Source of the DNA: a virus
DNA: 64,000 nt
Virus record (IMG/VR): IMGVR_UViG_3300033149_002817
Coordinates: 1 to 64,000 of that record
Strand: one strand, 5' to 3'
Shown: in pieces, positions 1 through 64,000 of the stretch
How positions within the stretch are numbered: position 1 is the stretch's first letter
How the letters are laid out: every line of letters starts with the position of its first letter
Notes under the pieces: generated by a model
Told to the model about the DNA's origin: nothing
Databases searched by the model: none
Seen by the model: only the letters and a program-made list of their open reading frames with translations
Made by a program: the position numbers and the translations under genes

Positions 1-543
1 ACGCATCTGCGCTGCGCGGAGATCGCGGGGCAGAAGACCATCCTGCTCAAGCCGACCACGGACAGCCGGGCGTTGCAGCTCGTGAGCACGCACGATGGGC
101 TCACGAAGCCGGCGACCGAGGTGGACCCCACCGAGGCGCTCTCTCCGACTGCGCTCGCGAAGTACGACGTCATCGGCATCGACGAGGGGCAGTTCCTCGA
201 CGGGATGTGGATCGACGTCATCGAAGACCTCGCCGACGGTGGTACCGAGGTCATCGTCGCCTGTCTCAATCAGGACTTCCGTGGTAACCCCTTCGGTATC
301 GCACCGCACTTGATGGCGATTGCGGACCGCATCGAAGCGCTTCGCGCGGTGTGCGTGGACTGCGGGAAGAAGGACAGCGCGACGCGCAGCTATCGCACGT
401 CCGAGGGTGATGATCAGGTAGAGGTCGGTGGCTCGGAGCGCTACATTGCGTTGTGCCGTCCGTGTTGGGTGGACAGGTGGGCAGAGCGACAGCGGGATGG
501 CGAGGCCGCCCCGCGCGCGACACAAGCTCAGGCGGCTGTGTAG
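1..543 (+). CDS. tk: Thymidine kinase (5'-truncated by window edge)
   Basis: Frame is open from base 1. Motifs KP..D.R...VSTHDG, VIGIDEGQF, VIVACLNQDFRGNPF, AVCVDCG, VEVGGSERYIALCRPCW are characteristic of TK1-type thymidine kinase. Confidence 0.95.
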   Translation, partial: THLRCAEIAGQKTILLKPTTDSRALQLVSTHDGLTKPATEVDPTEALSPTALAKYDVIGIDEGQFLDGMWIDVIEDLADGGTEVIVACLNQDFRGNPFGIAPHLMAIADRIEALRAVCVDCGKKDSATRSYRTSEGDDQVEVGGSERYIALCRPCWVDRWAERQRDGEAAPRATQAQAAV

Positions 544-574
544 AATAGGCGTACCGCTTGAGAAGGAGCACACG

Positions 575-3500
575 ATGGTCAACCTCGCGCAGTACCTCGC
601 CGGCAGTGTATCGCTCGAAGAGCTTGAGGAGTCGCTGCCCGTCAGCGGGGCCGGCGGCTTGATGCTGCCGAAGCCGATGACGACGCGGCACGAGAGGCTG
701 CAGCTCGCATGGCAGGATTTCAGCACGAAGCTGGAAGCCCTGTGGCTCGACGTGATGGAGACGTCCGAAGAGCTGTACATCGATGCCGCGCAGACCATCG
801 ACGAGCTGCGCAACGTCGGCTTTCAGAACCCGCGGCACGGGGTGCCAATCTTCAAGCGCTTGCAGCAGAAGGTCGCTGCGTACGCGATGAAGCCGAGCGA
901 AGAGCAGAATGCCATCCAGGTGATTGCCGCACGTCTCGGAGCGCTGAACGCTGAGCTTCTCTACATCTGCGACGAGCACGACCCGCAGATGCCGAAGCCT
1001 CCGGAGCTGCCCGCCCGCGACATGAAGACGTGGCAGAAGGATAGCGGCGTGGAGCGCTTCCCCGGCGAGCTGGGGATGTCTGATCCCGGCATCGAGGGGA
1101 TGGAACCGGAGCCCGACGACGAGGATTTGCCTCAGGATCAGCAGGTTATCTCGGCGGAGCCCGGCGAGGAGCCCGAGGGGGAGATGCCGCCCGAAGGCGA
1201 AGAGGTGCCGGGCGAGGAGCCCGACGAAGACGAGGTGCCCTACGATGCCGCCGAAGAGGAACCACAGGATGCGGAGGGAGAGCTTGCAGGAGAGGATGGA
1301 GAGGATCCGCTGGCTCCTGGGGACGAAGAGGAAGGCGCCCCGGTCGAGCCTGGTATGGAGGATCCTGACGGTGGTGAGGTGGCTCCTGAGGATGGAGAAG
1401 AGGAAGCCCCCGACGTCGAACCCGGCGAAGCACCCGACGAGGTTCCCGGAACAGAGCCCGAGCTTGCGCCTGAGCCCGGAACAGAGCCCGAGCCCGGAGT
1501 AGAGCCCGACGCCGAAGCTCCGCCCGGGGCCGAGCCCGGCGAAGAGGAGCCCGAGGCACCTCCCGAGAAGGCGGCACCGGATGGTGAGGAGCCCGAGGCG
1601 CCTCCTGAGAAGCTGAAGCCGGAGGATGGAGCGCCCGAGCCACCGTCGGGCATGGAGCCCGAGGGGATGGAGCCCGAGGGGATGCCGAAGGAGAAGCCCG
1701 AGGTACCGCCGAAGGAGAAGCCCGAGGTACCGCCGAAGGAGAAGGGCGACGAGAAGGGCGAGAAGCCCGACATAGCTCAGGTCGCGGACAAGGAACGGGG
1801 AGACGCGGACGACGCGAAGCAGGACTTCGCCGACGCGGCAGCGAAGACCGACGACGAGGAAGGGGAAGCAGAGGAGGTCGAGGGCGACCCGAAGGCTTCC
1901 CCGGAGAAGAAGGCGGACGAGAAGGACGACGTCGAGCGCGCGAAGGGTGAGGAGGTCGACGCTGCGGCGGAGGTCGAGGGTGAGGACGACGAAGCCGACT
2001 CGGCGGAGCGGTCGCTCGGGCAACAGCCGCGTGACTGGGACACCGACCGCCTGAAGAAAGCCTACGATCAGGTCAAGTCGGACCTCGGGGGCAAGGTGCC
2101 CGCGGACGAGATGCCGAAAACACCTGAGGAGCTGATCCAGCTCATCGCGCCCGACGACGGCGACGCCGGCATCATGCAGCAGGGAGCCGACGCGGACACG
2201 GGGAAGGTTGACCCGCAGCTCGCGCAGTACCTGCAGCGCGAGATCAAGAAGGGCACGCTTGGGAAGGAGCCCGACGAGGATGAGCAGCTCGGGGCTCCGC
2301 CGTCGAAGCCGAAGTCGAAGATGCCCCCGCCTGGGAAAGACATCAAGGCGGCGATGAAGATCAAGGCGAAGCGCAAGCCGGGTCGCCGGATGGAGGGGGA
2401 GCCGAAGCTCGGGGAGACGGTGAAGGCAGCTGACCCCGCGAAGGTGGATCAGGACGAGCTGGCGATGGGCACGAAGGAGGAGATGGAGCACACGACCGAC
2501 GTGAAGGTCGCGGAGCGCATCGCCTTGGAGCACCTCGCTGAAGACCCGAGCTACTACAGCAAGCTCAAGAAGGCCGGACTTGCGGAGTTCTACCGCTCTC
2601 CCGACTACTTCGGGCCGAAGGCGGAGCAGTACCTCGACGAAGTAGCGCTCGACGAGCGGGGCCTGCCCGGGGCCATGAAGGCAAAGAAGGTGCTCAAGCG
2701 TCTGCTCAAAGCCGGATGGGAGATCATTCGACAGACCGGATCGCACAAGATCCTGAAGAAGGCCACGAAGACCATCATCTTCGCGTTTCATTCAGGCGTC
2801 GAGATCGGCCGCCGGATGCTCGCGAAGCTGCAGAAGCAGACCGGCGTGAAGTTCATGGAGAACTACGCGGCGGTTGACGCTCTGCGCTACGCCATCGTCG
2901 AAGAGCAGGGTGACGTGGAGGCGTCTTTCCAGCTGGCAGCGGAGACGATCGCGGAAGCCGTGCGGCGCTACACTGACGCGAGTGATGTTCGTGGGGAGTT
3001 GGGCGTGGTTGCTCCCGGGCGTCCACCGTCCATCAACGTGTTCGCGGAGTGGCGGAGCAACGGCCGCCCGAGCGACAGCTTCGGCTTCACGCGTGTCATC
3101 CCGATCGAGGGGGCGGTGTACTTCGCGAACGCAGACGGCGTGGTCAGCGAGTCGTGGGATATCGACGAACACATCACGAACACGGAACTCGCGAACCGCG
3201 TATATGGCGCTATGAGCGAGGTTTACGACGTCTGCCCGACGCGCGTGACAGAGGATGAGAGGGTCGTACCGGCGCTCTACCGCGTCATGGAGCGAGAGCA
3301 GCGCGGAGAGAGCATCTCCGGCTACGCCTACGGTGGACTCCTTAACAGCCTTCGTTCGTCGCTGAGCATCGCAGAGGGTGTGGCTACCGCGCCTCAGCGC
3401 ATCCACGTGACGATGGCAGGCCCGCGCCGCTACTACTTCGAGTGGACGGTCCCGGCCCCCAAGAAGATCCCCGCTGTTGTGGGGACACCGGACGGCATGC

Positions 3501-4243
3501 TTGCTGAGATGCAGGACGTGCTTGGCGCTGGAAAGCTGGCGCTCAACGAGGACGCGACGGTCACGCTCGGCGGCGCGAGGGTGGGCCTCCTGAAGCATCG
3601 CCCGATGACGCCGGAGACCGTGCGGCAGGTCGCGATGTTCAAGACGCCGACCCGGGCTCAGTTCGCTGCGGGGAAGCTCGGAAGCGACTGGACTCCGGTT
3701 CACGTCTACGTTGACGACGGGTCGGAGGGCTGGGTCGTCGGCGACAAGCGGAAGGACGCGCTGTCGAAGATCGGAGCCCGGCGTATGGGTGTTGAGGAGG
3801 GGGTCATCGGGCTCTCTGCAATAGGTGGTGCCGCGTCTACGGTGTGGTGCTCACCGCCGATCAGCATCTCTCCGTCAGAGGGCTCCGTGCTGATCGGCGA
3901 CTCCGTGCTCGACAGGGACTGCTCCGATAGGGCGTTTGCCGATATCATCTCGACGCTCTCCGAGCAGCAGGACGACACGGCACACGGCTACCTGTTCGAG
4001 GACGGCCCCACCGTCCAGGTGGATCGCAAGACGCGCCTACGTGTGCAGGAGACGGGTGTGGGCGATGTGCTGGTGTCGCCGCTCGACGAGGACGAGGACG
4101 AGAGGATCCGGGAGGCGAAGGCGGCGAAGCAGAAGCTCGACCCGTACGACGTCATTCGTGCAATCGCGAACATGGAGTTCATCCCGCGTGGGCCGTTTGC
4201 GGTCCTGAGGGTGAAGCGTCACGGGACGGGACAAGGGAAGTAG
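575..4243 (+). CDS. Large modular putative internal head polyprotein: acidic E/P/G-rich region, DUF5661-like domain, HicA-like RNase domain
   Basis: AAGGAG RBS precedes ATG575. Low-complexity E/D/P tract at ~1090-2000. ELAMGTKEEMEHTTD..AERIALEHLAEDPSYYSKL resembles DUF5661. MKAKKVLKRLLKAGWEIIRQTGSHKILKK...FAFHSGVEIGRRMLAKLQKQTG matches the HicA pattern. Confidence 0.8.
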   Translation: MVNLAQYLAGSVSLEELEESLPVSGAGGLMLPKPMTTRHERLQLAWQDFSTKLEALWLDVMETSEELYIDAAQTIDELRNVGFQNPRHGVPIFKRLQQKVAAYAMKPSEEQNAIQVIAARLGALNAELLYICDEHDPQMPKPPELPARDMKTWQKDSGVERFPGELGMSDPGIEGMEPEPDDEDLPQDQQVISAEPGEEPEGEMPPEGEEVPGEEPDEDEVPYDAAEEEPQDAEGELAGEDGEDPLAPGDEEEGAPVEPGMEDPDGGEVAPEDGEEEAPDVEPGEAPDEVPGTEPELAPEPGTEPEPGVEPDAEAPPGAEPGEEEPEAPPEKAAPDGEEPEAPPEKLKPEDGAPEPPSGMEPEGMEPEGMPKEKPEVPPKEKPEVPPKEKGDEKGEKPDIAQVADKERGDADDAKQDFADAAAKTDDEEGEAEEVEGDPKASPEKKADEKDDVERAKGEEVDAAAEVEGEDDEADSAERSLGQQPRDWDTDRLKKAYDQVKSDLGGKVPADEMPKTPEELIQLIAPDDGDAGIMQQGADADTGKVDPQLAQYLQREIKKGTLGKEPDEDEQLGAPPSKPKSKMPPPGKDIKAAMKIKAKRKPGRRMEGEPKLGETVKAADPAKVDQDELAMGTKEEMEHTTDVKVAERIALEHLAEDPSYYSKLKKAGLAEFYRSPDYFGPKAEQYLDEVALDERGLPGAMKAKKVLKRLLKAGWEIIRQTGSHKILKKATKTIIFAFHSGVEIGRRMLAKLQKQTGVKFMENYAAVDALRYAIVEEQGDVEASFQLAAETIAEAVRRYTDASDVRGELGVVAPGRPPSINVFAEWRSNGRPSDSFGFTRVIPIEGAVYFANADGVVSESWDIDEHITNTELANRVYGAMSEVYDVCPTRVTEDERVVPALYRVMEREQRGESISGYAYGGLLNSLRSSLSIAEGVATAPQRIHVTMAGPRRYYFEWTVPAPKKIPAVVGTPDGMLAEMQDVLGAGKLALNEDATVTLGGARVGLLKHRPMTPETVRQVAMFKTPTRAQFAAGKLGSDWTPVHVYVDDGSEGWVVGDKRKDALSKIGARRMGVEEGVIGLSAIGGAASTVWCSPPISISPSEGSVLIGDSVLDRDCSDRAFADIISTLSEQQDDTAHGYLFEDGPTVQVDRKTRLRVQETGVGDVLVSPLDEDEDERIREAKAAKQKLDPYDVIRAIANMEFIPRGPFAVLRVKRHGTGQGK
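1652..1744 (+). repeat. In-frame short tandem repeats (15-bp x2 MEPEG; 24-bp x2.5 PKEKPEVP)
   Basis: atggagcccgagggg occurs twice, then gccgaaggagaagcccgaggtacc twice plus a partial copy. Confidence 0.85.
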
Positions 4244-4347
4244 TGCTGACAGCAGTCGCGGTGCTACTCGCCGCCTCGACGGGCGCGATGTCGATGCTCG
4301 TCGTGGTGGTGGTAGCCGATCAGAAGAGGGCGCGCAGGTGCAGATAA
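4243..4347 (+). CDS. Possible small membrane peptide (34 aa)
   Basis: GTG overlaps the upstream TAG. MLTAVAVLLAASTGAMSMLVVVVVADQKRARRCR is a hydrophobic helix with a basic tail. Too short for the ORF track. Confidence 0.35.
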   Translation: MLTAVAVLLAASTGAMSMLVVVVVADQKRARRCR

Positions 4348-4613
4348 GACAGCGGACCGAACCGGAGGACCGCTCGCAGCAGCTGAAGCTCGCCATCATG
4401 TCCGGCAACGTGTGGAGCGACGAGAAGCGTGCAGCCTTTGCGGAGGTACAGCAGGAGATGGCTGAACAGCACCTACCGCAGAGACGGCCGCCGACGTTCA
4501 TCTCCGTCGTGCTCTTTTTGGTCGTTCCGATTCTGGCGCTCATAGGTGTGGGCGTCACCATCACTTCCATAATGCGTGTGATAGCTTCATGTAGCGGCGC
4601 TCCGGGTCTGTAG
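4338..4613 (+). CDS. Small membrane protein
   Basis: C-terminal hydrophobic segment FISVVLFLVVPILALIGVGVTITSIM. Confidence 0.55.
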   Translation: MQIRQRTEPEDRSQQLKLAIMSGNVWSDEKRAAFAEVQQEMAEQHLPQRRPPTFISVVLFLVVPILALIGVGVTITSIMRVIASCSGAPGL

Positions 4614-4653
4614 GCCCACATCGCCGATTGCTTGTTTGCTCTCAATTTTCCAC

Positions 4654-4699
4654 TTGATTCTGTGGCCCCATGTGGTAGTATTCTTATGGAGCAAGTGAG
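4654..4699 (+). promoter_or_regulatory. Repeated sigma70-type promoter, copy 1
   Basis: TTGATT-N16-TAGTAT (with TGn extension), then TCTTATGGAGCAAGTGAG. Near-identical copies at 6006 and 6969. Confidence 0.75.
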
Positions 4700-4719
4700 T
4701 CAACCACGGGGGCAAAACG

Positions 4720-5952
4720 GTGCTGGTAACAAGAAAGAACCTGTCGGCTGCGGACGTCGCGGAAGTCGAAAAGCGTGTCAAGCGCTTCGCGAAGGCCGCC
4801 GCGAAGGCAGGCCGTCCGGAGGACGCGCCGGCTGTCGAGTCGGTTGTCGAGGGCACGCGGGAGAAGTCCCCGGGCCGGCTGGTCAGGGTCTTCACCGTCA
4901 CGTTGAGCGTGCCGGCCGAGAACATGTGCCGCGAAGGGTACGCGCTCGGCGGGCTGGTTCAGACGGCCTTCAACGAGGACGTGAACTCGGGCGACGCTCG
5001 GATTGTCACGATTCTGGCGGCAGGGGAGAAGGTGGGGCTCGCCTCCGCGGACTACCGCGAGGGTAACCTGCGCTGCGACGGCTGCGGCAAGAAGCGTCGC
5101 CGCAAGACTGTCCTGCTCGTGATCGAGGAAGCGACAGGCCGCGTCCTGACGCTCGGCACCGAGTGCGCCGCGGAGTTCGTTCCCTCCCTCAAGAACAGCA
5201 CGAAGGTGCTGGAGTATGTGGCCTTCACCTTCCTCGACCGCAACCCGGAGACGGACGGCTACGAGCGGTACGAGGACGTGCTCGAACTGGGTCACGTGCT
5301 CTCCCTCGCTCTCTTCGTCTTCGGCGAGGACGGCGGTTACCGCCCGAAGGGCAGTCCGGACGGCTCGACCGCGAGCAGTGTCCTCTATATGCTGCACCCG
5401 CCCGGCGTCTCCGCCAACCCCGAGTCGAAGCGGGCCTACCGCGAAGCAGCGGCGCGCTACGAAGTGAAGGTTGACGCGCTCAACGAGGAAGCCGCCAAGG
5501 TCACGACCTGGGTGCGGGACGGCAGCGCCGGCACGAGCGACTACGCGCTGAACCTCGCCGCTGCCTTCACCCGCGACGAAGTGAGCGACCGGACCTTCGG
5601 CCTGGTCGTCTCCGCGACCTACGCCTGGAAGCGGGAGCTGGTCAAGGCTGCTGAGCGTAAGGCTGGTGCCGGGTTCGGAACCGCCTACGTCGGCGCGAAA
5701 GGCGAGCGGAAGACCTGGAAGGGCACGCTCCTCCGGCAGGCGGGACACGAAGGTTACTACGGCCTGACGACACGGGTCGAGGTCGCAACGCCCGAGGGCG
5801 GACTGCTCGTCTGGTGGAAGTCCGGCTCCGCGCTCGACCTCGACGAGGGCACCGAGGTCACGCTGACCGGCCGCGTCAAGAAGCTCGACAGCTTCAACGA
5901 CAAGAAGCAGACGGTCGTCACCCGCTGCACAGTCAAGAAGGTCGCCGCGTAA
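4720..5952 (+). CDS. Phage protein with Cys cluster and C-terminal OB-fold-like region
   Basis: CDGCGKKRRRKTVLLV...LGTECAAEF Zn-binding-like motif. C-terminal YVGAKGER...LTGRVKKLDSFNDKKQTVVTRC beta-rich region. Highly biased codons; own promoter and terminator. Confidence 0.75.
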   Translation: MLVTRKNLSAADVAEVEKRVKRFAKAAAKAGRPEDAPAVESVVEGTREKSPGRLVRVFTVTLSVPAENMCREGYALGGLVQTAFNEDVNSGDARIVTILAAGEKVGLASADYREGNLRCDGCGKKRRRKTVLLVIEEATGRVLTLGTECAAEFVPSLKNSTKVLEYVAFTFLDRNPETDGYERYEDVLELGHVLSLALFVFGEDGGYRPKGSPDGSTASSVLYMLHPPGVSANPESKRAYREAAARYEVKVDALNEEAAKVTTWVRDGSAGTSDYALNLAAAFTRDEVSDRTFGLVVSATYAWKRELVKAAERKAGAGFGTAYVGAKGERKTWKGTLLRQAGHEGYYGLTTRVEVATPEGGLLVWWKSGSALDLDEGTEVTLTGRVKKLDSFNDKKQTVVTRCTVKKVAA

Positions 5953-5965
5953 GCGACTCGCTCCG

Positions 5966-6001
5966 GCGCCCCGGGCTTCAACGCTCGGGGCGCTTCCTTT
6001 T
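5966..6001 (+). terminator. Rho-independent terminator
   Basis: GCGCCCCGGGC-ttcaac-GCTCGGGGCGC followed by TTCCTTTT. Confidence 0.75.
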
Positions 6002-6005
6002 GTAC

Positions 6006-6052
6006 TTGATTATGTGACCTCAATATCGTAGTATTCTTATGGAGCAAGTGAG
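6006..6052 (+). promoter_or_regulatory. Repeated sigma70-type promoter, copy 2
   Basis: TTGATT-N17-TAGTAT, then TCTTATGGAGCAAGTGAG. Confidence 0.8.
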
Positions 6053-6071
6053 CGACTCGAAGGAGACAAGG

Positions 6072-6281
6072 ATGCTGGGTCGGAAGGAACGAGAAAAGGC
6101 GGAGCGGTGGGCGAAGCGCCTATGGGACGGACTCGGCAACTCGGAGCGGCACCAGCTCGGGGACGACCTCGTGTTCGGGTGCTTCGACTGGGGCGAGTGG
6201 TATACGCGCAAGCCCCCGCCCGGGACGTTGAACGCACTCGATAAAATGCGCTTGCACTGGGAGATCATGACGGGTGGGTGA
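6072..6281 (+). CDS. Small hypothetical protein
   Basis: AAGGAG RBS before ATG6072; lies directly after promoter copy 2. Confidence 0.6.
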   Translation: MLGRKEREKAERWAKRLWDGLGNSERHQLGDDLVFGCFDWGEWYTRKPPPGTLNALDKMRLHWEIMTGG

Positions 6282-6951
6282 GAAGCAACCGCAGGGGAGC
6301 AAGACCCTACGGAACATACAAACGATGGCGGCTGCGATGCTGCCATCGTTCGCGCTTGTAGGTGGCAAGCGCGGTACGAAGGCCGTCACCGACCGCGTCT
6401 TCACCTGTCAGTACCCGAAATGCGCGGCGAGGGCAGCTCACTCGTGCGGCATTGGCAAAAGCTACCAGAGTGATCGCTACTTGGACGGGTGGCTCCTGTG
6501 CCGGAGTCACTACATGACCGTTAGGAGCATGTACCTCTACGACAGGAATTTGAAGCGCAACCGATGGTGGAAGAGCTGCGTGTCGCTCTCTGATGACGTC
6601 GTTCGTGAGGAGGCGGAGAGCATCGGTTTTTCTGACGAGCGGTTTCGCGAGATAGACTGCGACGACGTCATGAACGCCGTTGATGAGGCCCTACTCGACT
6701 GCTTATCTCGGCGGGACGCGTTCATCGTGTCCGAGCGCCTGTTCGGTAGCTTGAAGCTATGGCAGGTTGGCAACAGGACAGCCATAAGCCGTGAGCGGGT
6801 TCGACAGGTCGAGATCGCGGGGTACGAGAAGCTCAAATGGTGGCTGCGGAGCCATCGGCCGGACCTCTACTTGGTGCTTTGCGAGCCGGGCATGGAACGA
6901 GATCGCATGGAGGATCAGATCGTGCGGAGGCGGGTGCCTGAACTTGAGTAG
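6274..6951 (+). CDS. Sigma70 region-4 HTH-containing transcription factor (start uncertain)
   Basis: LDCLSRRDAFIVSERL...LWQVGNRTAISRERVRQVEIAGYEKLK matches sigma70 region 4.2 (SRERVRQIE). N-terminal Cys/His cluster; no clear region 2. Confidence 0.75.
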   Translation: MGEKQPQGSKTLRNIQTMAAAMLPSFALVGGKRGTKAVTDRVFTCQYPKCAARAAHSCGIGKSYQSDRYLDGWLLCRSHYMTVRSMYLYDRNLKRNRWWKSCVSLSDDVVREEAESIGFSDERFREIDCDDVMNAVDEALLDCLSRRDAFIVSERLFGSLKLWQVGNRTAISRERVRQVEIAGYEKLKWWLRSHRPDLYLVLCEPGMERDRMEDQIVRRRVPELE

Positions 6952-6968
6952 ATTTCATGCTTTTCTAC

Positions 6969-7015
6969 TTGATTTCGTGGCCTCAACATCGTACTATAAT
7001 AGTGGAGCGAGTGAG
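6969..7015 (+). promoter_or_regulatory. Repeated sigma70-type promoter, copy 3
   Basis: TTGATT-N17-TACTAT(AAT), then AGTGGAGCGAGTGAG. Confidence 0.75.
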
Positions 7016-7030
7016 TTACGGGGGCAAGAA

Positions 7031-7273
7031 ATGAAGCGAGCGGTTGTTCTGGTTCTGGTTGCGCTGGCGGCGGTGCTCGGTGAGACGAGCTATCGCATCG
7101 TGGTGCAGGGACCGGTTGCGCTTCAGGTGTTCGTGCTCGTCACGGTTGTCCGGTACGCTGTGGAGCGTGTCAGGTTGGAAGTTACTGTTCGTGGTTCGTT
7201 CGGGGCGGTTCTCGCCGCCGAGTGGGCGAAGACGGTTGGGCGGGAGCCGGAGCCGGTTCTCACCGTGGCATGA
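7031..7273 (+). CDS. Small hydrophobic hypothetical protein
   Basis: ATG follows promoter copy 3 and a GGGGGCAAGAA leader similar to the one at ~4708. MKRAVVLVLVALAAVLG is signal/TM-like. Confidence 0.55.
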   Translation: MKRAVVLVLVALAAVLGETSYRIVVQGPVALQVFVLVTVVRYAVERVRLEVTVRGSFGAVLAAEWAKTVGREPEPVLTVA

Positions 7274-7284
7274 GAAGGTGCAAA

Positions 7285-7509
7285 ATGAGTGACGCTAAGG
7301 ACGACAAGGTTTCTTTCGCGGGGGCCGCGGAGCTGGCTGCGGAGCTGGCAGACGAAGCAGTCTTCGGGCACTGCGACGGCCCGCCGCCGACTGAGGAGGA
7401 CAAGGCGAGACGGCAGAAGCTGGAAGCAGAAGTGAGGGCGCGCGGGCTGTCTGCGTACGACGAAATGGTCGTGGAAGCCGAGAAGAACAGGCCGCGGTAC
7501 GGGTTTTAG
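7285..7509 (+). CDS. Small hypothetical protein
   Basis: AAGGTG RBS, ATG7285, typical codon usage. Confidence 0.6.
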   Translation: MSDAKDDKVSFAGAAELAAELADEAVFGHCDGPPPTEEDKARRQKLEAEVRARGLSAYDEMVVEAEKNRPRYGF

Positions 7510-7654
7510 GGCGTGTAGTGTGATAGACCGAAGCATTCCTGCGTGGTACGCTACGATCTGACGGTAGTACGGCATCCCGACACATACGTGTGTGGTCATA
7601 AGGTGCGTGTCTGTATGTGTTAGAGTAGGGTGACAACCACGTAGGGGGCTTTCC

Positions 7655-10141
7655 ATGCGACCGGAGCATCTCGACGTCATTCTTGAGCGTGTCGGTGCGG
7701 CGATGCAGGGCAACGCTGTAGCCGAAGCGCAGCAGAGCGTCGATGAGGTAGACAGAGGCTTCGAGTCGTTTGAGGAAGGCACGCGGGCGGAGCAGTTTCG
7801 CTGCAAAGCGCTGTTTTCTGGGGGTGGGTCTGGCTCTGGTAAGGGTTTTGTTCTGGACAACACCGTCCGCGGCCTCGGGCTTCGTATCCTCAACTCCGAT
7901 GACGTCCTTGAGGCGCTTGCGGCAAGCCCGGTCACGCGTGAGCGCTTGCAGAAGAAGCGCGACGCGAAGGGTGCAGAGGGCGACATCACCGGGAAAGGCT
8001 ACGGTCGTCGTGGCGCCGTGATCGACCTCAAGACCGAGCTGATGGGCAAGTTCGTCCAGAAGGAGCTGCGCCCCTACTCGAAGCGTCGGTACAAGAACAA
8101 AGCGCATATGACGATGGACCGCCGCAACGGTCTCGTCTTCGACGTGACCGGTGCCAACCTCGGGACCATCCAGAAGTTCTATAAGGAGCTTACTGAGCGG
8201 GGTTACGACTGCGGGATGATCTTCGTCAGTGTGAAGATTCCGACTGCGCAGACGCGTGACCTCAAGCGTAAGCGTTCGCTCGGCCCGGAAGAGGTCGAGA
8301 AAGTTCACATCAAGGCTAACGCCAACGTCTCGAAGCTGGCTCAGCTGTTCGGTGCGGAGAATTTTCGCATCGTGGTGAACGAGAATGTCAGGGGTACGAA
8401 GCGGCCGACGGCGAAGAAGGACCGCTCCCTTCCCGAGGCAATCCGTAGCGGCGCGACGATGATGCGTGCTGTCAAAGGGCGGAAAGCGCAGCAGCAGGCT
8501 ACGGTCAGCTCCGACCAGTGGACCATCAACCAGCAGCTCATACTGCAGAAGTTCAAGGACGCTCGTAGTTGGGCGACGAAGTGGCTCAAGAGGCCCATCC
8601 GGAACCCCGTCGGCAAGGCGTACCTTGCGAGCCTGAAGGAGGCGGTTGCCGCGGACGCGGGGCTCGTCGAGAAGGCGGAGATGTACGTCGTCTACCGCAA
8701 GGACGGCACCGGCTTCATCTACGAGCAGATGTTCTACGACCAGCTGACTGCTCGGGCGTTCGCACGTCGCATCAAGGGCTCCGTCATCATGGACCCGGCG
8801 AAGGTGCCCGACAGGATCGGCAACCTCTCGCAGCTCGGCGGGAGCGTGGTCGAGGGGGCGGGGGTGCTCAACGAGTGGGGGTATCGGCAGCAGCGTCGCA
8901 CGAAGACCCTCAGCCGTCCGGCCGACGAGATCGCGAAGGCTCTCTCGTTTGAGGCCGCTGTCGTGTTGTTCGGGAGCACGCAGTTCAAGTCTCCCAAGTA
9001 CAAGCTCGCGCAGGAAAGCTTTCGTCTACGCATCTCGAAGGCTGAGTGGGAGAAGGGTCGTAAGGAGCTGACGGGTCACGGCATAGCCAACAAGGCGGGG
9101 AACGTCACCTACAAGCTCGCAACTCCGGTGCGCACCGAGTTGGAGAAGATCGTCGGGGCGCGGACGGACTTCCGGCTTGGGATGGCGCTGACGAAGCACT
9201 ACAACCGCTCGAAGGCGTTCATGGGCGACCCGTGGGATAATGCCGAGAAGCGTCGGTTCGACCTGAGGGACGGTCACTGGTACAGCACCGGCGACTACAA
9301 GCCCCTCCCGGAGGCGGCCGACATCGACGAGCGCGGCTACAAGGCCAACCCGAAGGCATACGCGCAGGCGATGGCGAAGGCCGGAGCGAAGCCTTCCCGT
9401 GTTTGGTTGACCGTCGCAAACCTCGTGCAGTCGGCGGCGAAGAAGATGGGGAACGCTGTTCGCAACATGTCAGACGAGAAGGAGCGTGCCGCGTCGCTCG
9501 GACCCCTGAACACGATTCTGGACCTGACCGATGTTTCTATGGCTACTCAGGCATCGCGCTCGCATCGTGCTGAGACGGTCAAGCAGGTAGCTGCAGCGCG
9601 GGACGCAGCGCAGCGTAGTGGTTCACCGCTCTACTCCGCGCTCAACGACCTCTATCGCAAGATCCGCGCGACGACGTACAACGAGTCGGCCGAAGACCTC
9701 GACGAGTTCTTCTGGCGGAAGCGCGACAAGGGCAAGTTCGCGGCGAAGGGGCAGGGTCAGGAGCCCGCGCCACGCAAGAAGGTACGCTCGAACATCGCCA
9801 GCGACGACTACGCGAAGGCGCTTGCTCAGGCGAAGTCCGACCCGCGCTACAAGGACGAGCTGAAGCACAAGCTCGCGAAGGCGGAGAGCGCGAACGACCG
9901 CACCGGCGTCGAGCTGACGGAGCCGGCGGGACTCGTCAAGCCCGGTCAGGAAGGCGAGTGGAAGCGCGCGAAGGCGGCAGCTTCCCAGCAGTACCCGGGC
10001 ATGGAGGCGAAGGACAAGGACCGCTTCTACGCCGTCACGAACACGATCTTCGGATCGATGACCGGGCGGAGGAAAGAGGAGAGCATGACAGAGCGCACTG
10101 CCAACCTCCTCACCGAGCGGATGACCGGCATCCGGGGGTAG
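7655..10141 (+). CDS. Modular putative internal head polyprotein with N-terminal zeta-toxin-like P-loop kinase
   Basis: KALFSGGGSGSGKGFV (Walker A), ILNSDD, GLVFDVTG and MIFVSVKIPTAQTRDLKRKRSL give the zeta/AAA_33-type kinase pattern. Several basic modules follow, separated by LxE/VxE motifs. Confidence 0.8.
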   Translation: MRPEHLDVILERVGAAMQGNAVAEAQQSVDEVDRGFESFEEGTRAEQFRCKALFSGGGSGSGKGFVLDNTVRGLGLRILNSDDVLEALAASPVTRERLQKKRDAKGAEGDITGKGYGRRGAVIDLKTELMGKFVQKELRPYSKRRYKNKAHMTMDRRNGLVFDVTGANLGTIQKFYKELTERGYDCGMIFVSVKIPTAQTRDLKRKRSLGPEEVEKVHIKANANVSKLAQLFGAENFRIVVNENVRGTKRPTAKKDRSLPEAIRSGATMMRAVKGRKAQQQATVSSDQWTINQQLILQKFKDARSWATKWLKRPIRNPVGKAYLASLKEAVAADAGLVEKAEMYVVYRKDGTGFIYEQMFYDQLTARAFARRIKGSVIMDPAKVPDRIGNLSQLGGSVVEGAGVLNEWGYRQQRRTKTLSRPADEIAKALSFEAAVVLFGSTQFKSPKYKLAQESFRLRISKAEWEKGRKELTGHGIANKAGNVTYKLATPVRTELEKIVGARTDFRLGMALTKHYNRSKAFMGDPWDNAEKRRFDLRDGHWYSTGDYKPLPEAADIDERGYKANPKAYAQAMAKAGAKPSRVWLTVANLVQSAAKKMGNAVRNMSDEKERAASLGPLNTILDLTDVSMATQASRSHRAETVKQVAAARDAAQRSGSPLYSALNDLYRKIRATTYNESAEDLDEFFWRKRDKGKFAAKGQGQEPAPRKKVRSNIASDDYAKALAQAKSDPRYKDELKHKLAKAESANDRTGVELTEPAGLVKPGQEGEWKRAKAAASQQYPGMEAKDKDRFYAVTNTIFGSMTGRRKEESMTERTANLLTERMTGIRG

Positions 10142-10145
10142 TGCG

Positions 10146-13100
10146 ATGCCCGAGCTGACCGAACGACAGGAAGTTCTCGACGACGCCGCGATCAAGCGGA
10201 TGCGGAAGGACTACCTGATGCTGATGCGGAACATCGACCGCGTCACGTCTCCGCGGGCGCACGCGGTCCTGAAGAAAGGCGCGAAGACCTTCGCTCAGCA
10301 CCTCGTAGAACTCATCGTCGGTGACTGGTTCGACACGGCCGACGCGCCTATCAAGACGATCCTCCTGAAGCACAACGTCCCGGAGCGGGAAGCGAAGGCG
10401 GTGCAGCAGCTTGCTCAGAAAGCGCTGTACATGCTGGAACACGAGCTGACGATGATCCCGGATTGGCAGGATTGGGGGGAGGCGTCGCGCAAGGGGGCGA
10501 AAGCGTCAGACTCAGTCCGATGGCGGAAGCGGGTCGATAAGCACGCTCGTCAGGTCTGGAAGGACTTGGACTACGTCTCCAAGTACGTCAAGCGCGTCAG
10601 CGGGTCCACGCCGGTCGTCGGGAAGGCAGAGACGAGCTTCGACGTCGCGGGCATCCCGGTTCGCGTCACGGGGACGCTGAAGTACCCGGATGCGTTCCGT
10701 ACGGGGATGAAGGACGCGGTTCAGCGGATCAAGAAGGTACTCCCGTGGGCGATGCGGTACCGCCTCCCGGTACAGATCATCGACATGGACATGAGGGCAG
10801 ACGGCACGTACAACCGTGCAACGAAGCTCATCCGTATGTCGCACTGGTTGCACGAACCGCGCCGCGTGTCTCAGGTGTACGTTCACGAGATGGGGCATCA
10901 CCTCTGGCAGCAGCTCGGGCAGGACGCGAAGGACTACTACCGCGCGGCCGGGAACGCGAACGCGAAGAAGCTGAGCGTCCGCAAGCTGCTCGATGAGTGG
11001 CCCGAGGGCGCTCTCGGTCTGCTCGGGTACGCGAGGCAGCTTGAGAACTCTGATCCCATCCTCTCCGTGCAGCTGCAGTCGATCGAGATGGGTTACGCGT
11101 CGCGCTCTGCGTCGGACAAGACAAGCCTATTGACGCTTCTCGATCGTGGTGTAGAGCACATTACGGTCGACGGGCACCCGGTGACGTACTACGCCGCAAA
11201 GAACTCGGAAGAGAACTTCTGCGAGGTACTCGGGGCGCTCATCTCGTTCGGTCCGCGCACCGTTCACCCGCTCGTCAAGGCGCTCATGAAGCACGTACTC
11301 GGCTCCCGCTTGAAGCTCTCGGAGGCGACGATGGACACAACCGCGCCCACGAAGGCTCCGTGGCATTCCTGCACGGATTGCGACTACGGTATTCCCAAGT
11401 ACGTGGGCCGCTACCCCCAACATTGCCCGAACTGCGGATGCAAGCTCGGGGGCCAGTCGGGCTACCCGAGCATGAAGCGGCGCCTCCCGACGCGCACCGC
11501 GGACCCGGGGCCGGGCATTCCCCTTGAGGAGCGCGCAGCCTTCGAGGCGTGCATGCACGACGTAGCGCGTGGGGTGAGCTTCCCCGGCGTCACTTACACG
11601 CTCACGGAGGGCGGCGTTGCGGCGTTCCGCTACGCGCCCGACCACCTCGCGATCACGCCGACGGTCATCCGCGTCTCGCTCGACGAGGTCAGCATCCCGG
11701 CAGTCGAGGCGGAGGTCATCAAGCTCGCCGAGACGGTCGACACGCTGATGGTTGATAGCGCCATCGATGAGGGCACGCTGTCAGAGAGAAGGCAGGCCGT
11801 ACTGTCGACGAAGCACTTCGACAAGATGCGCACCGAGTGGAAGCGTATGTTGAAGCCACTCTTCACGAAGGGGCGCGGTACGCTTGAGACCGAGGCGGCG
11901 GACTCCGTCTACGCGGGAAAGTTCGAGGAGTTCGTGCGGGCGTCGTTCGAGTTTCTGGCGCACGAAGTTCCGGTTCTCCCTTCGTTGATATGGTGGTACG
12001 AAAAAGCCGACAACATCACGGGGCCGGCGAAGGCGATAGCGGATAAGTTCGCGGGCGCTTACCTGTGGTCCGAGACGTTCTACAAGCGCAAGTCTGTTCG
12101 TCCCGCGGAGGACTACAAGAAGTTCTACGGAGGCAAGGCGGAGAAGTTCCTGGAGATGTTCGTGAAGCTCCGCAGGGCTGTCGAACACTCGGGGTTTACG
12201 CTCGACAGCTGTAGGCTTATGGGAAAGGCTTCGACCCGCAACATCGATCTCGACATCAAGTACAACAACGTCTTTCGTGAGCACCTTTGGAAACTGTGGC
12301 AGGAACGCGACCCGAGCAGCTTCGATAAGAACGTGAAGAACTTCTTCGCCGGCCCGCACGACGAATCTGCACGTGAGCCGATGGCGGAGTACGCGAAGAC
12401 GCTACCTCGCGAGCTGACCGACTTGAAGTACCAGGACGTTGAGACGAGGCACGTAGACCTTGAGCACGCGGGGAAAGCGGTTCTCGCGAAGCTCGACAAG
12501 GTTCTCAAGTTCTTGAAGGGTGGCGTTGCGACTGCGAGCTATCCCGAGTACATGATGAAGCAGATCGCTACGCAGAACCTCGGTCGTGAGAAAGTGCGTG
12601 GTGAGAAGCTTGCGGTAACGGCGGACGTCGTGCGCGGGAACGACAACGTCGCCGGCTTCCGTGTCGAGAACGACATAGGGCTTCCGCGTCACGCTTGGGA
12701 GAGCTTTGCGAAGGTAGTAGCTCTCGTAGCACGTGGGTTGAAGCGTAAGGGTCTCGGCTTCCTCATCAAGCGCGTGGTCGTTCACGTCAAACCAAAAACC
12801 ATGCGCACGTTCACCGTCAAGGATACTGGAGAGAAGAGCCTGTATGGTGGCTCCTACAACCTGTCTCCCGGGTACGACATGTTGGATCTCAAGTATGGAA
12901 TGAGAACAGATCCGAGTTCAAAGCAGAAGCTCAGTAAGAGCACGCCGACGGCGAAGGGCAAGGGCGTCGTCGTCATGAACTACGACACCGCCAGCATACC
13001 GTCTGAGCAGGACGTGGCGCGCATCTTCACACACGAGATCGGGCATCACTACTACTTCGCTTTCCTGCCGCCGAAGGCTCGCGCCGCCTACCGGCACTTC

Positions 13101-16100
13101 TTTGGTTTGGCAACCAGCTTCCCGTCAGCCTACGCGAAGAGCCAGGCGATCGAGGACTTCGCCGAAATCTTCACGGCATGGGTGCTGAAGGGCACTGGGC
13201 TGATGAAGACCGGCGAGTACAAGCCGCTCGACGACGACATGATGCAACGCTTCCGCGGTGCGATTCGTCTCGATCCGGCCGCGAAGGGCGTCAAGCTCGC
13301 CGAAACGGTCGGCACGCTGATGGTGGACGACGTCACCGATGAGGACATGCTGCTCGACCCGCGCACGAAGCTGCCGGTCCCGTCGGCGGAGCCGCTTGCA
13401 GAGAGGGCGGCGCTGTCGACCACGTTCTTCAACAAGGTGCGGACCCTGTGGAAGCAGGAGCTGAAGCCGCTGCTCATGAAGGGGCACGGCACGACGCACA
13501 CCGCGGACGAAGATGACGCGGCGGCATCCGGCTTGAAGTCGTTCTCGGCGACGGCGTTTGCGTTTCTCACGCATGAGGCTCCGATCCTGCCTACGCTTTC
13601 ATGGTGGTACGACGACTACACAAGCAAGGCTGCGCTGACGGCCATCCATGACAAGTTCGCCGGGGAGAACCTGTGGTACACCAAGATGCGTGGCGATGCG
13701 GACAAGTTCTACGCGGATAAGGCGAAGCGCTTCACCGAGCTATTCCAGCAGTTCCGCGAGGCGCTCAACAGCGGGTTGACGCAGCTGCAGTATGCGAAGG
13801 GCTCGACGCGTCCGCAGGTACTCGCTTACTTCGCGAAGCAGGCGATGAGCGACAACGAGCAGCGCAAGAAGGCATGGGCGTTTTGGAAGCGGGCGCATCC
13901 GAAGCGCTTCGCGCGAGAGACTGCCGTCTTGGACGGACCGATGGATGAGACGCAGGATCATCTGTTCATCGACTACATGATCGAGATGTTCAGGGAGCAG
14001 ACACGCTCTGCACTCGACGACTCCGATCGCCGGCACACAGAGCTGAAGACCGCGGGCGACGTCATCCTCAGCTCGATCGACGTGCTCTTCAAGTTCCTGA
14101 AGGACGGCATCGCTACGTCCGGCTATCACACGGGCGCGCAGGCGGAGATCGCGCAGAAGTTCCTGGGCCGGGACGTGAAGAAGGGCGAGAAGCTCGCGGT
14201 TACGAGCGACGTCGTGCGTGGGAACGACAACGTCGCCGGCTTCCGTGTCGAGAACGACGCCGGTTTGGAGAAGTCCACTTGGGAGGGCTTCTCCAAGGTG
14301 TTGGCTCTCATCGCTCGCGGGCTGAAGCGCAGAGGGCTGGGCTTCTTGGTGAAGCGCGCGACCGTGACCGTTCGCCCGCGCAAGGGGAAGACGGTCAACG
14401 TGATGGCGACCGGCGATGACTCGGCTCAGGGGGGCTCCTACAAGTTTGGCGGGCTTGACGCTCCTTCGGCAACGGCTCCTGCGAAGGCGCGGCCGTACCG
14501 TCCGAGCAGCCCGACGACTACGGGGAAGGGCGCCATCTCGCTGTTCGTTGACGAGGTGTACCGGATGCCCGCGCGCGACATAGCGGTCGTCTTCACGCAT
14601 GAGCTTGGGCACCACTACTACTTCGCCTTCCTGCCGCCGAAGTCGCGTGAGGCGTACAAGGTCTTCTTCCAGCGTGCGACGAGCTTCCCGACCGCGTACG
14701 CGAAGAACAACGCAGGCGAGGACTTCGCCGAAATCTTCACAGCGCTGGTGCTGAAGGGCACCGGATTGATGAAGACGGGTCACTACAAGCCGCTCGACAA
14801 CGACATGATGCAGCGCTTTAAGGCTGCCATCGACATGGACCCGAAGGCGAAGAGCGTCAAGCTGGGCGAGTCCTTCGAGGAAAGTCTCTGGGAGCGCGTG
14901 AAGGATTCGCTTGGGATGCCGCGCTCCAAGATGCCGCAGATTCGCTCGGATCTCGTGCCGGAGTTCCTGGAGTTCCTGGGCGGGAACGACGTCAAGGTCA
15001 CGCGCAGGACGATGCCGGCAAACCGTCTCAAGCCGACGCAGAACGAGCTGAACAAGTCGAAGCTCGACTACATGGTGACGAAGGGGGTGAAGCAGCTTCT
15101 CAAGCCGATGATCGTGTCGTCTGACCACTACGTCCTTGACGGACACCATCGGCTTGGCGCTCTGCGGGTGAAGAATCCGAAGGCAGAGGTGCCGGTCATC
15201 GTGGTCGACCTGCACATCATGCGGCTGCTTCAGGTCGCGCACAAGTTCGCGAAGGTCGGGTACAAGAAGCTTAGCGAGGCGATCGGCGGACCGAACCCGG
15301 TTCCGACGGTGAACCCGAAGGCGGACTCGGCGGACGTCCCGGTTGCTCCGACGGACAGCACCGGCGTCGGCTCGTCGTTCAACGCAGCGCTTGGCGTGAA
15401 CGAAGCGGAAGGCATCTTGCAGAGGCTCAAGAGCAAGACGAAGTTCGTGCTCAAGGTGCTCCGGAACGCGAAGATCGGCTTCGCGAGTGTGACGCCGACG
15501 GCTCGCGCCGACAACCCGGCCGACAAACCGCTGCAGCTCAACTTCTTCAGCCCGCAGATGAAGCCGAACCCGATCCCGCACATCTACGTCGCGAACGCGG
15601 CCGACGCTTTCCGTCAGCTGCTCGGGCTGGGCATCCGGGAGCCGCAGCTCGCCGTCCACATGGTGACGGAAGCGGCGACGATGGCGTTCCTTCGTGACGC
15701 GTGGCTGCTGGAGAGCAAGCGTACGAAGTACAAGTCGGCCATCGCGGTCGTCGTGAAGAACCGCGTGAAGGGGCCGGCGGAAGTGCTCATCGGCAAGGCG
15801 TCGGACACCGGAGACGACCGCACCGGTACGTGGTGTCTCCCTGGCGGGGGCATCTCCCCGGACGACGATGACGAGCACGACGCCGCCGCGCGCGAGGCGT
15901 GGGAAGAGATGGGTGTCACGGCAACGCCCACCGGCAAGAGCGTCGAGATGCCGGGGCGGCCGGGCATCATCTTCTGCTACCTCGATTACGTCGAAGGCGA
16001 CCCGAAACCGAACGCGGAGTTCACGGCGGCGAAATGGCTGCCGGTCGCGGACGCGTGGAAGACGAAGGGGCTCTACAGCACGACGGAGCCCCTCATTCAG

Positions 16101-16640
16101 CGCCTCAGCGGCGAGATGAAGGTGACGGAAGCTTTCCCGACACGTAAGAGCAAGCCGGCGAACACGGGCGGCCGGTCGCTCGTCGGCGGGGAGCCGGCTG
16201 CGACGGAAAAGAAGCCCGGCAACAGCTTCGAGACGGACGACAAGAAGGACAACGCCTTCGACCCCGCGGACCGCGACAAGACGGGGACCGTATCGCAGGA
16301 CGACGCGCGTGCGGAGAAGAAGCTCGACATGCCGGATCAGGCGAGCGACGAGCTTGACCCGGCGGAGAGCGACGAGATGCAACAGGACGGACAGCAGCCC
16401 GGCGAGGAAGGACCGCCGCAGCCGGGGCAGCCGGCGACTCCGACCGGGCCGAAGAGCATCATGTTGCGCTTCCCTGACATGTCGATGGCGTCTGACGCTG
16501 ACCAGTGGTTCAAGTCAATGAACGTCGATACGCAGCTTGACGGTATCGAACTCACGGCCACAGCTAAGGATGCGACCGATCTGGAGGTCATTTCTCGTAC
16601 TGCGACAGCGTACGGGTTGGAGCTTTCGGACGCGGCGTAG
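10146..16640 (+). CDS. 2164-aa polyvalent protein: three HEXXH zincin metallopeptidase modules, Zn ribbon, ParB/Srx-like domain, Nudix hydrolase
   Basis: HEMGHH...YAAKNSEENFCE; CTDC...CPNC; HEIGHH...YAKSQAIEDFAE; HELGHH...YAKNNAGEDFAE; LKPTQNE...PMIVSSDHYVLDGHHR; WCLPGGG...AAAREAWEEMG. Confidence 0.88.
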   Translation: MPELTERQEVLDDAAIKRMRKDYLMLMRNIDRVTSPRAHAVLKKGAKTFAQHLVELIVGDWFDTADAPIKTILLKHNVPEREAKAVQQLAQKALYMLEHELTMIPDWQDWGEASRKGAKASDSVRWRKRVDKHARQVWKDLDYVSKYVKRVSGSTPVVGKAETSFDVAGIPVRVTGTLKYPDAFRTGMKDAVQRIKKVLPWAMRYRLPVQIIDMDMRADGTYNRATKLIRMSHWLHEPRRVSQVYVHEMGHHLWQQLGQDAKDYYRAAGNANAKKLSVRKLLDEWPEGALGLLGYARQLENSDPILSVQLQSIEMGYASRSASDKTSLLTLLDRGVEHITVDGHPVTYYAAKNSEENFCEVLGALISFGPRTVHPLVKALMKHVLGSRLKLSEATMDTTAPTKAPWHSCTDCDYGIPKYVGRYPQHCPNCGCKLGGQSGYPSMKRRLPTRTADPGPGIPLEERAAFEACMHDVARGVSFPGVTYTLTEGGVAAFRYAPDHLAITPTVIRVSLDEVSIPAVEAEVIKLAETVDTLMVDSAIDEGTLSERRQAVLSTKHFDKMRTEWKRMLKPLFTKGRGTLETEAADSVYAGKFEEFVRASFEFLAHEVPVLPSLIWWYEKADNITGPAKAIADKFAGAYLWSETFYKRKSVRPAEDYKKFYGGKAEKFLEMFVKLRRAVEHSGFTLDSCRLMGKASTRNIDLDIKYNNVFREHLWKLWQERDPSSFDKNVKNFFAGPHDESAREPMAEYAKTLPRELTDLKYQDVETRHVDLEHAGKAVLAKLDKVLKFLKGGVATASYPEYMMKQIATQNLGREKVRGEKLAVTADVVRGNDNVAGFRVENDIGLPRHAWESFAKVVALVARGLKRKGLGFLIKRVVVHVKPKTMRTFTVKDTGEKSLYGGSYNLSPGYDMLDLKYGMRTDPSSKQKLSKSTPTAKGKGVVVMNYDTASIPSEQDVARIFTHEIGHHYYFAFLPPKARAAYRHFFGLATSFPSAYAKSQAIEDFAEIFTAWVLKGTGLMKTGEYKPLDDDMMQRFRGAIRLDPAAKGVKLAETVGTLMVDDVTDEDMLLDPRTKLPVPSAEPLAERAALSTTFFNKVRTLWKQELKPLLMKGHGTTHTADEDDAAASGLKSFSATAFAFLTHEAPILPTLSWWYDDYTSKAALTAIHDKFAGENLWYTKMRGDADKFYADKAKRFTELFQQFREALNSGLTQLQYAKGSTRPQVLAYFAKQAMSDNEQRKKAWAFWKRAHPKRFARETAVLDGPMDETQDHLFIDYMIEMFREQTRSALDDSDRRHTELKTAGDVILSSIDVLFKFLKDGIATSGYHTGAQAEIAQKFLGRDVKKGEKLAVTSDVVRGNDNVAGFRVENDAGLEKSTWEGFSKVLALIARGLKRRGLGFLVKRATVTVRPRKGKTVNVMATGDDSAQGGSYKFGGLDAPSATAPAKARPYRPSSPTTTGKGAISLFVDEVYRMPARDIAVVFTHELGHHYYFAFLPPKSREAYKVFFQRATSFPTAYAKNNAGEDFAEIFTALVLKGTGLMKTGHYKPLDNDMMQRFKAAIDMDPKAKSVKLGESFEESLWERVKDSLGMPRSKMPQIRSDLVPEFLEFLGGNDVKVTRRTMPANRLKPTQNELNKSKLDYMVTKGVKQLLKPMIVSSDHYVLDGHHRLGALRVKNPKAEVPVIVVDLHIMRLLQVAHKFAKVGYKKLSEAIGGPNPVPTVNPKADSADVPVAPTDSTGVGSSFNAALGVNEAEGILQRLKSKTKFVLKVLRNAKIGFASVTPTARADNPADKPLQLNFFSPQMKPNPIPHIYVANAADAFRQLLGLGIREPQLAVHMVTEAATMAFLRDAWLLESKRTKYKSAIAVVVKNRVKGPAEVLIGKASDTGDDRTGTWCLPGGGISPDDDDEHDAAAREAWEEMGVTATPTGKSVEMPGRPGIIFCYLDYVEGDPKPNAEFTAAKWLPVADAWKTKGLYSTTEPLIQRLSGEMKVTEAFPTRKSKPANTGGRSLVGGEPAATEKKPGNSFETDDKKDNAFDPADRDKTGTVSQDDARAEKKLDMPDQASDELDPAESDEMQQDGQQPGEEGPPQPGQPATPTGPKSIMLRFPDMSMASDADQWFKSMNVDTQLDGIELTATAKDATDLEVISRTATAYGLELSDAA
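11721..14870 (+). repeat. Diverged tandem duplication (~1.57 kb x2) of a zincin module within the 2164-aa gene
   Basis: Units start with KLAETV(D/G)TLMVD at 11721 and 13293. A ~50-bp block (DVVRGNDNVAGFRVEND) is near-identical at ~12624 and ~14208. Both end KPLD.DMMQRF...D.P.AK.VKL.E. Confidence 0.9.
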
Positions 16641-16663
16641 TGGGGACTCTTTTTCGAGAGTAT

Positions 16664-16692
16664 TTGACAAGTCCTGGCGGGTGCAGTAACTT
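16664..16692 (+). promoter_or_regulatory. Sigma70-type promoter
   Basis: TTGACA-N17-TAACTT. Confidence 0.7.
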
Positions 16693-16725
16693 AGGAGTGT
16701 AAGGCACCTGTAAGGAGGGCTTGTC

Positions 16726-16893
16726 ATGGAGCTACGTCAGGAGGTCGAAGCGCTACGGGAGAAGCTCGAAGCGATGCAAGGCGTGTACGCGCGGACCATC
16801 GTTGAGAACAAGTTCCTCAAGCAGGAGTTGACGTTCCGTCGGCAACAGCGTACGAACGCTGTCCCCACGTCGGTGCGGCTGAGCGCAGCGTAG
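16726..16893 (+). CDS. 55-aa coiled-coil protein (not in ORF track)
   Basis: TAAGGAGG RBS. MELRQEVEALREKLEAMQGVYARTIVENKFLKQELTFRRQQRTNAVPTSVRLSAA. Bracketed by a promoter and a terminator. Confidence 0.75.
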   Translation: MELRQEVEALREKLEAMQGVYARTIVENKFLKQELTFRRQQRTNAVPTSVRLSAA

Positions 16894-16918
16894 AAAAGCA
16901 TTGTTCCCTCTCTCCTCG

Positions 16919-16956
16919 GCCCTCCCTCACCTAACGTGGGGGAGGGCTTTCCTTTT
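16919..16956 (+). terminator. Rho-independent terminator
   Basis: GCCCTCCCTCAC-ctaac-GTGGGGGAGGGC followed by TTTCCTTTT. Confidence 0.8.
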
Positions 16957-17011
16957 CACCCTTGTCGCAGTCGGCTATGATCGGAGGTAACCCCGACCGA
17001 GGAGGAACCCC

Positions 17012-17422
17012 GTGGCCGCCGGAAACATGACGCTTGTCGATACCGGGAAGCCTATTCTCAACAACCTCGTCTTCAAGGGGTTGTCTGAAGCCTTCACGAT
17101 GCACTTGTTCACCGTGGTCGCGGGCGGTACCGTCACGGAGGCGACGGCGCTCGGCGATCTCACCGAGGCAGACTTCCCTGGCTATGTCGCTCAGGCGATG
17201 GTCTCCGGCGACTGGACCGTTGCGGCTGCTTCGGTGTCGTCAGCTACGATGACGTTCACACACTCCGGCGGCGCTCCTCCCAACACTATCATCGGGTTCT
17301 ACCTCGTCGCGACCAGCGGCGGGGAGCTTGTGTGGATCGGTGAGCTTTCGTCGTCGGTGACACTGACGAACATCGGGGACAAGCTGGAGGTGCTCGCGAA
17401 TCCGACGGTGGACAACATTTGA
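17012..17422 (+). CDS. Putative small virion structural protein
   Basis: GAGGAGG RBS. Beta-rich, DLTEADFPGY...TIIGFYLV..GELVW pattern of phage fibre-associated proteins. Confidence 0.6.
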   Translation: MAAGNMTLVDTGKPILNNLVFKGLSEAFTMHLFTVVAGGTVTEATALGDLTEADFPGYVAQAMVSGDWTVAAASVSSATMTFTHSGGAPPNTIIGFYLVATSGGELVWIGELSSSVTLTNIGDKLEVLANPTVDNI

Positions 17423-17551
17423 GCGAGACGGGCGTGAGACGTGGGCTGTCATCCGATTCAGCTGGTGGCTCGGCGTTGCTAATCTGGTCCTCTGGTTCCT
17501 GATGTTGTTGCTGCTGTTCGATGCCATCCGTGCTTGTGCAGGAGACCCACT

Positions 17552-18883
17552 GTGACGATCTACTACGTCAACAAGTCAGGTGATGATGCAAACGGCGGGA
17601 CGAACGCGACGACAGACGCGAAGCTGACGATCAAGTCGGGGGTGCCTCTTTGCAGCGATGGAGATACGCTGAAGGTCGGCAGCGGCGTGTACGAAGAGGA
17701 TACTATCCCCTGGACGGGCTATAGTGGTGTCACTGTTGAGGGAGATCGGAACGTCATCATAGACGGTGGTGGGGCCAACATTTTCTCGCAGTCCGCCATC
17801 GAGATGGCCGACTACTTCACTATCAAGAATGTACGCTTCCGCGACTGTAGTTATGCGGTCTATTACAGCGGTGAATTCACTACCCGCATCAGTTTTGAGC
17901 GATGTTGGTTCGAGGCTTGCCGCTACGCGACCGGTGGGTCTCAGTCGAACAACAACCAGCGTCGGTATGTCAAGGCACACGAGTGTGTACTCATCGGTTT
18001 GGTTCATCTTTGCACCTACGGCAGCACAGGTTCTCCTATCTTCTACATGACCAACAACCTCTTCTATGACTTCTCCGGCGAGGTATATTATTCTGTTACC
18101 GGCGATAGCTATATTGGACTGGCACTGCACAAGGGTAACATCTACCACACGATAGGCGGCGCTCAGGGTCTGTGGGATCAGGCGGACGCGAATGCCAATG
18201 GTATGGGTTCAGCCCTCAGCATCGGGGATAATTACTACTACAACTTTGCGGGCAACTTCTTCAAGTGGAAGAATATCGTCTACGCTACGCTCGCTGACTT
18301 CAAGGCTGCGTTCCCTGGCTACGAGGCGGGTAGCTACGAGGGCGTGGACCCGCTCCTGGCAGACATACCGAATGGCATCTACTACCCGCGTGCGGACTCT
18401 CCTGTCGTCGGGCCTGGCACCTATGTCGAGAAGGTCGGCCCGTGGGCTCGCGTTCTCAATTTCAGCGATGGCCAGCAGTTCTTCGGTACGTGGGATATCG
18501 TCTCTTCTCCAGCCGCCGACGCAGGAACAGCATGGGCTCGCACAGCTGGGAGTGTGTCCAAGGTTGGGACGACATTCTTAGGAAACGGGACGATCGTCTC
18601 GCCTGTTATACCGTTGGCTGGCGGCAGCGTAGTACGCCTGACGCGTGTCATGCTGCGATCGAAGGAGTCCTACCCGCTCGACGTCATCGACTACGACAAC
18701 TCCGACAGCGCGCCTAACCGGAAGAACTACAGGTACCGTATCTCAGACACACCGTTCAACCAGGACGGTACTGGAGGTGGTCCTACGTGGTCATCGTACG
18801 AGATCGAGGAAGAGCTGGTAGGGCAGACAGGCGCATACGTCCAGCTTGAGTTGACGTTCCGCATTGACGGCGTTGCAGCATAG
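17552..18883 (+). CDS. Putative right-handed beta-helix (pectin lyase-like) virion protein / depolymerase-like
   Basis: N-terminal YYVNKSGDDANGGT...KLTI...GDTLKVGSGVYEE...IIDGGG motif. Asn/Tyr-rich ladders; lower GC than flanks. Confidence 0.65.
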   Translation: MTIYYVNKSGDDANGGTNATTDAKLTIKSGVPLCSDGDTLKVGSGVYEEDTIPWTGYSGVTVEGDRNVIIDGGGANIFSQSAIEMADYFTIKNVRFRDCSYAVYYSGEFTTRISFERCWFEACRYATGGSQSNNNQRRYVKAHECVLIGLVHLCTYGSTGSPIFYMTNNLFYDFSGEVYYSVTGDSYIGLALHKGNIYHTIGGAQGLWDQADANANGMGSALSIGDNYYYNFAGNFFKWKNIVYATLADFKAAFPGYEAGSYEGVDPLLADIPNGIYYPRADSPVVGPGTYVEKVGPWARVLNFSDGQQFFGTWDIVSSPAADAGTAWARTAGSVSKVGTTFLGNGTIVSPVIPLAGGSVVRLTRVMLRSKESYPLDVIDYDNSDSAPNRKNYRYRISDTPFNQDGTGGGPTWSSYEIEEELVGQTGAYVQLELTFRIDGVAA

Positions 18884-18892
18884 GTTGCCATC

Positions 18893-20134
18893 ATGCCGAT
18901 GCTAACTGATCCTACGCCCGTAAGTTCGTCATACGCTGTCAAGGGGACTGACGGTCCGACGCTGGCGTTGATGCACAGCACGCCGGTCAGCACCACTCCC
19001 ACCTACTTCTACAGTCCCGCCTATTCAAACCGGCTGCTTGTTCTCGTTGTGCATTCTGTACAGCCGGAGACGGAGGAATGCGCCTTCAGTGTTAAATGCG
19101 ACGGTGACTGGATGTCTTTCGCATGCCAGGCTCGCTACGTTATATGGGGTTACGTAGTAGTCACGCAGATTCACTATAAGGCGAACCCTAAGGAGGGCGG
19201 AAACGCAATCCTGATTAGCTCTGCTCCTGATATGAGGGCTCAACGCACCATCGCGATGGCTGCCTCCTTTGAGGGGGTTTCGGCACTAAACGACACGAGA
19301 TTCGGCCACGTCTACAATACTACCGGCATAAATCCAAGAGCTGACGTCACCTTCAGGGGTAACTGCCTGAACGTGCAAGCTGCTACGCGGTTCAATGCAG
19401 CCGGTTACTGGCGAGAGATACACGACCAGCTGGAGATCATGGAGGTGGCCTCTACCGCTACCCGTGGTGTCCTGGGATCGAAAATCTACGGTGCGGGAAT
19501 CAATCAGGATGCTGGTTGGTATGCTAATACAAAAACGCACCTGACAGCGGCCACCGCGACGTTCGAGCCAGCAGATTTTGACGACGGCCTGTACGGAGTC
19601 GTCATCGAGACATCGGCTTTTTCCGTTCTTGGTGGTGTATCGGTTGAGACATCGGCTCCGCCCGTCGTCGGCGGAATTGCGATCGAGACGTCTCTTCCTC
19701 CCGCGCTCGTCACTGGGCGTTGGGGCTACTCAGGCACGGTCACTGGGTCGCTTGTGGTCCCGACGACTTCGACGCGTTCGGTGTCCGGGCGGTGGGGCTA
19801 TTACGGACGCGCGTCCGGCCTGCTCGCTCCGTACGTCGTCACGACCTACGACTACTATGTCGGGTGCTCATACTGCCGCACCGGCATCTTGCTGGAGACG
19901 GACATTGCAGCGCTCCGTGCGCAGGGCTTCCGTGTCGAGCTGATCGACACGGCCGCGGGACACACGTGGGTGACGATTTCCGGTCCGCTGTCCGCGACCA
20001 TCGCCGCGCGCGAGTCGATTGTGTGGCATTCTCGCCCGACGTGGTTCTTCGGCCCAGTGCCCAACGGCACGGTGTTGACGGAATCGTTCCTGCGTCAGTG
20101 GGCGCCTCGTGGTCGGGTGATGGGCATATGGTGA
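18893..20134 (+). CDS. Hypothetical (likely structural/fibre-associated) protein
   Basis: Long ORF; short internal repeats (GV.IETS, GRWGY); AT-richer 5' half. Confidence 0.55.
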   Translation: MPMLTDPTPVSSSYAVKGTDGPTLALMHSTPVSTTPTYFYSPAYSNRLLVLVVHSVQPETEECAFSVKCDGDWMSFACQARYVIWGYVVVTQIHYKANPKEGGNAILISSAPDMRAQRTIAMAASFEGVSALNDTRFGHVYNTTGINPRADVTFRGNCLNVQAATRFNAAGYWREIHDQLEIMEVASTATRGVLGSKIYGAGINQDAGWYANTKTHLTAATATFEPADFDDGLYGVVIETSAFSVLGGVSVETSAPPVVGGIAIETSLPPALVTGRWGYSGTVTGSLVVPTTSTRSVSGRWGYYGRASGLLAPYVVTTYDYYVGCSYCRTGILLETDIAALRAQGFRVELIDTAAGHTWVTISGPLSATIAARESIVWHSRPTWFFGPVPNGTVLTESFLRQWAPRGRVMGIW

Positions 20135-20136
20135 GC

Positions 20137-20166
20137 TTGAGGTAGTATAGCCTGACCGACTATACT
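20137..20166 (+). promoter_or_regulatory. Candidate promoter overlapping an inverted repeat
   Basis: TTGAGG-N18-TATACT; AGTATAG-N9-CTATACT inverted repeat at 20144-20166. Confidence 0.45.
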
Positions 20167-20250
20167 GGTGCGTTGAGCATCAGCACAAGCCGTTGCAGCA
20201 ATAGACCTTCGCAAAATGTCCGTTGCTGTAAGGTCGAAAACGGGGGCGTC

Positions 20251-20427
20251 ATGGAAGTTCTGGAGAACGGGGACTACCGACTTGCCGACGGGCGGGTCAT
20301 CAACAGGGCAGACGTCGCCGGCCTTCACCGGACGGTTCCGGTGGACGAGAGCATGAAGAAGCAGACAGCGGACCGGCCGCCGCTGAAGGAAGGGCACAGC
20401 AGCGGTCCCATGACCCTGCTCGGTTAG
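20251..20427 (+). CDS. Small hypothetical protein
   Basis: GGGGG RBS-like sequence before ATG20251; typical codon bias. Confidence 0.55.
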   Translation: MEVLENGDYRLADGRVINRADVAGLHRTVPVDESMKKQTADRPPLKEGHSSGPMTLLG

Positions 20428-20436
20428 GAGATACCG

Positions 20437-21699
20437 ATGGAAGACCTTCGCGAGGCGGTTGTGGGTGCGCTGGCGCACAAGACGGAGTGCTACGAGAGCG
20501 TGCAGGTGGAGCGGTCGCTTCTCGACGAGTCCGACATCGAAGCGCTTGCTGCGGTGAAGCGTTCGCCGATGTTCGAGGGGTACAAGGGGGACATGGACTA
20601 CCACGTGCTGCGCGGTCTGCTCAGCAGCACGAACCACGATCCCATCTCGGTGAACGAGGTGCGTGCGCGTCGCTACGCTCGTCTCATCCTGGAAGGGCGG
20701 ATCACCGAGGACTTCGAGATCGACACCGACATCCTCGCGGAAGACGGCGACCCGTGCCTCCACGACGGGATGAAGGCGATGGGCAGCTTCCCCAACGTCG
20801 ATCCCTCCATGCCGAAGGGTGACGCGGACAGCGGCGTGAGCCAGAACCAGAACGGTCACGGCGACACCGCGGAGAAGCCCGGCAAGGGGTACATGGAGGA
20901 GCACCTCGACCGCGTATTCGCCATCGAGGCGTTGCTGCTCGGTGAAGAGGTCGGCACGACCCCGAAGGAGAAGTTCGGCAACTCGATGCCTTCCGGCGTC
21001 GACACTTCGGCCGACACCTCCGACGTGACCGAGGACGACAAGAAGCTCCCGAACGAGACGCACGTCGCCGCGGGTTCTCCCGACTACGACAAGATCGAGA
21101 AGAACGATGGCGGCGACCTCGACGTCGGCCCCGGTCCGATCTTCGATGAGTCGAGGCTCGCCGAGAAGGACTGGAAGCCGAAGGCGGAAGACCCGGGCGA
21201 GGGCAGTCAGGGACAGGAAGGCCGCATCCCGAAGGACAACCCCGCGCTCGACAACGTCCGTGAGGCGGAGTGGAAGCCGCAGGCGCAGGATCCGGGTGAG
21301 GAGTCTCCCGCGATGTCGCTGCCGACCGAGGATGGGTTCATCGGCGATGACGGTGTCAAGCAGCACGAAGCTCTGCAGCCCTACGAGCGGGACGCCATTC
21401 GCTACCTGGAGGCATGCGGCTACACCCCGGGCACAACTGAGTGGCGCAAAGCCTTCGCCGGCTACCTGCACGAGGTCGGCAGCTTCACCGAGAAGGCCGA
21501 CCCGGGCGGCTCCGTCTTCGTGCCCAAGGGTGGCACCGGCATCAAGACGGACAAGGACGCGGCGAAGCGGTTCGGCAAGGGTGCGACCGTGTGTGGCGCA
21601 TGCAAGGGCTCCGGCAAGGGCTCCGGCGGCAAGGGCTGTCAGCAGTGCTGGGGTGCTGGTGCGCTCGATGCACGCGGTGACAGCCCCTACTCGGATTAG
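20437..21699 (+). CDS. Acidic putative prohead core/internal protein with C-terminal CxxCxGxG zinc finger
   Basis: AGGAG RBS; D/E-rich; many LxE sites; repeat (K/A)(D/E)WKP.A.DPGE.S; CGACKGSG...CQQCWGAG (DnaJ-type Zn finger motif). Confidence 0.65.
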   Translation: MEDLREAVVGALAHKTECYESVQVERSLLDESDIEALAAVKRSPMFEGYKGDMDYHVLRGLLSSTNHDPISVNEVRARRYARLILEGRITEDFEIDTDILAEDGDPCLHDGMKAMGSFPNVDPSMPKGDADSGVSQNQNGHGDTAEKPGKGYMEEHLDRVFAIEALLLGEEVGTTPKEKFGNSMPSGVDTSADTSDVTEDDKKLPNETHVAAGSPDYDKIEKNDGGDLDVGPGPIFDESRLAEKDWKPKAEDPGEGSQGQEGRIPKDNPALDNVREAEWKPQAQDPGEESPAMSLPTEDGFIGDDGVKQHEALQPYERDAIRYLEACGYTPGTTEWRKAFAGYLHEVGSFTEKADPGGSVFVPKGGTGIKTDKDAAKRFGKGATVCGACKGSGKGSGGKGCQQCWGAGALDARGDSPYSD

Positions 21700-21707
21700 G
21701 GGTACTC

Positions 21708-22112
21708 ATGTTCATCGACGTACTTCAGCTGGCGGAACGTCGCGAGGTTTCGGACAAAGAGAAGCGCCAAGGCGCAGCTCTCGCGAAGCGTGCGGCCTAC
21801 GCCGGCTTTGGTGGTGGTGACGAAGAGAGTGACGCCCCCGGTCTGCGTCGTCAGGCGTCGAAGCAGTTTGGCCGCGAGCGCTACGAGTCCGAAGAGTCGC
21901 TCGACGAGAAGGGTCTTCCCAAGGGCAAGTGGTGGGCATCGCAGGGGAAGACCCCCTGGGGCGCGAAGCCTTCGTCCGGTTCATCGAAGGGCGACGCTGC
22001 GAAGACAGCCGCTCAGACCAAAGCGGTGAACAAGGCGATGCGCAAGGGCTTCAAGGAGGCACGCTTCGTCGCTGTCGAGACGCTTGAGGCTCGCGCGAGT
22101 CACAAGAGCTGA
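21708..22112 (+). CDS. Small basic putative internal head protein
   Basis: Leader MFIDVLQLAE followed by K/R-rich segments separated by SLDE/GFKE. Confidence 0.6.
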   Translation: MFIDVLQLAERREVSDKEKRQGAALAKRAAYAGFGGGDEESDAPGLRRQASKQFGRERYESEESLDEKGLPKGKWWASQGKTPWGAKPSSGSSKGDAAKTAAQTKAVNKAMRKGFKEARFVAVETLEARASHKS

Positions 22113-22145
22113 GAAAAGCAGAAACTCTGTGAGGGAGTGAGATAG

Positions 22146-22913
22146 ATGGCAACGACAGCGGTTCTCGCGCGGCAGCGCCTCAACCTTGGGCAGTACGTAA
22201 CTTCGGCGGAGGTCGACGTCTCGCTCTCGCGTCAGGAGACGTACCATCTCGTCGTCACGAAGCAGAACGCGAACGACGGCCTCGGCGACCCGCAGGTGCA
22301 GATGCTCGTCTTCAACAGGTCCAACGCGGAAGACGACATCCGCATGGACGGCACCGTGCTGAACGGTGTGGGCACGCACGCGGTGCGCTTTGGCAAGCTG
22401 CCGAATGCGATCTCGCTTCAGGTTGCGGCTGTCTACGGCAACGTGTGGATCACGGTCAACCGCGTCAGTGGTGGCGAGTCGGTCGACCTTGTCGGTGGGG
22501 TTCAGACCGTTGACCTCGCGGACGACGCGGTGACGACCGCGAAGATCCTCGACGCGAACGTGACGGCGGCGAAGCTGGCTGCCACGGTCAACCAGCTGTC
22601 CAACGTCATCGCTGACCCCGGCACCGGCGTCGCCATCCCGGTGACGGCCTCCGGCAGCATCATGATCGAGACGGCGGCGGCTGAGACGAACACGATGGCC
22701 ATCCCGACCTTCCAGGGTCAGATGATCATGCTGTACTGCGACACCTACGCAGTCGGTGATCGTGTCGTCACGGTGGCCTCGGCAATCAACGTCGCTGGCA
22801 ACACGCAGATCACCATTCCGGCTGCGAGGGCGCACATCACGCTCCTCGGTGTCACCGTGGGCGGCACGCTCGCGTGGGAAGTCTACGTGAACGTCGCCTG
22901 CACCTTGGCGTAG
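22146..22913 (+). CDS. Putative head decoration/fibre protein
   Basis: DLADDAVTTAKILDANVTAAKLA repeat typical of phage fibre/decoration proteins; T/V/A-rich; strong codon bias. Confidence 0.6.
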   Translation: MATTAVLARQRLNLGQYVTSAEVDVSLSRQETYHLVVTKQNANDGLGDPQVQMLVFNRSNAEDDIRMDGTVLNGVGTHAVRFGKLPNAISLQVAAVYGNVWITVNRVSGGESVDLVGGVQTVDLADDAVTTAKILDANVTAAKLAATVNQLSNVIADPGTGVAIPVTASGSIMIETAAAETNTMAIPTFQGQMIMLYCDTYAVGDRVVTVASAINVAGNTQITIPAARAHITLLGVTVGGTLAWEVYVNVACTLA

Positions 22914-22925
22914 TCGAGGGATCGT

Positions 22926-24188
22926 ATGCCCGACATCATCGCCTTCCGGGCCGGCCGCACGCTCCTGCGGGGGACACTCCGCGAGACGCGGGGAAGCGTG
23001 CATCGCGTCGAGATGCCGGAGGGCGATGTCGTCGAGGTCGATGACCGTTTCCGCCTTCGGGCTCCGGCAATGCTGCACGAGGTGACGCAGCGTAGCCTCT
23101 TCACCGCTCTGACGGACAGCATCATTCCCGCACTTCTCGCGGGTCAGAAGCTGCGCACGGAGTCGGTTTGGCTCCGTGGTCTCGACCGTACGAACAACGG
23201 ACCGCGTCTCCGTCTTCGTGAGGGGAACCGCGACCTCTCCGCATCGCTCTTCTCCGTGCTGTCGGAGCACGCGCAGCTTGGGGAGCACATGGCGCTCGAC
23301 GCGCATCGTCCGATGCTCACGCGTCTCGGTTTCATCGAGGGTGAAGGCTCGCCTCTCATCGACGGCGACGGCGTGCTCACACGGCCCGTCAACGTCTATC
23401 TCAAGCGTGACCTGTTCCGCGACGTCGGCCGCATCCACGAAGGTACCTCGGTCAGCGTGATGGGCTACTTTCGCGGGTGCGCGGTTGTTGAAGCGGACGG
23501 CGAGGAGTGCTGGCTTCCCGTCGAGCACAACTACTTCATCGAGTCGCTCGTGAAGGATCCCGACTACTATTTCAACCTCGACGCGGATGGGAACCTTGTG
23601 CCCGACCCGCTCGACTTCTTACCCAGCAAATCAGGGCTGGCGATGAAACCTGGCGACACATCGGCGGACGACAACTGGAACGCGCAGCCTGAGCTGACAC
23701 ACGTCTCGGGACACTTCGCGCCGTTGCCACAGCTCGGCGACCCGATGCATGATTTCCTGCACGGGAAGAAGGGCAGCATCGGGGAGAGCTACGCACCGCT
23801 CTTCTACCACCACGACTACCAGCACGCGTACCCCGAGCTTCATGGGCTTGGCGGCAGGGCAGTTCATCATCGCGATTTCAGCTCGCAGGAGCACGATGAC
23901 GCGGACGTGGAACAGCTCGTGAAGGGCGCGCCGTTGGGAGTGCGACCGGGGCGGCCGGCGGTGGAGTGCATGAAGCACGATTTCAGCCCGCAGGAGCAGG
24001 GCGCGATGGACCTCGCCTCGCTTTCGTCGGGCGCACCACTCGGGAGCGTCTTCGACCGCGCACCATCGATGGACAACTTCGCGGAGGTTTTCCGCGAAAT
24101 GTACGAGCGCATCGTCGGCATGCCGCCTACGGAGGCGGTCGTTCGCGCGTGCTACGCGGATGCATCACGGAGGCACGACTGTGGGTGA
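22926..24188 (+). CDS. Hypothetical protein with short internal repeat
   Basis: DFS.QE....D...L..GAPLG occurs twice (~23864-24045). Confidence 0.6.
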   Translation: MPDIIAFRAGRTLLRGTLRETRGSVHRVEMPEGDVVEVDDRFRLRAPAMLHEVTQRSLFTALTDSIIPALLAGQKLRTESVWLRGLDRTNNGPRLRLREGNRDLSASLFSVLSEHAQLGEHMALDAHRPMLTRLGFIEGEGSPLIDGDGVLTRPVNVYLKRDLFRDVGRIHEGTSVSVMGYFRGCAVVEADGEECWLPVEHNYFIESLVKDPDYYFNLDADGNLVPDPLDFLPSKSGLAMKPGDTSADDNWNAQPELTHVSGHFAPLPQLGDPMHDFLHGKKGSIGESYAPLFYHHDYQHAYPELHGLGGRAVHHRDFSSQEHDDADVEQLVKGAPLGVRPGRPAVECMKHDFSPQEQGAMDLASLSSGAPLGSVFDRAPSMDNFAEVFREMYERIVGMPPTEAVVRACYADASRRHDCG

Positions 24189-24546
24189 GTTCATCGACGT
24201 CTTCGATCTGATCGAAGCGAAGAAGGGTGGCCTTCATAAGCTCACGGCGAAGGAGCGGAAGGCCGTCAATGCTTCGTTCAGGAAGGGCGGACTCGACGGC
24301 AATACCGTCTTTCGTTCGCCCAACGAGGGCGTCAGTGTAGCCGCGGAGGTTATGGAAAAGCACGGGTTCGAGTTCATGGCGTCCGGTGGTTTCAGGCCGA
24401 AGAACAACGGTCGGACGAATTACGACTTCGATCGCTCGAACAAGGCGGATGCGTTCTCGCCAGCGTACATTGAGAACTCGTCCATCTGGTTCAGCTGGTA
24501 TCAGCATCGCGAAGGCGCTTTCGAGTGCCTTGCATATCTGTCGTAG
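24181..24546 (+). CDS. Small putative internal head protein
   Basis: GGAGG RBS before GTG24181; leader MGEFIDVFDLIE followed by a basic domain. Confidence 0.65.
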   Translation: MGEFIDVFDLIEAKKGGLHKLTAKERKAVNASFRKGGLDGNTVFRSPNEGVSVAAEVMEKHGFEFMASGGFRPKNNGRTNYDFDRSNKADAFSPAYIENSSIWFSWYQHREGAFECLAYLS

Positions 24547-24584
24547 TGGCCTTGGCAGGCACTGCTACGACGGAGGGAGAGGAC

Positions 24585-25148
24585 ATGATCGACAGCTACG
24601 GAGGAGACTGGCAAGCGATTCAGGGTATGACCTGGGAGGAGATCCAAGCGCTTCAGACCGAGTACGGACGGCCGGTCAGCGCATTCCGCATGACGAACGG
24701 GAACAACCTCGTCATGAAGGTCGAGATCGAAGCGATGACGGACGGGACGCATGGGGAGTCGATTGCCTTGGCAGGCACGACGATGAGGAAGAGCGTAGGC
24801 AACCTGCACGCGGTGCGAGGTCTCGTATTGCGTAACTCGGCGCCGTTCGTCGTGAAGAGTGCTCGGAAGAAGCATCGGTGGAAGTGGGGCTGGGCCGGGA
24901 AGATGCACGTGCGGGAGAAGCGCGAGCACTACTGGGTACCCTACCGGATCGCGGTAACGGAGCCAGCGTTGCACGAGAACGAAGGGATCGTTTACACCTC
25001 GTACAACGTCGGCAAAATTGCCGTCGAAGGACTTCGTGATCCGCTTGTCATCGTGCGCGAGATGGATGTGGTTGCCGCGTTCGACCGCGAGTACATGGCT
25101 GACGTAGACTTGACGGACTTGGCGATGAGGGAATCAGCCGCGGCATGA
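24585..25148 (+). CDS. Hypothetical protein, C-terminus resembles GroES co-chaperonin
   Basis: IVYTSYNVGKIAVEG...LVIVREMDVVAAF resembles the GroES C-terminal V.Y.KY.G.E......YLIVRE.DILAV pattern. N-terminal half is not clearly GroES. Confidence 0.45.
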   Translation: MIDSYGGDWQAIQGMTWEEIQALQTEYGRPVSAFRMTNGNNLVMKVEIEAMTDGTHGESIALAGTTMRKSVGNLHAVRGLVLRNSAPFVVKSARKKHRWKWGWAGKMHVREKREHYWVPYRIAVTEPALHENEGIVYTSYNVGKIAVEGLRDPLVIVREMDVVAAFDREYMADVDLTDLAMRESAAA

Positions 25149-25855
25149 AGTCGGTGACGTACGAGTTTGCACCCGCTCCGACGCGCCACGACGCCATATG
25201 TGCGCGGCAGCGCTGGTTGTGCGACTACACCGGCATGCCGGAGGCGCCCATCCATCTGCTGTGGGAAGACGAGGACACGCTGCAGAAGGAGCGCACGGAG
25301 CTGGCGGACCTTAGCGACGCTGCCTTCTTGCAGGTGTCTGCGCAGCTCGGTACGTTTCTCCTCCGCCGCGAGACGGAGAGCTACGACTACTACGGTGGGT
25401 TGTGCCGCGCGCTTCGTCTCTGCAAGGGTGTGCAGAAGGGCGCGCCGGTTCTCTTCCTCGGGCCGACTGCGGGCTCAGAGGTCGAGGTCATCGCGGCAGC
25501 AGGCGGCACACCGCATCTGTGCATGCCTCACGGAAGCGCACGGCTACTGTGCGAAGAGCGCCTCTTCGACAGTCGCGTCGACTGGACGAGCGTGCGGTAC
25601 GAGACGGACGTCCGGTCTGGGGCATACTTCTATGTCGTCGTGTCGGATGCCTCGCTTGACCATTGCGGAGAGGCACGCGACGCTCGCCGCTTCGTCGCGC
25701 CGGGTGGGCTCATCTTCGGGCGCAAGGGCAGCGCGGTGAGCCGGATGCTGGAAGAGCTGAACCTGCTGCGGCGGAACGTCAACTCGCAGCACGTCGATGT
25801 CTGGGGACGTCTGCCCGAACACGCTGAGAGCGAGGAGCATCATGTTCAGGTTTGA
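25145..25855 (+). CDS. Degenerate class I SAM-methyltransferase-fold protein
   Basis: VLFLGPTAGS (motif I-like) and YFYVVVSDASLDH...RFVAPGGLIF (motif-like D..LEH...L.PGG). Confidence 0.45.
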   Translation: MKSVTYEFAPAPTRHDAICARQRWLCDYTGMPEAPIHLLWEDEDTLQKERTELADLSDAAFLQVSAQLGTFLLRRETESYDYYGGLCRALRLCKGVQKGAPVLFLGPTAGSEVEVIAAAGGTPHLCMPHGSARLLCEERLFDSRVDWTSVRYETDVRSGAYFYVVVSDASLDHCGEARDARRFVAPGGLIFGRKGSAVSRMLEELNLLRRNVNSQHVDVWGRLPEHAESEEHHVQV

Positions 25856-26177
25856 GGTAGAGCCAGAGATCGCGGCCGGCGTTTCCGAGGCGACGCTCTT
25901 CACGCTGATCGGCACCGACGCCATCGGCAAGATGGTCATCGTCGAGAACTTGGACCAGGCCAACACGCTGACCTACAAGTGGCAGTGGTCCAACGATCAG
26001 GTGACGTGGACGGACATCGCCGCTGCGACGACGCTTTCGGCGGGCGACTCCATCGGCTTCTTGCGGACGGAGGTCTATCAGTACCTCCGCCTGCGCGGTT
26101 CCGGCAACCTCAACGTCGCGGTTGCGGTGTTGAGGGTGCAGTCGTTCTCCGGGAACTTCTCACACGCGGTGCTGTAA
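25842..26177 (+). CDS. Small beta-sandwich putative structural protein
   Basis: GAGGAG RBS; YKWQWSNDQVTWTDI...YQYLRLR pattern. Confidence 0.6.
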   Translation: MFRFEVEPEIAAGVSEATLFTLIGTDAIGKMVIVENLDQANTLTYKWQWSNDQVTWTDIAAATTLSAGDSIGFLRTEVYQYLRLRGSGNLNVAVAVLRVQSFSGNFSHAVL

Positions 26178-26692
26178 TGCTAACGCTGCACGTGACATCG
26201 GGACGGGAGCTGCGCGAGAGCGACGTAGTGCGTGTCCCCTCGTCGGGGCGTGTCGGGACCGTGGTCGGCATAGACTACGGCTCGGCGGATACGCTCGTCG
26301 TGCAGTACCCCGGCGACGGCACACGTGAGCAGGTCGGCGTGAACGAGGTCGAGCTGCTCAGGACGGAGCACTACGAGCTACCTCAGCCTGCGCCATCAGT
26401 ACAAGCGCTCGCTGAGTCCATCACGTCCGGGCCGATCAGGTGTGGGGCGATGGCGTGCTACGTGTCGCGCGACGGGAGCCGGATCACCTTCGTCCCGAAG
26501 AATGGTATCGCGGTCGACCAGCTGGCGGAATCGTGGTCGAAAGGCACGACACGCGAGGCGGTCGAGAGGCTGGTCGAGGTCGCGTACGTCACACGGCTGC
26601 CACACCTCGTGCGGGTAGGCAGCCCGTGGTTGGAAGTCACGGTACTTGAGAGACTTAGTCCCGAGGCGGTAGCACGCTGCCTCGACGAATAG
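26177..26692 (+). CDS. Hypothetical protein with SH3-like N-terminal region
   Basis: TAATG stop/start overlap; DVVRVPSSGRVGTVVGID...LVVQYPGDGTREQV. Confidence 0.55.
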   Translation: MLTLHVTSGRELRESDVVRVPSSGRVGTVVGIDYGSADTLVVQYPGDGTREQVGVNEVELLRTEHYELPQPAPSVQALAESITSGPIRCGAMACYVSRDGSRITFVPKNGIAVDQLAESWSKGTTREAVERLVEVAYVTRLPHLVRVGSPWLEVTVLERLSPEAVARCLDE

Positions 26693-26707
26693 ATGGAGGA
26701 GTGAGAG

Positions 26708-27820
26708 ATGGCAACTGTTTCGACTCTCTACGAGGCGGCCACCGGCATCGAGGTCGGCAAGGTCGATGAGGGCGACGGTCTCCGGCAGAAGACGTGGCTC
26801 GACGAGCTGTCTCGCTGGGCGATGGAGATGGCGACCGAGCGCGGTCTCGGCAGCGCCGGAACCGGAATCCTCGCCAACTTCCCCTCCATCGTCGAGGGGG
26901 CGGTCCCGTACATGGGCTCGAAGGCCATCGGCGAGACCTATTCGGCTCCGGCCTTCTTCGGCTGGGAGCTGTACGAGGCGTCGCAGCAGAGCGGTTCGCT
27001 CGGCACCGGCGACGCGGCGATTCTGGAGTGGGGCGACGTCGTGCTCGCGGAGCCGGACCCGACGCATCAGGACTTCTACAACGCCACGACCGATCCCGAC
27101 GACGCGGTCAACCCGCTCGGTGCGACGGCTCCGGCCTTCCTGCAGACCGTCGTCGACGCCTGGAACCTCACCGGTCTCCTGACGCTGACCATCGTGGTCA
27201 ACGGCGCGACGCACGCCATCCCGGTCACGACGGCCAACGCTGCTGCGGTCACTGCGGAGGAGCTGCAGGAGTCGATCCTCGCGGCAGGCGCTCCGGTGAA
27301 CTGCTTCCTCGAAGGCGGCGACACGATCCGCCTCATGGCGATCGGCAACGGCGTCAGCAGGAACATCATGGCGGTCAACGCGAGTGCCGCGACCGTTCTC
27401 TTCACGGGTGCTGGTCAGTCTTCGCAGCCGGGCGTCATGTACTACGGTACCGGCGGCCCCCTCGGGCAGATGGACAACACCAGCAACGTCGTCGGCGCCA
27501 AGCCGCAGCGGCGCATCCTGCCGGGGTCCATCAGCATCGACATCACGATGGGCGGCGAGGTCGTCGTCGTCACGGACAGCACCATCACGACCGGTAACAC
27601 GGGTGTGCTCGCCGGGCAGAACGCGGCCGGCACCGCGACCGTCAACGGCACCATCAACTACGTGACTGGTCTCATCAGCGTCACGACCGTGGGTGATGCG
27701 GCCGACGCTGCGACGAACCTCGTCGCTTCGTGGCGGGCTCTCGTGCCGATCAACCTGCACGAGCCTGTTCGGCGTTCGCCGGCAGGTCGTCACTACGCGC
27801 TGCTGCTCGCGAGCGCGTAG
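26708..27820 (+). CDS. Putative virion structural/decoration protein
   Basis: Strong RBS and codon bias. Segments resemble the sheath insertion (LTIVVNG...AAVTAEEL) and the capsid insertion (ILPGSISI...GTINYVTGLISVT). Confidence 0.7.
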   Translation: MATVSTLYEAATGIEVGKVDEGDGLRQKTWLDELSRWAMEMATERGLGSAGTGILANFPSIVEGAVPYMGSKAIGETYSAPAFFGWELYEASQQSGSLGTGDAAILEWGDVVLAEPDPTHQDFYNATTDPDDAVNPLGATAPAFLQTVVDAWNLTGLLTLTIVVNGATHAIPVTTANAAAVTAEELQESILAAGAPVNCFLEGGDTIRLMAIGNGVSRNIMAVNASAATVLFTGAGQSSQPGVMYYGTGGPLGQMDNTSNVVGAKPQRRILPGSISIDITMGGEVVVVTDSTITTGNTGVLAGQNAAGTATVNGTINYVTGLISVTTVGDAADAATNLVASWRALVPINLHEPVRRSPAGRHYALLLASA

Positions 27821-27835
27821 GCGAAGGAGACTGAC

Positions 27836-28222
27836 ATGGGCGTTCGGCGTATTCTTCAGCGGTTTGTCGGCAGCGGCTCGGCACGCATCGAAGAGTGCGT
27901 CGATCAGCTCATTGACGGGCACTGGACGGTTGACGACCTCATCGAAACCTGTGTCGACGAGGTCTCAACCGCTTCTTCTGCAGGCTCCGGGCTCGACCGT
28001 GGGCTCGGGGGAGATCGCATAGGGGCGGGCGCACAGCCGCCGCTCACGACGAAGAAGCGTAAACGGGAGCAGAATGAACGACTGCTTCAGCGCTTCGAGG
28101 AATGGAGACGACGCAAGGGTTCAGGGAGCATCAGTGCTTTCCTTGAGGACTATGCGCCCGACCTTACACCGCCACAGCTGCGTCACTTTCGGCGGGTTGT
28201 GTTGAGGGGACTGGCAGGATGA
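27836..28222 (+). CDS. Hypothetical protein
   Basis: AAGGAG RBS; overlaps the next gene (ATGA). Confidence 0.6.
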   Translation: MGVRRILQRFVGSGSARIEECVDQLIDGHWTVDDLIETCVDEVSTASSAGSGLDRGLGGDRIGAGAQPPLTTKKRKREQNERLLQRFEEWRRRKGSGSISAFLEDYAPDLTPPQLRHFRRVVLRGLAG

Positions 28223-28674
28223 TCGGCCGACGCGCGGCACGACCGGCGACTGCGTTCATCGACCCGAAGGCGAAGAGCCAAGGTCGCCGACCGCATCAGA
28301 GGCATGAAGGGGTGTATCTTTTCAAGCGTGCTGCGCACGACACGACCATCGACATGTACGAGCCTCCGACGGCGGACGGCTTTGTCGAGAGCTACGTGCT
28401 GGAGCACTTCGACGCGGAGCTGCTTCTGGCGATCGTGCTCAAGCTGACAGAGCAAGAGATCATCGACTTGATGGACCGCTTGTACAACTTCCGCGCGGTC
28501 ACGTTCAACACGCGGACACGGGCTATCGTCGTGCGACGTGACACGTGGGCGCGGCCCCACAACGAGGACTTGCTCGCTCTGCCTCCGGTTGACGTGTCGG
28601 AGCGTCTCGATCGGTCGCTTACCGGACTTGTGAGTCACATGCAGGCGCTCGCGCCACAGAAGGAGACAGCGTGA
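28219..28674 (+). CDS. Hypothetical protein upstream of prohead protease
   Basis: Translationally coupled on both sides. Confidence 0.6.
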   Translation: MIGRRAARPATAFIDPKAKSQGRRPHQRHEGVYLFKRAAHDTTIDMYEPPTADGFVESYVLEHFDAELLLAIVLKLTEQEIIDLMDRLYNFRAVTFNTRTRAIVVRRDTWARPHNEDLLALPPVDVSERLDRSLTGLVSHMQALAPQKETA

Positions 28675-31298
28675 TGCAGGTGCTCGACGGTCGCAACCTC
28701 TACGAGAACGGGACGAGCCTCGGGCTGCTTCAGCTCGAAGAGGGTCAGCGCTCCAACAAGATGATCATCATCGAGCGCTTCTCGGGCGAGTGGTGCGATC
28801 TCAAGCAGGTCGAGCTGACGGAGATGGACCGGACGAACGCGTCGCAGCTCTTCGAGGCCGGCGGAAACAAGGCCCCTCGCATCCTCATGGCGATGGAGGG
28901 GCGTTTTCAGGCGTCGGACATGAAGAACGCGAACGGGCGGATCTACCCCGGGACCATCTGGGAGAAGATCATTCCGAACGCCGGCACGTCGCCGGTACTC
29001 GGCCGCATCGCTCGCGGGGAGATGCTCGGCGAGGTCGATCACCCCGGCGACGGGCAGACGCTGCTCAAGCGCGTCGGGTGCATGACGACGAACATCCTGC
29101 GCGAAGGCAGCGACGTCCGCGGGCGGATGATCGTGTTCGACACCGCGGTCGGCCGGGATGTGAAGGCCATCGTTGAGGGCGGCGGACGTGTTGGCGTCAG
29201 CTCGCGGGGACAGGGGAGCGTCGTCCGGCTCGAAGGTACGGACGTCGTGCAGGACGATTACCAGCTCGAAACGTGGGATGTCGTCCACAATCCGAGCACG
29301 CCGGGAGCCTACCCGGACATCACGATACAGGAGAGCGCGGCGCCGTCGCAGCCGCAACAGGAGGAGCGGATGGGCATGCTGGCGGACCTCCGGGAGCGGT
29401 TCGAGAGGCTGAAGAAGCATATCGAGGGGCCGGATGCTGACCTCACGGAGAGCGTCTTCACGATCCTCAACGACGAAGCGAAGGGGATGGCGACGGAGCT
29501 GACGGAGGGCAAGTTCGGGGGCTCGCCCGCGGAGGTCGCCGCCATCGCTGCCGACGTGCAGTATTTCCTCAACCGCATCGGGCAGCTGCGCGCGAACCCG
29601 ATCAAGGGCATCCCGCTCGGCGAGGAGGACGACCCGCTGCCGACGGCCGCCGCGACGGGCGGAACGGTGCAGCTCGCGGAGAGAGACTACAAGGGCGACC
29701 CGAAGGCGTACGCGAAGGCGATGGGAAAGGCGCAGAAGAGGGCGGGCATCAAGACGCTGAGCACCGACGTGAGCACCGGGCCATTCTCGGACGCTCGGTC
29801 GAACGCTATTTGGGACGCGCGGATGGAACTGGAGGATGTGCTTGGTCTATGGCACCCGATCACGAAGAAACTCAGGGTGATCTACGACGCCTTGAAGATG
29901 CAAGGCGGTTCGTCCTCGAAGAAGGAAAAGGCGCTGAAGGATTTGGCGCGACTCCGTGATAGTGCACAGCGTGCTGATGGCGACGAGGGTAAGGTTTACT
30001 CTGCTCTCCGTGATGCCTACCGCCGGGCTCGCGCGTCGATGTACAACGAGGCTCGCATGGGGGCTCACGCGGGGCAGAACGAGCCGGGGCGGGACTGGGA
30101 TGACGCAGGTGACGTCGAGGACGTCCGCGCCCGCTTCAAGGGCAAGCCGAAGCGTACGCCCGGTCGCCACAAGGCGGACAAGGCGCTCGTGAAGGGCGCA
30201 GCGAAGCAGCTTGCTCGGTACAACGAGAACGACGACGACGATGACGATACGGAAGAGGAGTGCAACGAGACTTTCCAGCGTGCAACGACCGCGGGTGAGA
30301 CGGTCGAGGTTCTGGAGAACGTCGCCGGCCTGCGCGAGAAGGCGCTGACCGTGCCGATGACCCGCTTCGTTCATGAGGCGCGCAAGGCGTACCGGGACGC
30401 GGCGCAGGTCGATGGCATGATCCATCGGCACGAGCTGGACGGCATCTCTTCCTTCGTGCGGGACACCTACGAAGCGGTCGAGAAGGACGAGATCACGGAG
30501 ACGATGGAGACGCCCGCCGGACGGCGGCGCTTGGAGATCATCGTTCCCAACGCGGGCAAGCTCGACGAGAACACGAAGCAGCTGGTGGCCCCCATCGGCG
30601 GACTCACGCAGACGGCGCCGGGCCGCTACCACACCTCGGTGCCCATCGACAAGGTCAGCGACGTGCTGGAGAGCCTTGCGCGTGGGGGCATGTCTCTCGT
30701 GTACACCGAGTCGACCGAGGCTTTCGACGACGCGGCGGAGCGCTTTCAGCCGCTGCTCGACAGGCAGATGAGCCTCACGCAGGCAGCGCTCACCGAAGCA
30801 GCGACGGGTAAGGCGTGGGTCACGGAGATGTCCGCGATCATCGCCAACGTGAAGCAGGCGATGCAGATGCTCACGGAGAAGGCTCGCGAGCGCGGTGCGG
30901 CGCTGCAGGAGACGGAGAAGAAGGTCAGCGCAGCTACGGCTCTCATCGAAGCGTTCGCTCGTGAGTTCGGCGTTGAGCGGGTTCGCGGTGCGGTGCAGGC
31001 GGTCGCTCAGCTTCATCCGAGCGCCAACGCGCTGCCGGAGAAGCTCTCGGAGGCCCGTAGCGTCGAGGACTGTGTCAGGCTGACACGTGGGGAGGTGTAC
31101 CTGGAGAACCTGCCCATCGTCGAGCGGAACGAGACGCGCATCACGGAAGCGGTGCAGACGTCTCAGCGCGCGAGACAGAAGCGCATCGAGGAGAGCGCGA
31201 AGAAGCCCGGAGCGGGCAGCTTCAAGCGCAGCATCGTCGAGACGACCGAGCAGGTTGTCGGAGCGATGGACAAGAAGTACGGCCGGAAGGATCGGTAA
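28671..31298 (+). CDS. Prohead core protease (T4 gp21-like) fused to a long cargo/scaffold-like C-terminal extension
   Basis: FQASDMKNANGRIYP, LGEVDHP, VGVSSRGQGS, VQDDYQLETWDVVHNPSTPGAY are gp21-type protease motifs. ~650 further residues are helical and E-rich; immediately upstream of the capsid gene. Confidence 0.92.
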   Translation: MMQVLDGRNLYENGTSLGLLQLEEGQRSNKMIIIERFSGEWCDLKQVELTEMDRTNASQLFEAGGNKAPRILMAMEGRFQASDMKNANGRIYPGTIWEKIIPNAGTSPVLGRIARGEMLGEVDHPGDGQTLLKRVGCMTTNILREGSDVRGRMIVFDTAVGRDVKAIVEGGGRVGVSSRGQGSVVRLEGTDVVQDDYQLETWDVVHNPSTPGAYPDITIQESAAPSQPQQEERMGMLADLRERFERLKKHIEGPDADLTESVFTILNDEAKGMATELTEGKFGGSPAEVAAIAADVQYFLNRIGQLRANPIKGIPLGEEDDPLPTAAATGGTVQLAERDYKGDPKAYAKAMGKAQKRAGIKTLSTDVSTGPFSDARSNAIWDARMELEDVLGLWHPITKKLRVIYDALKMQGGSSSKKEKALKDLARLRDSAQRADGDEGKVYSALRDAYRRARASMYNEARMGAHAGQNEPGRDWDDAGDVEDVRARFKGKPKRTPGRHKADKALVKGAAKQLARYNENDDDDDDTEEECNETFQRATTAGETVEVLENVAGLREKALTVPMTRFVHEARKAYRDAAQVDGMIHRHELDGISSFVRDTYEAVEKDEITETMETPAGRRRLEIIVPNAGKLDENTKQLVAPIGGLTQTAPGRYHTSVPIDKVSDVLESLARGGMSLVYTESTEAFDDAAERFQPLLDRQMSLTQAALTEAATGKAWVTEMSAIIANVKQAMQMLTEKARERGAALQETEKKVSAATALIEAFAREFGVERVRGAVQAVAQLHPSANALPEKLSEARSVEDCVRLTRGEVYLENLPIVERNETRITEAVQTSQRARQKRIEESAKKPGAGSFKRSIVETTEQVVGAMDKKYGRKDR

Positions 31299-31343
31299 CG
31301 CAGGCGCGTAAGCGCTCAACTTGAGATAGATAGGAGTTGCAAC

Positions 31344-32735
31344 ATGGGTGACAACCCGTACGCCACGATGGAGGACGTCGTTGCGAAGGGGGAGATGCTT
31401 GCCGAGAGCAAGTGGGCTCCGCTCGTCAAGGGGCTCGAAGGGCTCGACAAGGCGCACACGGCGGTGCTGCTGGAGAACACCGCGAGGTGGGTCAACAGCA
31501 TCGACGAGACCACGCGCGCTGTCAACGTGGGCAACTTCGACCGCTTCGCCTTCCCGCTCGTCCGCGCCGTCGTCCCGAGTCTCGTCTCGCAGGATCTCGT
31601 CAGCGTCCAGCCGATGGACGGACCTGTCGGGCTCATCTTCTACTTCGACCTGATCTACGGGTCCAACAAGGGCCGCATCCGCGCCGGCACCCCCGTCTTC
31701 AGCTCGCTGACGGGACACCCCGGTGACGATTTCTACAGCTCGCCGCGGATCGAGGAGGAGGCCATTGCCACGGGCAACGGCGCCACCGCGAACTACACCG
31801 GCACGCTCGACTACACCCCGTGTGTCCCCGGAACGCTGCAGATCACTGACGGCGCGCTCAGTGCGCAGGACGACGGTCAGGGCAACCTGATCGGCGACAT
31901 CGTCGCTGGCGGCGTGAACACCGTCAACTACAGCACGGGCGCCTTCGATGTCACCTTCTCGGCGAACATCGCGGCCAACAACCCGATCGTCGCGAACTAC
32001 GAGTACGACAACGAAGCGAACAGCCAGGTTCCCGAGATCGACTTCCAGCTGACGTCGGCCCCGGTCGTCGCCAAGATTTTCAAGCTCCGCACCCGCTACA
32101 GCCTGGAGGCTGCTCAGAACCTCCGCGCGCTGCACGGGCTCTCCGCGGAGACCGAGCTGGTCGTCGCGCTCGCGCAGGATCTCCGCTTCGAGATCGACCG
32201 TACCATCATCAAGGAAGTCAACCAGTTCGCGCAGGCCACCTCGGTCAGCTGGCCCCTCACCCCGTCGGCGGGCGTGTCGTGGACGGAGCACAAGCTCAGC
32301 TTCGTCGACAAGCTCATCGAGGGCTCGAACAACGTGTTCGAGCTGACGCGGCGCGGCAACCCGAACTGGTGCGTGGTCGGGCTCAAGGTCTCCAACGTCA
32401 TCGAGAGCCTCCCCGGCTTCAAGCCCTCGGGCGCGATGTCGAACCCGGTCGGCGTCATCTACGCGGGTGACCTCAACGGCCGGTGGAGGATCTACAAGGA
32501 TCCGTACAACATCGACGGCACCGCGACGCAGCGCAACTTCCTCATCGGCTACAAGGGCTCGACGTTCCTGGAGGCCGGCTTCGTGTACGCGCCCTACATC
32601 CCGTTCTACACGACGCCGACCGTCATCCTCGACGACTTCCTCGCGAGGAAGGGCATGGCGACGCAGTGGGCGCGCCGGAAGGTCAACGGGCGCTTCTACT
32701 GCCGCGGCACCGTCTCCGGCAACTTCGCCCCGTAG
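31344..32735 (+). CDS. Major capsid protein (T4 gp23-like)
   Basis: KW..L..GL...TAVLLEN, FPLVRAV.PSL...DLVSVQPMDGPVGLIFY, EAAQNLRALHG, EIDRTII, GYKGSTFLEAGFVYAPYIP, RKGMATQWA. Confidence 0.97.
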   Translation: MGDNPYATMEDVVAKGEMLAESKWAPLVKGLEGLDKAHTAVLLENTARWVNSIDETTRAVNVGNFDRFAFPLVRAVVPSLVSQDLVSVQPMDGPVGLIFYFDLIYGSNKGRIRAGTPVFSSLTGHPGDDFYSSPRIEEEAIATGNGATANYTGTLDYTPCVPGTLQITDGALSAQDDGQGNLIGDIVAGGVNTVNYSTGAFDVTFSANIAANNPIVANYEYDNEANSQVPEIDFQLTSAPVVAKIFKLRTRYSLEAAQNLRALHGLSAETELVVALAQDLRFEIDRTIIKEVNQFAQATSVSWPLTPSAGVSWTEHKLSFVDKLIEGSNNVFELTRRGNPNWCVVGLKVSNVIESLPGFKPSGAMSNPVGVIYAGDLNGRWRIYKDPYNIDGTATQRNFLIGYKGSTFLEAGFVYAPYIPFYTTPTVILDDFLARKGMATQWARRKVNGRFYCRGTVSGNFAP

Positions 32736-32782
32736 TTCGGGGATCGTAGCCCGACGAGAGGTTGGGCACGCTATGCCGATTG

Positions 32783-32821
32783 AAGCCCTCCCGCCCTCTC
32801 TCGGAGGGTCGGAGGGCTTTT
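32783..32821 (+). terminator. Rho-independent terminator after capsid gene
   Basis: AAGCCCTCC-cGCCCTC...GAGGGT-cGGAGGGCTTTT. Confidence 0.75.
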
Positions 32822-32837
32822 CAGTAGGGGACAGACA

Positions 32838-33992
32838 ATGGCGCGTATACGCCGCGCAGACATTGAAGCGCTGCTTAGCAAACCGTCGCCGAAGGCAGCG
32901 GTTTGGGGCTTTCAAGCGAACGCACTTGGGCAAGGGCTCGACTCAGCGCTCGCCGGAAACCATAGCAAACGTCAGAGATGGGTGCGGGGTCTTCTGAAGA
33001 CTTCATCTGCGGACACCTTCACGACCCGGCAGCAGTCCGTATGGTACCGCGGCATACCGCGTAAAACCCACAGGGTAGTGATTATCTCCGAGCTGAACGG
33101 CGCAGACGTCTACCACTACTTTCCGAAGGGCGGAGAGCACGGACCGATTGCTAAGCTCTGGAAGTCCTACGGCGAGGGCACAACGCCTCCGCTTAAGAAG
33201 GGGAAGAAGCACGCGAGGACGAACTCACGTCCGACGATGGAAGCGACAATGAGCGAGCGGCGTAGCGCGAAGGAGCTTCTCGGCGCGACGCACGCTATGA
33301 CGGGCATTTCGTGGTACCACAAGGAAACCGACAAGAAGCTTGCGCATCTATCCTACGCGACGCTCAAGCTCACGGTCATGCCACGCGTGTCCAAGGCGTT
33401 CGAGAAACTCATCCGCGCCGACGCGACGCAGTACAAGAAGGGTCAGGTTCACACGAACCCGAGCGGGCAGTCGACCACGTGGGGCCACGAGCTGAAGGAG
33501 GCGACACCCGATCGGCAGGTTCAACTCATAGAGACGCTCGTCTCTCACCTCGACGAAGCACGGATGAGTAAGTCCGAGTTCGCGAAGGAGTGCCGGCGTC
33601 GTCGGGACCACGGGCTCGTGCTGTCGGGCAACACGTACCCCATCAAGGAAAAGATCAAGGCGCAGGGTGGTATCTGGGATTCTCGTCTGCGGGCGTGGTT
33701 GGTTCCGGACGTCACCGTGATGAACAAGCTCGACAGCTTGATGTCTGGCTCGTCTCGCAGCTCGTCCCGTACTTCTTCGTGGGATGCCAGCGACGCCGCT
33801 GCTACCAGTGTCGCCGCTGGCAGCGGTGCATCTCGCAGCACGATAAAAACTCGTGCTGGAGGTTGCGCAGAATGCGGGGCAAGCCTTCAAGGTCGCGGTC
33901 GCAGCACGTTACGTCACGACTCGTCCGGCCTCCCGGGCTACGTGTGCAGGCGCTGCTCGTCAACTTCAAGCTACGAACTGAGCTTTGCATAG
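32838..33992 (+). CDS. Basic modular putative internal head protein with C-terminal Zn ribbon
   Basis: Basic modules separated by TMSE, ELKE, HLDE. SGNTYPIKEKIKAQGGIWD..LRAW (DUF5710-like pattern); CAECG...CRRC. Confidence 0.65.
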   Translation: MARIRRADIEALLSKPSPKAAVWGFQANALGQGLDSALAGNHSKRQRWVRGLLKTSSADTFTTRQQSVWYRGIPRKTHRVVIISELNGADVYHYFPKGGEHGPIAKLWKSYGEGTTPPLKKGKKHARTNSRPTMEATMSERRSAKELLGATHAMTGISWYHKETDKKLAHLSYATLKLTVMPRVSKAFEKLIRADATQYKKGQVHTNPSGQSTTWGHELKEATPDRQVQLIETLVSHLDEARMSKSEFAKECRRRRDHGLVLSGNTYPIKEKIKAQGGIWDSRLRAWLVPDVTVMNKLDSLMSGSSRSSSRTSSWDASDAAATSVAAGSGASRSTIKTRAGGCAECGASLQGRGRSTLRHDSSGLPGYVCRRCSSTSSYELSFA

Positions 33993-33998
33993 GAGCTT

Positions 33999-34292
33999 GT
34001 GATGAGCGTCGCCAAAGACTACGAAATGTACCTTCAGGGTAAGGATGGCGACCGTCCGATGAAGGAGTCAACATCCGTGGAGAGCGCGCCCGACCGGCAG
34101 GTTCAGCTCGCAGAAGCACTCGTCGAGCATTTCACGCATTTCGACGAGGCGCGCAAGCCGAAGCCGAAGAAGAAGAAGCCGTTCGCGAAGTGCATGGAGT
34201 GCGGTCGCGGCTTTGCGTCTGTGCGGGCGGCGGAGCGGGCGATGTCTGTAGGTTGTCCGGGCTGCGGTGGGTCTGACATCGACATGGCGTAG
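33999..34292 (+). CDS. Small Zn-ribbon protein sharing a leader motif with the upstream gene
   Basis: PDRQVQLAEALVEHFTHFDE then KPKPKKKKPFAKCMECG...CPGCGGSDID. Confidence 0.7.
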   Translation: MMSVAKDYEMYLQGKDGDRPMKESTSVESAPDRQVQLAEALVEHFTHFDEARKPKPKKKKPFAKCMECGRGFASVRAAERAMSVGCPGCGGSDIDMA

Positions 34293-34301
34293 GAGAACAC
34301 G

Positions 34302-34646
34302 ATGGATCGGCAGAGTCGTCTTGCATCTTACCTCCGCGAGTCGCGGCAGCCGCAGCAGCCGGTCGAGGAGGCGAAAGATCCGAACGACGTCGCCGTTCGG
34401 ATGCTGCAGAACCCGAAGAGGCCGCTCGATCTGATCCGAAAGCGGCTGTCCGCGCTGGAGAAGGCGTTCAAGGCTCGGGCGCAGGAGTTGGAGGGGCTCA
34501 AGAAGCTCGGGTCGGCCAACATCTCAGCTCCTGACCTTTTGGGCCGTATCGAAGCGGAGGAGCTGTACGACCTGGGCGTTGCGGTGAAGGACATGGAGTA
34601 CGGCGTGTCGCAAGTGCTCAGCGCTGCGCGGCGCAGTAGAGGATAG
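34302..34646 (+). CDS. Small helical putative internal head protein
   Basis: AGGAG RBS; leader MDRQSRLASYLRE...PVEE. Confidence 0.65.
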   Translation: MDRQSRLASYLRESRQPQQPVEEAKDPNDVAVRMLQNPKRPLDLIRKRLSALEKAFKARAQELEGLKKLGSANISAPDLLGRIEAEELYDLGVAVKDMEYGVSQVLSAARRSRG

Positions 34647-34662
34647 GGGGAGTCCTCTCCCC

Positions 34663-34710
34663 GGGTGGCTCTCCCGCCTGCCCTTGTCACGGGGAGAGCC
34701 ACCCACCTTT
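34663..34710 (+). terminator. Strong intergenic hairpin, probable terminator
   Basis: GGGTGGCTCTCCC...GGGAGAGCCACCC (13-bp perfect stem) followed by ACCTTT. Confidence 0.55.
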
Positions 34711-34726
34711 CACGGAGGAGCGAGCG

Positions 34727-35095
34727 ATGTCAGGGATCACGCCGGATAAGCCTGTGGCGCGGCCGACGAGCGGGCTTGCGCAGCGCGTCACTGAGCTGGA
34801 GGAGCAGGTCGAGAAGCTGCAGTCTGACGTTGCTCGGCTCGCGAATGCAACCGCGCAGCAGCAGGCGAACATCATCGACCTCGACACGCGCGTTGAGAAG
34901 CTGGAGGGTGCCCCTCCGACACCGATCCCGCCCATCGAGCTGCCGGGCATGGTGAAGTGCGACCACAAACCCTTCAGCTACCCGGACGGGCAGCCTTATG
35001 TCGTACCCGCTCCGTTGGCAGGAACGCGAGCAGCACCGGTGTCGCACCTCTACATGTGCTCCATGTGTGGGGTACTCTACGGGGGGAATGCGTGA
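34727..35095 (+). CDS. Coiled-coil protein with Cys/His cluster
   Basis: GGAGG RBS; heptads LAQRVTELEEQVEKLQSDVARL; C.H...CSMC. Confidence 0.65.
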   Translation: MSGITPDKPVARPTSGLAQRVTELEEQVEKLQSDVARLANATAQQQANIIDLDTRVEKLEGAPPTPIPPIELPGMVKCDHKPFSYPDGQPYVVPAPLAGTRAAPVSHLYMCSMCGVLYGGNA

Positions 35096-35358
35096 TGCCG
35101 TTCGTCCCGGTCGAGAGGCTCGTGGAGAAGAAGGCGAGCTATCGCGCGGTCGTTCGCGGACGCGGGGATGGGTTGCAGTCCGCGGACGTGTTCAAGGGTG
35201 ACGTCATTCACGACGGTACGCACGGCTCGCAGGGGGCCGTGCAGGCATGGCTGCTGCGCCACTACCCGAGCGTTGACGTCGAGGATCACTCTCGCTTCGC
35301 GTCGCCCGAGGTTGACGACGATGACGACGGGGAGATGGTCGAGGAGGGATTGGCGTAG
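35095..35358 (+). CDS. Small hypothetical protein (LxE leader)
   Basis: TGATG overlap; MPFVPVERLVE-KK. Confidence 0.55.
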   Translation: MPFVPVERLVEKKASYRAVVRGRGDGLQSADVFKGDVIHDGTHGSQGAVQAWLLRHYPSVDVEDHSRFASPEVDDDDDGEMVEEGLA

Positions 35359-35460
35359 ACCCGGATACGATTGAGCGTTATCTTCAACCAGGACTTGTGA
35401 CTGTCGAGTAGCAACGTGCGGCCCGTTGGCAGGCAACCGCACACACTCTGAGGAGAGGAC

Positions 35461-36003
35461 ATGGACCAGAAGGAAATCACGCCGGACCAGGAGACGGACC
35501 TGTTCTACTACTGGAACCCGCACACGAACAACATCGACCTCACGCTGCCGCAGCCGATCGGTACCGTTCGCGTCGGGCCGCGCGGTAGCGGGCATGAGTT
35601 CATCCCGACGCCGCACCACAAGGAAGACGGCGTCACGGCGAAGATGCTGCGGGACTTCGAGGGGCCGTCATTCCTCTCGCCGACTCCGCCCGAAGTCCGG
35701 AGGTCGCTTCTTGAGAAGGCAGGCAAGGGGGTGCCTTCGTGGATGGCTGATCGTACGCGACATCTTCCTCAGTTTCAGGTTGATGCTGGCGTGCTGGCGC
35801 AAGCGGCGACAGCTGCAGCGGGCGCGCCTCTCACGCCTCGCGCGGGAAGCCTCGACGGCGCAACGCGTGCATCGGTGGATGGAAGCGCGAAGGTCGGAGC
35901 GGTAAAGGGCACGGAAGGACCGAGTTCAGGCCAGTCGATGGCGGAGTCGCTGCAGGTCATCGCTGACGCGCGGTGTAGCGGACGGTCCGTCAAGAAGGGC
36001 TAA
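35461..36003 (+). CDS. Hypothetical protein upstream of neck genes
   Basis: GAGGAG RBS; typical codon bias. Confidence 0.65.
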   Translation: MDQKEITPDQETDLFYYWNPHTNNIDLTLPQPIGTVRVGPRGSGHEFIPTPHHKEDGVTAKMLRDFEGPSFLSPTPPEVRRSLLEKAGKGVPSWMADRTRHLPQFQVDAGVLAQAATAAAGAPLTPRAGSLDGATRASVDGSAKVGAVKGTEGPSSGQSMAESLQVIADARCSGRSVKKG

Positions 36004-36018
36004 CCGCGGGGGAACCTC

Positions 36019-36816
36019 ATGTCAGGCGAGAACGTCAACCGGCATGCCTCCAACTACCGGCGGAACGAGAGCGAAGGCGTTCGTCGGCGGGGACTGACCG
36101 AGGACGAGGTTTACGCGTACGTTCTCACCGCTATGGGGTTCCCCAACGTCGATGTCGAGACCTCACGTGAGCAGCTTCGTATCTTCTGGCAGAAGACGCT
36201 TGATGTCTACAACACGTACCTCCCGCACCAGAAACGCGGCGTCCTGGATATCCAAGCGCAAGCGCACGAGTACGACTTTGAACAGCTGAACAAGGCGTAT
36301 GGGCGCGGTGTCGTTGACGTGCGGCTCGCCCCGCGACGTGACTTCTTCTCGCCCATCTCCGGCGTCTTCGCGCTCGGCATCCCGCATCCGATCTCACCGC
36401 TCAGCCCAGACCAGTACGACCTTGCGTTGCGGTACATCGACATGGCGAAGCGGGTCTACAGCGCGGGCTTTGACTGGGAGTGGCATGAGCCCGTGCTGTG
36501 GGTCTTCGCTCCGCCCGGCTACGGAGGACCATACATCGCAGCGTACACGTACTTTGTCGAGGCGACAGAGGCGAACGACATCCCGAGTCATGACATCCGC
36601 TGGATCAAGGACTACATGCTCAACATCGTGCGCATTGCTGTTGGTGAAGCGCGAGGTAAGTTCGGCATCGTTCCCGGTCCGTCGCAGGCGAACCTCAACG
36701 GCTCTGAGCTGATTCAGCGGGGTGAGGCGCAGATCGAGAAGCTGGAAGAAGAGCTGCGGATGCGGTCGTTCGCTCTCACGCCGCCTCTCGGACCGGGTGC
36801 GAGGGCCAGCGGATGA
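36019..36816 (+). CDS. Neck/head-tail adaptor protein (T4 gp13-like)
   Basis: MGFPNVDVE...QL; WIKDY...VGEARGKFG.VPGP...LNGSELIQRGEAQIEKLEEEL is the characteristic gp13-like C-terminus. Confidence 0.85.
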   Translation: MSGENVNRHASNYRRNESEGVRRRGLTEDEVYAYVLTAMGFPNVDVETSREQLRIFWQKTLDVYNTYLPHQKRGVLDIQAQAHEYDFEQLNKAYGRGVVDVRLAPRRDFFSPISGVFALGIPHPISPLSPDQYDLALRYIDMAKRVYSAGFDWEWHEPVLWVFAPPGYGGPYIAAYTYFVEATEANDIPSHDIRWIKDYMLNIVRIAVGEARGKFGIVPGPSQANLNGSELIQRGEAQIEKLEEELRMRSFALTPPLGPGARASG

Positions 36817-37433
36817 CGGACGTCCACCAGGACATTCTCATCGAGTTCGAGGCGCGACGGGCGCGCGCAAACCCGCAGCTCTTCCAGGGCATGCGGGATC
36901 AAGACCGTCAGGACGCTTTCGTTAAGGAGTTCGTCCTGCGGCAGGGCGCTGCCGTCATCCTCGCGCCACGCGTGAACCGTTTGCATCCCGAGGGCGAGAA
37001 CATCTTCGCAGGTGTCGATCCGATCGACGTGGATCGCCTCGATATCGAGTACATAGACGGGATGCTGCAGGTCAACGTGCGGGCGCTCATCGAGCACGAG
37101 CCATCGCGGCAGCTGCTGACGAAGTACGGCGTTGAGGAGGAGCGCGACGTTGTCTTTTACGTCCCGTTCTCGGAGCTGAACCGGCTCGGGCTCGTCAACG
37201 ACGACCGCTTCCGTGGGCTCATACTCGGCGACCTCTTCGAGTGGGATGGGACGTGGTACATCGTCCGCGAGGCACATCGCACGAGCTACCACGGGCTCAC
37301 AGACCGCTATCACCTCACGGCGGGGTTCTGCACACGGTACTACCACACTGCAACACCTCGGGACTGCGATGGGGCGAACTCGGATCTCGTACCGATGGCG
37401 CCGCCTCCGAGTCCGTCAACGAGCGGAGCGTAG
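36813..37433 (+). CDS. Neck/head closure protein (T4 gp14-like)
   Basis: Follows the gp13-like gene; L.KYGVEEERDVVFYV...GDLFEWDGTWYIV pattern. Confidence 0.7.
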   Translation: MTDVHQDILIEFEARRARANPQLFQGMRDQDRQDAFVKEFVLRQGAAVILAPRVNRLHPEGENIFAGVDPIDVDRLDIEYIDGMLQVNVRALIEHEPSRQLLTKYGVEEERDVVFYVPFSELNRLGLVNDDRFRGLILGDLFEWDGTWYIVREAHRTSYHGLTDRYHLTAGFCTRYYHTATPRDCDGANSDLVPMAPPPSPSTSGA

Positions 37434-37434
37434 C

Positions 37435-37947
37435 ATGTCACTGCAGCACATGGAGATCGGCGGTCTCAGCTTTGAACGCTACGGGCAGGGCTTAGCAGCA
37501 CGGAAGCCGATCCTGCACGGCGAAGTACACGGTCGGGGTCCGATAGAGGATCCCGTACCGCCGACGACGTCGCTGGAGGCGTTGAAGGAGGGCGCCGGCT
37601 CTGCGCTCTCCGCGTGGCGTGACATCGAGGCGTCATACGGCATCGTCGGGAGTCCCTTCCCGAACAAGGGCACGGGTACGCCGGACCAGGTCGAGCCGAT
37701 GATCAGGTCGGCCCCGGCTCCTGTCATGCAGACGGCGGAGAGCTATGTGCCGCCAGCTGCTGGGTTGCGGTACTCGGACGGCTCGCCGATGCAGGTGGGC
37801 GACGTGGTCGTGCTCGACGAGGTTCTCTACGAGGTGAAGGGTCGCGACTTCGCGGGTGGCATCATCGTCGAAGGGCCGGGCGTCGGTACGCGGACAGTCC
37901 CGATGGTAGCGTTGGGGCAGTGCCGGGTTCTCAAGCGGAAGGTTTAG
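37435..37947 (+). CDS. Hypothetical protein
   Basis: GGAG RBS before ATG37435; fills the gap between neck genes. Confidence 0.55.
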   Translation: MSLQHMEIGGLSFERYGQGLAARKPILHGEVHGRGPIEDPVPPTTSLEALKEGAGSALSAWRDIEASYGIVGSPFPNKGTGTPDQVEPMIRSAPAPVMQTAESYVPPAAGLRYSDGSPMQVGDVVVLDEVLYEVKGRDFAGGIIVEGPGVGTRTVPMVALGQCRVLKRKV

Positions 37948-38637
37948 GTGCAAATCAAGCCTGGCAAACGCTTTTGGCAGGCACAGCACTTCATCGAGAC
38001 ACTCCCCGACGAGGTCGCGGAGATCGCGCGAGACGAAGTGTTGGGGGTCTCCGTGTCGATCGCGGCGGAGATCAAGAAGCGCATCTCCCTGCAGCAGTAT
38101 GCCCACCAGCCGCTGAGCCCGCGCTACCTCGCGTGGAAGAAGCGCCGGAAGCTCGACGAACGCATCCTCATCGCCACCGGGCACTACATAAACGCCATCG
38201 GTATTCAGCCGGTCACGCGGCAGGTGCGGACATATAAGCCGGGCACCCCAGTCGGCATGCCGGAAGAGTTCAAGCGCGAAGCGTCGATGAGTAGTGCGAA
38301 GACGAAGGTCGTCGGCTACCGCGTAGGGCTCCCGGACAAGGTTCACCCGCCTTCGGGTCTTCGCTACCATGTCCTGGCGATGATCCACGAGTACGGGTCT
38401 CCGCGGGCGCACATACCGGCACGACCTCACTGGTACCCGGCATGGCGGGACTTCCTTCGCGCCGACAAGCGGAAGACTGTTCGTAATGTGTTCGACCGTA
38501 TAAAGAAGCGTCAATTGAAGCCGAAGCACAGGCTCTCACCGTCGGGTGGCGTCCCTGCGAGCGCAGTTAGGGCTCCGACGCCTCAGCCTTCAGCGGTGCG
38601 GCGGTTCTTCAAGCGCTTCCTCGGTCTCGGGGGATAG
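37948..38637 (+). CDS. Tail completion/virion morphogenesis protein (HK97 gp10-/Mu gpG-like)
   Basis: PLSPRYLAWKK...ILIATGHY; AMIHEYGS...IPARPHWYPA. Confidence 0.75.
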   Translation: MQIKPGKRFWQAQHFIETLPDEVAEIARDEVLGVSVSIAAEIKKRISLQQYAHQPLSPRYLAWKKRRKLDERILIATGHYINAIGIQPVTRQVRTYKPGTPVGMPEEFKREASMSSAKTKVVGYRVGLPDKVHPPSGLRYHVLAMIHEYGSPRAHIPARPHWYPAWRDFLRADKRKTVRNVFDRIKKRQLKPKHRLSPSGGVPASAVRAPTPQPSAVRRFFKRFLGLGG

Positions 38638-38638
38638 G

Positions 38639-40225
38639 ATGAAGCTCTCCGGCGATCTGGAACTGGACTACGGCTCGCTCAAGAACGCCATCGTCGATCC
38701 TGTGTCGTCGTTGCCGGCGTTCGTTCCCGGGCAGGATGAAGGCCGTCTCATCTACGTCACGACGGGCGTCAACGTCGGGATATGGATCGGCGCGAACGAC
38801 GGTACTGCATCCTACACGCGGATCATCATGGGCGCGGTCATCGGCACGTACAGCACCGTCCAGGTCATCAACAACGGGGTCACGTTCCAGGGCGTGCTCA
38901 CACCAGCGGCGTCTGCACCTCAGCGGGGCTTCCTTGCGCGTGTCTCTCTGTCCGCCGCTGCGATTGGTGCGGGTAAGGTGGTAGTCGAGATCCATGAGGA
39001 CGCAGGACGTTCCAGCCGCGTCTACAAGCGCGTCATCGACCTCGCCGACAACAGCCGCGACGACTATCCCGCGTACTACGAGTCCGACAGCGGAGCAGGC
39101 AACCTCTACATCTCCATCACGAACCTCACCGGGTTCTCCGACACTTTCACCGCCACGCTCAAGTCGATGGCGGTCATTCCCGTCACACCGCCGGCACCTC
39201 CCGGCGCGGGCACGGGGATCAACGCGGGCGTCGCCGGAGACGGTGTTGCTTACGACGGCATCAACGTGCGGTTGGAGGTGGATCTGCTCTCGACCGGCGG
39301 CTTGCAGACGACAGGCGTGACGCCGGATGCAGAGCTGGGCATCAAGCTCGCCCCCAGCTCGGGGCTTGCAGTCGGTGGTACGGGCCTCGACGCCACCGGG
39401 TGCGTGAAGACGACGACGGCCCAGAGCATTGCGGGCATCAAGCGCTTCACGGGCTACGCCATCGCCATTGACCCGGCAGCGGGGACCGGCCCGCCGGCAG
39501 CCGGAACGTGGACGAAGGGGGCCATCTACCAGGACTCGGCGCAGAACTTCTGGCTCTGCTCCGTGGCAGGCACGCCGGGCACGTGGATTCCGTGGTCGTC
39601 TCGGAGCGACAAAGCAGGAGGCGGCGCGATCGGGACGTATACCGGCACGGTGACAGCGGGCAACTCCCTTGACGTCCCGTTGACGACACCCTTCTCCCGG
39701 CGCGGTCGGATCGAGAAGCTCATCGTGTGGGCAGCAGCTCCCACCTTCACGGCGACGCCGATCGACTCACCCTTCCGTGTCGGGATCTACCCGAACAGCA
39801 ACTATGAGGGGCGCGAGCGCATTGGCTACTTCCAGGGTCAGGCTCGCACGGAATTGGTAGTCGCCCCCGGTGCCGCGATCAATGCGACTGTTATCCCCGT
39901 AGCGTCGGTGGACTTCATCAACCTCGACGATCTCGTCAGGCTTCGCGCGCTCGCGGGACCGACGGAGGAGTACGCTGCGGTGACGGTGCGCGCGACTGGC
40001 CCGCCCACGATCGCCGTGGACGAGAACATCGACAACGCGCTCGCAGTGGACGACCTCGTGATGGCCGCGACGGAGTTCACGGGCTTGCCGTGGTGGAACG
40101 ACGACACGACGCCCGCGAACTACTACAAGCTCTACCTGAGGCTCTTCAACGACGACCCCGCACAGGATCTCGTCTTCGGCTATGAGGTCTGGCTTGAGCA
40201 GTCCGGTGGAGGCCAGTCGGTCTAA
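38639..40225 (+). CDS. Putative fibre/collar structural protein
   Basis: LKNAIVDPVSSLP...GRLIY; AGDGV..DG..LEV fibre repeats; QSIAGIKRFT; GPPAAGTWTKGAIYQD...W.C..AGTPGTW. Confidence 0.7.
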   Translation: MKLSGDLELDYGSLKNAIVDPVSSLPAFVPGQDEGRLIYVTTGVNVGIWIGANDGTASYTRIIMGAVIGTYSTVQVINNGVTFQGVLTPAASAPQRGFLARVSLSAAAIGAGKVVVEIHEDAGRSSRVYKRVIDLADNSRDDYPAYYESDSGAGNLYISITNLTGFSDTFTATLKSMAVIPVTPPAPPGAGTGINAGVAGDGVAYDGINVRLEVDLLSTGGLQTTGVTPDAELGIKLAPSSGLAVGGTGLDATGCVKTTTAQSIAGIKRFTGYAIAIDPAAGTGPPAAGTWTKGAIYQDSAQNFWLCSVAGTPGTWIPWSSRSDKAGGGAIGTYTGTVTAGNSLDVPLTTPFSRRGRIEKLIVWAAAPTFTATPIDSPFRVGIYPNSNYEGRERIGYFQGQARTELVVAPGAAINATVIPVASVDFINLDDLVRLRALAGPTEEYAAVTVRATGPPTIAVDENIDNALAVDDLVMAATEFTGLPWWNDDTTPANYYKLYLRLFNDDPAQDLVFGYEVWLEQSGGGQSV

Positions 40226-41562
40226 TGCAAGGACCAGCACACGCTTGCGTCAATTTGCTCTCGCGGAACGCTCCGATCTGGACGAAGGGCGCAGTGCTGT
40301 ACTGGGACATCAGGGGTGGTGCGAAGGCTTCAGTCCGAGGGGCGTCTGCATATAGCACTGTGCGGGTACAGTTGGGAAGCGGAGAGTACTGGACGTTCGA
40401 CAGAGGTAAGGGGCAGTACGTTCAGATCACCGCTGCCTCCGGCTCGTTTCCGCTTGACGGGCACTTCGCGGAAGCACGAGCCAACTACTTCAATGACACG
40501 ACGAACGTCATGCGTGGCCCATTTTCGGTAGAAGCCGGGGCGGTTGGCTCGAATCCCGTGCTCGACGCCACCTACATCGTGGACATCTCGACCATTCCGA
40601 TGGCGAACGGCTTCCGTGTTACAAACATGACCGGATCGCTGCGCCGCTTCTACCGCTTGGAGTCGACCTCGGGCACTTACCGCCGCTACTTCTCCCTCCT
40701 GGCGAAGCGGACAGATGGCGGGGTCATTGATGGAACGGTGCTGTCTCTCTACACAGCGTCGTCAGCTGATCCGCTCGGCTCGAACCTCATGGAGGCTGCG
40801 ACAAGGTACAAGAAGATTCGTAGCGACGGGTGGTACCAGCTGTGGGCGGTGCATCCCATCGACGGCGCGAGCGTCTACTTCGGTGGGCTTCTGACCAGTG
40901 GCTTCCCGGTCGACATCGAAGCGCCGATGACCGAGGGGGTTGGGTCGAGTCTTGGCGCTCCGGGGCAGTTCACGGAAAGCCCCGCTGGTGCGCCCACGCC
41001 GCCACTGAGCTACATCGAGATGGCGCGGACGAGCGGAATTGCAGAGCCTTACCCCGCGTGCGGATGGTTCGGTGCGGCCTTCACGAACCGTTGGGCACAC
41101 GACGAGCCTCACGATCAACCCGGGCCACGTTGGAAGACTGCTTACATCGCGAACTGGCAAGTAGACGGGAGCAACAAGGTCTCCATCTACATGAGCCAGA
41201 CGTCACAGGTGTGGGTTGGCTGGATGAGGAAGGCGGGCACGTCAGAGTTGTTCCTGACCGGTCCTGCAACGTGGGCAGAGAACGAAGCGATGGGGATTGT
41301 GATGACGTGGGGCTCGCGCAAGGGCTCGCAGTACGGTGTGCTCGCGGTAAACGGGAAGCAGTACGACGTCGAGACCTTGTTCTCACTTCCGACCGGTACT
41401 CCGAACTTCATCGAGGTCGGGGACATCGGGGGTCTTGGGTACGCGCAGTCGGCGAACTGCCACGTTGAGGCGATGGCGGTCGGACGGCAGGCGCTCACGC
41501 GCCTCGACGCGCGTCATCTCTCCCTGTGGTTCAAGGATCAGGCAGTGGGGGTCATCCGGTGA
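40225..41562 (+). CDS. Putative virion protein with C-terminal ConA/LamG-like lectin domain
   Basis: Beta/aromatic-rich; IVMTWG...LAVNGK...IEVG...HVEAMAVGRQALT pattern of LamG-like folds. Confidence 0.55.
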   Translation: MQGPAHACVNLLSRNAPIWTKGAVLYWDIRGGAKASVRGASAYSTVRVQLGSGEYWTFDRGKGQYVQITAASGSFPLDGHFAEARANYFNDTTNVMRGPFSVEAGAVGSNPVLDATYIVDISTIPMANGFRVTNMTGSLRRFYRLESTSGTYRRYFSLLAKRTDGGVIDGTVLSLYTASSADPLGSNLMEAATRYKKIRSDGWYQLWAVHPIDGASVYFGGLLTSGFPVDIEAPMTEGVGSSLGAPGQFTESPAGAPTPPLSYIEMARTSGIAEPYPACGWFGAAFTNRWAHDEPHDQPGPRWKTAYIANWQVDGSNKVSIYMSQTSQVWVGWMRKAGTSELFLTGPATWAENEAMGIVMTWGSRKGSQYGVLAVNGKQYDVETLFSLPTGTPNFIEVGDIGGLGYAQSANCHVEAMAVGRQALTRLDARHLSLWFKDQAVGVIR

Positions 41563-44500
41563 CGACGAGCGGACTCGCAACCGGTGGAGCGGGCTCCATC
41601 CTCGTTCCGTTCGGGGACGGCGCGACATCGCGCAACAGCGCAGCGTGGAACCCCTACGACGGCAAAGCCTATCGCAACAACAAGCCGCGCCTCACGGATG
41701 GTCTCCTCTTCAACTGCTCGGTGAAGCCGAAGCTGTTCGACACCTTCCCCGAGCCGACAGCCTTCATGTACTACCATCCGACGCAGGGCACGCCGAATCT
41801 GATCGACCGGGAAGCGATCTTCGAGGCGAACTACCCCGAGTTTGACAAGGTCGCGCTCGGGCAGTCCTACCAGGGGCGGGACATCATCGCGTACCGGCTC
41901 GGTCCGGTCACGCGGAAGCACTTCGTCGTGGACATGGTGGTCCACGGGAACGAAGCGGACGGCGCTCAGGGCACCTTCCGGGCGATGGAGATCCTCGCGC
42001 GCGACCCGATCTTCGCAGCGTTTCGGGCGGAGTGGACGATCTTCTTCATCCCGGCGTTGAACCCCGATGGGTGGTACCTCGACACGCGTAATCTCGCGGA
42101 GATCGGACCCGGCGGGGTGACGATCAACCTAAACCGCAACTGGGATTGGTTTTGGGATGAGTATGTCTCTTCGTCGTACGAGTCAAAAGGCTCGGCGCCG
42201 GAGAGCACACTGGAAGCACAGGCGTTCCTCAACTACTACCGCGACCCGCAGGTGACGTTTGGCTTCCTGCTCGATCAGCATGCGGACCGCGGTGTTGGCG
42301 CGCGATACATGAGCCGCGACCGCATATGGCGAGGTTTGGCATCGGCCCCGGGCGTCGCTGGAGAGGTACCGAACAACTACCGGTCACTGTGGCTTGACTG
42401 GATCATCTGGCGCTATGTTGGGCAGGTGACTCACATCCGGGCTCGGGACGCGGGCGGCTTCGACAATTACTGCCGGTACTACCGCAGCCGTTTCCGTCCG
42501 CACCTTCACAGCTACTTCAGCTCTCTCGGCATCGTGTCGATGGCGATGGAGGACGAGAAGGTCAGCGACGCGGGCGGTCTGGAGACCGTCGCGAGCGCGT
42601 GCAACTTCCGTCTTGACGCGACGCTCGCCGCCGCGTTGTGCTGCACCGAGTCGCTGTGGGTGCACCAATACGAAGAGGGCATCCTCCTCGAAAACGACGC
42701 GGTGACACAGCAGCTACAGAACGCGAGCTTCAACAGCTGGCAGGACGACGAGTACCGCCCTGGCTACTACACGATGAGTCGTATGACGACAGCGCGCGCG
42801 GCGAAGGCGGACAGCTACGTTGAAGACGGCGGCCGGGCGGTCGAGATGACCTCGCAGACGCTTATCGAGCTGTCGCAGGCGGCGGAGTTCAACGCGGGCG
42901 CGATGACGGGCTACACGAGTTTTCTGTTGGTTACCAGCAAGGGGCAGCTGTTCAAGATCCCGACCGCTTCGGCATCTTCGTCAGGTGACGTCATCGACCC
43001 GCTGACGAGCTTCACGAGTTGGGTGGGGGCGGCAGCCTTCCCGGGCAACGTGGATGGCGGCATTCAAGTGTTCGGCGGCGGTTCCTCGGAGAAGGACGCA
43101 GCGCCGACGACGCAATACTACCTGCTCGATGACACGACGGAGACGCCGCTGACGGGCTTCGGTGCGGTCCCGGTCGGGACGCAGCACGCGGGTTTCTGCG
43201 ACAACATGCTGTCGGATCCGCCTTCGCCTTTCCTTCCCGGGCGCGAAGGCTACCTCGTCGGCGGATGGACTGGCATCGCTCCGACGGCAGCGATGTACAC
43301 GCTCGACATTCCGAGCTTCATCTGGACGCTTTCCGCGGCGACGATGCCGACTCCGACGTATGGCGCGCTCGCGGTCTACGATCCGATCAGGGGCTACGTG
43401 TGGATCATCGGGGGCTTCAACGCCGCCGGCACACCGCAGAGCACGGTGGGATATTGGAATCTGGTGGCGGACACCTACACGCCATCGACTCCGCTCCCGC
43501 TCGCTTTGGGTTACGTGGCGGGCGTCTACGCGCGTGTTGACAATCGCATTTACATCTACGGTGGGCAGCTCAACACGGGGAACATGGCGCCGACCATCTA
43601 CCAATTCGACCCGAGCAGCGCGACGTGGGTTCTGCTGGAGGTGACGGCGAACCTCGACGACGACGAGGATCAGCAAGAGCCGGAAGACCCGGTATGGAAC
43701 GTCTTGCTCGGGCGGGCGCAGGCCATTCTTCCGGTCGAGAACGCAACGGACGACGGGGTTATCTACCTGCTCGGCGGACGGCAGACAAGTACTGTGGGGG
43801 CGCTCGCGGACGACTTCTACAAGCACGATCTATTCGACGAAATTATCGGGCGCGTGGCAGATTCCGAATACGGCTACCTTCGCTACTCGTCATCGATCCA
43901 ATCGGGATGGATAGCGTATGTGCTCTCGCAGCAGCCGAGTATCACGGGAGGCGCCTTCGCGGGTACGTGGACGGATACGACACCCGGAAACTGGACCGCG
44001 TACGCGGGCGCTCCGGCAACGGGGACGAAGACGGGCGCGGCACACAGCGCGCTGACGCATAGCGAAACGGCCCCGAACTACGCGAGCCATCGCATGAAGG
44101 TGGACCTCTTCAAGGACGGCGCTGGGACGCTCCTGCTCTTCAGCGCGGTGCTGCGCGGGAGCTACATCGGGGCGAACATTCAGACCGGCTACCGGGTGCG
44201 GAACAACATCGGCGGAACGACATGGGTGTTGGAGCGCTTCGTCGGTGCAGCGGGTACGACGCTCGACACGACGACTGCGGACACCATCGCCGACACGACT
44301 GCTCGCGAGCTTGACTTTCGCGTGCTTGGACAGAGTCCGGTGCGCATCGTCGTCTACTACAATGACGTCGAAATCTTCAACTATGTTGACGCCTCATCTG
44401 CACGACGCCGCAACCCGGGCGTCTCTGGGTTCGAGGGGCAGAGCGGAACGGCGAATCTCGTCGTGTCGAACTACTGGGCCACGGAGACGGCGGCAGGAGA

Positions 44501-46079
44501 AGAGAAGTTCAGCGGTTCGGCGCTCGTGAAATCGAAGCTCGCGTCTTCTACAGGGTATGTGCGCCTCGCCCTTCAACCAGGCGCGCAAGAGGTAGCTGAT
44601 AGCGAGTTCGTCACGCGACGCGTGCGCAACTACTACACCATTCCGCCGTCGGGGTACTGGTTCAACTACCGCGTGCGCGCGTTCCTCCGGCATGGCCCTC
44701 GGGCGTATGTTGAGGACCGTGTTCGCTACTATCACCGTGTGTACAAGGACTCGCAGACGGCGGTCATCGACGGCATCGTGCTCACGAGGGGTACGTTGCT
44801 CGGGCAGACGTTCCTCGACACGGGGCAAGCTCGTGTGGGCGAGAGTCATACCTTCGCGACGCCCGTGCAGATGAATCGCCTTCACGCCTCCTTCACATGG
44901 ATGCCGACCTTCGGCTACCCGGACATAGTTGACGCGGACCTTGAGATCGCGCGCTTCGCGGTCGACGGCAGCAACTACATCCGCGTCATCCTGCTCGCGG
45001 GGAACGACGAAGAGCGCGAGTTCAACCGCGACGACCTCTACGCGCAGCACGACCCGATCATCCGCCTCGACAAGGTGCGCGGCGGGGTTCAGGTCGCGTA
45101 TATCGACCTTGTCTGTTACTACAGCTACATAATGCGAGAGCCGGGGTGCGAGCGTGTTGACGAGTCGCTCCGCTTCACGATCGTTCACATCGAGGACCAG
45201 CTGTTCCGCTTCTCCATCGAGCGCTTCGGCTTCGAGGTCCACAAGTCGCAGGCAGTCGACCTCATCGGCTTCGTGACGACCGCGGGAACGCTGGCGTACA
45301 ACGGGCAAGGGGTCTACGGTAAACCAACTATCAGCTATGACGGCATGCACGCGAACGGTATGCGCGCCATGCTCGGGCGCCGCGACATCGATCAGCGGCT
45401 TGTTGAGCTTGAGAGGACCGGGTTGTTCGTTTCGGGTGAGCGCGACCCGACGCAGGGCGCCATCTCGACCTACAACAAGTACCGTCCCTTCCTCGACGGT
45501 GACGACTTCATCCGCCCGGACGACAGCAACCTCGGGAGCGGGTGGGACGTCATCAAGCAGACCGGGAACGGGTGGGATGTCGTATCCAGCCAGGCCCGAT
45601 GCGTTGAGCTTGGCTTTGAGAGTCGGGAGGGCGACCCGCGGCACGCCGACTACATCATGGCGGCCGACGTCACGGTGCAGAACAACAACGACGTCGTCGG
45701 CCTCATGGGGCGGGTAGATCGCTTCCTGTCGGGGTCATACTCAAGCTACGAACCTCACGGGTACGGGTTTGAGCTGATTCAGACCTCGCCGACGGCGGCG
45801 ACGTTGCGCATCGTCACGTACTGGAACGGCGTACGGGAGATCCTCAACACACAGGCGCTATCATCCTACACTGCGGGTGAGACGCTGCGGATTCAGGTGA
45901 CGCTGACGAACACGACGCTCCGAGCCGAAATCTCGGGGCGGGCGGTCGTTACGACGACGGACTACCTCTTCAAGAGGCCGGGCCGTGCGGGGATCATGGG
46001 AGAGACGGGCGGACCGGCGCAGTACGTCACGGTCGACAACTGGTCGATGACCGAAAACTTCGAGTCGAGCACGGTTTAG
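41559..46079 (+). CDS. 1506-aa virion-associated protein: M14 zinc carboxypeptidase + Kelch beta-propeller + lectin-like domains
   Basis: LGQSYQGRDI, VHGNE, IPALNPDG, NLNRNWDW, GSAPES..E, LDQH are M14 motifs. Repeats YLVGG, VWIIGG, IYIYGG, IYLLGG are Kelch. GRAGIMG...VDNW ends a lectin-like domain. Confidence 0.85.
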   Translation: MTTSGLATGGAGSILVPFGDGATSRNSAAWNPYDGKAYRNNKPRLTDGLLFNCSVKPKLFDTFPEPTAFMYYHPTQGTPNLIDREAIFEANYPEFDKVALGQSYQGRDIIAYRLGPVTRKHFVVDMVVHGNEADGAQGTFRAMEILARDPIFAAFRAEWTIFFIPALNPDGWYLDTRNLAEIGPGGVTINLNRNWDWFWDEYVSSSYESKGSAPESTLEAQAFLNYYRDPQVTFGFLLDQHADRGVGARYMSRDRIWRGLASAPGVAGEVPNNYRSLWLDWIIWRYVGQVTHIRARDAGGFDNYCRYYRSRFRPHLHSYFSSLGIVSMAMEDEKVSDAGGLETVASACNFRLDATLAAALCCTESLWVHQYEEGILLENDAVTQQLQNASFNSWQDDEYRPGYYTMSRMTTARAAKADSYVEDGGRAVEMTSQTLIELSQAAEFNAGAMTGYTSFLLVTSKGQLFKIPTASASSSGDVIDPLTSFTSWVGAAAFPGNVDGGIQVFGGGSSEKDAAPTTQYYLLDDTTETPLTGFGAVPVGTQHAGFCDNMLSDPPSPFLPGREGYLVGGWTGIAPTAAMYTLDIPSFIWTLSAATMPTPTYGALAVYDPIRGYVWIIGGFNAAGTPQSTVGYWNLVADTYTPSTPLPLALGYVAGVYARVDNRIYIYGGQLNTGNMAPTIYQFDPSSATWVLLEVTANLDDDEDQQEPEDPVWNVLLGRAQAILPVENATDDGVIYLLGGRQTSTVGALADDFYKHDLFDEIIGRVADSEYGYLRYSSSIQSGWIAYVLSQQPSITGGAFAGTWTDTTPGNWTAYAGAPATGTKTGAAHSALTHSETAPNYASHRMKVDLFKDGAGTLLLFSAVLRGSYIGANIQTGYRVRNNIGGTTWVLERFVGAAGTTLDTTTADTIADTTARELDFRVLGQSPVRIVVYYNDVEIFNYVDASSARRRNPGVSGFEGQSGTANLVVSNYWATETAAGEEKFSGSALVKSKLASSTGYVRLALQPGAQEVADSEFVTRRVRNYYTIPPSGYWFNYRVRAFLRHGPRAYVEDRVRYYHRVYKDSQTAVIDGIVLTRGTLLGQTFLDTGQARVGESHTFATPVQMNRLHASFTWMPTFGYPDIVDADLEIARFAVDGSNYIRVILLAGNDEEREFNRDDLYAQHDPIIRLDKVRGGVQVAYIDLVCYYSYIMREPGCERVDESLRFTIVHIEDQLFRFSIERFGFEVHKSQAVDLIGFVTTAGTLAYNGQGVYGKPTISYDGMHANGMRAMLGRRDIDQRLVELERTGLFVSGERDPTQGAISTYNKYRPFLDGDDFIRPDDSNLGSGWDVIKQTGNGWDVVSSQARCVELGFESREGDPRHADYIMAADVTVQNNNDVVGLMGRVDRFLSGSYSSYEPHGYGFELIQTSPTAATLRIVTYWNGVREILNTQALSSYTAGETLRIQVTLTNTTLRAEISGRAVVTTTDYLFKRPGRAGIMGETGGPAQYVTVDNWSMTENFESSTV

Positions 46080-46087
46080 GGGGCGAC

Positions 46088-46564
46088 ATGGCAGAGCCAT
46101 ACGGGTTCGCAGTGCGGACGGACGGTGCGACGGAGCTGCGCAGCGCCCTCGCTCAGCATGAGGCAGAGTTGGTCATCCTCACGCAGGAGGACCACGGCGT
46201 ACCGATCGCGTCCTTCGACATCGTGCGCGTGTCAGTCCTGAGCGCGGAAAACCTTGCGTGGGATGTCTACTTCTATGACAGTGCGCCCGGGGCGCTCACG
46301 GCGCACGACGACAACCCGGTCGTGGATTGGATCGAGTTCGACGCCACGCAGGGGAAGCAGATCAACGCGACCGGTCCGTTCATCTACTCCCTGTCGGCCT
46401 TCAAGACGCGCTACATCAACCGTAATGGGGAGCCGACCATCTACGTCCGCCTCTGTCAGCGGGACGCAGCGGGGAAGACGGCGAACGATCCGGGGCGGGT
46501 GGTCGTCATCGTCGAAGGCACCTCAACGGGTAACGACTACCCGGCGCAGCATCCGGAGACGTAG
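46088..46564 (+). CDS. Putative structural protein
   Basis: Beta-rich ORF with RBS inside the structural cluster. Confidence 0.6.
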   Translation: MAEPYGFAVRTDGATELRSALAQHEAELVILTQEDHGVPIASFDIVRVSVLSAENLAWDVYFYDSAPGALTAHDDNPVVDWIEFDATQGKQINATGPFIYSLSAFKTRYINRNGEPTIYVRLCQRDAAGKTANDPGRVVVIVEGTSTGNDYPAQHPET

Positions 46565-46566
46565 GC

Positions 46567-46704
46567 ATGAGTGGTTGGTGGAATTGGTATGACAGGACAC
46601 CGGGGAAGCAGCTGAGCGACATGGACGTAGGGCTGAAAGTACTCTACGTCTCCGTCGGTCTGATGGTTCTTCTCGTGTTGCTCGTGACTATCGACGTCTG
46701 TTGA
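46567..46704 (+). CDS. 45-aa single-pass membrane protein (not in ORF track)
   Basis: MSGWWNWYDRTPGKQLSDMDVGLKVLYVSVGLMVLLVLLVTIDVC fills the intergenic gap exactly. Confidence 0.5.
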   Translation: MSGWWNWYDRTPGKQLSDMDVGLKVLYVSVGLMVLLVLLVTIDVC

Positions 46705-46713
46705 GGGGACAAC

Positions 46714-47214
46714 ATGCCGCCTGCAGGATCAGTAGTCGTTGGTGGTAGTGGTGGTGGTACCACGCCATCGACAGCTGCGGAGGACACAAACGTGTGGGTC
46801 ATCACGGGATCGAAAGCGCTTCAGACCTACGGCACGTCCGGGCAGACGTACACGCCGATGGACGTGGCCGACACGCTTCGCATGCAGAAGCGCGTGCTGA
46901 CGGCCGGTGACTACACGGTCAGCATCAACTACGCGATGGCGTCTGCCTCCGCCAACGCGGTCAAGCTGCAGTGCGACTACCTCGTGACCGACGACGGTGA
47001 CGACCCGGATGCTGCTCTCGGCGCGGCAACTCCGGCGACGTCCGAGTTCTCGCCCGGCAACGACACCGACATGCACCAGCACGAGACTTTCGTGGTGACG
47101 GTCGCCGCCGACGGTGAGAACCTCGTCATCGTGCTGACCCGGATCGCCCCCGGTGCTGCTGCTCACCCGGGCCTGCTGCGCGTCATCGACGTCAACCTCG
47201 ACCCCGTGCCGTAG
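46714..47214 (+). CDS. Putative structural beta-sandwich protein
   Basis: GAGGGG RBS; G-rich N-terminal linker; strong codon bias. Confidence 0.65.
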   Translation: MPPAGSVVVGGSGGGTTPSTAAEDTNVWVITGSKALQTYGTSGQTYTPMDVADTLRMQKRVLTAGDYTVSINYAMASASANAVKLQCDYLVTDDGDDPDAALGAATPATSEFSPGNDTDMHQHETFVVTVAADGENLVIVLTRIAPGAAAHPGLLRVIDVNLDPVP

Positions 47215-47222
47215 GAGCTGAC

Positions 47223-47990
47223 GTGGCCTTCAACACTGCTGTCATCGCTGGCGTCGAGGAGTACACCTCGTGGGATGACGTGCTTGCTCGTCCCGCCTCG
47301 GACGGCGACAAGGTCATGTTCATGGGATTGAAGTGGCGGTACGACGGTACCGCTTCAATATGGGTTCCTGCTTGGGTCTACGGGGAGACCATATTAGACA
47401 AGCTGTTGGTTGATGGCGACGAAGCTAACGACGCTGCACTTGTCGCGAAGGGCTGGACTGTCAACAAGGCAGCCGGTGGCACCGTCACGTATGACGGCGT
47501 GCGGGTGAGGTTCAAGGGCGATTCCGCAGATGCCGACATCAGCAACGTAGCATTTACTCATACGGGCGACCAGGACGATAAGTACTTCTTCTATGGTCGG
47601 GTGCGAGCTGACAACTGGAGGGGTACTCCCTACTGGGCCGGATGTATAGCTGGTCTTGACGATGGCACGCACTCCAGACAATTCAGTTTTCTCTACACGT
47701 CTGCCACCGACTATGCTGGGTTCATTGGCAACATGGCAAAGAAGGGGGAGGCGGACGTATCAATTGATTTCACGACTGAGCGGTTCGTGCTGATCTTCTG
47801 GAGAAAGACGACCGGAGAAAAAGCAAGCTATGCGTGGGTGCAAGGCGGAGCATGGCTGCCTGCTCCAAACTACGCTTACACGGGAACGACCTTTACGGGC
47901 ACGGCCTCAAAGCGGCTCGGTATTGGTGTTTTGAGTAGCGGAGCCGGTAGTGACGTTCACGTTCGTGACGTAGTATTCGCGAGGTATTGA
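47223..47990 (+). CDS. Paralogue 1 of putative receptor-binding/fibre-tip array
   Basis: MAFNTAVIAGVEEYTSWDD...VMFMGLKWRYDGTASIWVPAWVYGET shared N-terminal module. Confidence 0.75.
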   Translation: MAFNTAVIAGVEEYTSWDDVLARPASDGDKVMFMGLKWRYDGTASIWVPAWVYGETILDKLLVDGDEANDAALVAKGWTVNKAAGGTVTYDGVRVRFKGDSADADISNVAFTHTGDQDDKYFFYGRVRADNWRGTPYWAGCIAGLDDGTHSRQFSFLYTSATDYAGFIGNMAKKGEADVSIDFTTERFVLIFWRKTTGEKASYAWVQGGAWLPAPNYAYTGTTFTGTASKRLGIGVLSSGAGSDVHVRDVVFARY

Positions 47991-48760
47991 TGGCCGCCAA
48001 CACAACGTACCCATCGCTCGGTGTTGAGGAAGTTACTTCCTGGGACGACATGCCCTCCAGCCCCCTGGATGGTCAGGCTGTCATGTTCATGGGGATGAAA
48101 TGGCGGTACAGCACTACAGACGGGCTCTGGCTCCCGGCATGGGTCTACGGAGAGACTCTACTCGACGTCGGACAGATTGTTGGGGATGAGTCGAACGATG
48201 CAGCCCTCGTGGCGAATGGCTGGGGCGTCACCAAGTCCGGGAGTGGCGCTACGTACTATGACGGGACACGGGTCAAGCTCGATGGTGGCAGTATAAATGC
48301 GAACTTCGCGAGTGCAAACTTTGTTCACGGTGGGAATCAAGCAAGTCATTACATCGCCTATGGACGTGTGACTGCTCATAGCTACACCAGCGGTGGTGCG
48401 CAGGCCGCTTGTGTCCTCACAAATCAGGACGGGACGGAAGACAGAGCCTTCATGTTCCGCTACGATCCCGCGCATACGTACAACGCCTTTGGTGGTTTCG
48501 GTGGCATCTACGGGCAAGTCAATGACCTTGCTTCTTTCGCTACCGAGAGGTTTTTTCTTGTGTACTGGCACCCTCATGCTGGGAGCGGTATCGCTCAAAG
48601 CGCTTGGGTGGAAGGTGCTGCATGCATCCCATCGCCTACGTCCTTCTACGCCGGAACGGCGATGCCTGCATCTGCTTCGCAACGCTGGTATATCGGTGAC
48701 TGGACCGGTAATGCTGGTGGTTCGTTGTCCGTTCGCAATCTCGTCGTCGCGAGGTACTAA
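47990..48760 (+). CDS. Paralogue 2 of putative receptor-binding/fibre-tip array
   Basis: MAANTTYPSLGVEEVTSWDDMP..PLDGQAVMFMGMKW; colinear with paralogue 3. Confidence 0.75.
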   Translation: MAANTTYPSLGVEEVTSWDDMPSSPLDGQAVMFMGMKWRYSTTDGLWLPAWVYGETLLDVGQIVGDESNDAALVANGWGVTKSGSGATYYDGTRVKLDGGSINANFASANFVHGGNQASHYIAYGRVTAHSYTSGGAQAACVLTNQDGTEDRAFMFRYDPAHTYNAFGGFGGIYGQVNDLASFATERFFLVYWHPHAGSGIAQSAWVEGAACIPSPTSFYAGTAMPASASQRWYIGDWTGNAGGSLSVRNLVVARY

Positions 48761-49533
48761 TGGCAGCCAACACGACCTACCCATCGCTTGTCGTGGAAGA
48801 GGTCACCTCGTGGGACGACATGCCCGTCAGCCCTCTCGATGGGCAGGCTGTCATGTTCATGGGGATGAAATGGCAGTACGACGGTACCGCTTCAATATGG
48901 GTGCCTGCTTGGGTCTACGGAGAGACTCTACTCGACGTCGGACAGATTGTTGGGGATGAGGCGAACGACGCGGCCCTCGTGACGAATGGTTGGGCCATTA
49001 CTAAGGCAGGCGCTGGTGCTACGTCCTATGACGGGACGCGAGTCAAGTTCGATAGTAGCGGCGCGAATGCGAACTTTTGCAATGCGCTCTTCCCTCACGG
49101 TGGGAATCAAGCAAGCCATTACATCGCCTACGGTCGTGTAAATTCTCACAGCTACACCGGCAGTGTCAAGCAATCCGCTTGTGTTCTTGCAAATCAGGAC
49201 GGGACGGAAGACAGAACCTTCATGTTCCGCTACGATCCCGCGAATGCATACAACTCCTTCGCGGGTTCAGGTAGTACCTTTGGACAAGTCAATGCTCTTG
49301 CCACCTTCTTCGCTACCGAGCGTTTTTTCCTCGCATATTGGCGCCCTCATGCTGGTAGTGGAATCGCCCAAAGTGCTTGGGTGGAAGGTGCCGCGTGTCT
49401 CCCGTCACCCACGTCCTTCTATGCCGGTACAGGGATGTCTGGAACTGCGGTGCAGCGCTGGTATATCGGTGACTGCACCGGCAATGCCGCCGGTTCGCTG
49501 TCTGTTCGCAATCTCGTCGTCGCGAGGTACTAA
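48760..49533 (+). CDS. Paralogue 3 of putative receptor-binding/fibre-tip array
   Basis: Highly similar to paralogue 2 over its full length; identical C-terminus SLSVRNLVVARY. Confidence 0.75.
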   Translation: MAANTTYPSLVVEEVTSWDDMPVSPLDGQAVMFMGMKWQYDGTASIWVPAWVYGETLLDVGQIVGDEANDAALVTNGWAITKAGAGATSYDGTRVKFDSSGANANFCNALFPHGGNQASHYIAYGRVNSHSYTGSVKQSACVLANQDGTEDRTFMFRYDPANAYNSFAGSGSTFGQVNALATFFATERFFLAYWRPHAGSGIAQSAWVEGAACLPSPTSFYAGTGMSGTAVQRWYIGDCTGNAAGSLSVRNLVVARY

Positions 49534-50330
49534 TGGCCTTCAACACCGCCGTCATTGCTGGGGTTCAGGAGTACCTCTGGGCTGACCGTCCTCTTGTGGG
49601 GGCGGTGGATGGGGACATGGCTGTTATCAGGGAGTTCGGCACACGTCCCTACCTGCGGATCTACGACGCCTCGCTTGGGGAGTTCGTACCTGCTGTAGTC
49701 CACGGGCGCTTCTCTGATTGGGTGCAGACAGCGCAAGTGGTGGGGACAGAGGTGGACGCTGCCGCTCTGCTTGCAAACGGGACCAGCGTCAACGCTTACG
49801 CTGGTACGCCTACCATTGGCTACAACGATAGCGGCAAGCTGCACCTTACCAATACCGGCGGCTCGGACGGTATTGCTATCGAGGCAAACACTGCTCCATC
49901 CAATGGCTTCTCAGCCTACTTCCGTGGTCTGATTAGAGTCATTCAGATCGGCGGCAAGGAAGACATCTACTTCATTGCGAGCGACGGTTCGCATGAGGCG
50001 TCGAAGGCGGCCTTCGCATTGCACGGCGGGAACCTCTACCCATTCCCGATGACGGGTACGGCACACGCCGGGACACAGACCGCTGTCAACAGCGGCATCG
50101 CAACGCTGTATGCTGCTGAAGGTCTGTTGGAAATCTTCTACATAGGCAACAACGATGACCGGTCCCTACCTGACGCTGCAATGATGTTCTGGCTCAATGG
50201 GGTCTTTGCGGGATTCCAGACTAAGAGTGAGATGACGGGTGGTAGCTCGAATTACTGCAACCTCGTCCAGCTCATCAGCAGTACGAACGAGATCACGATG
50301 CGTAATGTGTCGCTGTGGGTGAGGGACTAA
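49533..50330 (+). CDS. Paralogue 4 (divergent) of the array
   Basis: Leader MAFNTAVIAGVQEY as in paralogue 1; QVVGTEVDAAALLANG aligns with QIVGDE.NDAALV.NG. Confidence 0.7.
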   Translation: MAFNTAVIAGVQEYLWADRPLVGAVDGDMAVIREFGTRPYLRIYDASLGEFVPAVVHGRFSDWVQTAQVVGTEVDAAALLANGTSVNAYAGTPTIGYNDSGKLHLTNTGGSDGIAIEANTAPSNGFSAYFRGLIRVIQIGGKEDIYFIASDGSHEASKAAFALHGGNLYPFPMTGTAHAGTQTAVNSGIATLYAAEGLLEIFYIGNNDDRSLPDAAMMFWLNGVFAGFQTKSEMTGGSSNYCNLVQLISSTNEITMRNVSLWVRD

Positions 50331-50331
50331 C

Positions 50332-50725
50332 ATGGCAGCCAACACGACCTACCCCAGCCTCGGCGTTGAGGAAGTCACCTCGTGGGATGACATGCCGGCG
50401 TCTCCCCTGGATGGGCAGGCTGTCATGTTCATGGGGATGAAGTGGCGGTATCAAACAGCCGATTCTATTTGGCTCCCTGATTGGATCTACGGGGAGACGC
50501 TGGTCGAGAAGCACACCATCGATGGCGATGAGGCCAACGACGGTGCTCTGACCGGCAAGGGTTGGACGATTCAGGAGGCCGGATCCGGGAACATCACATA
50601 TGATGGTACTCGTGTCGGGTGCACCACGACAGCCAACGCTGACCGCGCCCAGATTGGGTATCTCCACACAGGGGACGAGGACGACAGCTACTTCCTATAT
50701 GGCCGATTCGACTTGGCAGCTCTAA
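50332..50725 (+). pseudogene. Paralogue 5, internally deleted/truncated
   Basis: Aligns with paralogues up to HTGDEDDSYFLYGRF (~50709). It then reads out of frame through the RBS and start of the next gene, to a stop at 50913. An orphan TAA at 50723 sits just before the next RBS. Confidence 0.7.
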
Positions 50726-50734
50726 GGAGATCGC

Positions 50735-51367
50735 ATGCCTCCCTTGAAGCAAGTCATCGCAGCCGGCGGTGGTGGCGCTACGCCCGCGACGTACTCGTGG
50801 TCGAAGAACCTCGTCACCGATCAGACCTTCACGGACATCTTCGGTTTGCTCGACATGACGACCGCATGGGCGTTCGACGCGGTGGAGGGGCTCGGCAACG
50901 GTGCGGTCGCTGACTCGGCGGTAGCGGTGTTGCCGACCGTCGCCCCCAACTCGACGCTCAAGGATCAGAAGATCATCGTCGAGCTGAAGGCTCCGAACGC
51001 GACGCTTGAGTGTGGCGTCATCCTTCGTATGACAGGCTTCAGCTCACCCGATGCGAATTACTACTGGGCTCGCATCACCGGCGGTCGTGCGCGCATCACC
51101 AAAACGCTCGCAGGTGTGTCGACGACTATTGCTGGTGGAGCGAACCCTGCTGATCTCTTTCCGCACAACGCAGGAGAGGTCATCAAGATCACGTTTCAGG
51201 TCGTGGGTGGCGACCTCACTGCCGATTTCGAGAACTTGACTACCCCGGACACGCACAACCTGACCGTTACCGACACGGACATCGCCGGTCCGGGGCAGGT
51301 TGGTATGCGCACAGGCTTCACGAACTCGCAGATTTGGTGGCGCAGCGTCAGCATTCAGTCGCTGTAG
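50735..51367 (+). CDS. ConA/lectin-like beta-sandwich virion protein
   Basis: TAAGGAG RBS; GVILR...YYWARI...ITFQVVGGDLTA...VTDTDIAGPGQVGM resembles the C-terminal domains of the 41559 protein. Confidence 0.65.
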   Translation: MPPLKQVIAAGGGGATPATYSWSKNLVTDQTFTDIFGLLDMTTAWAFDAVEGLGNGAVADSAVAVLPTVAPNSTLKDQKIIVELKAPNATLECGVILRMTGFSSPDANYYWARITGGRARITKTLAGVSTTIAGGANPADLFPHNAGEVIKITFQVVGGDLTADFENLTTPDTHNLTVTDTDIAGPGQVGMRTGFTNSQIWWRSVSIQSL

Positions 51368-51376
51368 GGGCAGAGC

Positions 51377-52201
51377 ATGCCGAACATCCCGCAAGGTCCA
51401 ACGAAGAACGAGAGCTTCGCGGGGCTCTCGGAGCACGCGCCGGCATACTCCGACATCGCACCGGAGACGTGCCTGCGGATCATGGACAAGGCGATGCTGG
51501 AGTGGCTGCAGAGCCTGCGCTTCCGCGGGCAGAAGCCGACCGTAGTCGCGGGGTGGAAATCACGCTACTTCAGCTCCGTGAAGGAGATGCATGGCGACAA
51601 GCGGCTTGGCGACAAGCAGCAGGTGCCGTTGCCGATGATCGCGCTCCTCAACCAGGGACTCGCGGTCGATCCTTCGCGATTCGTCTTCGGGAACGTGCGG
51701 CGTCTCGGACCTGGCGCTGCGAGCGAAACGAACACCATCTACCACGGCACACCACCGAACGAGGATGGCGTGCTCTTCCTCCCGTGGCCGATGCCGGTCG
51801 ACATCACGTACCAGATCGAAATGTGGACGAAGGAGATGCAGGATATGCGGTACCTCCGCACTGCCCTCCTCATGCAGTGGTCTACGCACCCGACAGAGGC
51901 ATACCTCCGGGTTGTCTTCCCCGCGCCGTACGGAGAGAAGCTCATCCCGCTGCTCATCGAGCGGGACGACAACATCAGCGACTTGGAGCCCGGGGATCAG
52001 GAGCGACGTCTTCGGCATGCGCTCACGGTGACGATGAAGGGCTGGATCTTCCGCATGCCCATCCTGCAAAAGACGATCAAGAACGCTCACGCCGTATTCA
52101 TTGAAGGCAACTACGACGAGCTGGTGGACTGGTACTGCGACATCGATCACTACCACTTCAACGAGGACTATTCGGTGCTCGAAAGCATCGACGAGCCGTA
52201 A
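51377..52201 (+). CDS. Tail terminator/sheath stabiliser (T4 gp15-like)
   Basis: VPLPMIAL; PMPVDITYQIEMWTK..QDM; SDLEPG..ER.LRHALTVTMKGW; located just upstream of sheath. Confidence 0.75.
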   Translation: MPNIPQGPTKNESFAGLSEHAPAYSDIAPETCLRIMDKAMLEWLQSLRFRGQKPTVVAGWKSRYFSSVKEMHGDKRLGDKQQVPLPMIALLNQGLAVDPSRFVFGNVRRLGPGAASETNTIYHGTPPNEDGVLFLPWPMPVDITYQIEMWTKEMQDMRYLRTALLMQWSTHPTEAYLRVVFPAPYGEKLIPLLIERDDNISDLEPGDQERRLRHALTVTMKGWIFRMPILQKTIKNAHAVFIEGNYDELVDWYCDIDHYHFNEDYSVLESIDEP

Positions 52202-52209
52202 GGTGACAC

Positions 52210-52587
52210 ATGGCAGCCCCGACCGTACCCCCGCAGCTGCTCGCTTCGACGCAGGACGAGTCGAGCGTCACGGTGACACACATCCCGCCCGTCGGAGACG
52301 CGGAGTATGTCCTGAGTCGGGTGTACTACGGGCTACCAGGGGAATCGGGTACACTGTGGGGTACGTCGGACGCGCATGAGGCGCTGGCTATCACAGGTCT
52401 TGAGGCGTCCACGACCTACTTCGTGTACGCGGTCCCTGAGGACGTGGCAGGGATCTTAGGGCCTGCAAGCGAGGTCGTCGTCATGGAGACGACGGTAGAG
52501 ACGCCGAGTGTCGTGAGCGACCCGCAGACGCGGATTCTTCTGACGCTGAGCTTTTCAGACGGAGCGCTGACGAGGGTCGGCCCATAG
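52210..52587 (+). CDS. Fibronectin type III-like small virion protein
   Basis: APTVPPQL...SVTVT...ITGLEASTTYFVYAV...GPASEVV..ET Fn3 signature. Confidence 0.7.
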   Translation: MAAPTVPPQLLASTQDESSVTVTHIPPVGDAEYVLSRVYYGLPGESGTLWGTSDAHEALAITGLEASTTYFVYAVPEDVAGILGPASEVVVMETTVETPSVVSDPQTRILLTLSFSDGALTRVGP

Positions 52588-52605
52588 ATAGGGAGGAGCG
52601 GGAGC

Positions 52606-54879
52606 GTGGCAGTCTACATCTCTGCTGGTGTCTACATTCAGGAGCGTGATAACTCCCTGTACGCCCCCGCGATTGCTCCGACGGTCATGGGACTCGTCGG
52701 TACCGCGACGAAGGGGCCTCTCAACACTGCGACCCTCGTGACGACCGAGGCGCAGATGACCGACATCTTCGGCGTCCCGCGCACGAAGGACATGGGCATG
52801 CACACGGCGCTCGAAGCGCTGAAGGAGTGCAGGCTCATGTACTACTGCCGGATCGCCGGTGCGAGCGCCGCGAAGGGTGTCATCACTGTCGCGGACGACG
52901 GCTCCGGGGCGACCTCGGGATGCACACCACAAGCTGCGAATAACGAATACTACAACTTGGAGCCGAACGCGACGATCGTCTTCACGGACAGCGTCACCGG
53001 CACCGCGACCTTCACGGCGACGGCAGCGAACATCACGTCGGGTAGCGCGGAGACGTACAACCTGACCGCCATTGCAGCTGCTGCTCCGGTCACGCTGACC
53101 ATTAGCGTCGATCAGGGGCCGACGCAGACCTGTACGATCGCGTCCGGTGACGTCTCGAACTTCGCCGCGGTGACAGCGCTGGAGGTCATAACCCTCCTGA
53201 ACGCCCAGATTTTCGGTATCCAGGCGACGGTCTCCGCGACCTCGGTGAAGATTGCGAGCGACACACGCGGTACCGGCAGCTACGTCGAGATCACCGGCGG
53301 TACGGCGAACGACGTTGTCAACGGCCTCAACTTCTCGACGACGCCTGTGCAGGGTACCGGCAACGTCGTCAGCATCGACGCGGTGACGGGCGCAGAGATC
53401 AAGACGATCGTCGAGCTTGCCATCGCGACGATTTCGGTCAGCCTCAGCGTCAACGGCGCGCCGACCTTCTGTACCGTTGCCGTCGGCATAGCGGCGGACA
53501 TCGGCATCAGCGCGACCTCGACGGCGATCGGAGCAGCTCCTCTCATCTCCGTGCCGACAGGAATCACCTACACGGGCCTCGCGGCAGCGCTGTCGCAGAA
53601 CACCATCAGCTTCACGGCGTCGTCGGAAGGCTCTCATTCCAGCGAGATCGACGTCGTCATCTCGACCTCGACGGTTCACGCGAGCCTCAAGAAGATCGTC
53701 GTCATGTACCGGGACGCGGTCGTCGAGACGTACGACGCTCTGTACAAGGGTACGGACCCGGCTCCGTCAGGCGTCACGTACTACGAGATGATCACGACGC
53801 TCAACGCCGGTTCGACGGACGGCGCCTTTCCCGCGTCGGAGTACATCGTTGCGGCGGACCTCAACGCGGCGGCCGAAGACCCGACGGACGGCACGAACAC
53901 GCTCTCCGCAGGTGACGACGGTGACAACTGGACGACCGGCACCGTCATCGGCACCGTCATCGGCCAGACTCGCACCGGCATGCAGGTGTTCGGCGACCCC
54001 GAGCTGATCTACATCACGCTGCTCGCGACGCCGGGAATCGCCTACCCCGCGGTCATCGCTGAGGGGCTCAGCATGTGCGCAGAGCGCGCGGACTGCTTCT
54101 ACATCGCGGACCCGCCGCAGAGCCTCACGCCCGCGGAGGTGGTCGACTGGCACAACGGCAACGCGGGCGGCGCCTACGTGGTCGATCAGGAGGGCCGGAG
54201 CGAGGCTGGCGCGAACACGACGTACTTCAACAGCTCGTACGGTGGGCTGTGGCACGACTACTTCACCGCGTTCGACGCCTTCAACGACGCGAACATCACG
54301 CTACCACCGTCGGCGACCGTGCTGCGCACCGTCGGCTACACCGACAACGTCGCGGATCCGTGGTGGGCGCCGGCCGGGCCGAACCGCTCACAGACGAGCG
54401 CCGTCATCGCGCTGGCTTCCTCGCCGACGCAGGGCGAGCGTGACCTCATGCAGATGCAGGGGAACAACGTCAACCCGATCGCGCTCATCAGCGGAGCGGG
54501 CATCGTCATCATGGGGCAGAAGACGATGCAGAAAGCGCCGACGGCGCTCGACCGCGTCAACGTCCGCCGGCTCATGCTCTACGCGGAGAAGATCGTCGCG
54601 ACGACGGTGCTCTTCCTGACGTTCGAGCCGAACGACCCGACGATGTGGCGGCGCTTCATCAACCTCGTGCAGCCCGTCTTCGATGACATCGCGGCGAGAC
54701 GTGGTCTCGAAGACTTCCGCGTGATCGCGGACAGCTCGACGAACACGGATGTGCTCATCAATCAGAACACCTTCCTGGGCAAGATATTTCTCACGCCAAC
54801 CAAAAGCGCAGAGAAGGTAATCGCCGAGTTCAATCTTTTGCCTTCAGGAGCGGATTTCACAGAGTACGCGCAGGCTTAG
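52606..54879 (+). CDS. Contractile tail sheath protein (T4 gp18-like) with insertion domains
   Basis: Y.SAGVYIQERD.S; GLVGTATKGPLN...VTT..Q..IFG.P; R.DCFYIADPP; LPPS; PWWAPAG.NR; VNPI; GQKT.Q...TALDRVNVRRL; FEPND. Confidence 0.97.
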   Translation: MAVYISAGVYIQERDNSLYAPAIAPTVMGLVGTATKGPLNTATLVTTEAQMTDIFGVPRTKDMGMHTALEALKECRLMYYCRIAGASAAKGVITVADDGSGATSGCTPQAANNEYYNLEPNATIVFTDSVTGTATFTATAANITSGSAETYNLTAIAAAAPVTLTISVDQGPTQTCTIASGDVSNFAAVTALEVITLLNAQIFGIQATVSATSVKIASDTRGTGSYVEITGGTANDVVNGLNFSTTPVQGTGNVVSIDAVTGAEIKTIVELAIATISVSLSVNGAPTFCTVAVGIAADIGISATSTAIGAAPLISVPTGITYTGLAAALSQNTISFTASSEGSHSSEIDVVISTSTVHASLKKIVVMYRDAVVETYDALYKGTDPAPSGVTYYEMITTLNAGSTDGAFPASEYIVAADLNAAAEDPTDGTNTLSAGDDGDNWTTGTVIGTVIGQTRTGMQVFGDPELIYITLLATPGIAYPAVIAEGLSMCAERADCFYIADPPQSLTPAEVVDWHNGNAGGAYVVDQEGRSEAGANTTYFNSSYGGLWHDYFTAFDAFNDANITLPPSATVLRTVGYTDNVADPWWAPAGPNRSQTSAVIALASSPTQGERDLMQMQGNNVNPIALISGAGIVIMGQKTMQKAPTALDRVNVRRLMLYAEKIVATTVLFLTFEPNDPTMWRRFINLVQPVFDDIAARRGLEDFRVIADSSTNTDVLINQNTFLGKIFLTPTKSAEKVIAEFNLLPSGADFTEYAQA

Positions 54880-54914
54880 GGTTACGCAAGATGTGCGTTA
54901 TATGACTGTCTCGA

Positions 54915-54950
54915 TGCTATACTCTCCCTATTGCTTGAAGGGAGGAAGGT
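54915..54950 (+). promoter_or_regulatory. Extended -10 promoter plus RBS-sequestering hairpin for the endonuclease gene
   Basis: TGcTATACT at 54915-54923; CTCCCT (54924-29) is complementary to AGGGAG (54939-44), which overlaps the GGAGG RBS. Confidence 0.6.
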
Positions 54951-55733
54951 ATGATCGAGATGGTCGTAGTGTATGGTCTGTCGGAGACGCCGGAGCGAGC
55001 AGGGATTCACTATGTTGGAGTCACATCCGATCCGCGTCAGCGCCTGTATCAACACCTAAGCGAGGCTCGCTGTACAACACACCGCGGGTACGACAGCCGA
55101 AAAAGTCAATGGCTCAGAGGTCTAACGCAGTCGCCGCACATTTTGTCCTTGGAGCGTGTGTCTGCCGAAGACGGGCGGGATGCGGAGCAACGTTGGATCA
55201 TGTTCTTGCATACGAAGGGGAACGCACTCTTCAACAAGCTTTGGTTCGCAGCAACGTGCCCGTGGACGCGCGAAATTCGTGCGAATATGTCGTTTGCTGC
55301 CAAGAAGCGGTATCAGGATCTTGGGCAGCGGCAAGCGTTGTCTTTGCGCGCGCAAGAACGAGCGAAGACAGACGAAGGGCGCGCTCATCTCAAGCGCATC
55401 AGCGCGCTCGGCGTCGCAACGATGAAGAACGACGAGAGCGCGCGTCAGCGGCAACGGGCGGGGCTCAAACACTCGTGGAACGAGATGCCCCCGGAGCAAC
55501 GCGCCGCCCGCGTCGCGAACGCGACAGCGGGTCTGAACGCTCCGGGCGTTCAGGAGCGGAAGGGAGCAGCCATCTCAGCTGCGAAGTTCCGACGTTGGGC
55601 ACGGAAGGGATGGACGAAGGGGCACGTCGAGGTGATTATCAGTGAGAGTCGGAACCTCGACAGCGCTGCGGCGATACTTGGTTGTACTCGACCAACCCTT
55701 CGCCAGCTCCGCAAGCACTACGGTATCGGTTGA
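54951..55733 (+). CDS. Free-standing GIY-YIG homing endonuclease
   Basis: VVYGL...HYVGVTSDPRQRLYQHL...EQRWI...LFN is the GIY-YIG module. Basic helical repeats and a terminal HTH follow. Atypical codon usage; inserted between sheath and tube. Confidence 0.8.
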   Translation: MIEMVVVYGLSETPERAGIHYVGVTSDPRQRLYQHLSEARCTTHRGYDSRKSQWLRGLTQSPHILSLERVSAEDGRDAEQRWIMFLHTKGNALFNKLWFAATCPWTREIRANMSFAAKKRYQDLGQRQALSLRAQERAKTDEGRAHLKRISALGVATMKNDESARQRQRAGLKHSWNEMPPEQRAARVANATAGLNAPGVQERKGAAISAAKFRRWARKGWTKGHVEVIISESRNLDSAAAILGCTRPTLRQLRKHYGIG

Positions 55734-55785
55734 CGGGATGATGAAGCGCCTCCTGTCCGGGGGCAGACGATAGAAGGAGGCAGCA

Positions 55786-56349
55786 ATGACGCTCATCAAT
55801 GCTCAGCACCTCGCCCCGGCGCTCGGCTTCTTCGAGCCGCAGCGCACGTTCTCGTGGGTGCTGGAGATCGGCCTCGACGATGTTGGGGATCAGATCCTCA
55901 TCATGCAGTCGTTGGAGTCGTTCGGCGCCCCGAAGGAGTCGAACGAGACCATCGAGTTGCACCACGGTAACGAGGTGCGGAAGGTCGCGGGTAAGGTGTC
56001 GTTCGAGGACATCACCCTCGTCCTGAAGGACTTTGTCGACTCCAAAACGGCGCAGGCGGTCGCGAAGTGGAGGAGGCTTGTCTACAACCCCGAGACGGGC
56101 TCCGTCGGTCTCGCACGCGACTACAAGAAGTCCGCCGACCTCATCATGTTTGCACCCGACTTGTCGAGTGCACGTGTCTGGAAGCTCTTCGGCGTGTGGC
56201 CGAAGGATGTCGACTACGGCACGCTTGACATGACGTCATCCGACAAGGTGACGCTCTCGCTCACTCTGAGCATCGACCGGGTTATGCCGGGCTTCGCCAT
56301 CGCCATTCCGGCGGGCATCAATCAGGGGATGTCGCAGCTCCCGATCTGA
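55786..56349 (+). CDS. Tail tube protein (T4 gp19-like)
   Basis: FEPQRTFSWVLEI; IELHHGNEVRKVAGKVSFEDITLVLKD; W.RLVYNPETG..G.A.DYKK; WKLFGVWP..VDYGTLD. Confidence 0.93.
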   Translation: MTLINAQHLAPALGFFEPQRTFSWVLEIGLDDVGDQILIMQSLESFGAPKESNETIELHHGNEVRKVAGKVSFEDITLVLKDFVDSKTAQAVAKWRRLVYNPETGSVGLARDYKKSADLIMFAPDLSSARVWKLFGVWPKDVDYGTLDMTSSDKVTLSLTLSIDRVMPGFAIAIPAGINQGMSQLPI

Positions 56350-56366
56350 TCTACGGTTGGACAATG

Positions 56367-56404
56367 AGCCTACCGCGCCTGTGGCAGGGGATGCGGTAGG
56401 CTTT
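56367..56404 (+). terminator. Terminator-like hairpin after tube gene
   Basis: AGCCTACCGC...GCGGTAGGCT followed by TT. Confidence 0.6.
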
Positions 56405-56423
56405 CGCACAGGAGGAGAGGACA

Positions 56424-57257
56424 GTGCTTGAGCAGCTCCAGGCTATGCAAGCGGACGTGCTGCGGGAGTGGATGCCCGTCACGCTACCGTCTCGTGGGTT
56501 CTACTACGGCGACAAGTGTCCGATGGGCGAGGTGCATATCACCCCGTGGACGACTGCGCAGGAGGAGGCCATTGCGCGACACACGAGCGGGAAGGCAAGT
56601 CTGCTCATCCAGCAGCTCATGACTGGCAACATCAAGCTGGGCGAAGGCGGGTTGGCATACGACGACCTTCTTGTCACGGATCACTTCTATCTGCTGTTTC
56701 AGCTTCGACGTGTCAGTCTCACGTCGCACTACACCATCGAGCGGAATTGCTCGTCGTGCGGGTTCGCGCACAAGATCAGCGTCGACCTCGGCACTGACCT
56801 CCCCATCAAGGATCTCTCCGACGAACCGGTGATAGAGCCGTTCGAGGCGTTTCTTCCGCGTGCGAAGCAGACCGTCACGTTGCAATTTCTGCGCGTCAGG
56901 GACGAAGCGGCCATGAACAACTACGCGGAGCGGAAGCTGCGGGAGGTGACAGAGACAGGTTCTCCGGCGACGCGTTTCCGTCACGCGCGCCGCATCGTTG
57001 CCATCGACGGGAAGGATGAGCCGTTTCAGGAGCGTATGCAGTTCGTGGCAGGCTTACGGATGCTCGATCTGCAGGTCATGGACATGGTGATTGAAGAGCA
57101 CGAGACGGGACTCGTTCCCGAGATGACCAGCACGTGCCCCCGCTGCAACCATGTGGACGAGTGGGGCGTGCCGATGTCGGCGGAGTTCTTTCGTCCTTCA
57201 GCAGATGACATCAGAGCAGAGATCGCAGCTGCTAAGCTCGCTCATGGCGGAGACTGA
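56424..57257 (+). CDS. Tail/baseplate hub assembly chaperone (T4 gp26-like)
   Basis: VTLPSRGFYY; DLLVTD..YLL..LR..S...Y; CSSCG; LPRAKQTV..FLRVRDE; CPRC...VPM.AEFFRP. Confidence 0.85.
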   Translation: MLEQLQAMQADVLREWMPVTLPSRGFYYGDKCPMGEVHITPWTTAQEEAIARHTSGKASLLIQQLMTGNIKLGEGGLAYDDLLVTDHFYLLFQLRRVSLTSHYTIERNCSSCGFAHKISVDLGTDLPIKDLSDEPVIEPFEAFLPRAKQTVTLQFLRVRDEAAMNNYAERKLREVTETGSPATRFRHARRIVAIDGKDEPFQERMQFVAGLRMLDLQVMDMVIEEHETGLVPEMTSTCPRCNHVDEWGVPMSAEFFRPSADDIRAEIAAAKLAHGGD

Positions 57258-57396
57258 TTTTCTCGTAGGCGAAGGTTACAGCTTCACCGAGGTCATGCTC
57301 ATGTCGTCGTCACGACGACGCCGGATCTGTCAGGCGAAAATTGAGCGCGCTCGTAAGCGTGACGAGCAGATAAAGCACCAGCGAAAGGGCCGATAA
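57205..57396 (+). CDS. Small tail chaperone partner (gp51-like), overlapping in +1 frame; start uncertain
   Basis: FLVGEGYSFTEVMLMSSSRRRRI pattern; located between chaperone and tape measure; TAATG coupling to tape measure. Confidence 0.65.
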   Translation: MTSEQRSQLLSSLMAETDFLVGEGYSFTEVMLMSSSRRRRICQAKIERARKRDEQIKHQRKGR

Positions 57397-59189
57397 TGGG
57401 TGCTGAAGTCGGCGGCTTCAACTTCGTCATCGGTGCGGACATCGAAGAGTTCCGCAAAGGGATTCAGCAGGTCCAGAAGGCGATGAACGGGCTGGCGGGC
57501 CTTGCCGCGAAGCTGACCGAGGACTTCGCGAAAGCAGCTGGAGGTGACGCCCCGGCCAAAGGCTCGGGTGGCGGCAAGAAGAAAAAAGGGAAGTCGACGG
57601 GCGGCCTCATCGGGGCGTGGTTTGGTGATATCGGCGCCAAAGCGCTCGCAGAGGAGACGATCCCGGGGCTGGGCAAGGCGCTAACTGGCCTTCGTTCACC
57701 GATCGTCGGGCTTGGCATGGTAGCCGTCGCGATGACGCGCGAGTGGATGGCGTTCCACAACGAAACCGACAAGTTCCGTCGCTCCGTTGGCATGACACGC
57801 GAGGAGATGTTCGAGACGCAGCAGGACTTGCTCGACGTGTCCATGCGCTATGGCACCAGCGTCAGCAAGCTCGCGAGCATCTTCACGTTCGTTGCTACAG
57901 GTGCAGCGCGCTCCTCCAAAGAGATGGCAAAGATGGCGGGGCACTTCGCGGAGCTGGAGAAAGCCACCGGATCGTCACAGAAGACCATCGTCGACTTCGG
58001 CCTTGCGCTGCGGCAGTCGCTGGAGATGTCTGAGGATCAGGCGAGAGCAACTGAGCTTGCGATCATCCGGTACTCGGGCATGTCGATGATGACTGACGAG
58101 GCGGCTCGCCAGTCAGCTACCGAGTTCATCGGCCAGACGAAGCAGTTCGGAGCAGACAAGCGGAGAAAGCTGTTCGAGCAGTACATCGCGCTCACTCACG
58201 CGGGTAAGCAACTCGGCGGGAAGGAGGAGAGTGAAGCGCTTGGCGCTGCTGCTATTGCTATGTTGACGAAGTCCGGTGGGCTCACTGGCTTGGAGGTTCT
58301 TGAAAAACACGCGTTTGACTTGCAGAAGGCTCTTGAGCCGGTGTTCCTGCGGTTGGATGAAGCTGATAAGGCAGGTAAGGAGCTTGTCTTCGGTGAAATA
58401 GCGCGCGGAGCTGGAATGGAGGGCTTTGCGCGTCAGGCGCTGGAGGGTTGGAGGAAGATCAACGCGGGCATCAACGAGGGTACGAGTGCCCTTCAGAAGT
58501 ACAAGAAGGCGCTCGTAGACACGCAGGGTATGACACCTGAGCAGGTACAGCAGGCGCTCGAAGGCATGAAAGGCCCGTGGCAGAAGGTGGACGACTCTAT
58601 TGGTCGCATCAAGGGCCTCCTGTTCGACATCGTGACTGGACCTCTTCTGCCTGCGATCGAGGGTACGTTCAAGCTCGTTGAGACTGCGCTCTCTGGTATT
58701 CTCAAGCTTGCGGCCTGGTTCAAGGGATCAGACAAAGCGGACGCTGAGACTACGCGCAAGGCTACGCAGGCGAAGCAGTGGAAATCGGGTATCGCTGGTG
58801 AGGTTCAGGTGATCGACGCGCTCATGGAACAGATGCAGGGGCGGTGGGGTGGCCCCTCCGACAAGATGGTGACCGACGCGTTCGCGGACGTGCGACGGGA
58901 TACGGTGCTTACGGCGGGCGACCCGTTCATGACGGGAACGAACGAAATGACGTCGCAGTTCGCTGGTGGTTTTGAGGAGACACCTCTCGAAGCTTTCCCT
59001 TCGTACAACCCTGCCGCTTACAAGCGGGGTACCGAAAGCACGATGCTTCACGCGTACGAGTCCAAGGCGCGAGCGAAAGAAGTCACGAGCGCTATGGATC
59101 GGTTGACGGCAGCGCTCAATGAGGCGAATGCGGTCGATCGTGCTCGCGTGCGGCACGACGAAACTACAGCTGTACTCGGGGGACCGTAG
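57396..59189 (+). CDS. Tape measure protein
   Basis: Helical A/G/K-rich; N-terminal FVIGADIEEFRKGI; position after chaperones; 597 aa, comparable to T4 gp29. Confidence 0.8.
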   Translation: MGAEVGGFNFVIGADIEEFRKGIQQVQKAMNGLAGLAAKLTEDFAKAAGGDAPAKGSGGGKKKKGKSTGGLIGAWFGDIGAKALAEETIPGLGKALTGLRSPIVGLGMVAVAMTREWMAFHNETDKFRRSVGMTREEMFETQQDLLDVSMRYGTSVSKLASIFTFVATGAARSSKEMAKMAGHFAELEKATGSSQKTIVDFGLALRQSLEMSEDQARATELAIIRYSGMSMMTDEAARQSATEFIGQTKQFGADKRRKLFEQYIALTHAGKQLGGKEESEALGAAAIAMLTKSGGLTGLEVLEKHAFDLQKALEPVFLRLDEADKAGKELVFGEIARGAGMEGFARQALEGWRKINAGINEGTSALQKYKKALVDTQGMTPEQVQQALEGMKGPWQKVDDSIGRIKGLLFDIVTGPLLPAIEGTFKLVETALSGILKLAAWFKGSDKADAETTRKATQAKQWKSGIAGEVQVIDALMEQMQGRWGGPSDKMVTDAFADVRRDTVLTAGDPFMTGTNEMTSQFAGGFEETPLEAFPSYNPAAYKRGTESTMLHAYESKARAKEVTSAMDRLTAALNEANAVDRARVRHDETTAVLGGP

Positions 59190-59190
59190 C

Positions 59191-59973
59191 GTGAAGCACC
59201 TCGACCGTACTCGGTTCCGTATCAGCCTTGAGCCGGAGTCGCTCATCGCGAGGAACAAGTACGACGCGCGTCTGTTTCTCGCGTTCCCCGAGCTACCGGA
59301 GACGATGAGCATCGCCAAGTCGGTGAACTACGCGGACGAGGTCATTCCGGGCTGGTCTGAGCCGCTCGTCGGATGGTCGAGCTGCGCGGCGACGACCATC
59401 GACTTCACGGTCAAGTTCGTCGCTACAGGTGAGAATACACCGAAGAAGAAACAGGTCAGCCCGCCCGGATCGTTTGAGACAACGGCGGCAGAAGACGTGG
59501 GGCAGGGTGTACTCGATGCTCTGCAGAACTTCCCTCTTGCCGTCCCGATGGTGGGGCAGGACGGCTACCCCTACGACAACACGCAGCCGCTCAGCGATCT
59601 GTCTGCAGTCGTTATCGACGAGGTGCTGACGAAGGCAGAGTGGCTGCTGGCGCTCACGCACCCACAGTATGACAACTCTGGAAAGCCATTCCCGCCGCCG
59701 ATCGTCTGGCTGGAGTACGGGCAGAACTTCCGGCGTCGTGGCGTCCTCAAGAGTGTAACCCTTACGCTGCAAGGCCCCTGGCATCCCGTGACGCTGCTAT
59801 GTCAGCGCATCGACGCTGCTGTGTCGTTTCAGGAGATCAACCGCGGCCCGGTTGGTTACAGCAACGTCAGGCGGGGCATTCATTACCCTGAGTCTAATCT
59901 CAACCAGTCCATCTATGCCGCGTCGCGCCCGAACAAGGACATTTTGGCACTGGCACGGTACAGTCAGGGGTAG
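59191..59973 (+). CDS. Tail tube initiator/baseplate protein
   Basis: F..LPE..S..KSVNY.D..IPG.SEP...W; LALTHPQYD...PPPIVWLEYG...RGVLKSVT; starts right after the tape measure stop. Confidence 0.7.
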   Translation: MKHLDRTRFRISLEPESLIARNKYDARLFLAFPELPETMSIAKSVNYADEVIPGWSEPLVGWSSCAATTIDFTVKFVATGENTPKKKQVSPPGSFETTAAEDVGQGVLDALQNFPLAVPMVGQDGYPYDNTQPLSDLSAVVIDEVLTKAEWLLALTHPQYDNSGKPFPPPIVWLEYGQNFRRRGVLKSVTLTLQGPWHPVTLLCQRIDAAVSFQEINRGPVGYSNVRRGIHYPESNLNQSIYAASRPNKDILALARYSQG

Positions 59974-59976
59974 TGC

Positions 59977-60351
59977 ATGGCAACATCGGACGCTACGACG
60001 GTCCGCGTCTCACCGAGGTCGCGGCACCGCTCGACTCCGCTCTTTTTGGAGCGCTACGACGTTTCATCGGGAAGCACTACCGAAACACGCTCTCGTACTT
60101 TTTACGGTACGTGGGAGCCTCCGACGGTGTTCGAGACGCGACAGCCAACTCTCTGGAAGGTGGAGGCGGACGAGGCGGGGCGACCGGACCTGCTCGCGTA
60201 TCGGCTCTACAAGGACTCCACGCTGTGGTGGGCGATCTGCATCCGCAACAACCTCTTCTTCCCTCTCATCGATCTCCGTGCAGGCATGACTGTCATCTGT
60301 CCGCATGTTGAGGATGTCATTGCGGGGCTCAACTCGGCAAAGCGCACATGA
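59977..60351 (+). CDS. LysM-like baseplate wedge protein (gp53/gpX-like)
   Basis: GRPDLLAYRLYKDSTLWWAICIRNN...P..DLRAGMTVICP. Confidence 0.85.
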   Translation: MATSDATTVRVSPRSRHRSTPLFLERYDVSSGSTTETRSRTFYGTWEPPTVFETRQPTLWKVEADEAGRPDLLAYRLYKDSTLWWAICIRNNLFFPLIDLRAGMTVICPHVEDVIAGLNSAKRT

Positions 60352-61739
60352 CCGATCGTACAATCGACGTTGGAAACCTGCGCTATCCCTTCGTGGAGCT
60401 GCACGCAGAGACAGGCGACCGGAAGCGTGTACCGATCACGGTCGTGAACACTGCCGAAGAGGCGTTCGCGCAGAACACGCCGAACAAGCTCGCCGTGGCG
60501 GTAGTGGACTTCTCATACACGACGGTGACGGGCGGCGCTGGCAGCACGATTTCCATGCGTGTTATTGACCCGTCATTCGACGGTTTGGAAACTCATTTCC
60601 TTCAAGCTGCAGGTATGCCTGTAGTGTGGTTCCGCTACGGTTGGCGGTTCAGCGACGGCACAGAGATGGCGTCTGAGCTGGCTCCGATGCGGGTCACGAA
60701 CTGGGAAGGCGAGTTCATTGGTAACGCGACCTTTACGGCGGCGGCGCTCACCATCACCGCAATGGACGACTCGGCGCTGCTGGGTTCGCAAGCGACGCAA
60801 ATCGGGCTGAAGTCTACCGACAGCATTACTGCTGGCATCTCTGACATCGTGAACGCAGCAAAGGGGGCAACGGCCGGCAAGAAGCTTGTCGTCGAGGTGC
60901 GCGCACCCACGACGACAACGATGACCGACGCTCTCAACAAGGCGCACGGCCGCACGCCGATCCGCTACATCAGGGATCTTCTCGCATATGCGTCAACAGA
61001 CGAGCTGTTCTTGACCTACTACATGGAGTACAAGGACGGTGCTTGGCATCTGGTCATAGACGCGGTGAAGCCGACAGCCAAGCCGCAACGCGTCTACGTG
61101 TTCTCTCGTGATCGTCAGGGAGAGATGCTGAACTTCCGCCCGAAATACAGCGGACTCCTCATTCGCGGGATTGGGGGCGGGCAGGTGGACAGCGTAGCGA
61201 CGGACTCATCTACGCTGACGGCAACGCCGAAGTCGTCTTCTGCCTCAACTGACGACGATCCGGCACATGGGAACTACTTCCCGCGCGACGACGAGATCGG
61301 CGCTCCGTCACGCATCGTCGCGCTCGCATCCCGGGAGCAGCAGCTCATAGACGCATACATTCGGTCCCGGAGGCGTCGGGCCGACTTGGCGACGTACCCG
61401 GCGACGGCGGACATCGTCGGCGACCCGTTCATTCGTCCTATACGCAACGTGCTGGTCATCGTCTCCAAGGGGGCGCATGCGCTTCAGGCGGCGCAGGATC
61501 TGTTCCGCGAGGGCGACTACCATCACAGCACCGGGCTCTACACCGTCATGCAGATAACCCATTCGATCACGCCGGGCGTCTACCGCACGCAGCTGAACCT
61601 GCAGAGGGGCTCAACCAACGTCGGCGGGATCAAGGCTAAGGTGACGTCAGGAGATGGACCGAAGGGCTGGGTGCGAGAGAGAACAGCGAAGACGGAGAGC
61701 GAAGTGGAACGCGGTGTGAAGTCTGTGGGGGCGGACTGA
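60348..61739 (+). CDS. Baseplate hub protein (gp27/gpD-like)
   Basis: VWFRYGW; ATADIVGDPFIRP; TGLYTVMQITHSITPGVYRTQLNL; position before the spike gene. Confidence 0.75.
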   Translation: MTDRTIDVGNLRYPFVELHAETGDRKRVPITVVNTAEEAFAQNTPNKLAVAVVDFSYTTVTGGAGSTISMRVIDPSFDGLETHFLQAAGMPVVWFRYGWRFSDGTEMASELAPMRVTNWEGEFIGNATFTAAALTITAMDDSALLGSQATQIGLKSTDSITAGISDIVNAAKGATAGKKLVVEVRAPTTTTMTDALNKAHGRTPIRYIRDLLAYASTDELFLTYYMEYKDGAWHLVIDAVKPTAKPQRVYVFSRDRQGEMLNFRPKYSGLLIRGIGGGQVDSVATDSSTLTATPKSSSASTDDDPAHGNYFPRDDEIGAPSRIVALASREQQLIDAYIRSRRRRADLATYPATADIVGDPFIRPIRNVLVIVSKGAHALQAAQDLFREGDYHHSTGLYTVMQITHSITPGVYRTQLNLQRGSTNVGGIKAKVTSGDGPKGWVRERTAKTESEVERGVKSVGAD

Positions 61740-62782
61740 TGGAACCTCTCATGAAGCGGCTGCTGGAAGACGGCCCGGGGAGTCAGACGAGCTTCGGACT
61801 CTTCCGCGGCGACGTCATACGCAACGACGACCCGGAGAAGCGTGCTCGTGTGCAGGTGCGTATCGTCCAGGTTCACGGTGACGGGCTCGACCCGAGTCAG
61901 ACGGTGGCGTCTGACCGCCTGCCGTGGGCGGAGCCATGCTTCCCGATGTCAGGGTTCGCCGACGGCGGGGTCTACTTCGTGCCTCCGGTGCCGTCGACGT
62001 TGTGGTGTGCCTTCGAGAACGGAGACCCGCATCGCCCGGTCTACCTCGGTGGGTGGTGGAAGAACGACGAACCTCCGGCAGAGGTGACGGACCCGGACGA
62101 GCAGCGCGTCATCAAGACTCCGGCCGGGCATGTCCTGCTCTTCGACGACGCGCCTGACGGGATCATCCGCCTCTCGCACGAGGACGGGGACCGTGAGATC
62201 ATCCTCGACGGGAACACCGGCACGACGACGATCAAGAACAAGTCGGGACAGACAATCGTCCTGAACGAAACAGCACAGTCCGTCACCGTTACGAACGGAA
62301 CACAGGTCATCACGCTTGACGGCGCGTCAGGTACGATCAACATTCAGAACGGCGCGACGCAATCCGCGACGATGAACGAGACGGCGCAGACGATCAACAT
62401 CCAGAACGGACCGTTGCAGACCGTGCTCATGAACGCGCTGCTCTCGCAGGTCGTACTGACGAACGGTGTGCTTCAGGTGCTCACGCTCGACGGGCTCCTG
62501 CAGACGACGCTGCTCATCAATGGTCTCGTGCAGGTGCTCACGAACGGTATCCTCGGCAAGGTGCAGATTAACACGCTGACGGTGGACGGGATCGAGCTTG
62601 GAACCGGGGCGGCGGCGGAGACATACGGAATCGTCGTTGGGGCGTTCAAGACGCTGTTCGATGGGCATACGCACGCGAAACCTGCGGGGTGTGCTGGTGG
62701 TGCGGCTACAGGTCCACCAGCTGCTGGAATGGTTGTAGGCACGGACATTTCGACCATCGTCAAGGCGAAGGCGATGCCGTAG
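61739..62782 (+). CDS. Baseplate central spike (gp5/gpV-like: OB fold + beta-helix + HxH tip)
   Basis: FRGDVIRNDDPEKRARVQVRI, LPWAEPCFP, VPPV...W..FENGD..RPVYLG, KTPAGHVLLFDD; beta repeats; FDGHTH. Confidence 0.92.
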   Translation: MEPLMKRLLEDGPGSQTSFGLFRGDVIRNDDPEKRARVQVRIVQVHGDGLDPSQTVASDRLPWAEPCFPMSGFADGGVYFVPPVPSTLWCAFENGDPHRPVYLGGWWKNDEPPAEVTDPDEQRVIKTPAGHVLLFDDAPDGIIRLSHEDGDREIILDGNTGTTTIKNKSGQTIVLNETAQSVTVTNGTQVITLDGASGTINIQNGATQSATMNETAQTINIQNGPLQTVLMNALLSQVVLTNGVLQVLTLDGLLQTTLLINGLVQVLTNGILGKVQINTLTVDGIELGTGAAAETYGIVVGAFKTLFDGHTHAKPAGCAGGAATGPPAAGMVVGTDISTIVKAKAMP

Positions 62783-62791
62783 GGGGCAGAC

Positions 62792-63178
62792 ATGCCGTTC
62801 GTACGGGGTTCGCAGTCGCGCGGGTGCGCTTTCCCTATCATCAAGGGGCGGGAGGGCTACTGGCCGCGTCGGAACAGCGCGGCGCTCCGGCGGTCGAGCA
62901 TCATGATGATCCTCGGCACGTACCCCGGCGAGCGGGTCGGAGAGCCCGAGTTTGGTTCGCGCCTGCCTGAGCTTCTGTTCGAGCAGAATGATGCCCGCGC
63001 GATGGAGCTGGCTCGGCGGTACACTGTAGAGGCTATACAGCGGTGGGATCCGCTCGTCGGCATCGTCGGGGTGGTTGCGGAGCGTAGAGATTACGCCTTG
63101 CGCATCTACATCGACTACATCGACCGGGCTGACGAGAACACGAACGTCCGCCGTGCGACGTTCACTGTGCGGAAGTAG
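62792..63178 (+). CDS. Baseplate wedge/sheath initiator (T4 gp25-like)
   Basis: SIMMILGTYPGERVGEPEFGSRLPELLFEQND...AIQRWDP. Confidence 0.93.
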   Translation: MPFVRGSQSRGCAFPIIKGREGYWPRRNSAALRRSSIMMILGTYPGERVGEPEFGSRLPELLFEQNDARAMELARRYTVEAIQRWDPLVGIVGVVAERRDYALRIYIDYIDRADENTNVRRATFTVRK

Positions 63179-63878
63179 GGGCAGGGACATGCTTCCAGGT
63201 GCGACCTGTGACGGCCGCGTAGACCGTGCCGGTGGAGACACCGTAGCGCTCGGAGAGCTGCCGTACGGGTACACCGTCAGCATGGCAGGCGCGCATCTCT
63301 GCGACGAGGAAGTCGGTGAGCTTGGCGACGGCGGAGCGGGTGCCGGCGGGACCGCCCGGCATCGGGACCGGGCCGGGCAGATGCTTCCAGGTCTTGCCGA
63401 CGATGGCACAGTGGATGGCATCCTTGGAGACGTCGTAGCGCTTGGCGAGTTCGGGGAGCTGAGCGCCGGAGCGGAAGGCGTCGCGGGCAGCGAGAACGTC
63501 GGTAGCGGTGAGCTTCGCGCTCCCGTTGTGGGAGCCGACGTTGCGATGTGGACTCATCCTCGCAGCATGCTCCGCGTTCTCTTTGCGCGTGCAGTATTCG
63601 AGATTGTCGAGATGGTTGTTGAACGGCCGTCCGTCCCGATGGTTCACTTCGCGCCCGTCCGGTCGTGGACCGACGAACGCCTCCATCACGAGATGGTGGA
63701 CGAGCGCCTTGCGCTTCTTTCCTTGGTAGCACAGTGTGACCCTTCGGTACCCGCTGATATCCTCCAGCTTCAGGAGATCACGTCGCGTGCCGTTGGCGCG
63801 CGCGTCGCGGCGTACGCGACCGTGATCGGAAATAGAGTAGGCACCTTCCCATCCAGGGACGTTCTTCCAATTCTCCAC
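63162..63878 (-). CDS. Free-standing NUMOD4-HNH homing endonuclease with two C-terminal HTH repeats
   Basis: ENWKNVPGWEGAYSISDHGRVR (NUMOD4); VHHLVMEAFVGPRP...VNHRDG..NNHLDNLEYCTRKENAEH (HNH); AKLT...LA.RY.VS...GKTWKH twice; GGAGG RBS on - strand. Confidence 0.93.
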   Translation of the reverse strand: MENWKNVPGWEGAYSISDHGRVRRDARANGTRRDLLKLEDISGYRRVTLCYQGKKRKALVHHLVMEAFVGPRPDGREVNHRDGRPFNNHLDNLEYCTRKENAEHAARMSPHRNVGSHNGSAKLTATDVLAARDAFRSGAQLPELAKRYDVSKDAIHCAIVGKTWKHLPGPVPMPGGPAGTRSAVAKLTDFLVAEMRACHADGVPVRQLSERYGVSTGTVYAAVTGRTWKHVPAPTSAQ

Positions 63879-63926
63879 GAGTACCTCCGTTTCTGGTATA
63901 CTCCATTCTGCGTGAAGGTGTAGCTC

Positions 63927-64000
63927 ATGTCAAGCACGCTGCCGCCAATAGATTACACAGCCAGAAGTTACGCTGAGATCAAGGCAGCCCTCGAACGCCA
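63927..64000 (+). CDS. Baseplate wedge protein (gp6/gpJ-like), 5' end only
   Basis: MSSTLPPIDYTARSYAEIKAALER matches the IDYT.RDF..I...L start; expected after gp25. Confidence 0.7.
   Translation, partial: MSSTLPPIDYTARSYAEIKAALER

Follow-up and report, generated by a model that had tools for sequence, protein, structure and literature searches.

The 64,000-nt window analysed here (positions 1 to 64,000 of IMG/VR record IMGVR_UViG_3300033149_002817) belongs to a large uncultured phage that is known here from sequence alone; the whole record spans 95.6 kb and is about 44% complete. Three of its genes encode giant proteins built from many modules (p1222, p828 and p2164), and a prohead protease and a major capsid protein are encoded further downstream. 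A metagenomic relative, L002 (64–72% identical), served as the reference for comparing indels and site conservation. The joints between modules carry a hydrophobic-x-Glu motif ([LIVMFY]xE, here called PhixE), and features are listed with the PhixE sites at their ends (numbers give the Glu residue).

575–4243, + strand: p1222, predicted polyvalent protein 1 (Pfam; start supported by the L002 orthologue r1672)
1079–2014, + strand: hyper-acidic Pro/Glu-rich region of p1222 (aa 169–480, net charge −99)
2417–2587, + strand: DUF5661 module (aa 615–671, KLGE614 to GLAE671; Pfam 3.2e-9)
2657–2860, + strand: HicA module (aa 695–762, pI 11.6, ALDE694 to KFME762; Pfam 1.4e-11)
7655–10141, + strand: p828, predicted polyvalent protein 2
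7778–8641, + strand: Zeta-toxin/AAA_33-like P-loop kinase module (aa 42–329; Pfam Zeta_toxin 5.8e-6, AAA_33 1.1e-4)
8855–9685, + strand: two p828 modules and their spacers (aa 401–677), missing from the L002 orthologue r602
9332–9685, + strand: helical p828 module of ~118 aa (aa 560–677), with a paralogue inside the protease-scaffold protein
10146–16640, + strand: p2164, predicted polyvalent protein 3
10164–11324, + strand: zincin module 1 (aa 7–393, HEMGH, leader MPELTE6 to KLSE393; phrog_87)
11325–11732, + strand: Zn-ribbon module (aa 394–529, end KLAE529; also present in P0057, a distant polyvalent protein, E 7e-9)
11733–13304, + strand: zincin module 2 with a 17-aa acidic spacer (aa 530–1053), a tandem copy that L002 lacks
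13305–14870, + strand: zincin module 3 (aa 1054–1575, end KLGE1575)
14895–15278, + strand: ParB-like module (aa 1584–1711, SLWE1583 to KLSE1711; ParBc_2 E=0.011)
15714–16130, + strand: Nudix module (aa 1857–1995, WLLE1856 to KVTE1995; Pfam NUDIX 3.1e-15)
16131–16637, + strand: C-terminal end of p2164, an acidic low-complexity tail plus a domain of ~64 aa, kept in L002
28671–31298, + strand: S77 (T4 gp21-type) prohead protease (aa ~1–230) fused to a 645-aa scaffold-like part
29682–30053, + strand: second copy of the p828 module, carried by the protease-scaffold protein (aa 338–461, QLAE337 to MYNE461)
31344–32735, + strand: T4 gp23-type major capsid protein (phrog_138, 1.4e-59)

Each of the giant proteins combines disparate activities on one chain. 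p1222 runs from an N-terminal domain through the hyper-acidic region to DUF5661, HicA and a 460-aa C-terminal part; its HicA match (PF07927) is full-length (profile positions 2–58 of 58; 44.7 bits, cut-off 27), and no HicB antitoxin (HicB_lk_antitox match) was found in the 95.6-kb, about 44% complete record. In p828, a leader and the zeta-like kinase are followed by five small basic modules with acidic spacers of 6–10 aa. The module at aa 560–677, which is absent from the L002 orthologue r602, shares 34% identity with its counterpart in the protease-scaffold protein (blastp E 4.8e-11). In the AlphaFold model of p828 no other part is confident, and confidence falls after YNE677. p2164 joins three zincins to the ParB-like and Nudix modules. 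The call of the three zincins rests on HExxH, an invariant EDFAE motif and phrog_87; they also match Peptidase_Mx1 below threshold and, weakly in Foldseek, Mx1/PPEP/lethal-factor zincins, and the Pfam MPTase-PolyVal model gave no match to them. The zincin repeat that makes up module 2 shows 46.8% identity, and its AlphaFold model (pLDDT 79.6) has a fold that starts right after TLSE547, a disordered 17-aa spacer and a coil that terminates in KLAE. The ParB-like module matches phrog_2859 (4.8e-25), a family with no assigned function, and has tblastn matches in giant virion proteins of F116/H66-type phages. Among the domain calls of the original prediction, HicA, DUF5661, the zeta-like kinase, Nudix, the three HExxH zincins and S77 stood, and the ParB-like call is weak at the Pfam level. 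With such combinations, and with homology to members, the three proteins can be assigned on domain content to the polyvalent proteins.

The protease is well supported. Its Peptidase_S77 match (Pfam 8.2e-17) scores 61.8 bits (cut-off 27) and 65.5 bits in the genome search, it matches phrog_207 (4.1e-37), and alignment to T4 gp21 (5JBL) shows that His (VDHPG) and Ser (VSSRG) are retained, bearing out the earlier claim that a gp21-type protease is encoded here. In that alignment VDHPG falls on a residue that the crystallised T4 chain has as Ala, and VSSRG pairs with VASRG; His and Ser are the catalytic residues of gp21. The capsid gene lies directly 3′ of the protease-scaffold gene, a layout also seen in Listeria phage LIS04, and its product is a T4/SP-15-type rather than a phiKZ-type protein. 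It has a candidate maturation site at the propeptide border, IDE55/TT (the slash marks the proposed cut), aligned with LLE/TT of the LIS04 capsid protein, and further PhixE at E21 and E43; in alignment, its residue 70 falls on position 31 of mature gp23*. The protease-scaffold protein itself holds 28 [LI]xE against 9.3 expected (z=+7.1), an excess specific to that spacing and orientation. A scaffold part so loaded with [LI]xE, together with the conserved capsid PhixE, makes a T4-like L/I-x-E specificity plausible for this protease.

The three giant-protein genes had been described as lying in the head region, a label that proved loose: they are 12–28 kb upstream of the S77 protease gene with tail-fibre-like genes intervening, they are not adjacent to head genes, and no portal gene was found in the 95.6-kb record (about 44% complete). 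A thymidine kinase gene flanks the set upstream and a sigma-70 region-4 gene sits between p1222 and p828.

The original prediction listed 24 PhixE sites across the three proteins, and these were confirmed in p1222 (KLGE614, GLAE671, ALDE694, KFME762), in p828 (SFEE41, SLKE329, GLVE339, SVVE400, VLNE407, PLPE553, DIDE559, TYNE677, DLDE684, ELTE756) and in p2164 (ELTE6, KLSE393, TLSE547, KLAE1053, PLAE1086, KLGE1575, SLWE1583, KLSE1711, WLLE1856, KVTE1995). What distinguishes them is placement, which is non-random, rather than abundance. Observed and expected [LIVMFY]xE counts are 30 versus 37 in p1222 and 43 versus 36 in p2164, which is no enrichment, and 21 versus 14 in p828, a modest excess. 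All four module-scale indels relative to L002 are bounded by PhixE on both sides (joint chance 4e-13 to 1e-9): a 464-aa insert with a topoisomerase IB in the L002 orthologue of p1222, exactly at the site upstream of DUF5661; the 277-aa two-module insert in p828, edged by VVE and LNE on one side and by YNE and LDE on the other; a 119-aa module in L002, inserted exactly after the VTE of Nudix and terminating in KLSE; and the 524-aa zincin duplication. Modules are gained, lost or duplicated exactly at these linkers, in line with the gain or swapping that had been expected there. Listed boundary sites are also conserved in L002 more often (18/19, including both sites that bound zincin module 1) than other PhixE (42/62; Fisher p=0.014), and one junction there reads AVE, which is not PhixE. 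The edges of Pfam envelopes fall at distances of 0–10 aa from one of the sites (combined p=0.002). Modules have pI values of 9–11.6 and spacers of about 4.1, in agreement with the K/R-rich modules and acidic linkers first described. Many PhixE also occur inside folded domains, the catalytic HExxH and EDFAE motifs included, so any cutting at linkers must depend on accessibility. Taken together, sequence comparison supports modules as separate units with PhixE linkers at their borders, turned over exactly there.

Since the joints carry the Glu motif of a T4-type head protease, the giant proteins probably enter the capsid and are split into separate effectors for injection. The reading towards which we lean is that p1222, p828 and p2164 are polyvalent polyproteins, cut by the prohead protease at PhixE linkers and carried as packaged cargo, with packaging, cleavage and injection all inferred. 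The three proteins would be made late and co-assembled into the prohead interior, possibly helped by N-terminal leaders that end in PhixE and by the module common with the protease-scaffold protein. The S77 protease would then cut after Glu at exposed PhixE linkers, often twice per linker, freeing acidic spacer peptides of 4–33 aa and leaving some twenty separate basic proteins in the capsid (HicA RNase, the zeta-like kinase, zincins, ParB-like, Nudix and others), to be ejected with the DNA. Modules could be duplicated, inserted or lost at linkers without upsetting their neighbours because each would have its own cut sites. Counted against this reading were the position of the three genes apart from the head genes, the lack of overall PhixE enrichment in p1222 and p2164, the PhixE inside folded domains, the AVE junction in L002 and the absence of the shared p828 module from r602. 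The core of the original prediction (PhixE-delimited modules, linker turnover and an intact gp21-type protease) stands, and it overlaps published concepts (PMC5512222, PMC9026906).

Polyvalent proteins are giant multi-enzyme proteins of phages and conjugative elements for which packaging, co-injection with DNA and proteolytic processing have been predicted (Iyer, Burroughs, Anand, de Souza and Aravind, 2017; PMC5512222). Zincin peptidases, ParB-like, kinase and Nudix domains are likewise combined in giant phage chains here. Iyer et al. envisaged processing mainly by the proteins' own zincins and defined no cleavage motif (PMC5512222), whereas here the joints bear a motif ending in Glu that fits the S77 protease of the phage, with module turnover exactly there. 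In T4, gp21 (MEROPS S77) cuts after L/I-x-E, and the internal proteins IPI–III and Alt are built into the prohead core, processed by gp21 and ejected with the DNA, the internal proteins being targeted by N-terminal sequences that end at such a site (PMC9026906). The homologous protease, the basic modules and the candidate leaders ending in PhixE (MPELTE, MRPEHLDVILE and the N-terminal LEELEE, at predicted starts and kept in L002) may parallel that system; the leaders show no similarity to T4 capsid-targeting sequences. T4 gives every cargo its own small gene and a single leader, whereas some twenty modules are strung together in three genes here, and the sites are internal and often doubled. 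The gp21 homologues of phiKZ and SPN3US cut after x-x-E (PMC10052503), and in the large phages phiKZ, 201phi2-1 and SPN3US the diverged homologues gp175/gp245 cut many internal head proteins, among them inner-body and ejection proteins, with long propeptides cut repeatedly (PMC10052503, PMC9026906). Those cuts fall at A/S/G-x-E and strip N-terminal propeptides from single mature proteins, in contrast to the hydrophobic-x-E cuts between modules proposed here. Like the polyproteins of eukaryotic RNA viruses, these chains would hold several functional proteins with sites for a virus-encoded protease between them, but the protease is unrelated and separately encoded, and the products would be capsid cargo instead of replication or structural proteins.

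Several other explanations have to be weighed. It is unlikely, though worth serious consideration, that the three are conventional multidomain polyvalent proteins working without cleavage, in which PhixE reflects helix capping or acidic linker composition at tolerated recombination joints. Helical proteins often contain LxE, and in p1222 and p2164 the overall count shows no enrichment; the proteases of T4, phiKZ and SPN3US mostly act by trimming N-terminal propeptides, not by parting functional domains (PMC10052503), and the N4 virion RNA polymerase is a polyvalent protein packaged uncut (PMC5512222). However, generic linkers would not need one three-residue motif flanking every module-scale indel, and uncut proteins would leave unexplained both the doubled sites that frame short acidic peptides and the match to the motif concentrated in the scaffold-protease protein. 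The Glu linkers might instead be sites for the three HExxH/EDFAE zincins of p2164, which would process packaged or injected proteins in the capsid or after injection, as already hypothesised for polyvalent metallopeptidase domains (PMC5512222). In 30 of 44 distant zincin homologues (47% background, p=0.004) a PhixE lies ~30–60 aa past EDFAE, at the module end, and could be an autoprocessing site. Self-processing nevertheless seems improbable: the motif is also found in the two proteins that are S77 substrates by homology, the capsid protein and, at far higher density, the protease-scaffold protein, P1 Glu with P3 L/I is the documented S77 rule (PMC9026906), this zincin family has no known specificity, and neither p1222 nor p828 contains a zincin.

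The three proteins could also be non-virion proteins, intracellular agents of host takeover or defence countering that share a coding strand with the structural genes. Their neighbours (the thymidine kinase and sigma-70 region-4 genes), the 12 kb that separate them from head genes and the missing portal would fit this. The p828 module common to the protease-scaffold protein, the homology of the ParB-like part to giant virion proteins, a domain repertoire typical of polyvalent proteins predicted to be injected (PMC5512222) and a linker motif that matches head-protein processing sites argue against it, and make it very improbable.

If the linkers are cut as proposed, they would show how large phages load and diversify injected enzymes for host takeover and anti-defence: one protease rule and short linkers would make any domain capsid cargo, and whole-module differences among relatives would be explained. 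Polyvalent proteins, whose processing had been hypothesis only, would gain a concrete, testable cleavage motif, and the arrangement points to a natural blueprint by which several foreign proteins might be loaded into phage capsids, beyond the T4 capsid-targeting-sequence approach. Whether T4-type prohead proteases work generally to release evolvable cargo cassettes flanked by PhixE linkers is an evenly balanced question; if so, one phage would deliver at least 20 individual effectors, and whole modules such as the topoisomerase IB or the extra zincin would be what distinguishes close relatives. Distant relatives have the same modules in another order with Glu sites at module ends: P0059 joins Zeta_toxin, DUF5661 and ART-PolyVal, and P0057 joins DUF5661, SprT and a NUDIX module that terminates in LRE/A.

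The three giant multi-module proteins p1222, p828 and p2164 (named by length in amino acids) appear, on a balance that tips slightly in favour, to be polyvalent proteins organised as polyproteins, with T4-type prohead-protease sites as the joints between modules. As the original prediction proposed, such proteins would be packaged, cleaved by the S77 enzyme and injected. The + strand carries every convincing gene of the virus record (an uncultured phage; 95.6 kb, the window being the first 64 kb; estimated completeness 44%; G+C about 63%), including those that bear on this reading:

575-16640, + strand: three giant genes encoding p1222, p828 and p2164, preceded by a thymidine kinase gene
28671-31298, + strand: protease-scaffold protein, 875 aa, directly upstream of the capsid gene
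31344-32735, + strand: major capsid protein, T4 gp23-type (phrog_138, 1.4e-59; gp23 structures align)

The recognisable domains are largely those first proposed. HicA is confirmed over its full-length profile (1.4e-11), and Pfam also recovers DUF5661, the Zeta_toxin/AAA_33 kinase and NUDIX (3.1e-15). The three zincins carry HExxH and an EDFAE motif, invariant across 32 homologues, and match phrog_87; their Pfam match to Peptidase_Mx1 is near threshold, and Foldseek returns weak matches to Mx1-type, PPEP and lethal-factor zincins. A ParB-like module was also called, and here the similarity is weak (ParBc_2, E=0.011). The modules are basic (pI 9-11.6), in keeping with the K/R-rich character first described for many of them. 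Pfam searches with individual unknown modules gave nothing significant, and the sole match when the p2164 alignment was searched for related loci was a Nudix in a 408-kb contig.

The same domains recur in other large proteins. DUF5661 relatives occur in combinations with Zeta_toxin and ART-PolyVal, or with SprT and Nudix; the zincin module is found both stand-alone (about 523-542 aa) and within other large proteins; and a distant polyvalent protein, P0057, has Zn-ribbon, DUF5661 and Nudix modules in common with the window phage in a different order, its Nudix module terminating in LRE/A (a slash marks a candidate cut point after Glu). This kinship places p1222, p828 and p2164 within the polyvalent protein class (PMC5512222). 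At its C-terminus, past a long acidic Pro/Gln-rich tail, p2164 has a domain of about 64 aa (window 16446-16637) that is nearly invariant in L002, a metagenomic relative locus, and is possibly a docking domain. A resemblance to P0057 seen by eye was unconfirmed by BLAST, and an ESM Atlas search with the domain gave no lead.

All 24 hydrophobic-x-Glu sites ([LIVMFY]xE, hereafter PhixE) said to bracket the modules are present where they were placed. Overall enrichment of the motif is absent: p1222, p828 and p2164 have 30, 21 and 43 occurrences against 37, 14 and 36 expected from shuffling, and the case rests on position instead of count. The bracketing sites are kept in L002 at 18 of 19 alignable positions, compared with 42 of 62 other PhixE (p=0.014), and the first site outward from a Pfam envelope edge is 0-10 residues away (combined p=0.002). 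Among zincin homologues, 30 of 44 have a PhixE 30-61 residues past EDFAE, against a background of 47% (p=0.004). Where sites are doubled, the spacers between them are short, acidic (pI about 4.1) and almost without Lys/Arg. In the AlphaFold model of zincin module 2 (32 homologues; pLDDT 79.6), the 17-residue spacer from KLAE529/ to TLSE547/ is disordered, and the fold begins immediately past TLSE547/ and finishes in coil with KLAE. A model of the whole of p828, built from an alignment of 2 sequences, had low confidence (pLDDT 41) and helped little in placing boundaries. Against the cutting model, many PhixE occur within folded parts, catalytic motifs among them, and any cutting must therefore depend on which sites are exposed. 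Separately, a 312-aa stretch of p1222 (window 1079-2014), rich in Pro, Glu and Gly, has a net charge of -99, and L002 has a counterpart that differs by small indels. This stretch might counterbalance the basic cargo inside the prohead, or act as a DNA mimic.

Comparison with this one close relative (L002, metagenomic contig Ga0180437_10000708) also bears on the proposal that modules are gained or swapped at Glu linkers. The L002 orthologues are 64-72% identical to p1222, p828 and p2164 and are 1672, 602 and 1768 aa long, and all four module-scale indels have PhixE on both sides:

Indel 1: 464-aa insert in L002 that carries the core of a type IB topoisomerase (Pfam 1.6e-13), between IGE/ and LTE/
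Indel 2: 277 aa, two modules, only in the window's p828, between VVE//LNE/ and YNE//LDE/
Indel 3: 119-aa module, only in L002, between VTE/ and KLSE/
Indel 4: 524-aa tandem zincin-module copy in the window, between KLAE/ and KLAE/

The joint chance of this phasing is 4e-13 to 1e-9, according to tolerance. Smaller indels (12-28 aa) are unphased and fall in low-complexity or intramodule regions. The L002-specific modules are not encoded elsewhere in the window phage's 95.6 kb, nor the window-specific modules elsewhere in L002. The extra module in the p1222 orthologue (L002:2006-3394) has a poly-Gln tract as well as the Topoisom_I core, and would be a putative packaged topoisomerase.

The gp21-type protease is indeed encoded, as the first ~230 residues of the 875-aa protein (Pfam 8.2e-17; phrog_207 4.1e-37), and alignment to T4 gp21 (5JBL) shows that it keeps the His and Ser motifs. 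In T4, gp21 cleaves behind the Glu of L/I-x-E, and the N-terminal targeting peptides of the cargo proteins end in such a site (PMC9026906); cleavage behind x-x-E is likewise known for the homologues in phiKZ and SPN3US (PMC10052503). The protease-scaffold protein has 28 [LI]xE against 9.3 expected (z=+7.1), with no excess of other spacings, the reverse orientation or an Asp version, as expected of a gp21/gp22-like self-degrading core. The excess is milder in p828 (z=+2.7), and tail proteins, the comparison originally suggested, are without it. A helical module of ~120 aa is common to p828 (aa 560-677) and the protease-scaffold protein (aa 338-461; 34% identity, E 5e-11), and Glu sites bound both copies. 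The capsid protein has three PhixE within its first 55 residues, before the conserved core, and in alignment residue 31 of mature gp23* falls on its residue 70. IDE55/TT is the likeliest maturation site because it lines up with LLE/TT of the Listeria phage LIS04 capsid protein. LIS04 and Bacillus phage SP-15 are the closest cultured capsid matches (38-40% identity), and LIS04 likewise has a long protease gene (559-aa) followed directly by the capsid gene.

Several points count against the protease-site reading. The known homologues of the protease chiefly trim off N-terminal propeptides (PMC10052503), one L002 junction is AVE, and the giant genes do not adjoin the head genes: tail-fibre-like and unknown genes lie between them and the protease gene, which makes the earlier label "head region" a loose one. 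That the proteins act without any processing is an unlikely alternative. The zincin modules might instead do the processing themselves, a route already suggested for polyvalent proteins (PMC5512222); this is rather improbable. That the three are non-virion proteins would fit their distance from the head genes, and is more doubtful again; the ParB-like region of p2164 matches giant virion proteins of F116/H66-type phages. Prohead-protease sites as module joints remain the preferred reading. Already known are polyvalent proteins as a class, the specificity of gp21 and capsid-targeting sequences; among the papers searched, none concerns prohead-protease sites delimiting polyvalent-protein modules.

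Adaptor, tail sheath and baseplate hub genes are encoded downstream of the capsid gene. No portal of the T4 family turned up in the 95.6-kb record, the head region had no megablast match among cultured phages, and an IMG/VR search with the capsid protein found no relative. The thymidine kinase gene directly upstream of p1222 (window 1-543; phrog_592, 1.9e-28) is truncated by the contig start. Between the polyprotein genes lie a sigma-70 region 4 domain protein of 225 aa (6274-6951; Pfam 2.3e-6) and an adjoining phrog_2319 gene (4720-5952) that is conserved in L002. After the capsid gene, a 384-aa protein and then a 97-aa protein (32838-34292) have in common a segment of ~70 aa (40% identity, E 1.5e-5), with a QLAE/ site inside it. 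A 1517-aa protein of the structural block (41526-46079), whose gene lies between those for the head-tail adaptor and the tail sheath, has both an M14 zinc carboxypeptidase domain (7.6e-17) and Kelch repeats. Four paralogous genes of about 255-265 aa each stand in tandem at 47223-50330; two are 79% identical, and the fourth is alike only over its N-terminal ~90-125 aa. Just past the window, a 1024-aa protein (record positions 63927-67001) shares short segments with two window proteins, the tail sheath (52606-54879; 39.5% over 124 aa) and a 370-aa protein at 26708-27820.

Follow-up and report, generated by a model that had tools for sequence, protein, structure and literature searches.

A HicA toxin domain without a HicB partner inside a giant modular protein of a T4-like phage, probably a weapon against host RNA

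The window examined here comprises 64,000 nucleotides, positions 1 to 64,000 of the IMG/VR virus record IMGVR_UViG_3300033149_002817. The complete record is 95,584 bp long, represents about 44% of the genome, and derives from a large uncultured T4-like phage. All genes in the window, including those for structural proteins, are found on one strand. The features relevant to the HicA domain are as follows.

575-4243, + strand: gene for a modular protein of 1222 aa (P0002 residues 50-1271), with an ATG at 575 and the ribosome-binding site AAGGAG
575-1102, + strand: conserved helical domain at the N-terminus of the scaffold proteins, common to about 25 representative proteins
1148-2107, + strand: acidic, Pro/Glu-rich low-complexity linker of about 320 aa, variable, from the translation
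2438-2572, + strand: DUF5661 module (PF18905; Pfam E 1e-11; residues 671-715)
2657-2860, + strand: HicA module, with its Pfam core at 2684-2848, preceded by A-L-D-E and ending in K-F-M-E
2744-2746, + strand: codon of the predicted catalytic histidine (G-S-H), P0002 His773, which is His724 of the 1222-aa protein
2864-3517, + strand: conserved alpha/beta scaffold domain C1, matching P0004-P0025 with E down to 2e-41 (per-domain search)
3518-4240, + strand: C-terminal scaffold region C2, partly conserved in the family and 72% identical to the orthologue
7655-10141, + strand: 828-aa neighbour with a zeta/AAA_33-type P-loop kinase (Pfam)
10146-16640, + strand: 2164-aa multi-domain neighbour with metallopeptidase-like regions and NUDIX
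28674-31298, + strand: T4 gp21-type prohead protease carrying a long C-terminal extension (PHROG 207, E 4e-37)
31344-32735, + strand: T4 gp23-like major capsid protein (PHROG 138, E 1e-59)

There is a single continuous coding frame across positions 575-4243, with a GC3 of 0.8-0.9 along all of it. AAGGAG is located 7 nucleotides upstream of the ATG at 575, and the first Met of the orthologue aligns with this ATG. Thus, the protein is 1222 aa long, the size given for it in an earlier note on this DNA. A public gene call of 710 aa (P0003) is probably a gene-caller artefact. In P0002 numbering, residue r starts at nucleotide 428+3(r-1).

The internal module is a true HicA toxin domain in which the catalytic histidine is kept. 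The peptide singled out by the earlier note, from ALDE-RGLPGAM to VKFME, is found exactly in the plus-strand translation of positions 2645-2860. A search with the HicA_toxin profile PF07927, which that note had proposed, gives E 2.4e-13 and 50.4 bits for the excised piece, and E 1.5e-11 and 44.7 bits for the whole 1222-aa protein, where the Pfam cut-off is 27 bits. The match spans positions 2-58 of the 58 in the profile, and PHROG 353, annotated as 'toxin', is also matched by the module (E 1e-12). A six-frame search reveals this single HicA in the whole record (2684-2848, 50 bits). When the 72-aa piece was instead compared as a single sequence with PDB sequences by phmmer, designed helical repeat proteins were returned. 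These are spurious matches, and a profile is required.

An AlphaFold (AF2) model of the module has a pLDDT of 83, the secondary-structure order H-E-E-E-(E)-H, and the dsRBD-like alpha-beta3-alpha fold. The top seven Foldseek matches of this model in the PDB are all solved HicA structures, including 6g26, 4p78, 1whz, 4c26, 5yrz and 6hpb, with probabilities of 0.99-1.00, an rmsd of 1.5-2.4 A, and TM scores of 0.62-0.72 by query and 0.66-0.84 by target. Using a profile made from the domain and its relatives, the G-S-H of the module is aligned with 1whz and with the same motif in Yersinia HicA3 (4p78). The family matches, the folds and this alignment bear out the complete HicA pattern, including GSH, that had been read from the letters.

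The catalytic G-S-H histidine is invariant in the alignment of the module with its closest relatives and the orthologue. A second conserved His (F-A-F-H), together with G-S-H, is invariant in both orthologues, in the unrelated protein P0019 and in the closest free-standing toxins. The module is, with reasonable confidence, predicted to be an active RNase. Perhaps, instead, HicA is catalytically dead and its dsRNA-binding-type fold tethers the protein to an RNA molecule or to the nucleic acid inside the head. The fold of HicA is indeed dsRBD-like (PMC10865869), and inactive toxin-derived RNA-binding modules are discussed for MuF proteins (PMC5512222). However, the invariance of both histidines is what is expected of an active enzyme, and such a tether is considered distinctly unlikely.

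The absence of a HicB from the window, as claimed earlier, extends to the entire 95,584-bp record (about 44% of the genome), over which the proposed search for an antitoxin was run. The profiles PF15919 and PF05534 find no match there even at E 1. In addition, a profile of 50 HicBs, the cognate partners of those bacterial HicAs that are closest to the module, finds nothing in the six frames of the record (best E 0.089) or in the related locus L004. There is no adjacent or fused HicB, as in type II hicAB systems, within this 44% of the genome, and because the record is only about 44% complete, a HicB could be encoded elsewhere. The other modules of the protein were also considered: C1 and DUF5661 were rejected as dedicated antitoxins because both are widespread without HicA, and C1 in particular is not a HicA-specific antitoxin since family members devoid of HicA also have it.

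A related possibility is a fused toxin-antitoxin or exclusion device contained in this one protein, wherein DUF5661 or C1 holds HicA off in cis until a trigger is received. CapRel provides a precedent for in-cis control of a fused toxin. Fused HicA-HicB proteins exist as well (HicAB classes 11-13; PMC10865869), and DUF5661 sits before HicA in both orthologues. However, this explanation is very improbable given how common DUF5661 and C1 are without HicA, the occurrence of the module in P0019 with neither of them, and the lack of any HicB-like sequence in any frame of the record.

There are more than 550 loci in bacterial genomes with relatives that are 46-60% identical to the module, and the closest of these are the 70-aa toxins of compact hicBA pairs. 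In 60 of the 68 loci examined, hicA is preceded by a short ORF (minimum 50 aa, typically 66-92 aa) whose end coincides with the hicA start or lies slightly upstream of it; an overlap of 4 nucleotides is usual. Matches to UPF0150, HicB_lk or the related DUF7387 are present in 8 of 10 such ORFs, mostly under the Pfam cut-off. These HicA toxins (class 2; Gerdes 2024, PMC10865869) belong to the same Pfam family as the module, and have the alpha-beta-beta-beta-alpha fold and the G-S-H motif. However, they are free-standing proteins of 60-70 aa whose antitoxin gene overlaps upstream, whereas the HicA described here lies within a phage protein of 1222 aa, and no HicB was found for it. A large phage protein is not among the 14 genetic contexts of HicA surveyed in the same paper.

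Searches of 50,697 cultured phage records, at both the DNA and the protein level, reveal no relative of the region and no member of this HicA clade, and the whole 1222-aa protein yields DUF5661 matches only. A word-indexed protein search with the 1222-aa protein matched only itself. No relative was found when IMG/VR was scanned with the family alignment, and a scan with the HicA alignment gave only two stand-alone genes of 75-77 aa. The same HicA module with L-x-E borders is carried by P0019, a 615-aa protein that is unrelated and has neither DUF5661 nor C1. The ancestor of the module would be the toxin of a compact bacterial hicBA pair, captured without its antitoxin.

The earlier note had also suggested a decoy for host HicAB systems, which would bind host HicB or interfere with host hicAB in some other way. 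With bacterial hicBA toxins as the closest relatives (46-60% identical), binding to some host HicB is conceivable. However, by titrating HicB the phage would set the host's own toxin free and promote abortive infection to its own detriment, and the retained catalytic histidine would be superfluous and thus unexplained. There is no precedent in the literature searched and no data call for a decoy, which makes this suggestion hardly credible.

As judged from sequence comparisons, the scaffold represents a previously undescribed phage protein family in which a helical bundle at the N-terminus is combined with two conserved domains at the C-terminus. The N-terminal domain carries a near-invariant L14-x-E16, wherein L14 and E16 are each at least 90% conserved among 22 family members. 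In the model of the relative P0004, this domain is a confident four-helix bundle, and C1 is also modelled confidently. Foldseek finds no significant match for the P0004 scaffold model in the PDB or BFVD, C1 included, VIA-align gives only generic four-helix-bundle matches for its N-terminal domain, and the C-terminal part has no usable match in the ESM Atlas. The linker differs in both length and sequence across the family, and it is the least conserved part relative to the orthologue (53% identity, dN/dS 0.31).

The variable middle or tail of the family holds differing modules, namely HicA, DUF5661, a type IB topoisomerase, a zeta-like kinase and NUDIX, and DUF5710 is found on the same scaffold in relatives. 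The syntenic orthologue, P0153, is 72% identical to the 1222-aa protein and carries a type IB topoisomerase together with DUF5661 and HicA. Between the orthologues the HicA module is 84% identical, with a dN/dS of 0.20 that equals that of the scaffold, which indicates that the DUF5661-HicA arrangement is kept under purifying selection. DUF5661 is found in 40 of the 40 larger proteins scanned, along with crAss cargo, XkdF head protease, Mom, NUDIX, 2H phosphoesterase and GNAT. This domain layout agrees with the previous description of HicA as a discrete module within a giant modular phage protein.

Unrelated effector-type domains are therefore combined here in architectures that are shuffled among relatives, which is characteristic of polyvalent proteins. 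Those of phages and conjugative elements (PMC5512222) are likewise large proteins that string together unrelated effector-type modules, and, as with them, other giants adjoin the 1222-aa gene (kinase, metallopeptidase, NUDIX). PBECR toxin-derived RNase modules are among the known components of polyvalent proteins, and their packaging and transfer have been predicted (Iyer, Burroughs, Anand, de Souza, Aravind 2017, PMC5512222), whereas HicA has 0 occurrences in that paper. In contrast with these proteins, the scaffold described here is a family of its own and not a MuF, portal or zincin-like metallopeptidase protein, and its packaging is putative. The MuF polymorphic toxins of temperate phages (Jamet et al. 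2017, PMC5576092) also combine a conserved scaffold with variable toxin modules, among which HicA has 0 occurrences. However, their toxin is C-terminal on a MuF scaffold and is usually followed by a small immunity gene, whereas no immunity gene is evident here.

The earlier note had placed the protein in a head region. The protease (Peptidase_S77 match of 65.5 bits at 28857-29330) and the capsid genes are found 24-27 kb downstream on the same strand, the gene directly follows that for thymidine kinase, with a stop-to-start gap of 31 nucleotides, and thus the label is a loose one. The best cultured relatives of the gp23-like capsid protein are only about 39% identical, and no portal or terminase was located in the record (about 44% of the genome). 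The adjacency to thymidine kinase and the distance of about 24 kb from the head genes are the same in both orthologues, and this position speaks against packaging; the adjacency is absent at the more distant locus L002. The kinase of the 828-aa neighbour is 37% identical (E 1e-27) to the C-terminal kinase of the scaffold-family member P0009, such that relatives carry this zeta/AAA_33-type kinase joined to a scaffold of the same family. The 828-aa neighbour also has a 140-aa module in common with the head-protease ORF (E 1e-10). These kinase connections, along with the S77 protease and the gp23-like capsid protein, speak for a link to the head.

One promoter-like site is present within the end of the thymidine kinase gene, a k-mer search upstream of genes found no useful shared promoter, and a gene for a sigma-70 region 4 protein is present in the vicinity. 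Perhaps the protein is made in the infected cell, with or just after thymidine kinase, as a non-virion host-takeover factor whose HicA degrades host or early phage messages. T4 RegB, a small early endoribonuclease with a RelE-like fold that is related to toxins and used without an antitoxin, likewise acts on messages in the infected cell. The HicA module is similar in that it is a predicted phage RNase of toxin-antitoxin kin without an antitoxin, but RegB is neither a HicA nor part of a multi-domain protein. The 31-nucleotide gap, the promoter-like site, the conserved adjacency and the sigma-70 region 4 protein all fit such a takeover factor, as does a scaffold that matches no known virion protein in profile, fold and cultured-phage searches. 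However, DUF5661, the kinase, NUDIX and the topoisomerase occur with head protease, crAss cargo and portal-type fusions, and the kinase neighbour shares its module with the head-protease ORF. Moreover, position says little about timing because all window genes are on the same strand. A purely intracellular role is regarded as somewhat unlikely.

The T4 internal proteins IPI-III and Alt carry a capsid targeting sequence and are processed by gp21. Similarly, the phage genome studied here encodes a T4 gp21-type prohead protease and a T4-type capsid protein, and the 1222-aa protein has the near-invariant N-terminal L-x-E and hydrophobic-x-Glu borders around its module. The T4 proteins (of which Alt is described in PMC5512222) are small, whereas the 1222-aa protein is giant and largely acidic, its gene lies outside the head block, and its targeting sequence is putative. 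Packaging of the protein in the capsid is a possibility that falls somewhat short of probable.

The borders proposed in the earlier note, ALDE and FME, hold up well, since L-D-E before HicA and F-M-E after it are conserved in the orthologue, and L-V-E and V-L-E flank the same module in P0019. However, motifs of the form [LIVMFY]-x-E are frequent in the 1222-aa protein (30 sites, two of them inside DUF5661), and thus the border motifs are suggestive only. In the T4 literature, small residues follow gp21 cleavage sites. The residues after the putative cuts are T, F, R and N, unlike those at gp21 sites. Cleavage at these hydrophobic-x-Glu sites by the T4-type protease can be put forward only tentatively.

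The HicA module is, on balance, best interpreted as an antitoxin-free RNase effector in a polyvalent or cargo-type phage protein, although this reading is favoured with moderate confidence only. It would be one of several interchangeable effector modules on a conserved phage scaffold, and the phage probably uses it as a weapon against the RNA of its host. The module most likely serves to cut this RNA in the infected cell, either to shut the host off or to weaken a host response that depends on RNA, and a lytic phage would need no antitoxin for this purpose. In the likeliest mode of delivery, the protein would be loaded into the prohead, the T4-type protease would cut at the conserved hydrophobic-x-Glu borders, and the HicA module would be ejected together with the DNA. 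The full sequence of events, wherein HicA is loaded in a giant precursor, freed at L-x-E borders and injected as an antitoxin-free RNase that acts before phage expression, is a tentative proposal. If it is true, the scaffold family would be a new carrier of swappable injected effectors (RNase, topoisomerase IB, kinase, NUDIX).

The current view of HicA toxins is largely that they defend bacteria against phages. In the present case it is a phage that retains HicA, with no antitoxin and with purifying selection acting on it, as one plug-in of a multi-effector protein. Should the module prove active and be delivered, phages would recruit toxin-antitoxin toxins for offence, and HicA would join the effectors of polyvalent proteins as a fifteenth genetic context beyond the fourteen of the 2024 survey. 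The result would also delineate a conserved scaffold family, and more effectors could be sought in its variable slot. If the module is merely expressed in the cell, it would still represent a clear domestication of a toxin by a lytic-type phage.

There is a real HicA domain in the large phage protein, as the earlier note had read from a complete HicA pattern that includes the GSH motif and had proposed to check with the HicA_toxin profile. Residues 753-807 of P0002 (the 1271-aa translation of the open frame) match this Pfam profile with 44.7 bits within the protein and 50.4 bits as an excised piece (cut-off 27 bits), spanning profile positions 2-58 of 58, and a match to PHROG 353 ('toxin') agrees. 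A profile that combines the phage domain with its orthologue and with eight small relatives matches the solved toxins HicA3 (4p78) and TTHA1913 (1whz) with the G-S-H motifs in register. The seven best Foldseek matches of an AlphaFold model built from the profile alignment (pLDDT 83) are all solved HicA structures (rmsd 1.5-2.4 Å). A six-frame family search finds one copy in the record, at 2684-2848, with the following predicted active-site residue:

2744-2746, + strand: predicted catalytic histidine (P0002 His773), from the G-S-H alignment with solved toxins

The record, a viral entry of IMG/VR, comprises 95,584 bp; its first 64 kb form the window, and CheckV rates the record as 44% complete. 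The window has a G+C content of about 65% and every assigned gene is on the + strand. The open frame containing HicA runs from 428 to 4243. The gene itself is 575-4243, because third-position G+C is 0.8-0.9 from about 575 through to the stop, AAGGAG lies 7 nt 5' of the ATG at 575, and the orthologue's first Met aligns with this ATG; the same evidence bears out the previously noted product length of 1222 aa. Public gene calls disagree, with 1222 aa in the ESM Atlas versus 710 aa in another collection (P0003). The shorter call starts at an internal Met (nt 2111) without a convincing ribosome-binding site and is probably a caller artefact due to an acidic low-complexity stretch, and the long form is supported over it. 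Downstream of the gene, the product of a 51-aa ORF (4458-4613) is strongly hydrophobic, probably spans the membrane and is not HicB-like.

Bacterial relatives of the phage domain are mostly genes of about 70 aa, and relatives with 46-60% identity occur at more than 550 loci from many phyla in a scan where each prokaryotic species was represented by a single genome. Of 68 loci inspected, 60 have a short ORF (at least 50 aa, typically 66-92 aa) whose end lies at the hicA start or shortly ahead of it, usually with a 4-nt overlap. Matches to UPF0150, HicB_lk_antitox or the related DUF7387 are present in 8 of 10 such ORFs, mostly below the Pfam cut-off. Such a layout is what Gerdes 2024 (PMC10865869) describes as compact hicBA. 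The phage has no HicB partner within its 44% complete record, as had been noted from the window: the two Pfam HicB families give no match there, even at E 1, and six-frame searches of the record and of L004, a metagenome locus with a syntenic orthologue, recover none with a profile built on 50 cognate HicBs. The best score of that profile (E 0.089) falls inside another gene, on the opposite strand.

The protein belongs to a scaffold family of about 25 representative clusters, as seen when 1.84 billion representative proteins were searched exhaustively and in a per-domain comparison. Common to the family are an N-terminal domain (P0002 residues 50-225), the C1 domain (813-1030), which in P0002 starts immediately past HicA, and part of the C-terminal C2. 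The N-terminal domain and C1 are separated by a charged linker whose length varies widely, and other members carry DUF5661, a zeta/AAA_33-type kinase, NUDIX or DUF5710 as cargo in this linker or at the C-terminus. P0004, the shortest relative, is modelled confidently at residues 20-420, where a four-helix bundle leads into an alpha/beta domain. This model has no significant Foldseek match in the PDB or BFVD, and VIA-align yields generic helical-bundle matches only. The family is encoded in no cultured phage record searched. DUF5661 (window 2438-2572; alignment A8) is a module of about 50 aa whose conservation is unusually high, at 50-70% identity among thousands of proteins that are not related in their other parts. 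Its E-x-E-H-T and D-H-L motifs are invariant, and it often forms the end of a small protein, with K-A-G-L as the last residues. We found no paper on DUF5661, which might bind metal, judging from its His/Asp/Glu pattern.

L004 is a 61-kb contig with the gene order of the window (thymidine kinase, scaffold gene, 432-aa ORF, kinase protein, giant ORF). Its 1672-aa protein, P0153, is 72% identical to P0002 across the final 617 residues and 67% identical in the N-terminal domain, and carries DUF5661 and HicA at equivalent positions. Immediately ahead of DUF5661, following a basic region and flanked by I-G-E and L-T-E, P0153 has an additional insert that is missing from the window's protein:

L004:8855-9466 (within L004:6350-11368): catalytic core of a type IB topoisomerase, eukaryotic/poxvirus-type (PF01028, E 1.6e-13)

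The HicA modules of the two genes share 84% protein identity, with a dS of 0.53 and a dN/dS of 0.20. Because this ratio equals that of the conserved scaffold domains (0.19-0.21), the module is kept by selection and is no decaying insertion.

The same module, with about 65% identity, is internal to P0019, a 615-aa protein of the representative library that is unrelated elsewhere and in which Pfam recognizes HicA only. Here L-V-E directly precedes the R-G-I-P-G start and V-L-E stands at the end. Ahead of the module lies a region whose G-S...D-x-D pattern recalls a nucleotidyltransferase, and past the module comes a further domain without assignment. Elsewhere in IMG/VR, the phage HicA clade has only two stand-alone genes. 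Perhaps DUF5661 or C1 acts as a cis-antitoxin; this is unlikely, since both are widespread without HicA and P0019 carries the module without either. The earlier suggestion of a decoy for host HicAB is likewise unlikely, since the release of host HicA would be harmful to the phage and the catalytic histidine is retained, though a decoy need not keep one.

Packaging of the scaffold protein into the capsid has circumstantial support. The phage encodes a gp23-like capsid protein and a T4 gp21-type prohead protease (Peptidase_S77, 65.5 bits; PHROG 207). Cleavage by proteases of this type falls behind the Glu of Leu/Ile-x-Glu. Conserved hydrophobic-x-Glu motifs border the modules of both orthologues: DUF5661 is preceded by L-G-E or L-T-E and followed by L-A-E or L-G-E, and HicA has L-D-E before it, F-M-E at its end and no such motif inside. 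The topoisomerase insert of P0153 is likewise bracketed by such motifs, and a near-invariant L14-x-E16 lies at the family's N-terminus. Companions of DUF5661 in 40 larger proteins include crAss cargo, XkdF-type head protease, Mom, NUDIX, 2H phosphoesterase/Acb1 and GNAT among others, which is the repertoire of polyvalent/cargo proteins (PMC5512222). Of the other genes of the window listed below, those of the kinase protein and the protease bear on packaging:

6274-6951, + strand: ORF with a sigma-70 region 4 domain (PF04545, E 2e-6), between giant-protein genes
7655-10141, + strand: 828-aa kinase protein, with a common 140-aa module at residues ~557-685
10146-16640, + strand: 2164-aa protein with metallopeptidase-like regions and a C-terminal NUDIX (E 3e-15)
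28671-31298, + strand: protease ORF, with the common module at residues ~322-461, in its C-terminal extension

The first may encode a phage sigma-like factor, and the 2164-aa protein is another polyvalent-type giant of the same cluster. The common module (34% identity, E 1e-10) links the neighbouring giant kinase protein to a prohead-resident protein. This zeta/AAA_33-type kinase, which has a weak Zeta_toxin match (26 bits), is 37% identical (E 1e-27) to the scaffold-fused C-terminal kinase of P0009, and the presence of such fusions in other phages (P0009, P0017) provides a link between the two genes.

Several observations argue against packaging. The gene starts 31 nt past the thymidine kinase gene, with the head genes 24 kb away. 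A portal was looked for in the 44% complete record and not found, and the scaffold itself is tied to no known virion protein. There are 30 hydrophobic-x-Glu motifs across the protein, two of them within DUF5661. In addition, T4 gp21 sites are followed by small residues, unlike the putative cut sites here. Delivery via the capsid is proposed tentatively. Alternatively, the module may act inside the cell as a takeover factor, made from the operon that starts with the thymidine kinase gene, which we consider somewhat less likely.

The 14 HicA genetic contexts of Gerdes 2024 (PMC10865869) do not include a large phage protein, and a survey of MuF toxins (PMC5576092) does not mention HicA. Iyer et al. 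2017 (PMC5512222) report RNase modules of toxin origin in polyvalent proteins and never mention HicA. Full-text searches for HicA with polyvalent proteins or virion packaging turned up no account of the arrangement. We read the HicA module as a putative antitoxin-free RNase effector in a polyvalent-type phage protein, and it is probably catalytically active. The absence of HicB is most simply explained by a lytic-type phage having no need to shield its host from the toxin.

Follow-up and report, generated by a model that had tools for sequence, protein, structure and literature searches.

A two-site segment shared by a kinase-like protein and the protease-scaffold fusion of an uncultured T4-type phage as a possible prohead-core cassette

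Two structural genes and the segment they share

The window analysed here is a stretch of 64,000 nucleotides (positions 1 to 64,000) of the IMG/VR record IMGVR_UViG_3300033149_002817, which derives from an uncultured T4-type phage and comprises 95.6 kb, with a CheckV completeness of 44%. An open reading frame on the + strand (7655..10141) encodes pA, a protein of 828 aa surrounded by structural genes that all run in one direction; HicA, DUF5661, NUDIX and zincin-like domains are found in neighbouring proteins. From N- to C-terminus, pA presents an acidic lead (residues 1-41) with four h-x-E (hydrophobic-x-Glu) motifs, a zeta-toxin/AAA_33-like P-loop kinase domain (~residues 50-245; Pfam Zeta_toxin E=5.8e-6, 26.3 bits, cut-off 22.3), which is the sole domain recognised in the protein, a middle part, the segment discussed in this work (hereafter, the module) and a basic tail, with the module lying between the protein body and the tail. 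Among 5.8 billion proteins there is no pA homologue of 455-1449 aa, and a word-indexed search with the whole of pA returned pA alone.

The second protein carrying the module, pB, is encoded on the same strand (28671..31298) and, as judged from its sequence, is a genuine S77 protease-scaffold fusion of 875 aa (874 aa from the ATG at 28674). Its Peptidase_S77 domain covers residues 63-219 (PF03420 E=8.2e-17, 61.8 bits, cut-off 27), residues His124, Ser177, Ser178, Ser183 and Asp203 are invariant across 24 family members, and the pB gene adjoins that of a Gp23-type major capsid protein (31344..32735, + strand; PF07068 E=1.3e-57, 196.4 bits, cut-off 24.4). Homologous fusions (n=61) align only to pB residues 2-~306 and ~530-872, the latter being the conserved scaffold part, and the variable linker that joins the protease and scaffold parts, measuring about 0 to 157 aa in this family, is where the pB module is inserted. 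There is also a hint of a nested start within pB itself, at Met234, a matter separate from the sharing between pA and pB.

A first-pass annotation of the window had described one E-bounded module of ~120 aa occurring in both proteins, at 9323-9685 and 29673-30050. These coordinates are exact, and correspond to pA 557-677 (IDE/RGYK...TYNE, with the slash marking the putative cut) and pB 335-460 (LAE/RDYK...MYNE). The similar length of the two copies is likewise borne out (118 and 123 aa between E sites, with 107-123 aa spanned by all known copies), and their alignment extends beyond compositional bias, with BLASTP matching pA 550-680 to pB 322-463 (57.8 bits, E=1e-12, 34% identity over 140 columns) and a Smith-Waterman score of 152 against 32.5±5.9 in 2000 shuffles (z=20). 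The 80-aa flanks of the copies are not similar on either side (z 0.75 and -0.18). Although the alignment is significant, the notion of a single module repeated in both proteins is overstated, since the signal is confined to two end motifs.

On the N side, similarity begins at a conserved PLPxAA lying 8-14 residues upstream of the h-x-E site, and continues through an N motif of 21-24 aa that directly follows an (I/L)-x-E site (z 5.8-11.9). In pA, alignments place the PLPEAA lead and the putative cleavage site D-I-D-E/ (E559) at 9302..9331 (+), followed by the N motif RGYKANPKAYAQAMAKAGAKPSRV (residues 560-583, 9332..9403, +; z 5.8-8.9 against shuffles). In pB, the PLPTAA lead and the putative site Q-L-A-E/ (E337) lie at 29634..29681 (+), within surroundings predicted to be disordered (AF2 pLDDT below 50), and precede the N motif RDYKGDPKAYAKAMGKAQKRAGIK (residues 338-361, 29682..29753, +; z 8.9-11.9), which shares 82% nucleotide identity with its orthologue. 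On the C side, a motif of 36-39 aa is predicted to form a helical hairpin with Y-N-E at its end (z 9.6-14.5 against shuffles). It spans 36 aa in pA (9578..9685, +), with the putative site T-Y-N-E/ (E677), and 39 aa in pB (29934..30050, +; AF2 pLDDT 78-92), with the putative site M-Y-N-E/ (E460), and similarity ends at Y-N-E or one residue beyond. The earlier statement that similarity starts and stops at xxE motifs thus holds for the C side, but not for the N side, where it starts upstream at PLPxAA. Between these motifs, the centres (46-60 aa; 58 aa in pA, residues 584-641, 9404..9577, +; 60 aa in pB, residues 362-421, 29754..29933, +) are without significant similarity in every pair (z -1.4 to 0.7, with the pA centre scoring 0.7 and -1.4 against the others). 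Immediately downstream of the module, pB carries a second basic segment (residues 461-519, ARMG...ARYNE; 30051..30227, +) that also finishes in Y-N-E, and a 9-nt string, TACAACGAG, is the common end of the two.

Roughly half of the aligned positions in the end motifs are identical (13/28 and 20/35). Synonymous sites, on the other hand, are saturated between the two in-genome copies, with identical codons close to expectation (11/18, 9.8 expected, and 12/20, 10.9 expected), indicating that the end motifs have been kept by protein-level selection and ruling out recent gene conversion between the pA and pB copies. An assembly artefact can also be dismissed, given an identity of just 34% between the copies and the occurrence of each protein on six contigs.

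Within an acidic scaffold, the modules stand out as basic (pI 9.7-10.2, net charge +8 to +10). Shallow AF2 models, built from 2-3 sequences with mean pLDDT of 57 and 68, predict a four-helix bundle for the C-terminal ~90 residues of the pB copy (residues 51-140, pLDDT 74-92), to which the centre would contribute two helices, and put the Y-N-E site at a helix terminus instead of a loop. The module has no usable match in Pfam, PHROGs or the ESM Atlas, its best hit among PDB sequences has E=0.11, and Foldseek gives at best E=0.65 against the PDB and E=0.12 against BFVD. The best VIA result (Z 9.2) is to generic up-down four-helix bundles and falls below the meaningful level for helical bundles; fold matches to bromodomains and to the DGR Avd protein (Z 8) were rejected as non-specific four-helix bundles.

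Occurrence in a sister phage and in relatives

Six-frame searches of the 95.6-kb record with tblastn and HMMs, using the whole module, the N motif and the C motif, recover exactly two copies. The third and only other copy found belongs to the pB orthologue of a sister phage, present on two JGI metagenome contigs (L001/L002) in which equivalent six-frame tblastn and HMM searches detect no further copies. The first-pass annotation had proposed looking for xxE-flanked homologues in different host proteins; this third copy is indeed flanked by h-x-E, but it sits in a pB orthologue.

The comparison of pB with this orthologue is informative at the DNA level. The flanks are 84-88% identical and the end motifs are retained, whereas the module centre is indistinguishable from shuffled sequence (z -0.1 against L001), a contrast that points to replacement of the centre rather than drift. 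On its left side, the replacement begins downstream of the N motif. In addition, pB has the 59-aa second basic segment, which is located between two Y-N-E sites, and the orthologue lacks it. These observations lend partial support to the earlier proposal that E-bounded segments are mobile units. Mobility is suggested by the non-homologous centre of the sister phage and by the presence or absence of a segment between Y-N-E sites, but the units are not strictly E-bounded, given the PLPxAA start and a replaced stretch that begins after the N motif; moreover, the known copies number only three and eight distant relatives are without scaffold sharing.

The module is absent from about 140 other protease-scaffold fusions, of which the protein search contributed 59 and IMG/VR 80. 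Among 1.84 billion representative proteins, an exhaustive profile search recovered pA alone, missing pB and P0003, which indicates that this library is incomplete for the lineage, and the pB module region, used as query in a word-indexed search, retrieved nothing besides pB. No relative was confirmed in IMG/VR, JGI metagenomes or GTDB genomes by pattern-plus-tblastn searches (alignments A1 and A4), and a strict DNA pattern for the C motif had 0 matches in IMG/VR. Sharing of the post-protease region with other proteins of the locus was not seen in the 80 IMG/VR relatives (±10 kb), nor was a scaffold segment common to another protein seen in the whole records (30.8-185 kb) of the eight more distant relatives, in a test for which G000 served as positive control (E=2e-10). 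A match in one relative, G004 (E=0.0012, 15 bits), involved the variable centre only and was treated as noise.

Candidate protease sites and the role of the segment

The probable propeptide junction of the capsid protein, NSIDE/TTRAVNVG (E55, nt 31500-31508), provides a reference cleavage motif for this clade, and the pattern [LIMF]-x-E/[TED]-T-[RK] is conserved at the capsid propeptide end in about 30 relatives. The h-x-E motifs at both module borders match this junction, and each of the three known copies retains them, whereas the adjoining residues and the lengths differ. The Y at P3 of Y-N-E differs from the classical L/I-x-E and is backed solely by the F-N-E and M-N-E variants seen at the capsid junction of relatives. 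Such motifs are, furthermore, frequent in both proteins, with [LIV]xE occurring 32 times in pB (14.6 expected) and 17 times in pA (9.2 expected), and h-x-E appearing about once per 20-36 residues, so that their coincidence with the borders is by itself weak statistical evidence. Taken together, the end motifs and the likely protease sites in both proteins suggest that pA and pB become part of the immature head and undergo cleavage in it. The link between the large kinase-like protein and the prohead put forward by the first-pass annotation gains inferential support in this respect, through the S77 fusion nature of pB and the conserved border motifs resembling the capsid junction.

The reading we favour, at a probability of roughly 45%, is that the common element constitutes a prohead-core cassette that is excised by the protease and resembles the internal proteins of T4. 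In such a cassette, two conserved end motifs, each beside a T4-type hydrophobic-x-Glu site, would enclose a freely differing centre of ~50-60 aa. Both pA and pB would assemble into the prohead core, and the S77 protease would then cut at the two flanking sites, freeing a basic helical polypeptide of 12-14 kDa comparable to a T4 internal protein and, in pA, parting the kinase portion from the tail. The end motifs would be kept by protein-level selection, probably as processing and/or core-docking signals, and the centre would be exchangeable between phages. The conservation pattern of the end motifs derives from three copies, and it weighs against the cassette that a targeting signal would be superfluous in a segment that is itself part of the scaffold. 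A doubtful but more specific version of this proposal regards the pB linker as a plug-in slot, in which end motifs and protease sites carry an exchangeable small basic protein, as a unit that further core proteins, pA among them, could likewise accommodate; the payload would then be made at scaffold copy number, freed within the head and delivered along with the DNA.

The same sharing between the scaffold and a putative cargo protein could also reflect recruitment. The pA copy would bind the paralogous copy of the scaffold, or the same partner, bring pA into the core and later be cut out and lost, acting as a long, internal and scaffold-derived version of the T4 capsid-targeting sequence. The cleavage-type sites on both sides of the element agree with such a role, as does the fact that relatives without the module are also without scaffold sharing with another protein, and there are precedents in the T4 targeting sequence itself, the C-terminal propeptide of the SPN3US protease and the gp47 propeptide (PMC7411985). 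We nonetheless consider recruitment unlikely to be the main role, given that the folded centre differs between copies, a poor fit to a specific homotypic interface, and has been replaced in the scaffold of the sister phage, and that the acidic lead of pA, with its four h-x-E motifs, could be its targeting leader.

The basic, helical nature of the element and its bundle fold would equally suit a domain that is used intact, for instance in binding nucleic acid or a partner, with incidental Glu motifs. The density of h-x-E, at one every 20-36 residues, allows for coincidence, and the predicted location of Y-N-E at a helix end rather than a loop fits an uncut domain. This is somewhat harder to accept than recruitment, because similarity halts exactly at Y-N-E in all copies with unrelated flanks beyond, both sites are conserved amid varying neighbours and lengths, the segment that is present or absent between orthologues is bounded by two Y-N-E sites, and the host scaffold is of a type that the protease degrades in T4-type phages (PMC9958956). 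Least probable of all is an old duplication of linker sequence without a role of its own, tolerated as a spacer by a scaffold linker that accepts insertions. The 0 to 157 aa range of the family linker, the unconstrained centre and the absence of the module from most relatives are what such a spacer would leave, but end motifs that remain about half identical despite saturated synonymous sites, and that are retained in the sister phage, imply purifying selection.

Comparison with known head proteins

Among the closest parallels to the proposed cassette are the internal proteins of T4, IPI, IPII, IPIII and Alt, which operate, as would be the case here, with an S77-type protease, a Gp23-type capsid protein and cleavage at hydrophobic-x-Glu (PMC3012670, PMC9958956). 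In T4, gp21 cleaves the proteins of the core and the internal proteins remain in the head (PMC9958956), and those of T-even phages are highly diverse save for a conserved capsid-targeting sequence (PMC3012670). The T4 proteins share with the module, as predicted here, the character of small basic core residents and, like it, pair a conserved signal with a highly diverse body. In T4, however, the internal proteins have small genes of their own, and the signal is an N-terminal leader of ~10 aa with one cut after L/I-x-E. The module, in contrast, is an internal segment that carries a conserved motif of 21-39 aa at either end and a putative site on each side, and its hosts are the scaffold and a large kinase-like protein.

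In the giant phages, head proteins of SPN3US lose propeptides of 111-130 aa (PMC7411985), and segments of this size are removed after x-E (A-x-E) from abundant head or ejection proteins in SPN3US, phiKZ and 201phi2-1 (PMC7411985, PMC10052503). A targeting role has been proposed for these propeptides and for the C-terminal propeptide of the protease (PMC7411985, PMC10052503). They are similar in length to the module (107-123 aa), but they are N-terminal, save for that of the protease, and were demonstrated by mass spectrometry, while the sites described here are predictions from sequence. The module, unlike them, is internal in both hosts, has sites on both sides and is common to scaffold and cargo.

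In lambda (C/Nu3) and the herpesviruses (UL26/UL26.5), nested in-frame genes give protease and scaffold a stretch of sequence in common, through which a second protein enters the procapsid core and which the protease subsequently cuts. Because the genes overlap, this stretch is identical in those systems; the pA and pB copies, by contrast, are old paralogues with 34% identity and saturated synonymous sites, in genes 19 kb apart. The polyvalent proteins of phages (Iyer et al. 2017, PMC5512222) offer a further parallel, as they are large, combine several domains, have genes next to those of virion proteins and are predicted to enter the particle and be processed. The HicA, DUF5661, NUDIX and zincin-like domains of the proteins neighbouring pA belong to this comparison. 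For polyvalent proteins, that study proposes autoproteolysis by embedded metallopeptidases, and it describes neither scaffold-shared segments nor prohead-protease sites as the joints (PMC5512222). In pA itself, a single domain is recognised.

To our knowledge, capsid entry and dismantling of large multidomain phage proteins are mostly inferred, and the short N-terminal tag of T4 is the only well-tested rule. The segment shared by the scaffold and the kinase-like protein provides testable residues for processing and loading (E559, E677, E337 and E460), and the payload may be exchangeable, as the full replacement of the centre from one sister phage to the other suggests. If so, internal proteins embedded in scaffolds would be a new place to seek injected counter-defence factors, and a plug-in slot in the scaffold linker, should it exist, would amount to an undescribed way to encode and swap internal, possibly anti-defence, proteins.

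Two module copies with conserved ends

The virus record under study (single, 95.6 kb, ~62% G+C, CheckV completeness 44%, the window being its first 64 kb) carries nearly all of its genes on the + strand, and two of these encode the module. One, pA (7655-10141, +), is an 828-aa protein with a Zeta_toxin/AAA_33-like P-loop domain at residues ~50-245, flanked on one side by a 1271-aa protein (428-4243) bearing DUF5661 and HicA domains and on the other by a 2164-aa protein (10146-16640) in which NUDIX and zincin-like motifs are recognised. The pA P-loop (7805-7840, residues ~51-62) reads GGGSGSGKG, with Gly after the Lys where Ser/Thr is usual, which may point to an atypical or inactive kinase. 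The other, pB (28671-31298, +), is an 875-aa protease-scaffold fusion with Peptidase_S77 at residues 63-219, matched in cultured phages through its protease domain alone (~29% identity). The Gp23-family major capsid gene (31344-32735, +) lies directly 3' of pB, and the pA-to-pB interval contains tail-fibre-like genes.

The coordinates assigned to the module by the first-pass annotation, 9323-9685 in pA and 29673-30050 in pB, are exact, and tblastn and HMM searches of the record return these two copies only. BLASTP of the whole proteins yields a sole significant segment, pA 550-678 against pB 322-461 (57.8 bits, E=1e-12, 34% identity), and the pairwise similarity is borne out by a Smith-Waterman score of 152 against 32.5+-5.9 in 2000 shuffles (z=20). 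Homology does not run past the module, the 80 residues on each side being unrelated (z 0.75 and -0.18). The further claim that similarity is bounded by E sites holds on the C side, where it ends at Y-N-E, but not on the N side, where it starts at a conserved PLPxAA 8-14 residues upstream of (I/L)-x-E.

Three copies are known in total, in pA, pB and P0003, the 786-aa pB orthologue of a sister phage. When the alignment is divided into three separately scored parts, significant similarity is found in an N motif of 21-24 aa (K-x-x-P-K-A-Y-A-x-A-M-x-K-A..., z 5.8-11.9) and a C motif of 36-39 aa (...Y-x-x-L-x-D-x-[YH]-R-x-x-R-A-x(1-2)-Y-N-E, z 9.6-14.5), while the centres (46-60 aa) show none in any pair of copies (z -1.4 to 0.7). 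Codons at identical residues match only as often as codon usage predicts (11/18 versus 9.8 expected; 12/20 versus 10.9), and the duplication is therefore old, its ends being held by protein-level selection and not by gene conversion. A stretch of the pA tail, DDYAKALAQAKSDPRYK (9809-9880, residues ~719-742), resembles a degenerate N motif without reaching significance (HMM domain score -0.8).

Relatives and probable replacement of the centre

In a collection of 5.8 billion proteins, no pA homologue of comparable length was found, and the 61 pB homologues of 500-876 aa are all S77 fusions; IMG/VR adds 80 loci (L003-L082), nearly all with fusions of ~430-720 aa. All homologues match pB 2-~306 and ~530-872, leaving the middle unaligned, and P0003 alone retains the module, which is hence a linker insertion; the linker of other family members spans 0-157 aa and is not basic. 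Searches of 1.84 billion representative proteins and of IMG/VR, JGI metagenomes and GTDB genomes yielded no further copy. This absence is not proof, because the exhaustive profile search of the representative set returned pA and missed both pB and P0003, each of which the module HMM scores locally at >160 bits; that library is incomplete for this lineage. With the present genome as positive control, no scaffold part is common to another protein in the 80 IMG/VR loci (+-10 kb) or in eight whole records of more distant relatives, and the sharing is, as judged from these sequences, specific to this lineage. Distant ~63% G+C relatives carry ORFs of 1700-2100 aa on the strand of the protease-scaffold gene, 13-19 kb upstream of it (G006 43063-49353; G008 133134-138200; G010 18702-23747).

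P0003, encoded on JGI contigs L001 and L002, is 65% identical to pB by BLASTP and 73% over aligned columns. Between the present genome and L001, the module flanks retain 84-88% DNA identity (dS 0.35-0.62, dN/dS 0.17-0.32), the N motif 82% and the C motif 56%, and the alignment of the centre stays at the level of shuffled sequence (z -0.1). The flank substitution rate is too low to randomise the centre, which is most simply explained as having been exchanged for a divergent variant; this would imply a wider, unsampled pool of variants. A basic 59-aa segment ending in Y-N-E directly 3' of the module (pB 461-519; 30051-30227) is absent from L001; the 9-nt string TACAACGAG closes both module and segment in pB, and deletion between these direct repeats could therefore explain the difference.

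Just past the protease domain, pB also has a candidate in-frame start at Met234 (29355-29372), its ATG (MGMLADLRERF) preceded by CAGGAGGAGCGG, an arrangement conserved in L001. Counting from the protease end, 37 of 63 distinct family members (L001 and L003-L082) have a Met between -5 and +60 aa with a Shine-Dalgarno-like string before it, against a 15.6% background for such strings upstream of other internal Mets, with the proviso that Glu-rich coding alone can generate them. A nested scaffold start may follow the protease domain.

Module borders as putative protease sites

Across ~30 relatives, the last residues of the N-terminal capsid-protein propeptide form a conserved [LIMF]-x-E with [TED]-T-[RK] after it, ~17 residues upstream of the conserved mature N-terminal block, and the corresponding junction here is NSIDE↓TTR (the arrow marks the putative cut). 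The N-side module sites IDE↓R, LAE↓R and LAE↓K match this motif. The match is looser for Y-N-E↓S/A; F-N-E and M-N-E do occur in relatives at the capsid junction. Enrichment of [LIV]-x-E is seen in pB (32 versus 14.6 expected), pA (17 versus 9.2) and the capsid protein (9 versus 4.8), but not in the giant neighbours of pA (26 versus 26.9 in the 1271-aa protein; 25 versus 23.3 in the 2164-aa protein), and motif count does not by itself support the latter as prohead-protease polyproteins. Because pA and pB contain an h-x-E motif once per 20-36 residues, module borders falling on such motifs are only modest evidence; their retention in all three copies despite local indels adds weight to the putative sites.

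A putative prohead-core cassette

The pieces between E sites are 107-123 aa long and basic (pI 9.7-10.2, net charge +8 to +10), and the scaffold surrounding the module is acidic. An AF2 model of the pB copy from three sequences (mean pLDDT 68) predicts an up-down four-helix bundle at residues 51-140 (pLDDT 74-92), to which the variable centre and the C motif contribute two helices each, with a disordered N-side site and a weakly predicted N-motif helix; the pA model, from two sequences, reaches a pLDDT of only 57. Fold and family searches with the module return generic bundles only.

We tentatively favour, at a probability of roughly 0.45, a prohead-core cassette putatively excised by the protease. 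The conserved ends would carry processing and/or docking signals, the centre would be the exchangeable part, and the prohead protease would free a basic polypeptide corresponding to a T4 internal protein. It is rather unlikely that the module instead serves as a like-with-like handle targeting pA, and still less likely that it is a shared domain that stays unprocessed; a dispensable spacer seems improbable.

Cargo polyproteins with protease-site joints have experimental precedents in T4 and SPN3US (PMC9958956, PMC7411985, PMC10052503). What the putative cassette adds is a two-ended internal unit that a putative cargo protein has in common with the scaffold itself, together with evidence that the centre of this shared unit has been replaced between sister phages. 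The T4 internal proteins likewise form a family that is diverse except for one conserved targeting signal (PMC3012670).
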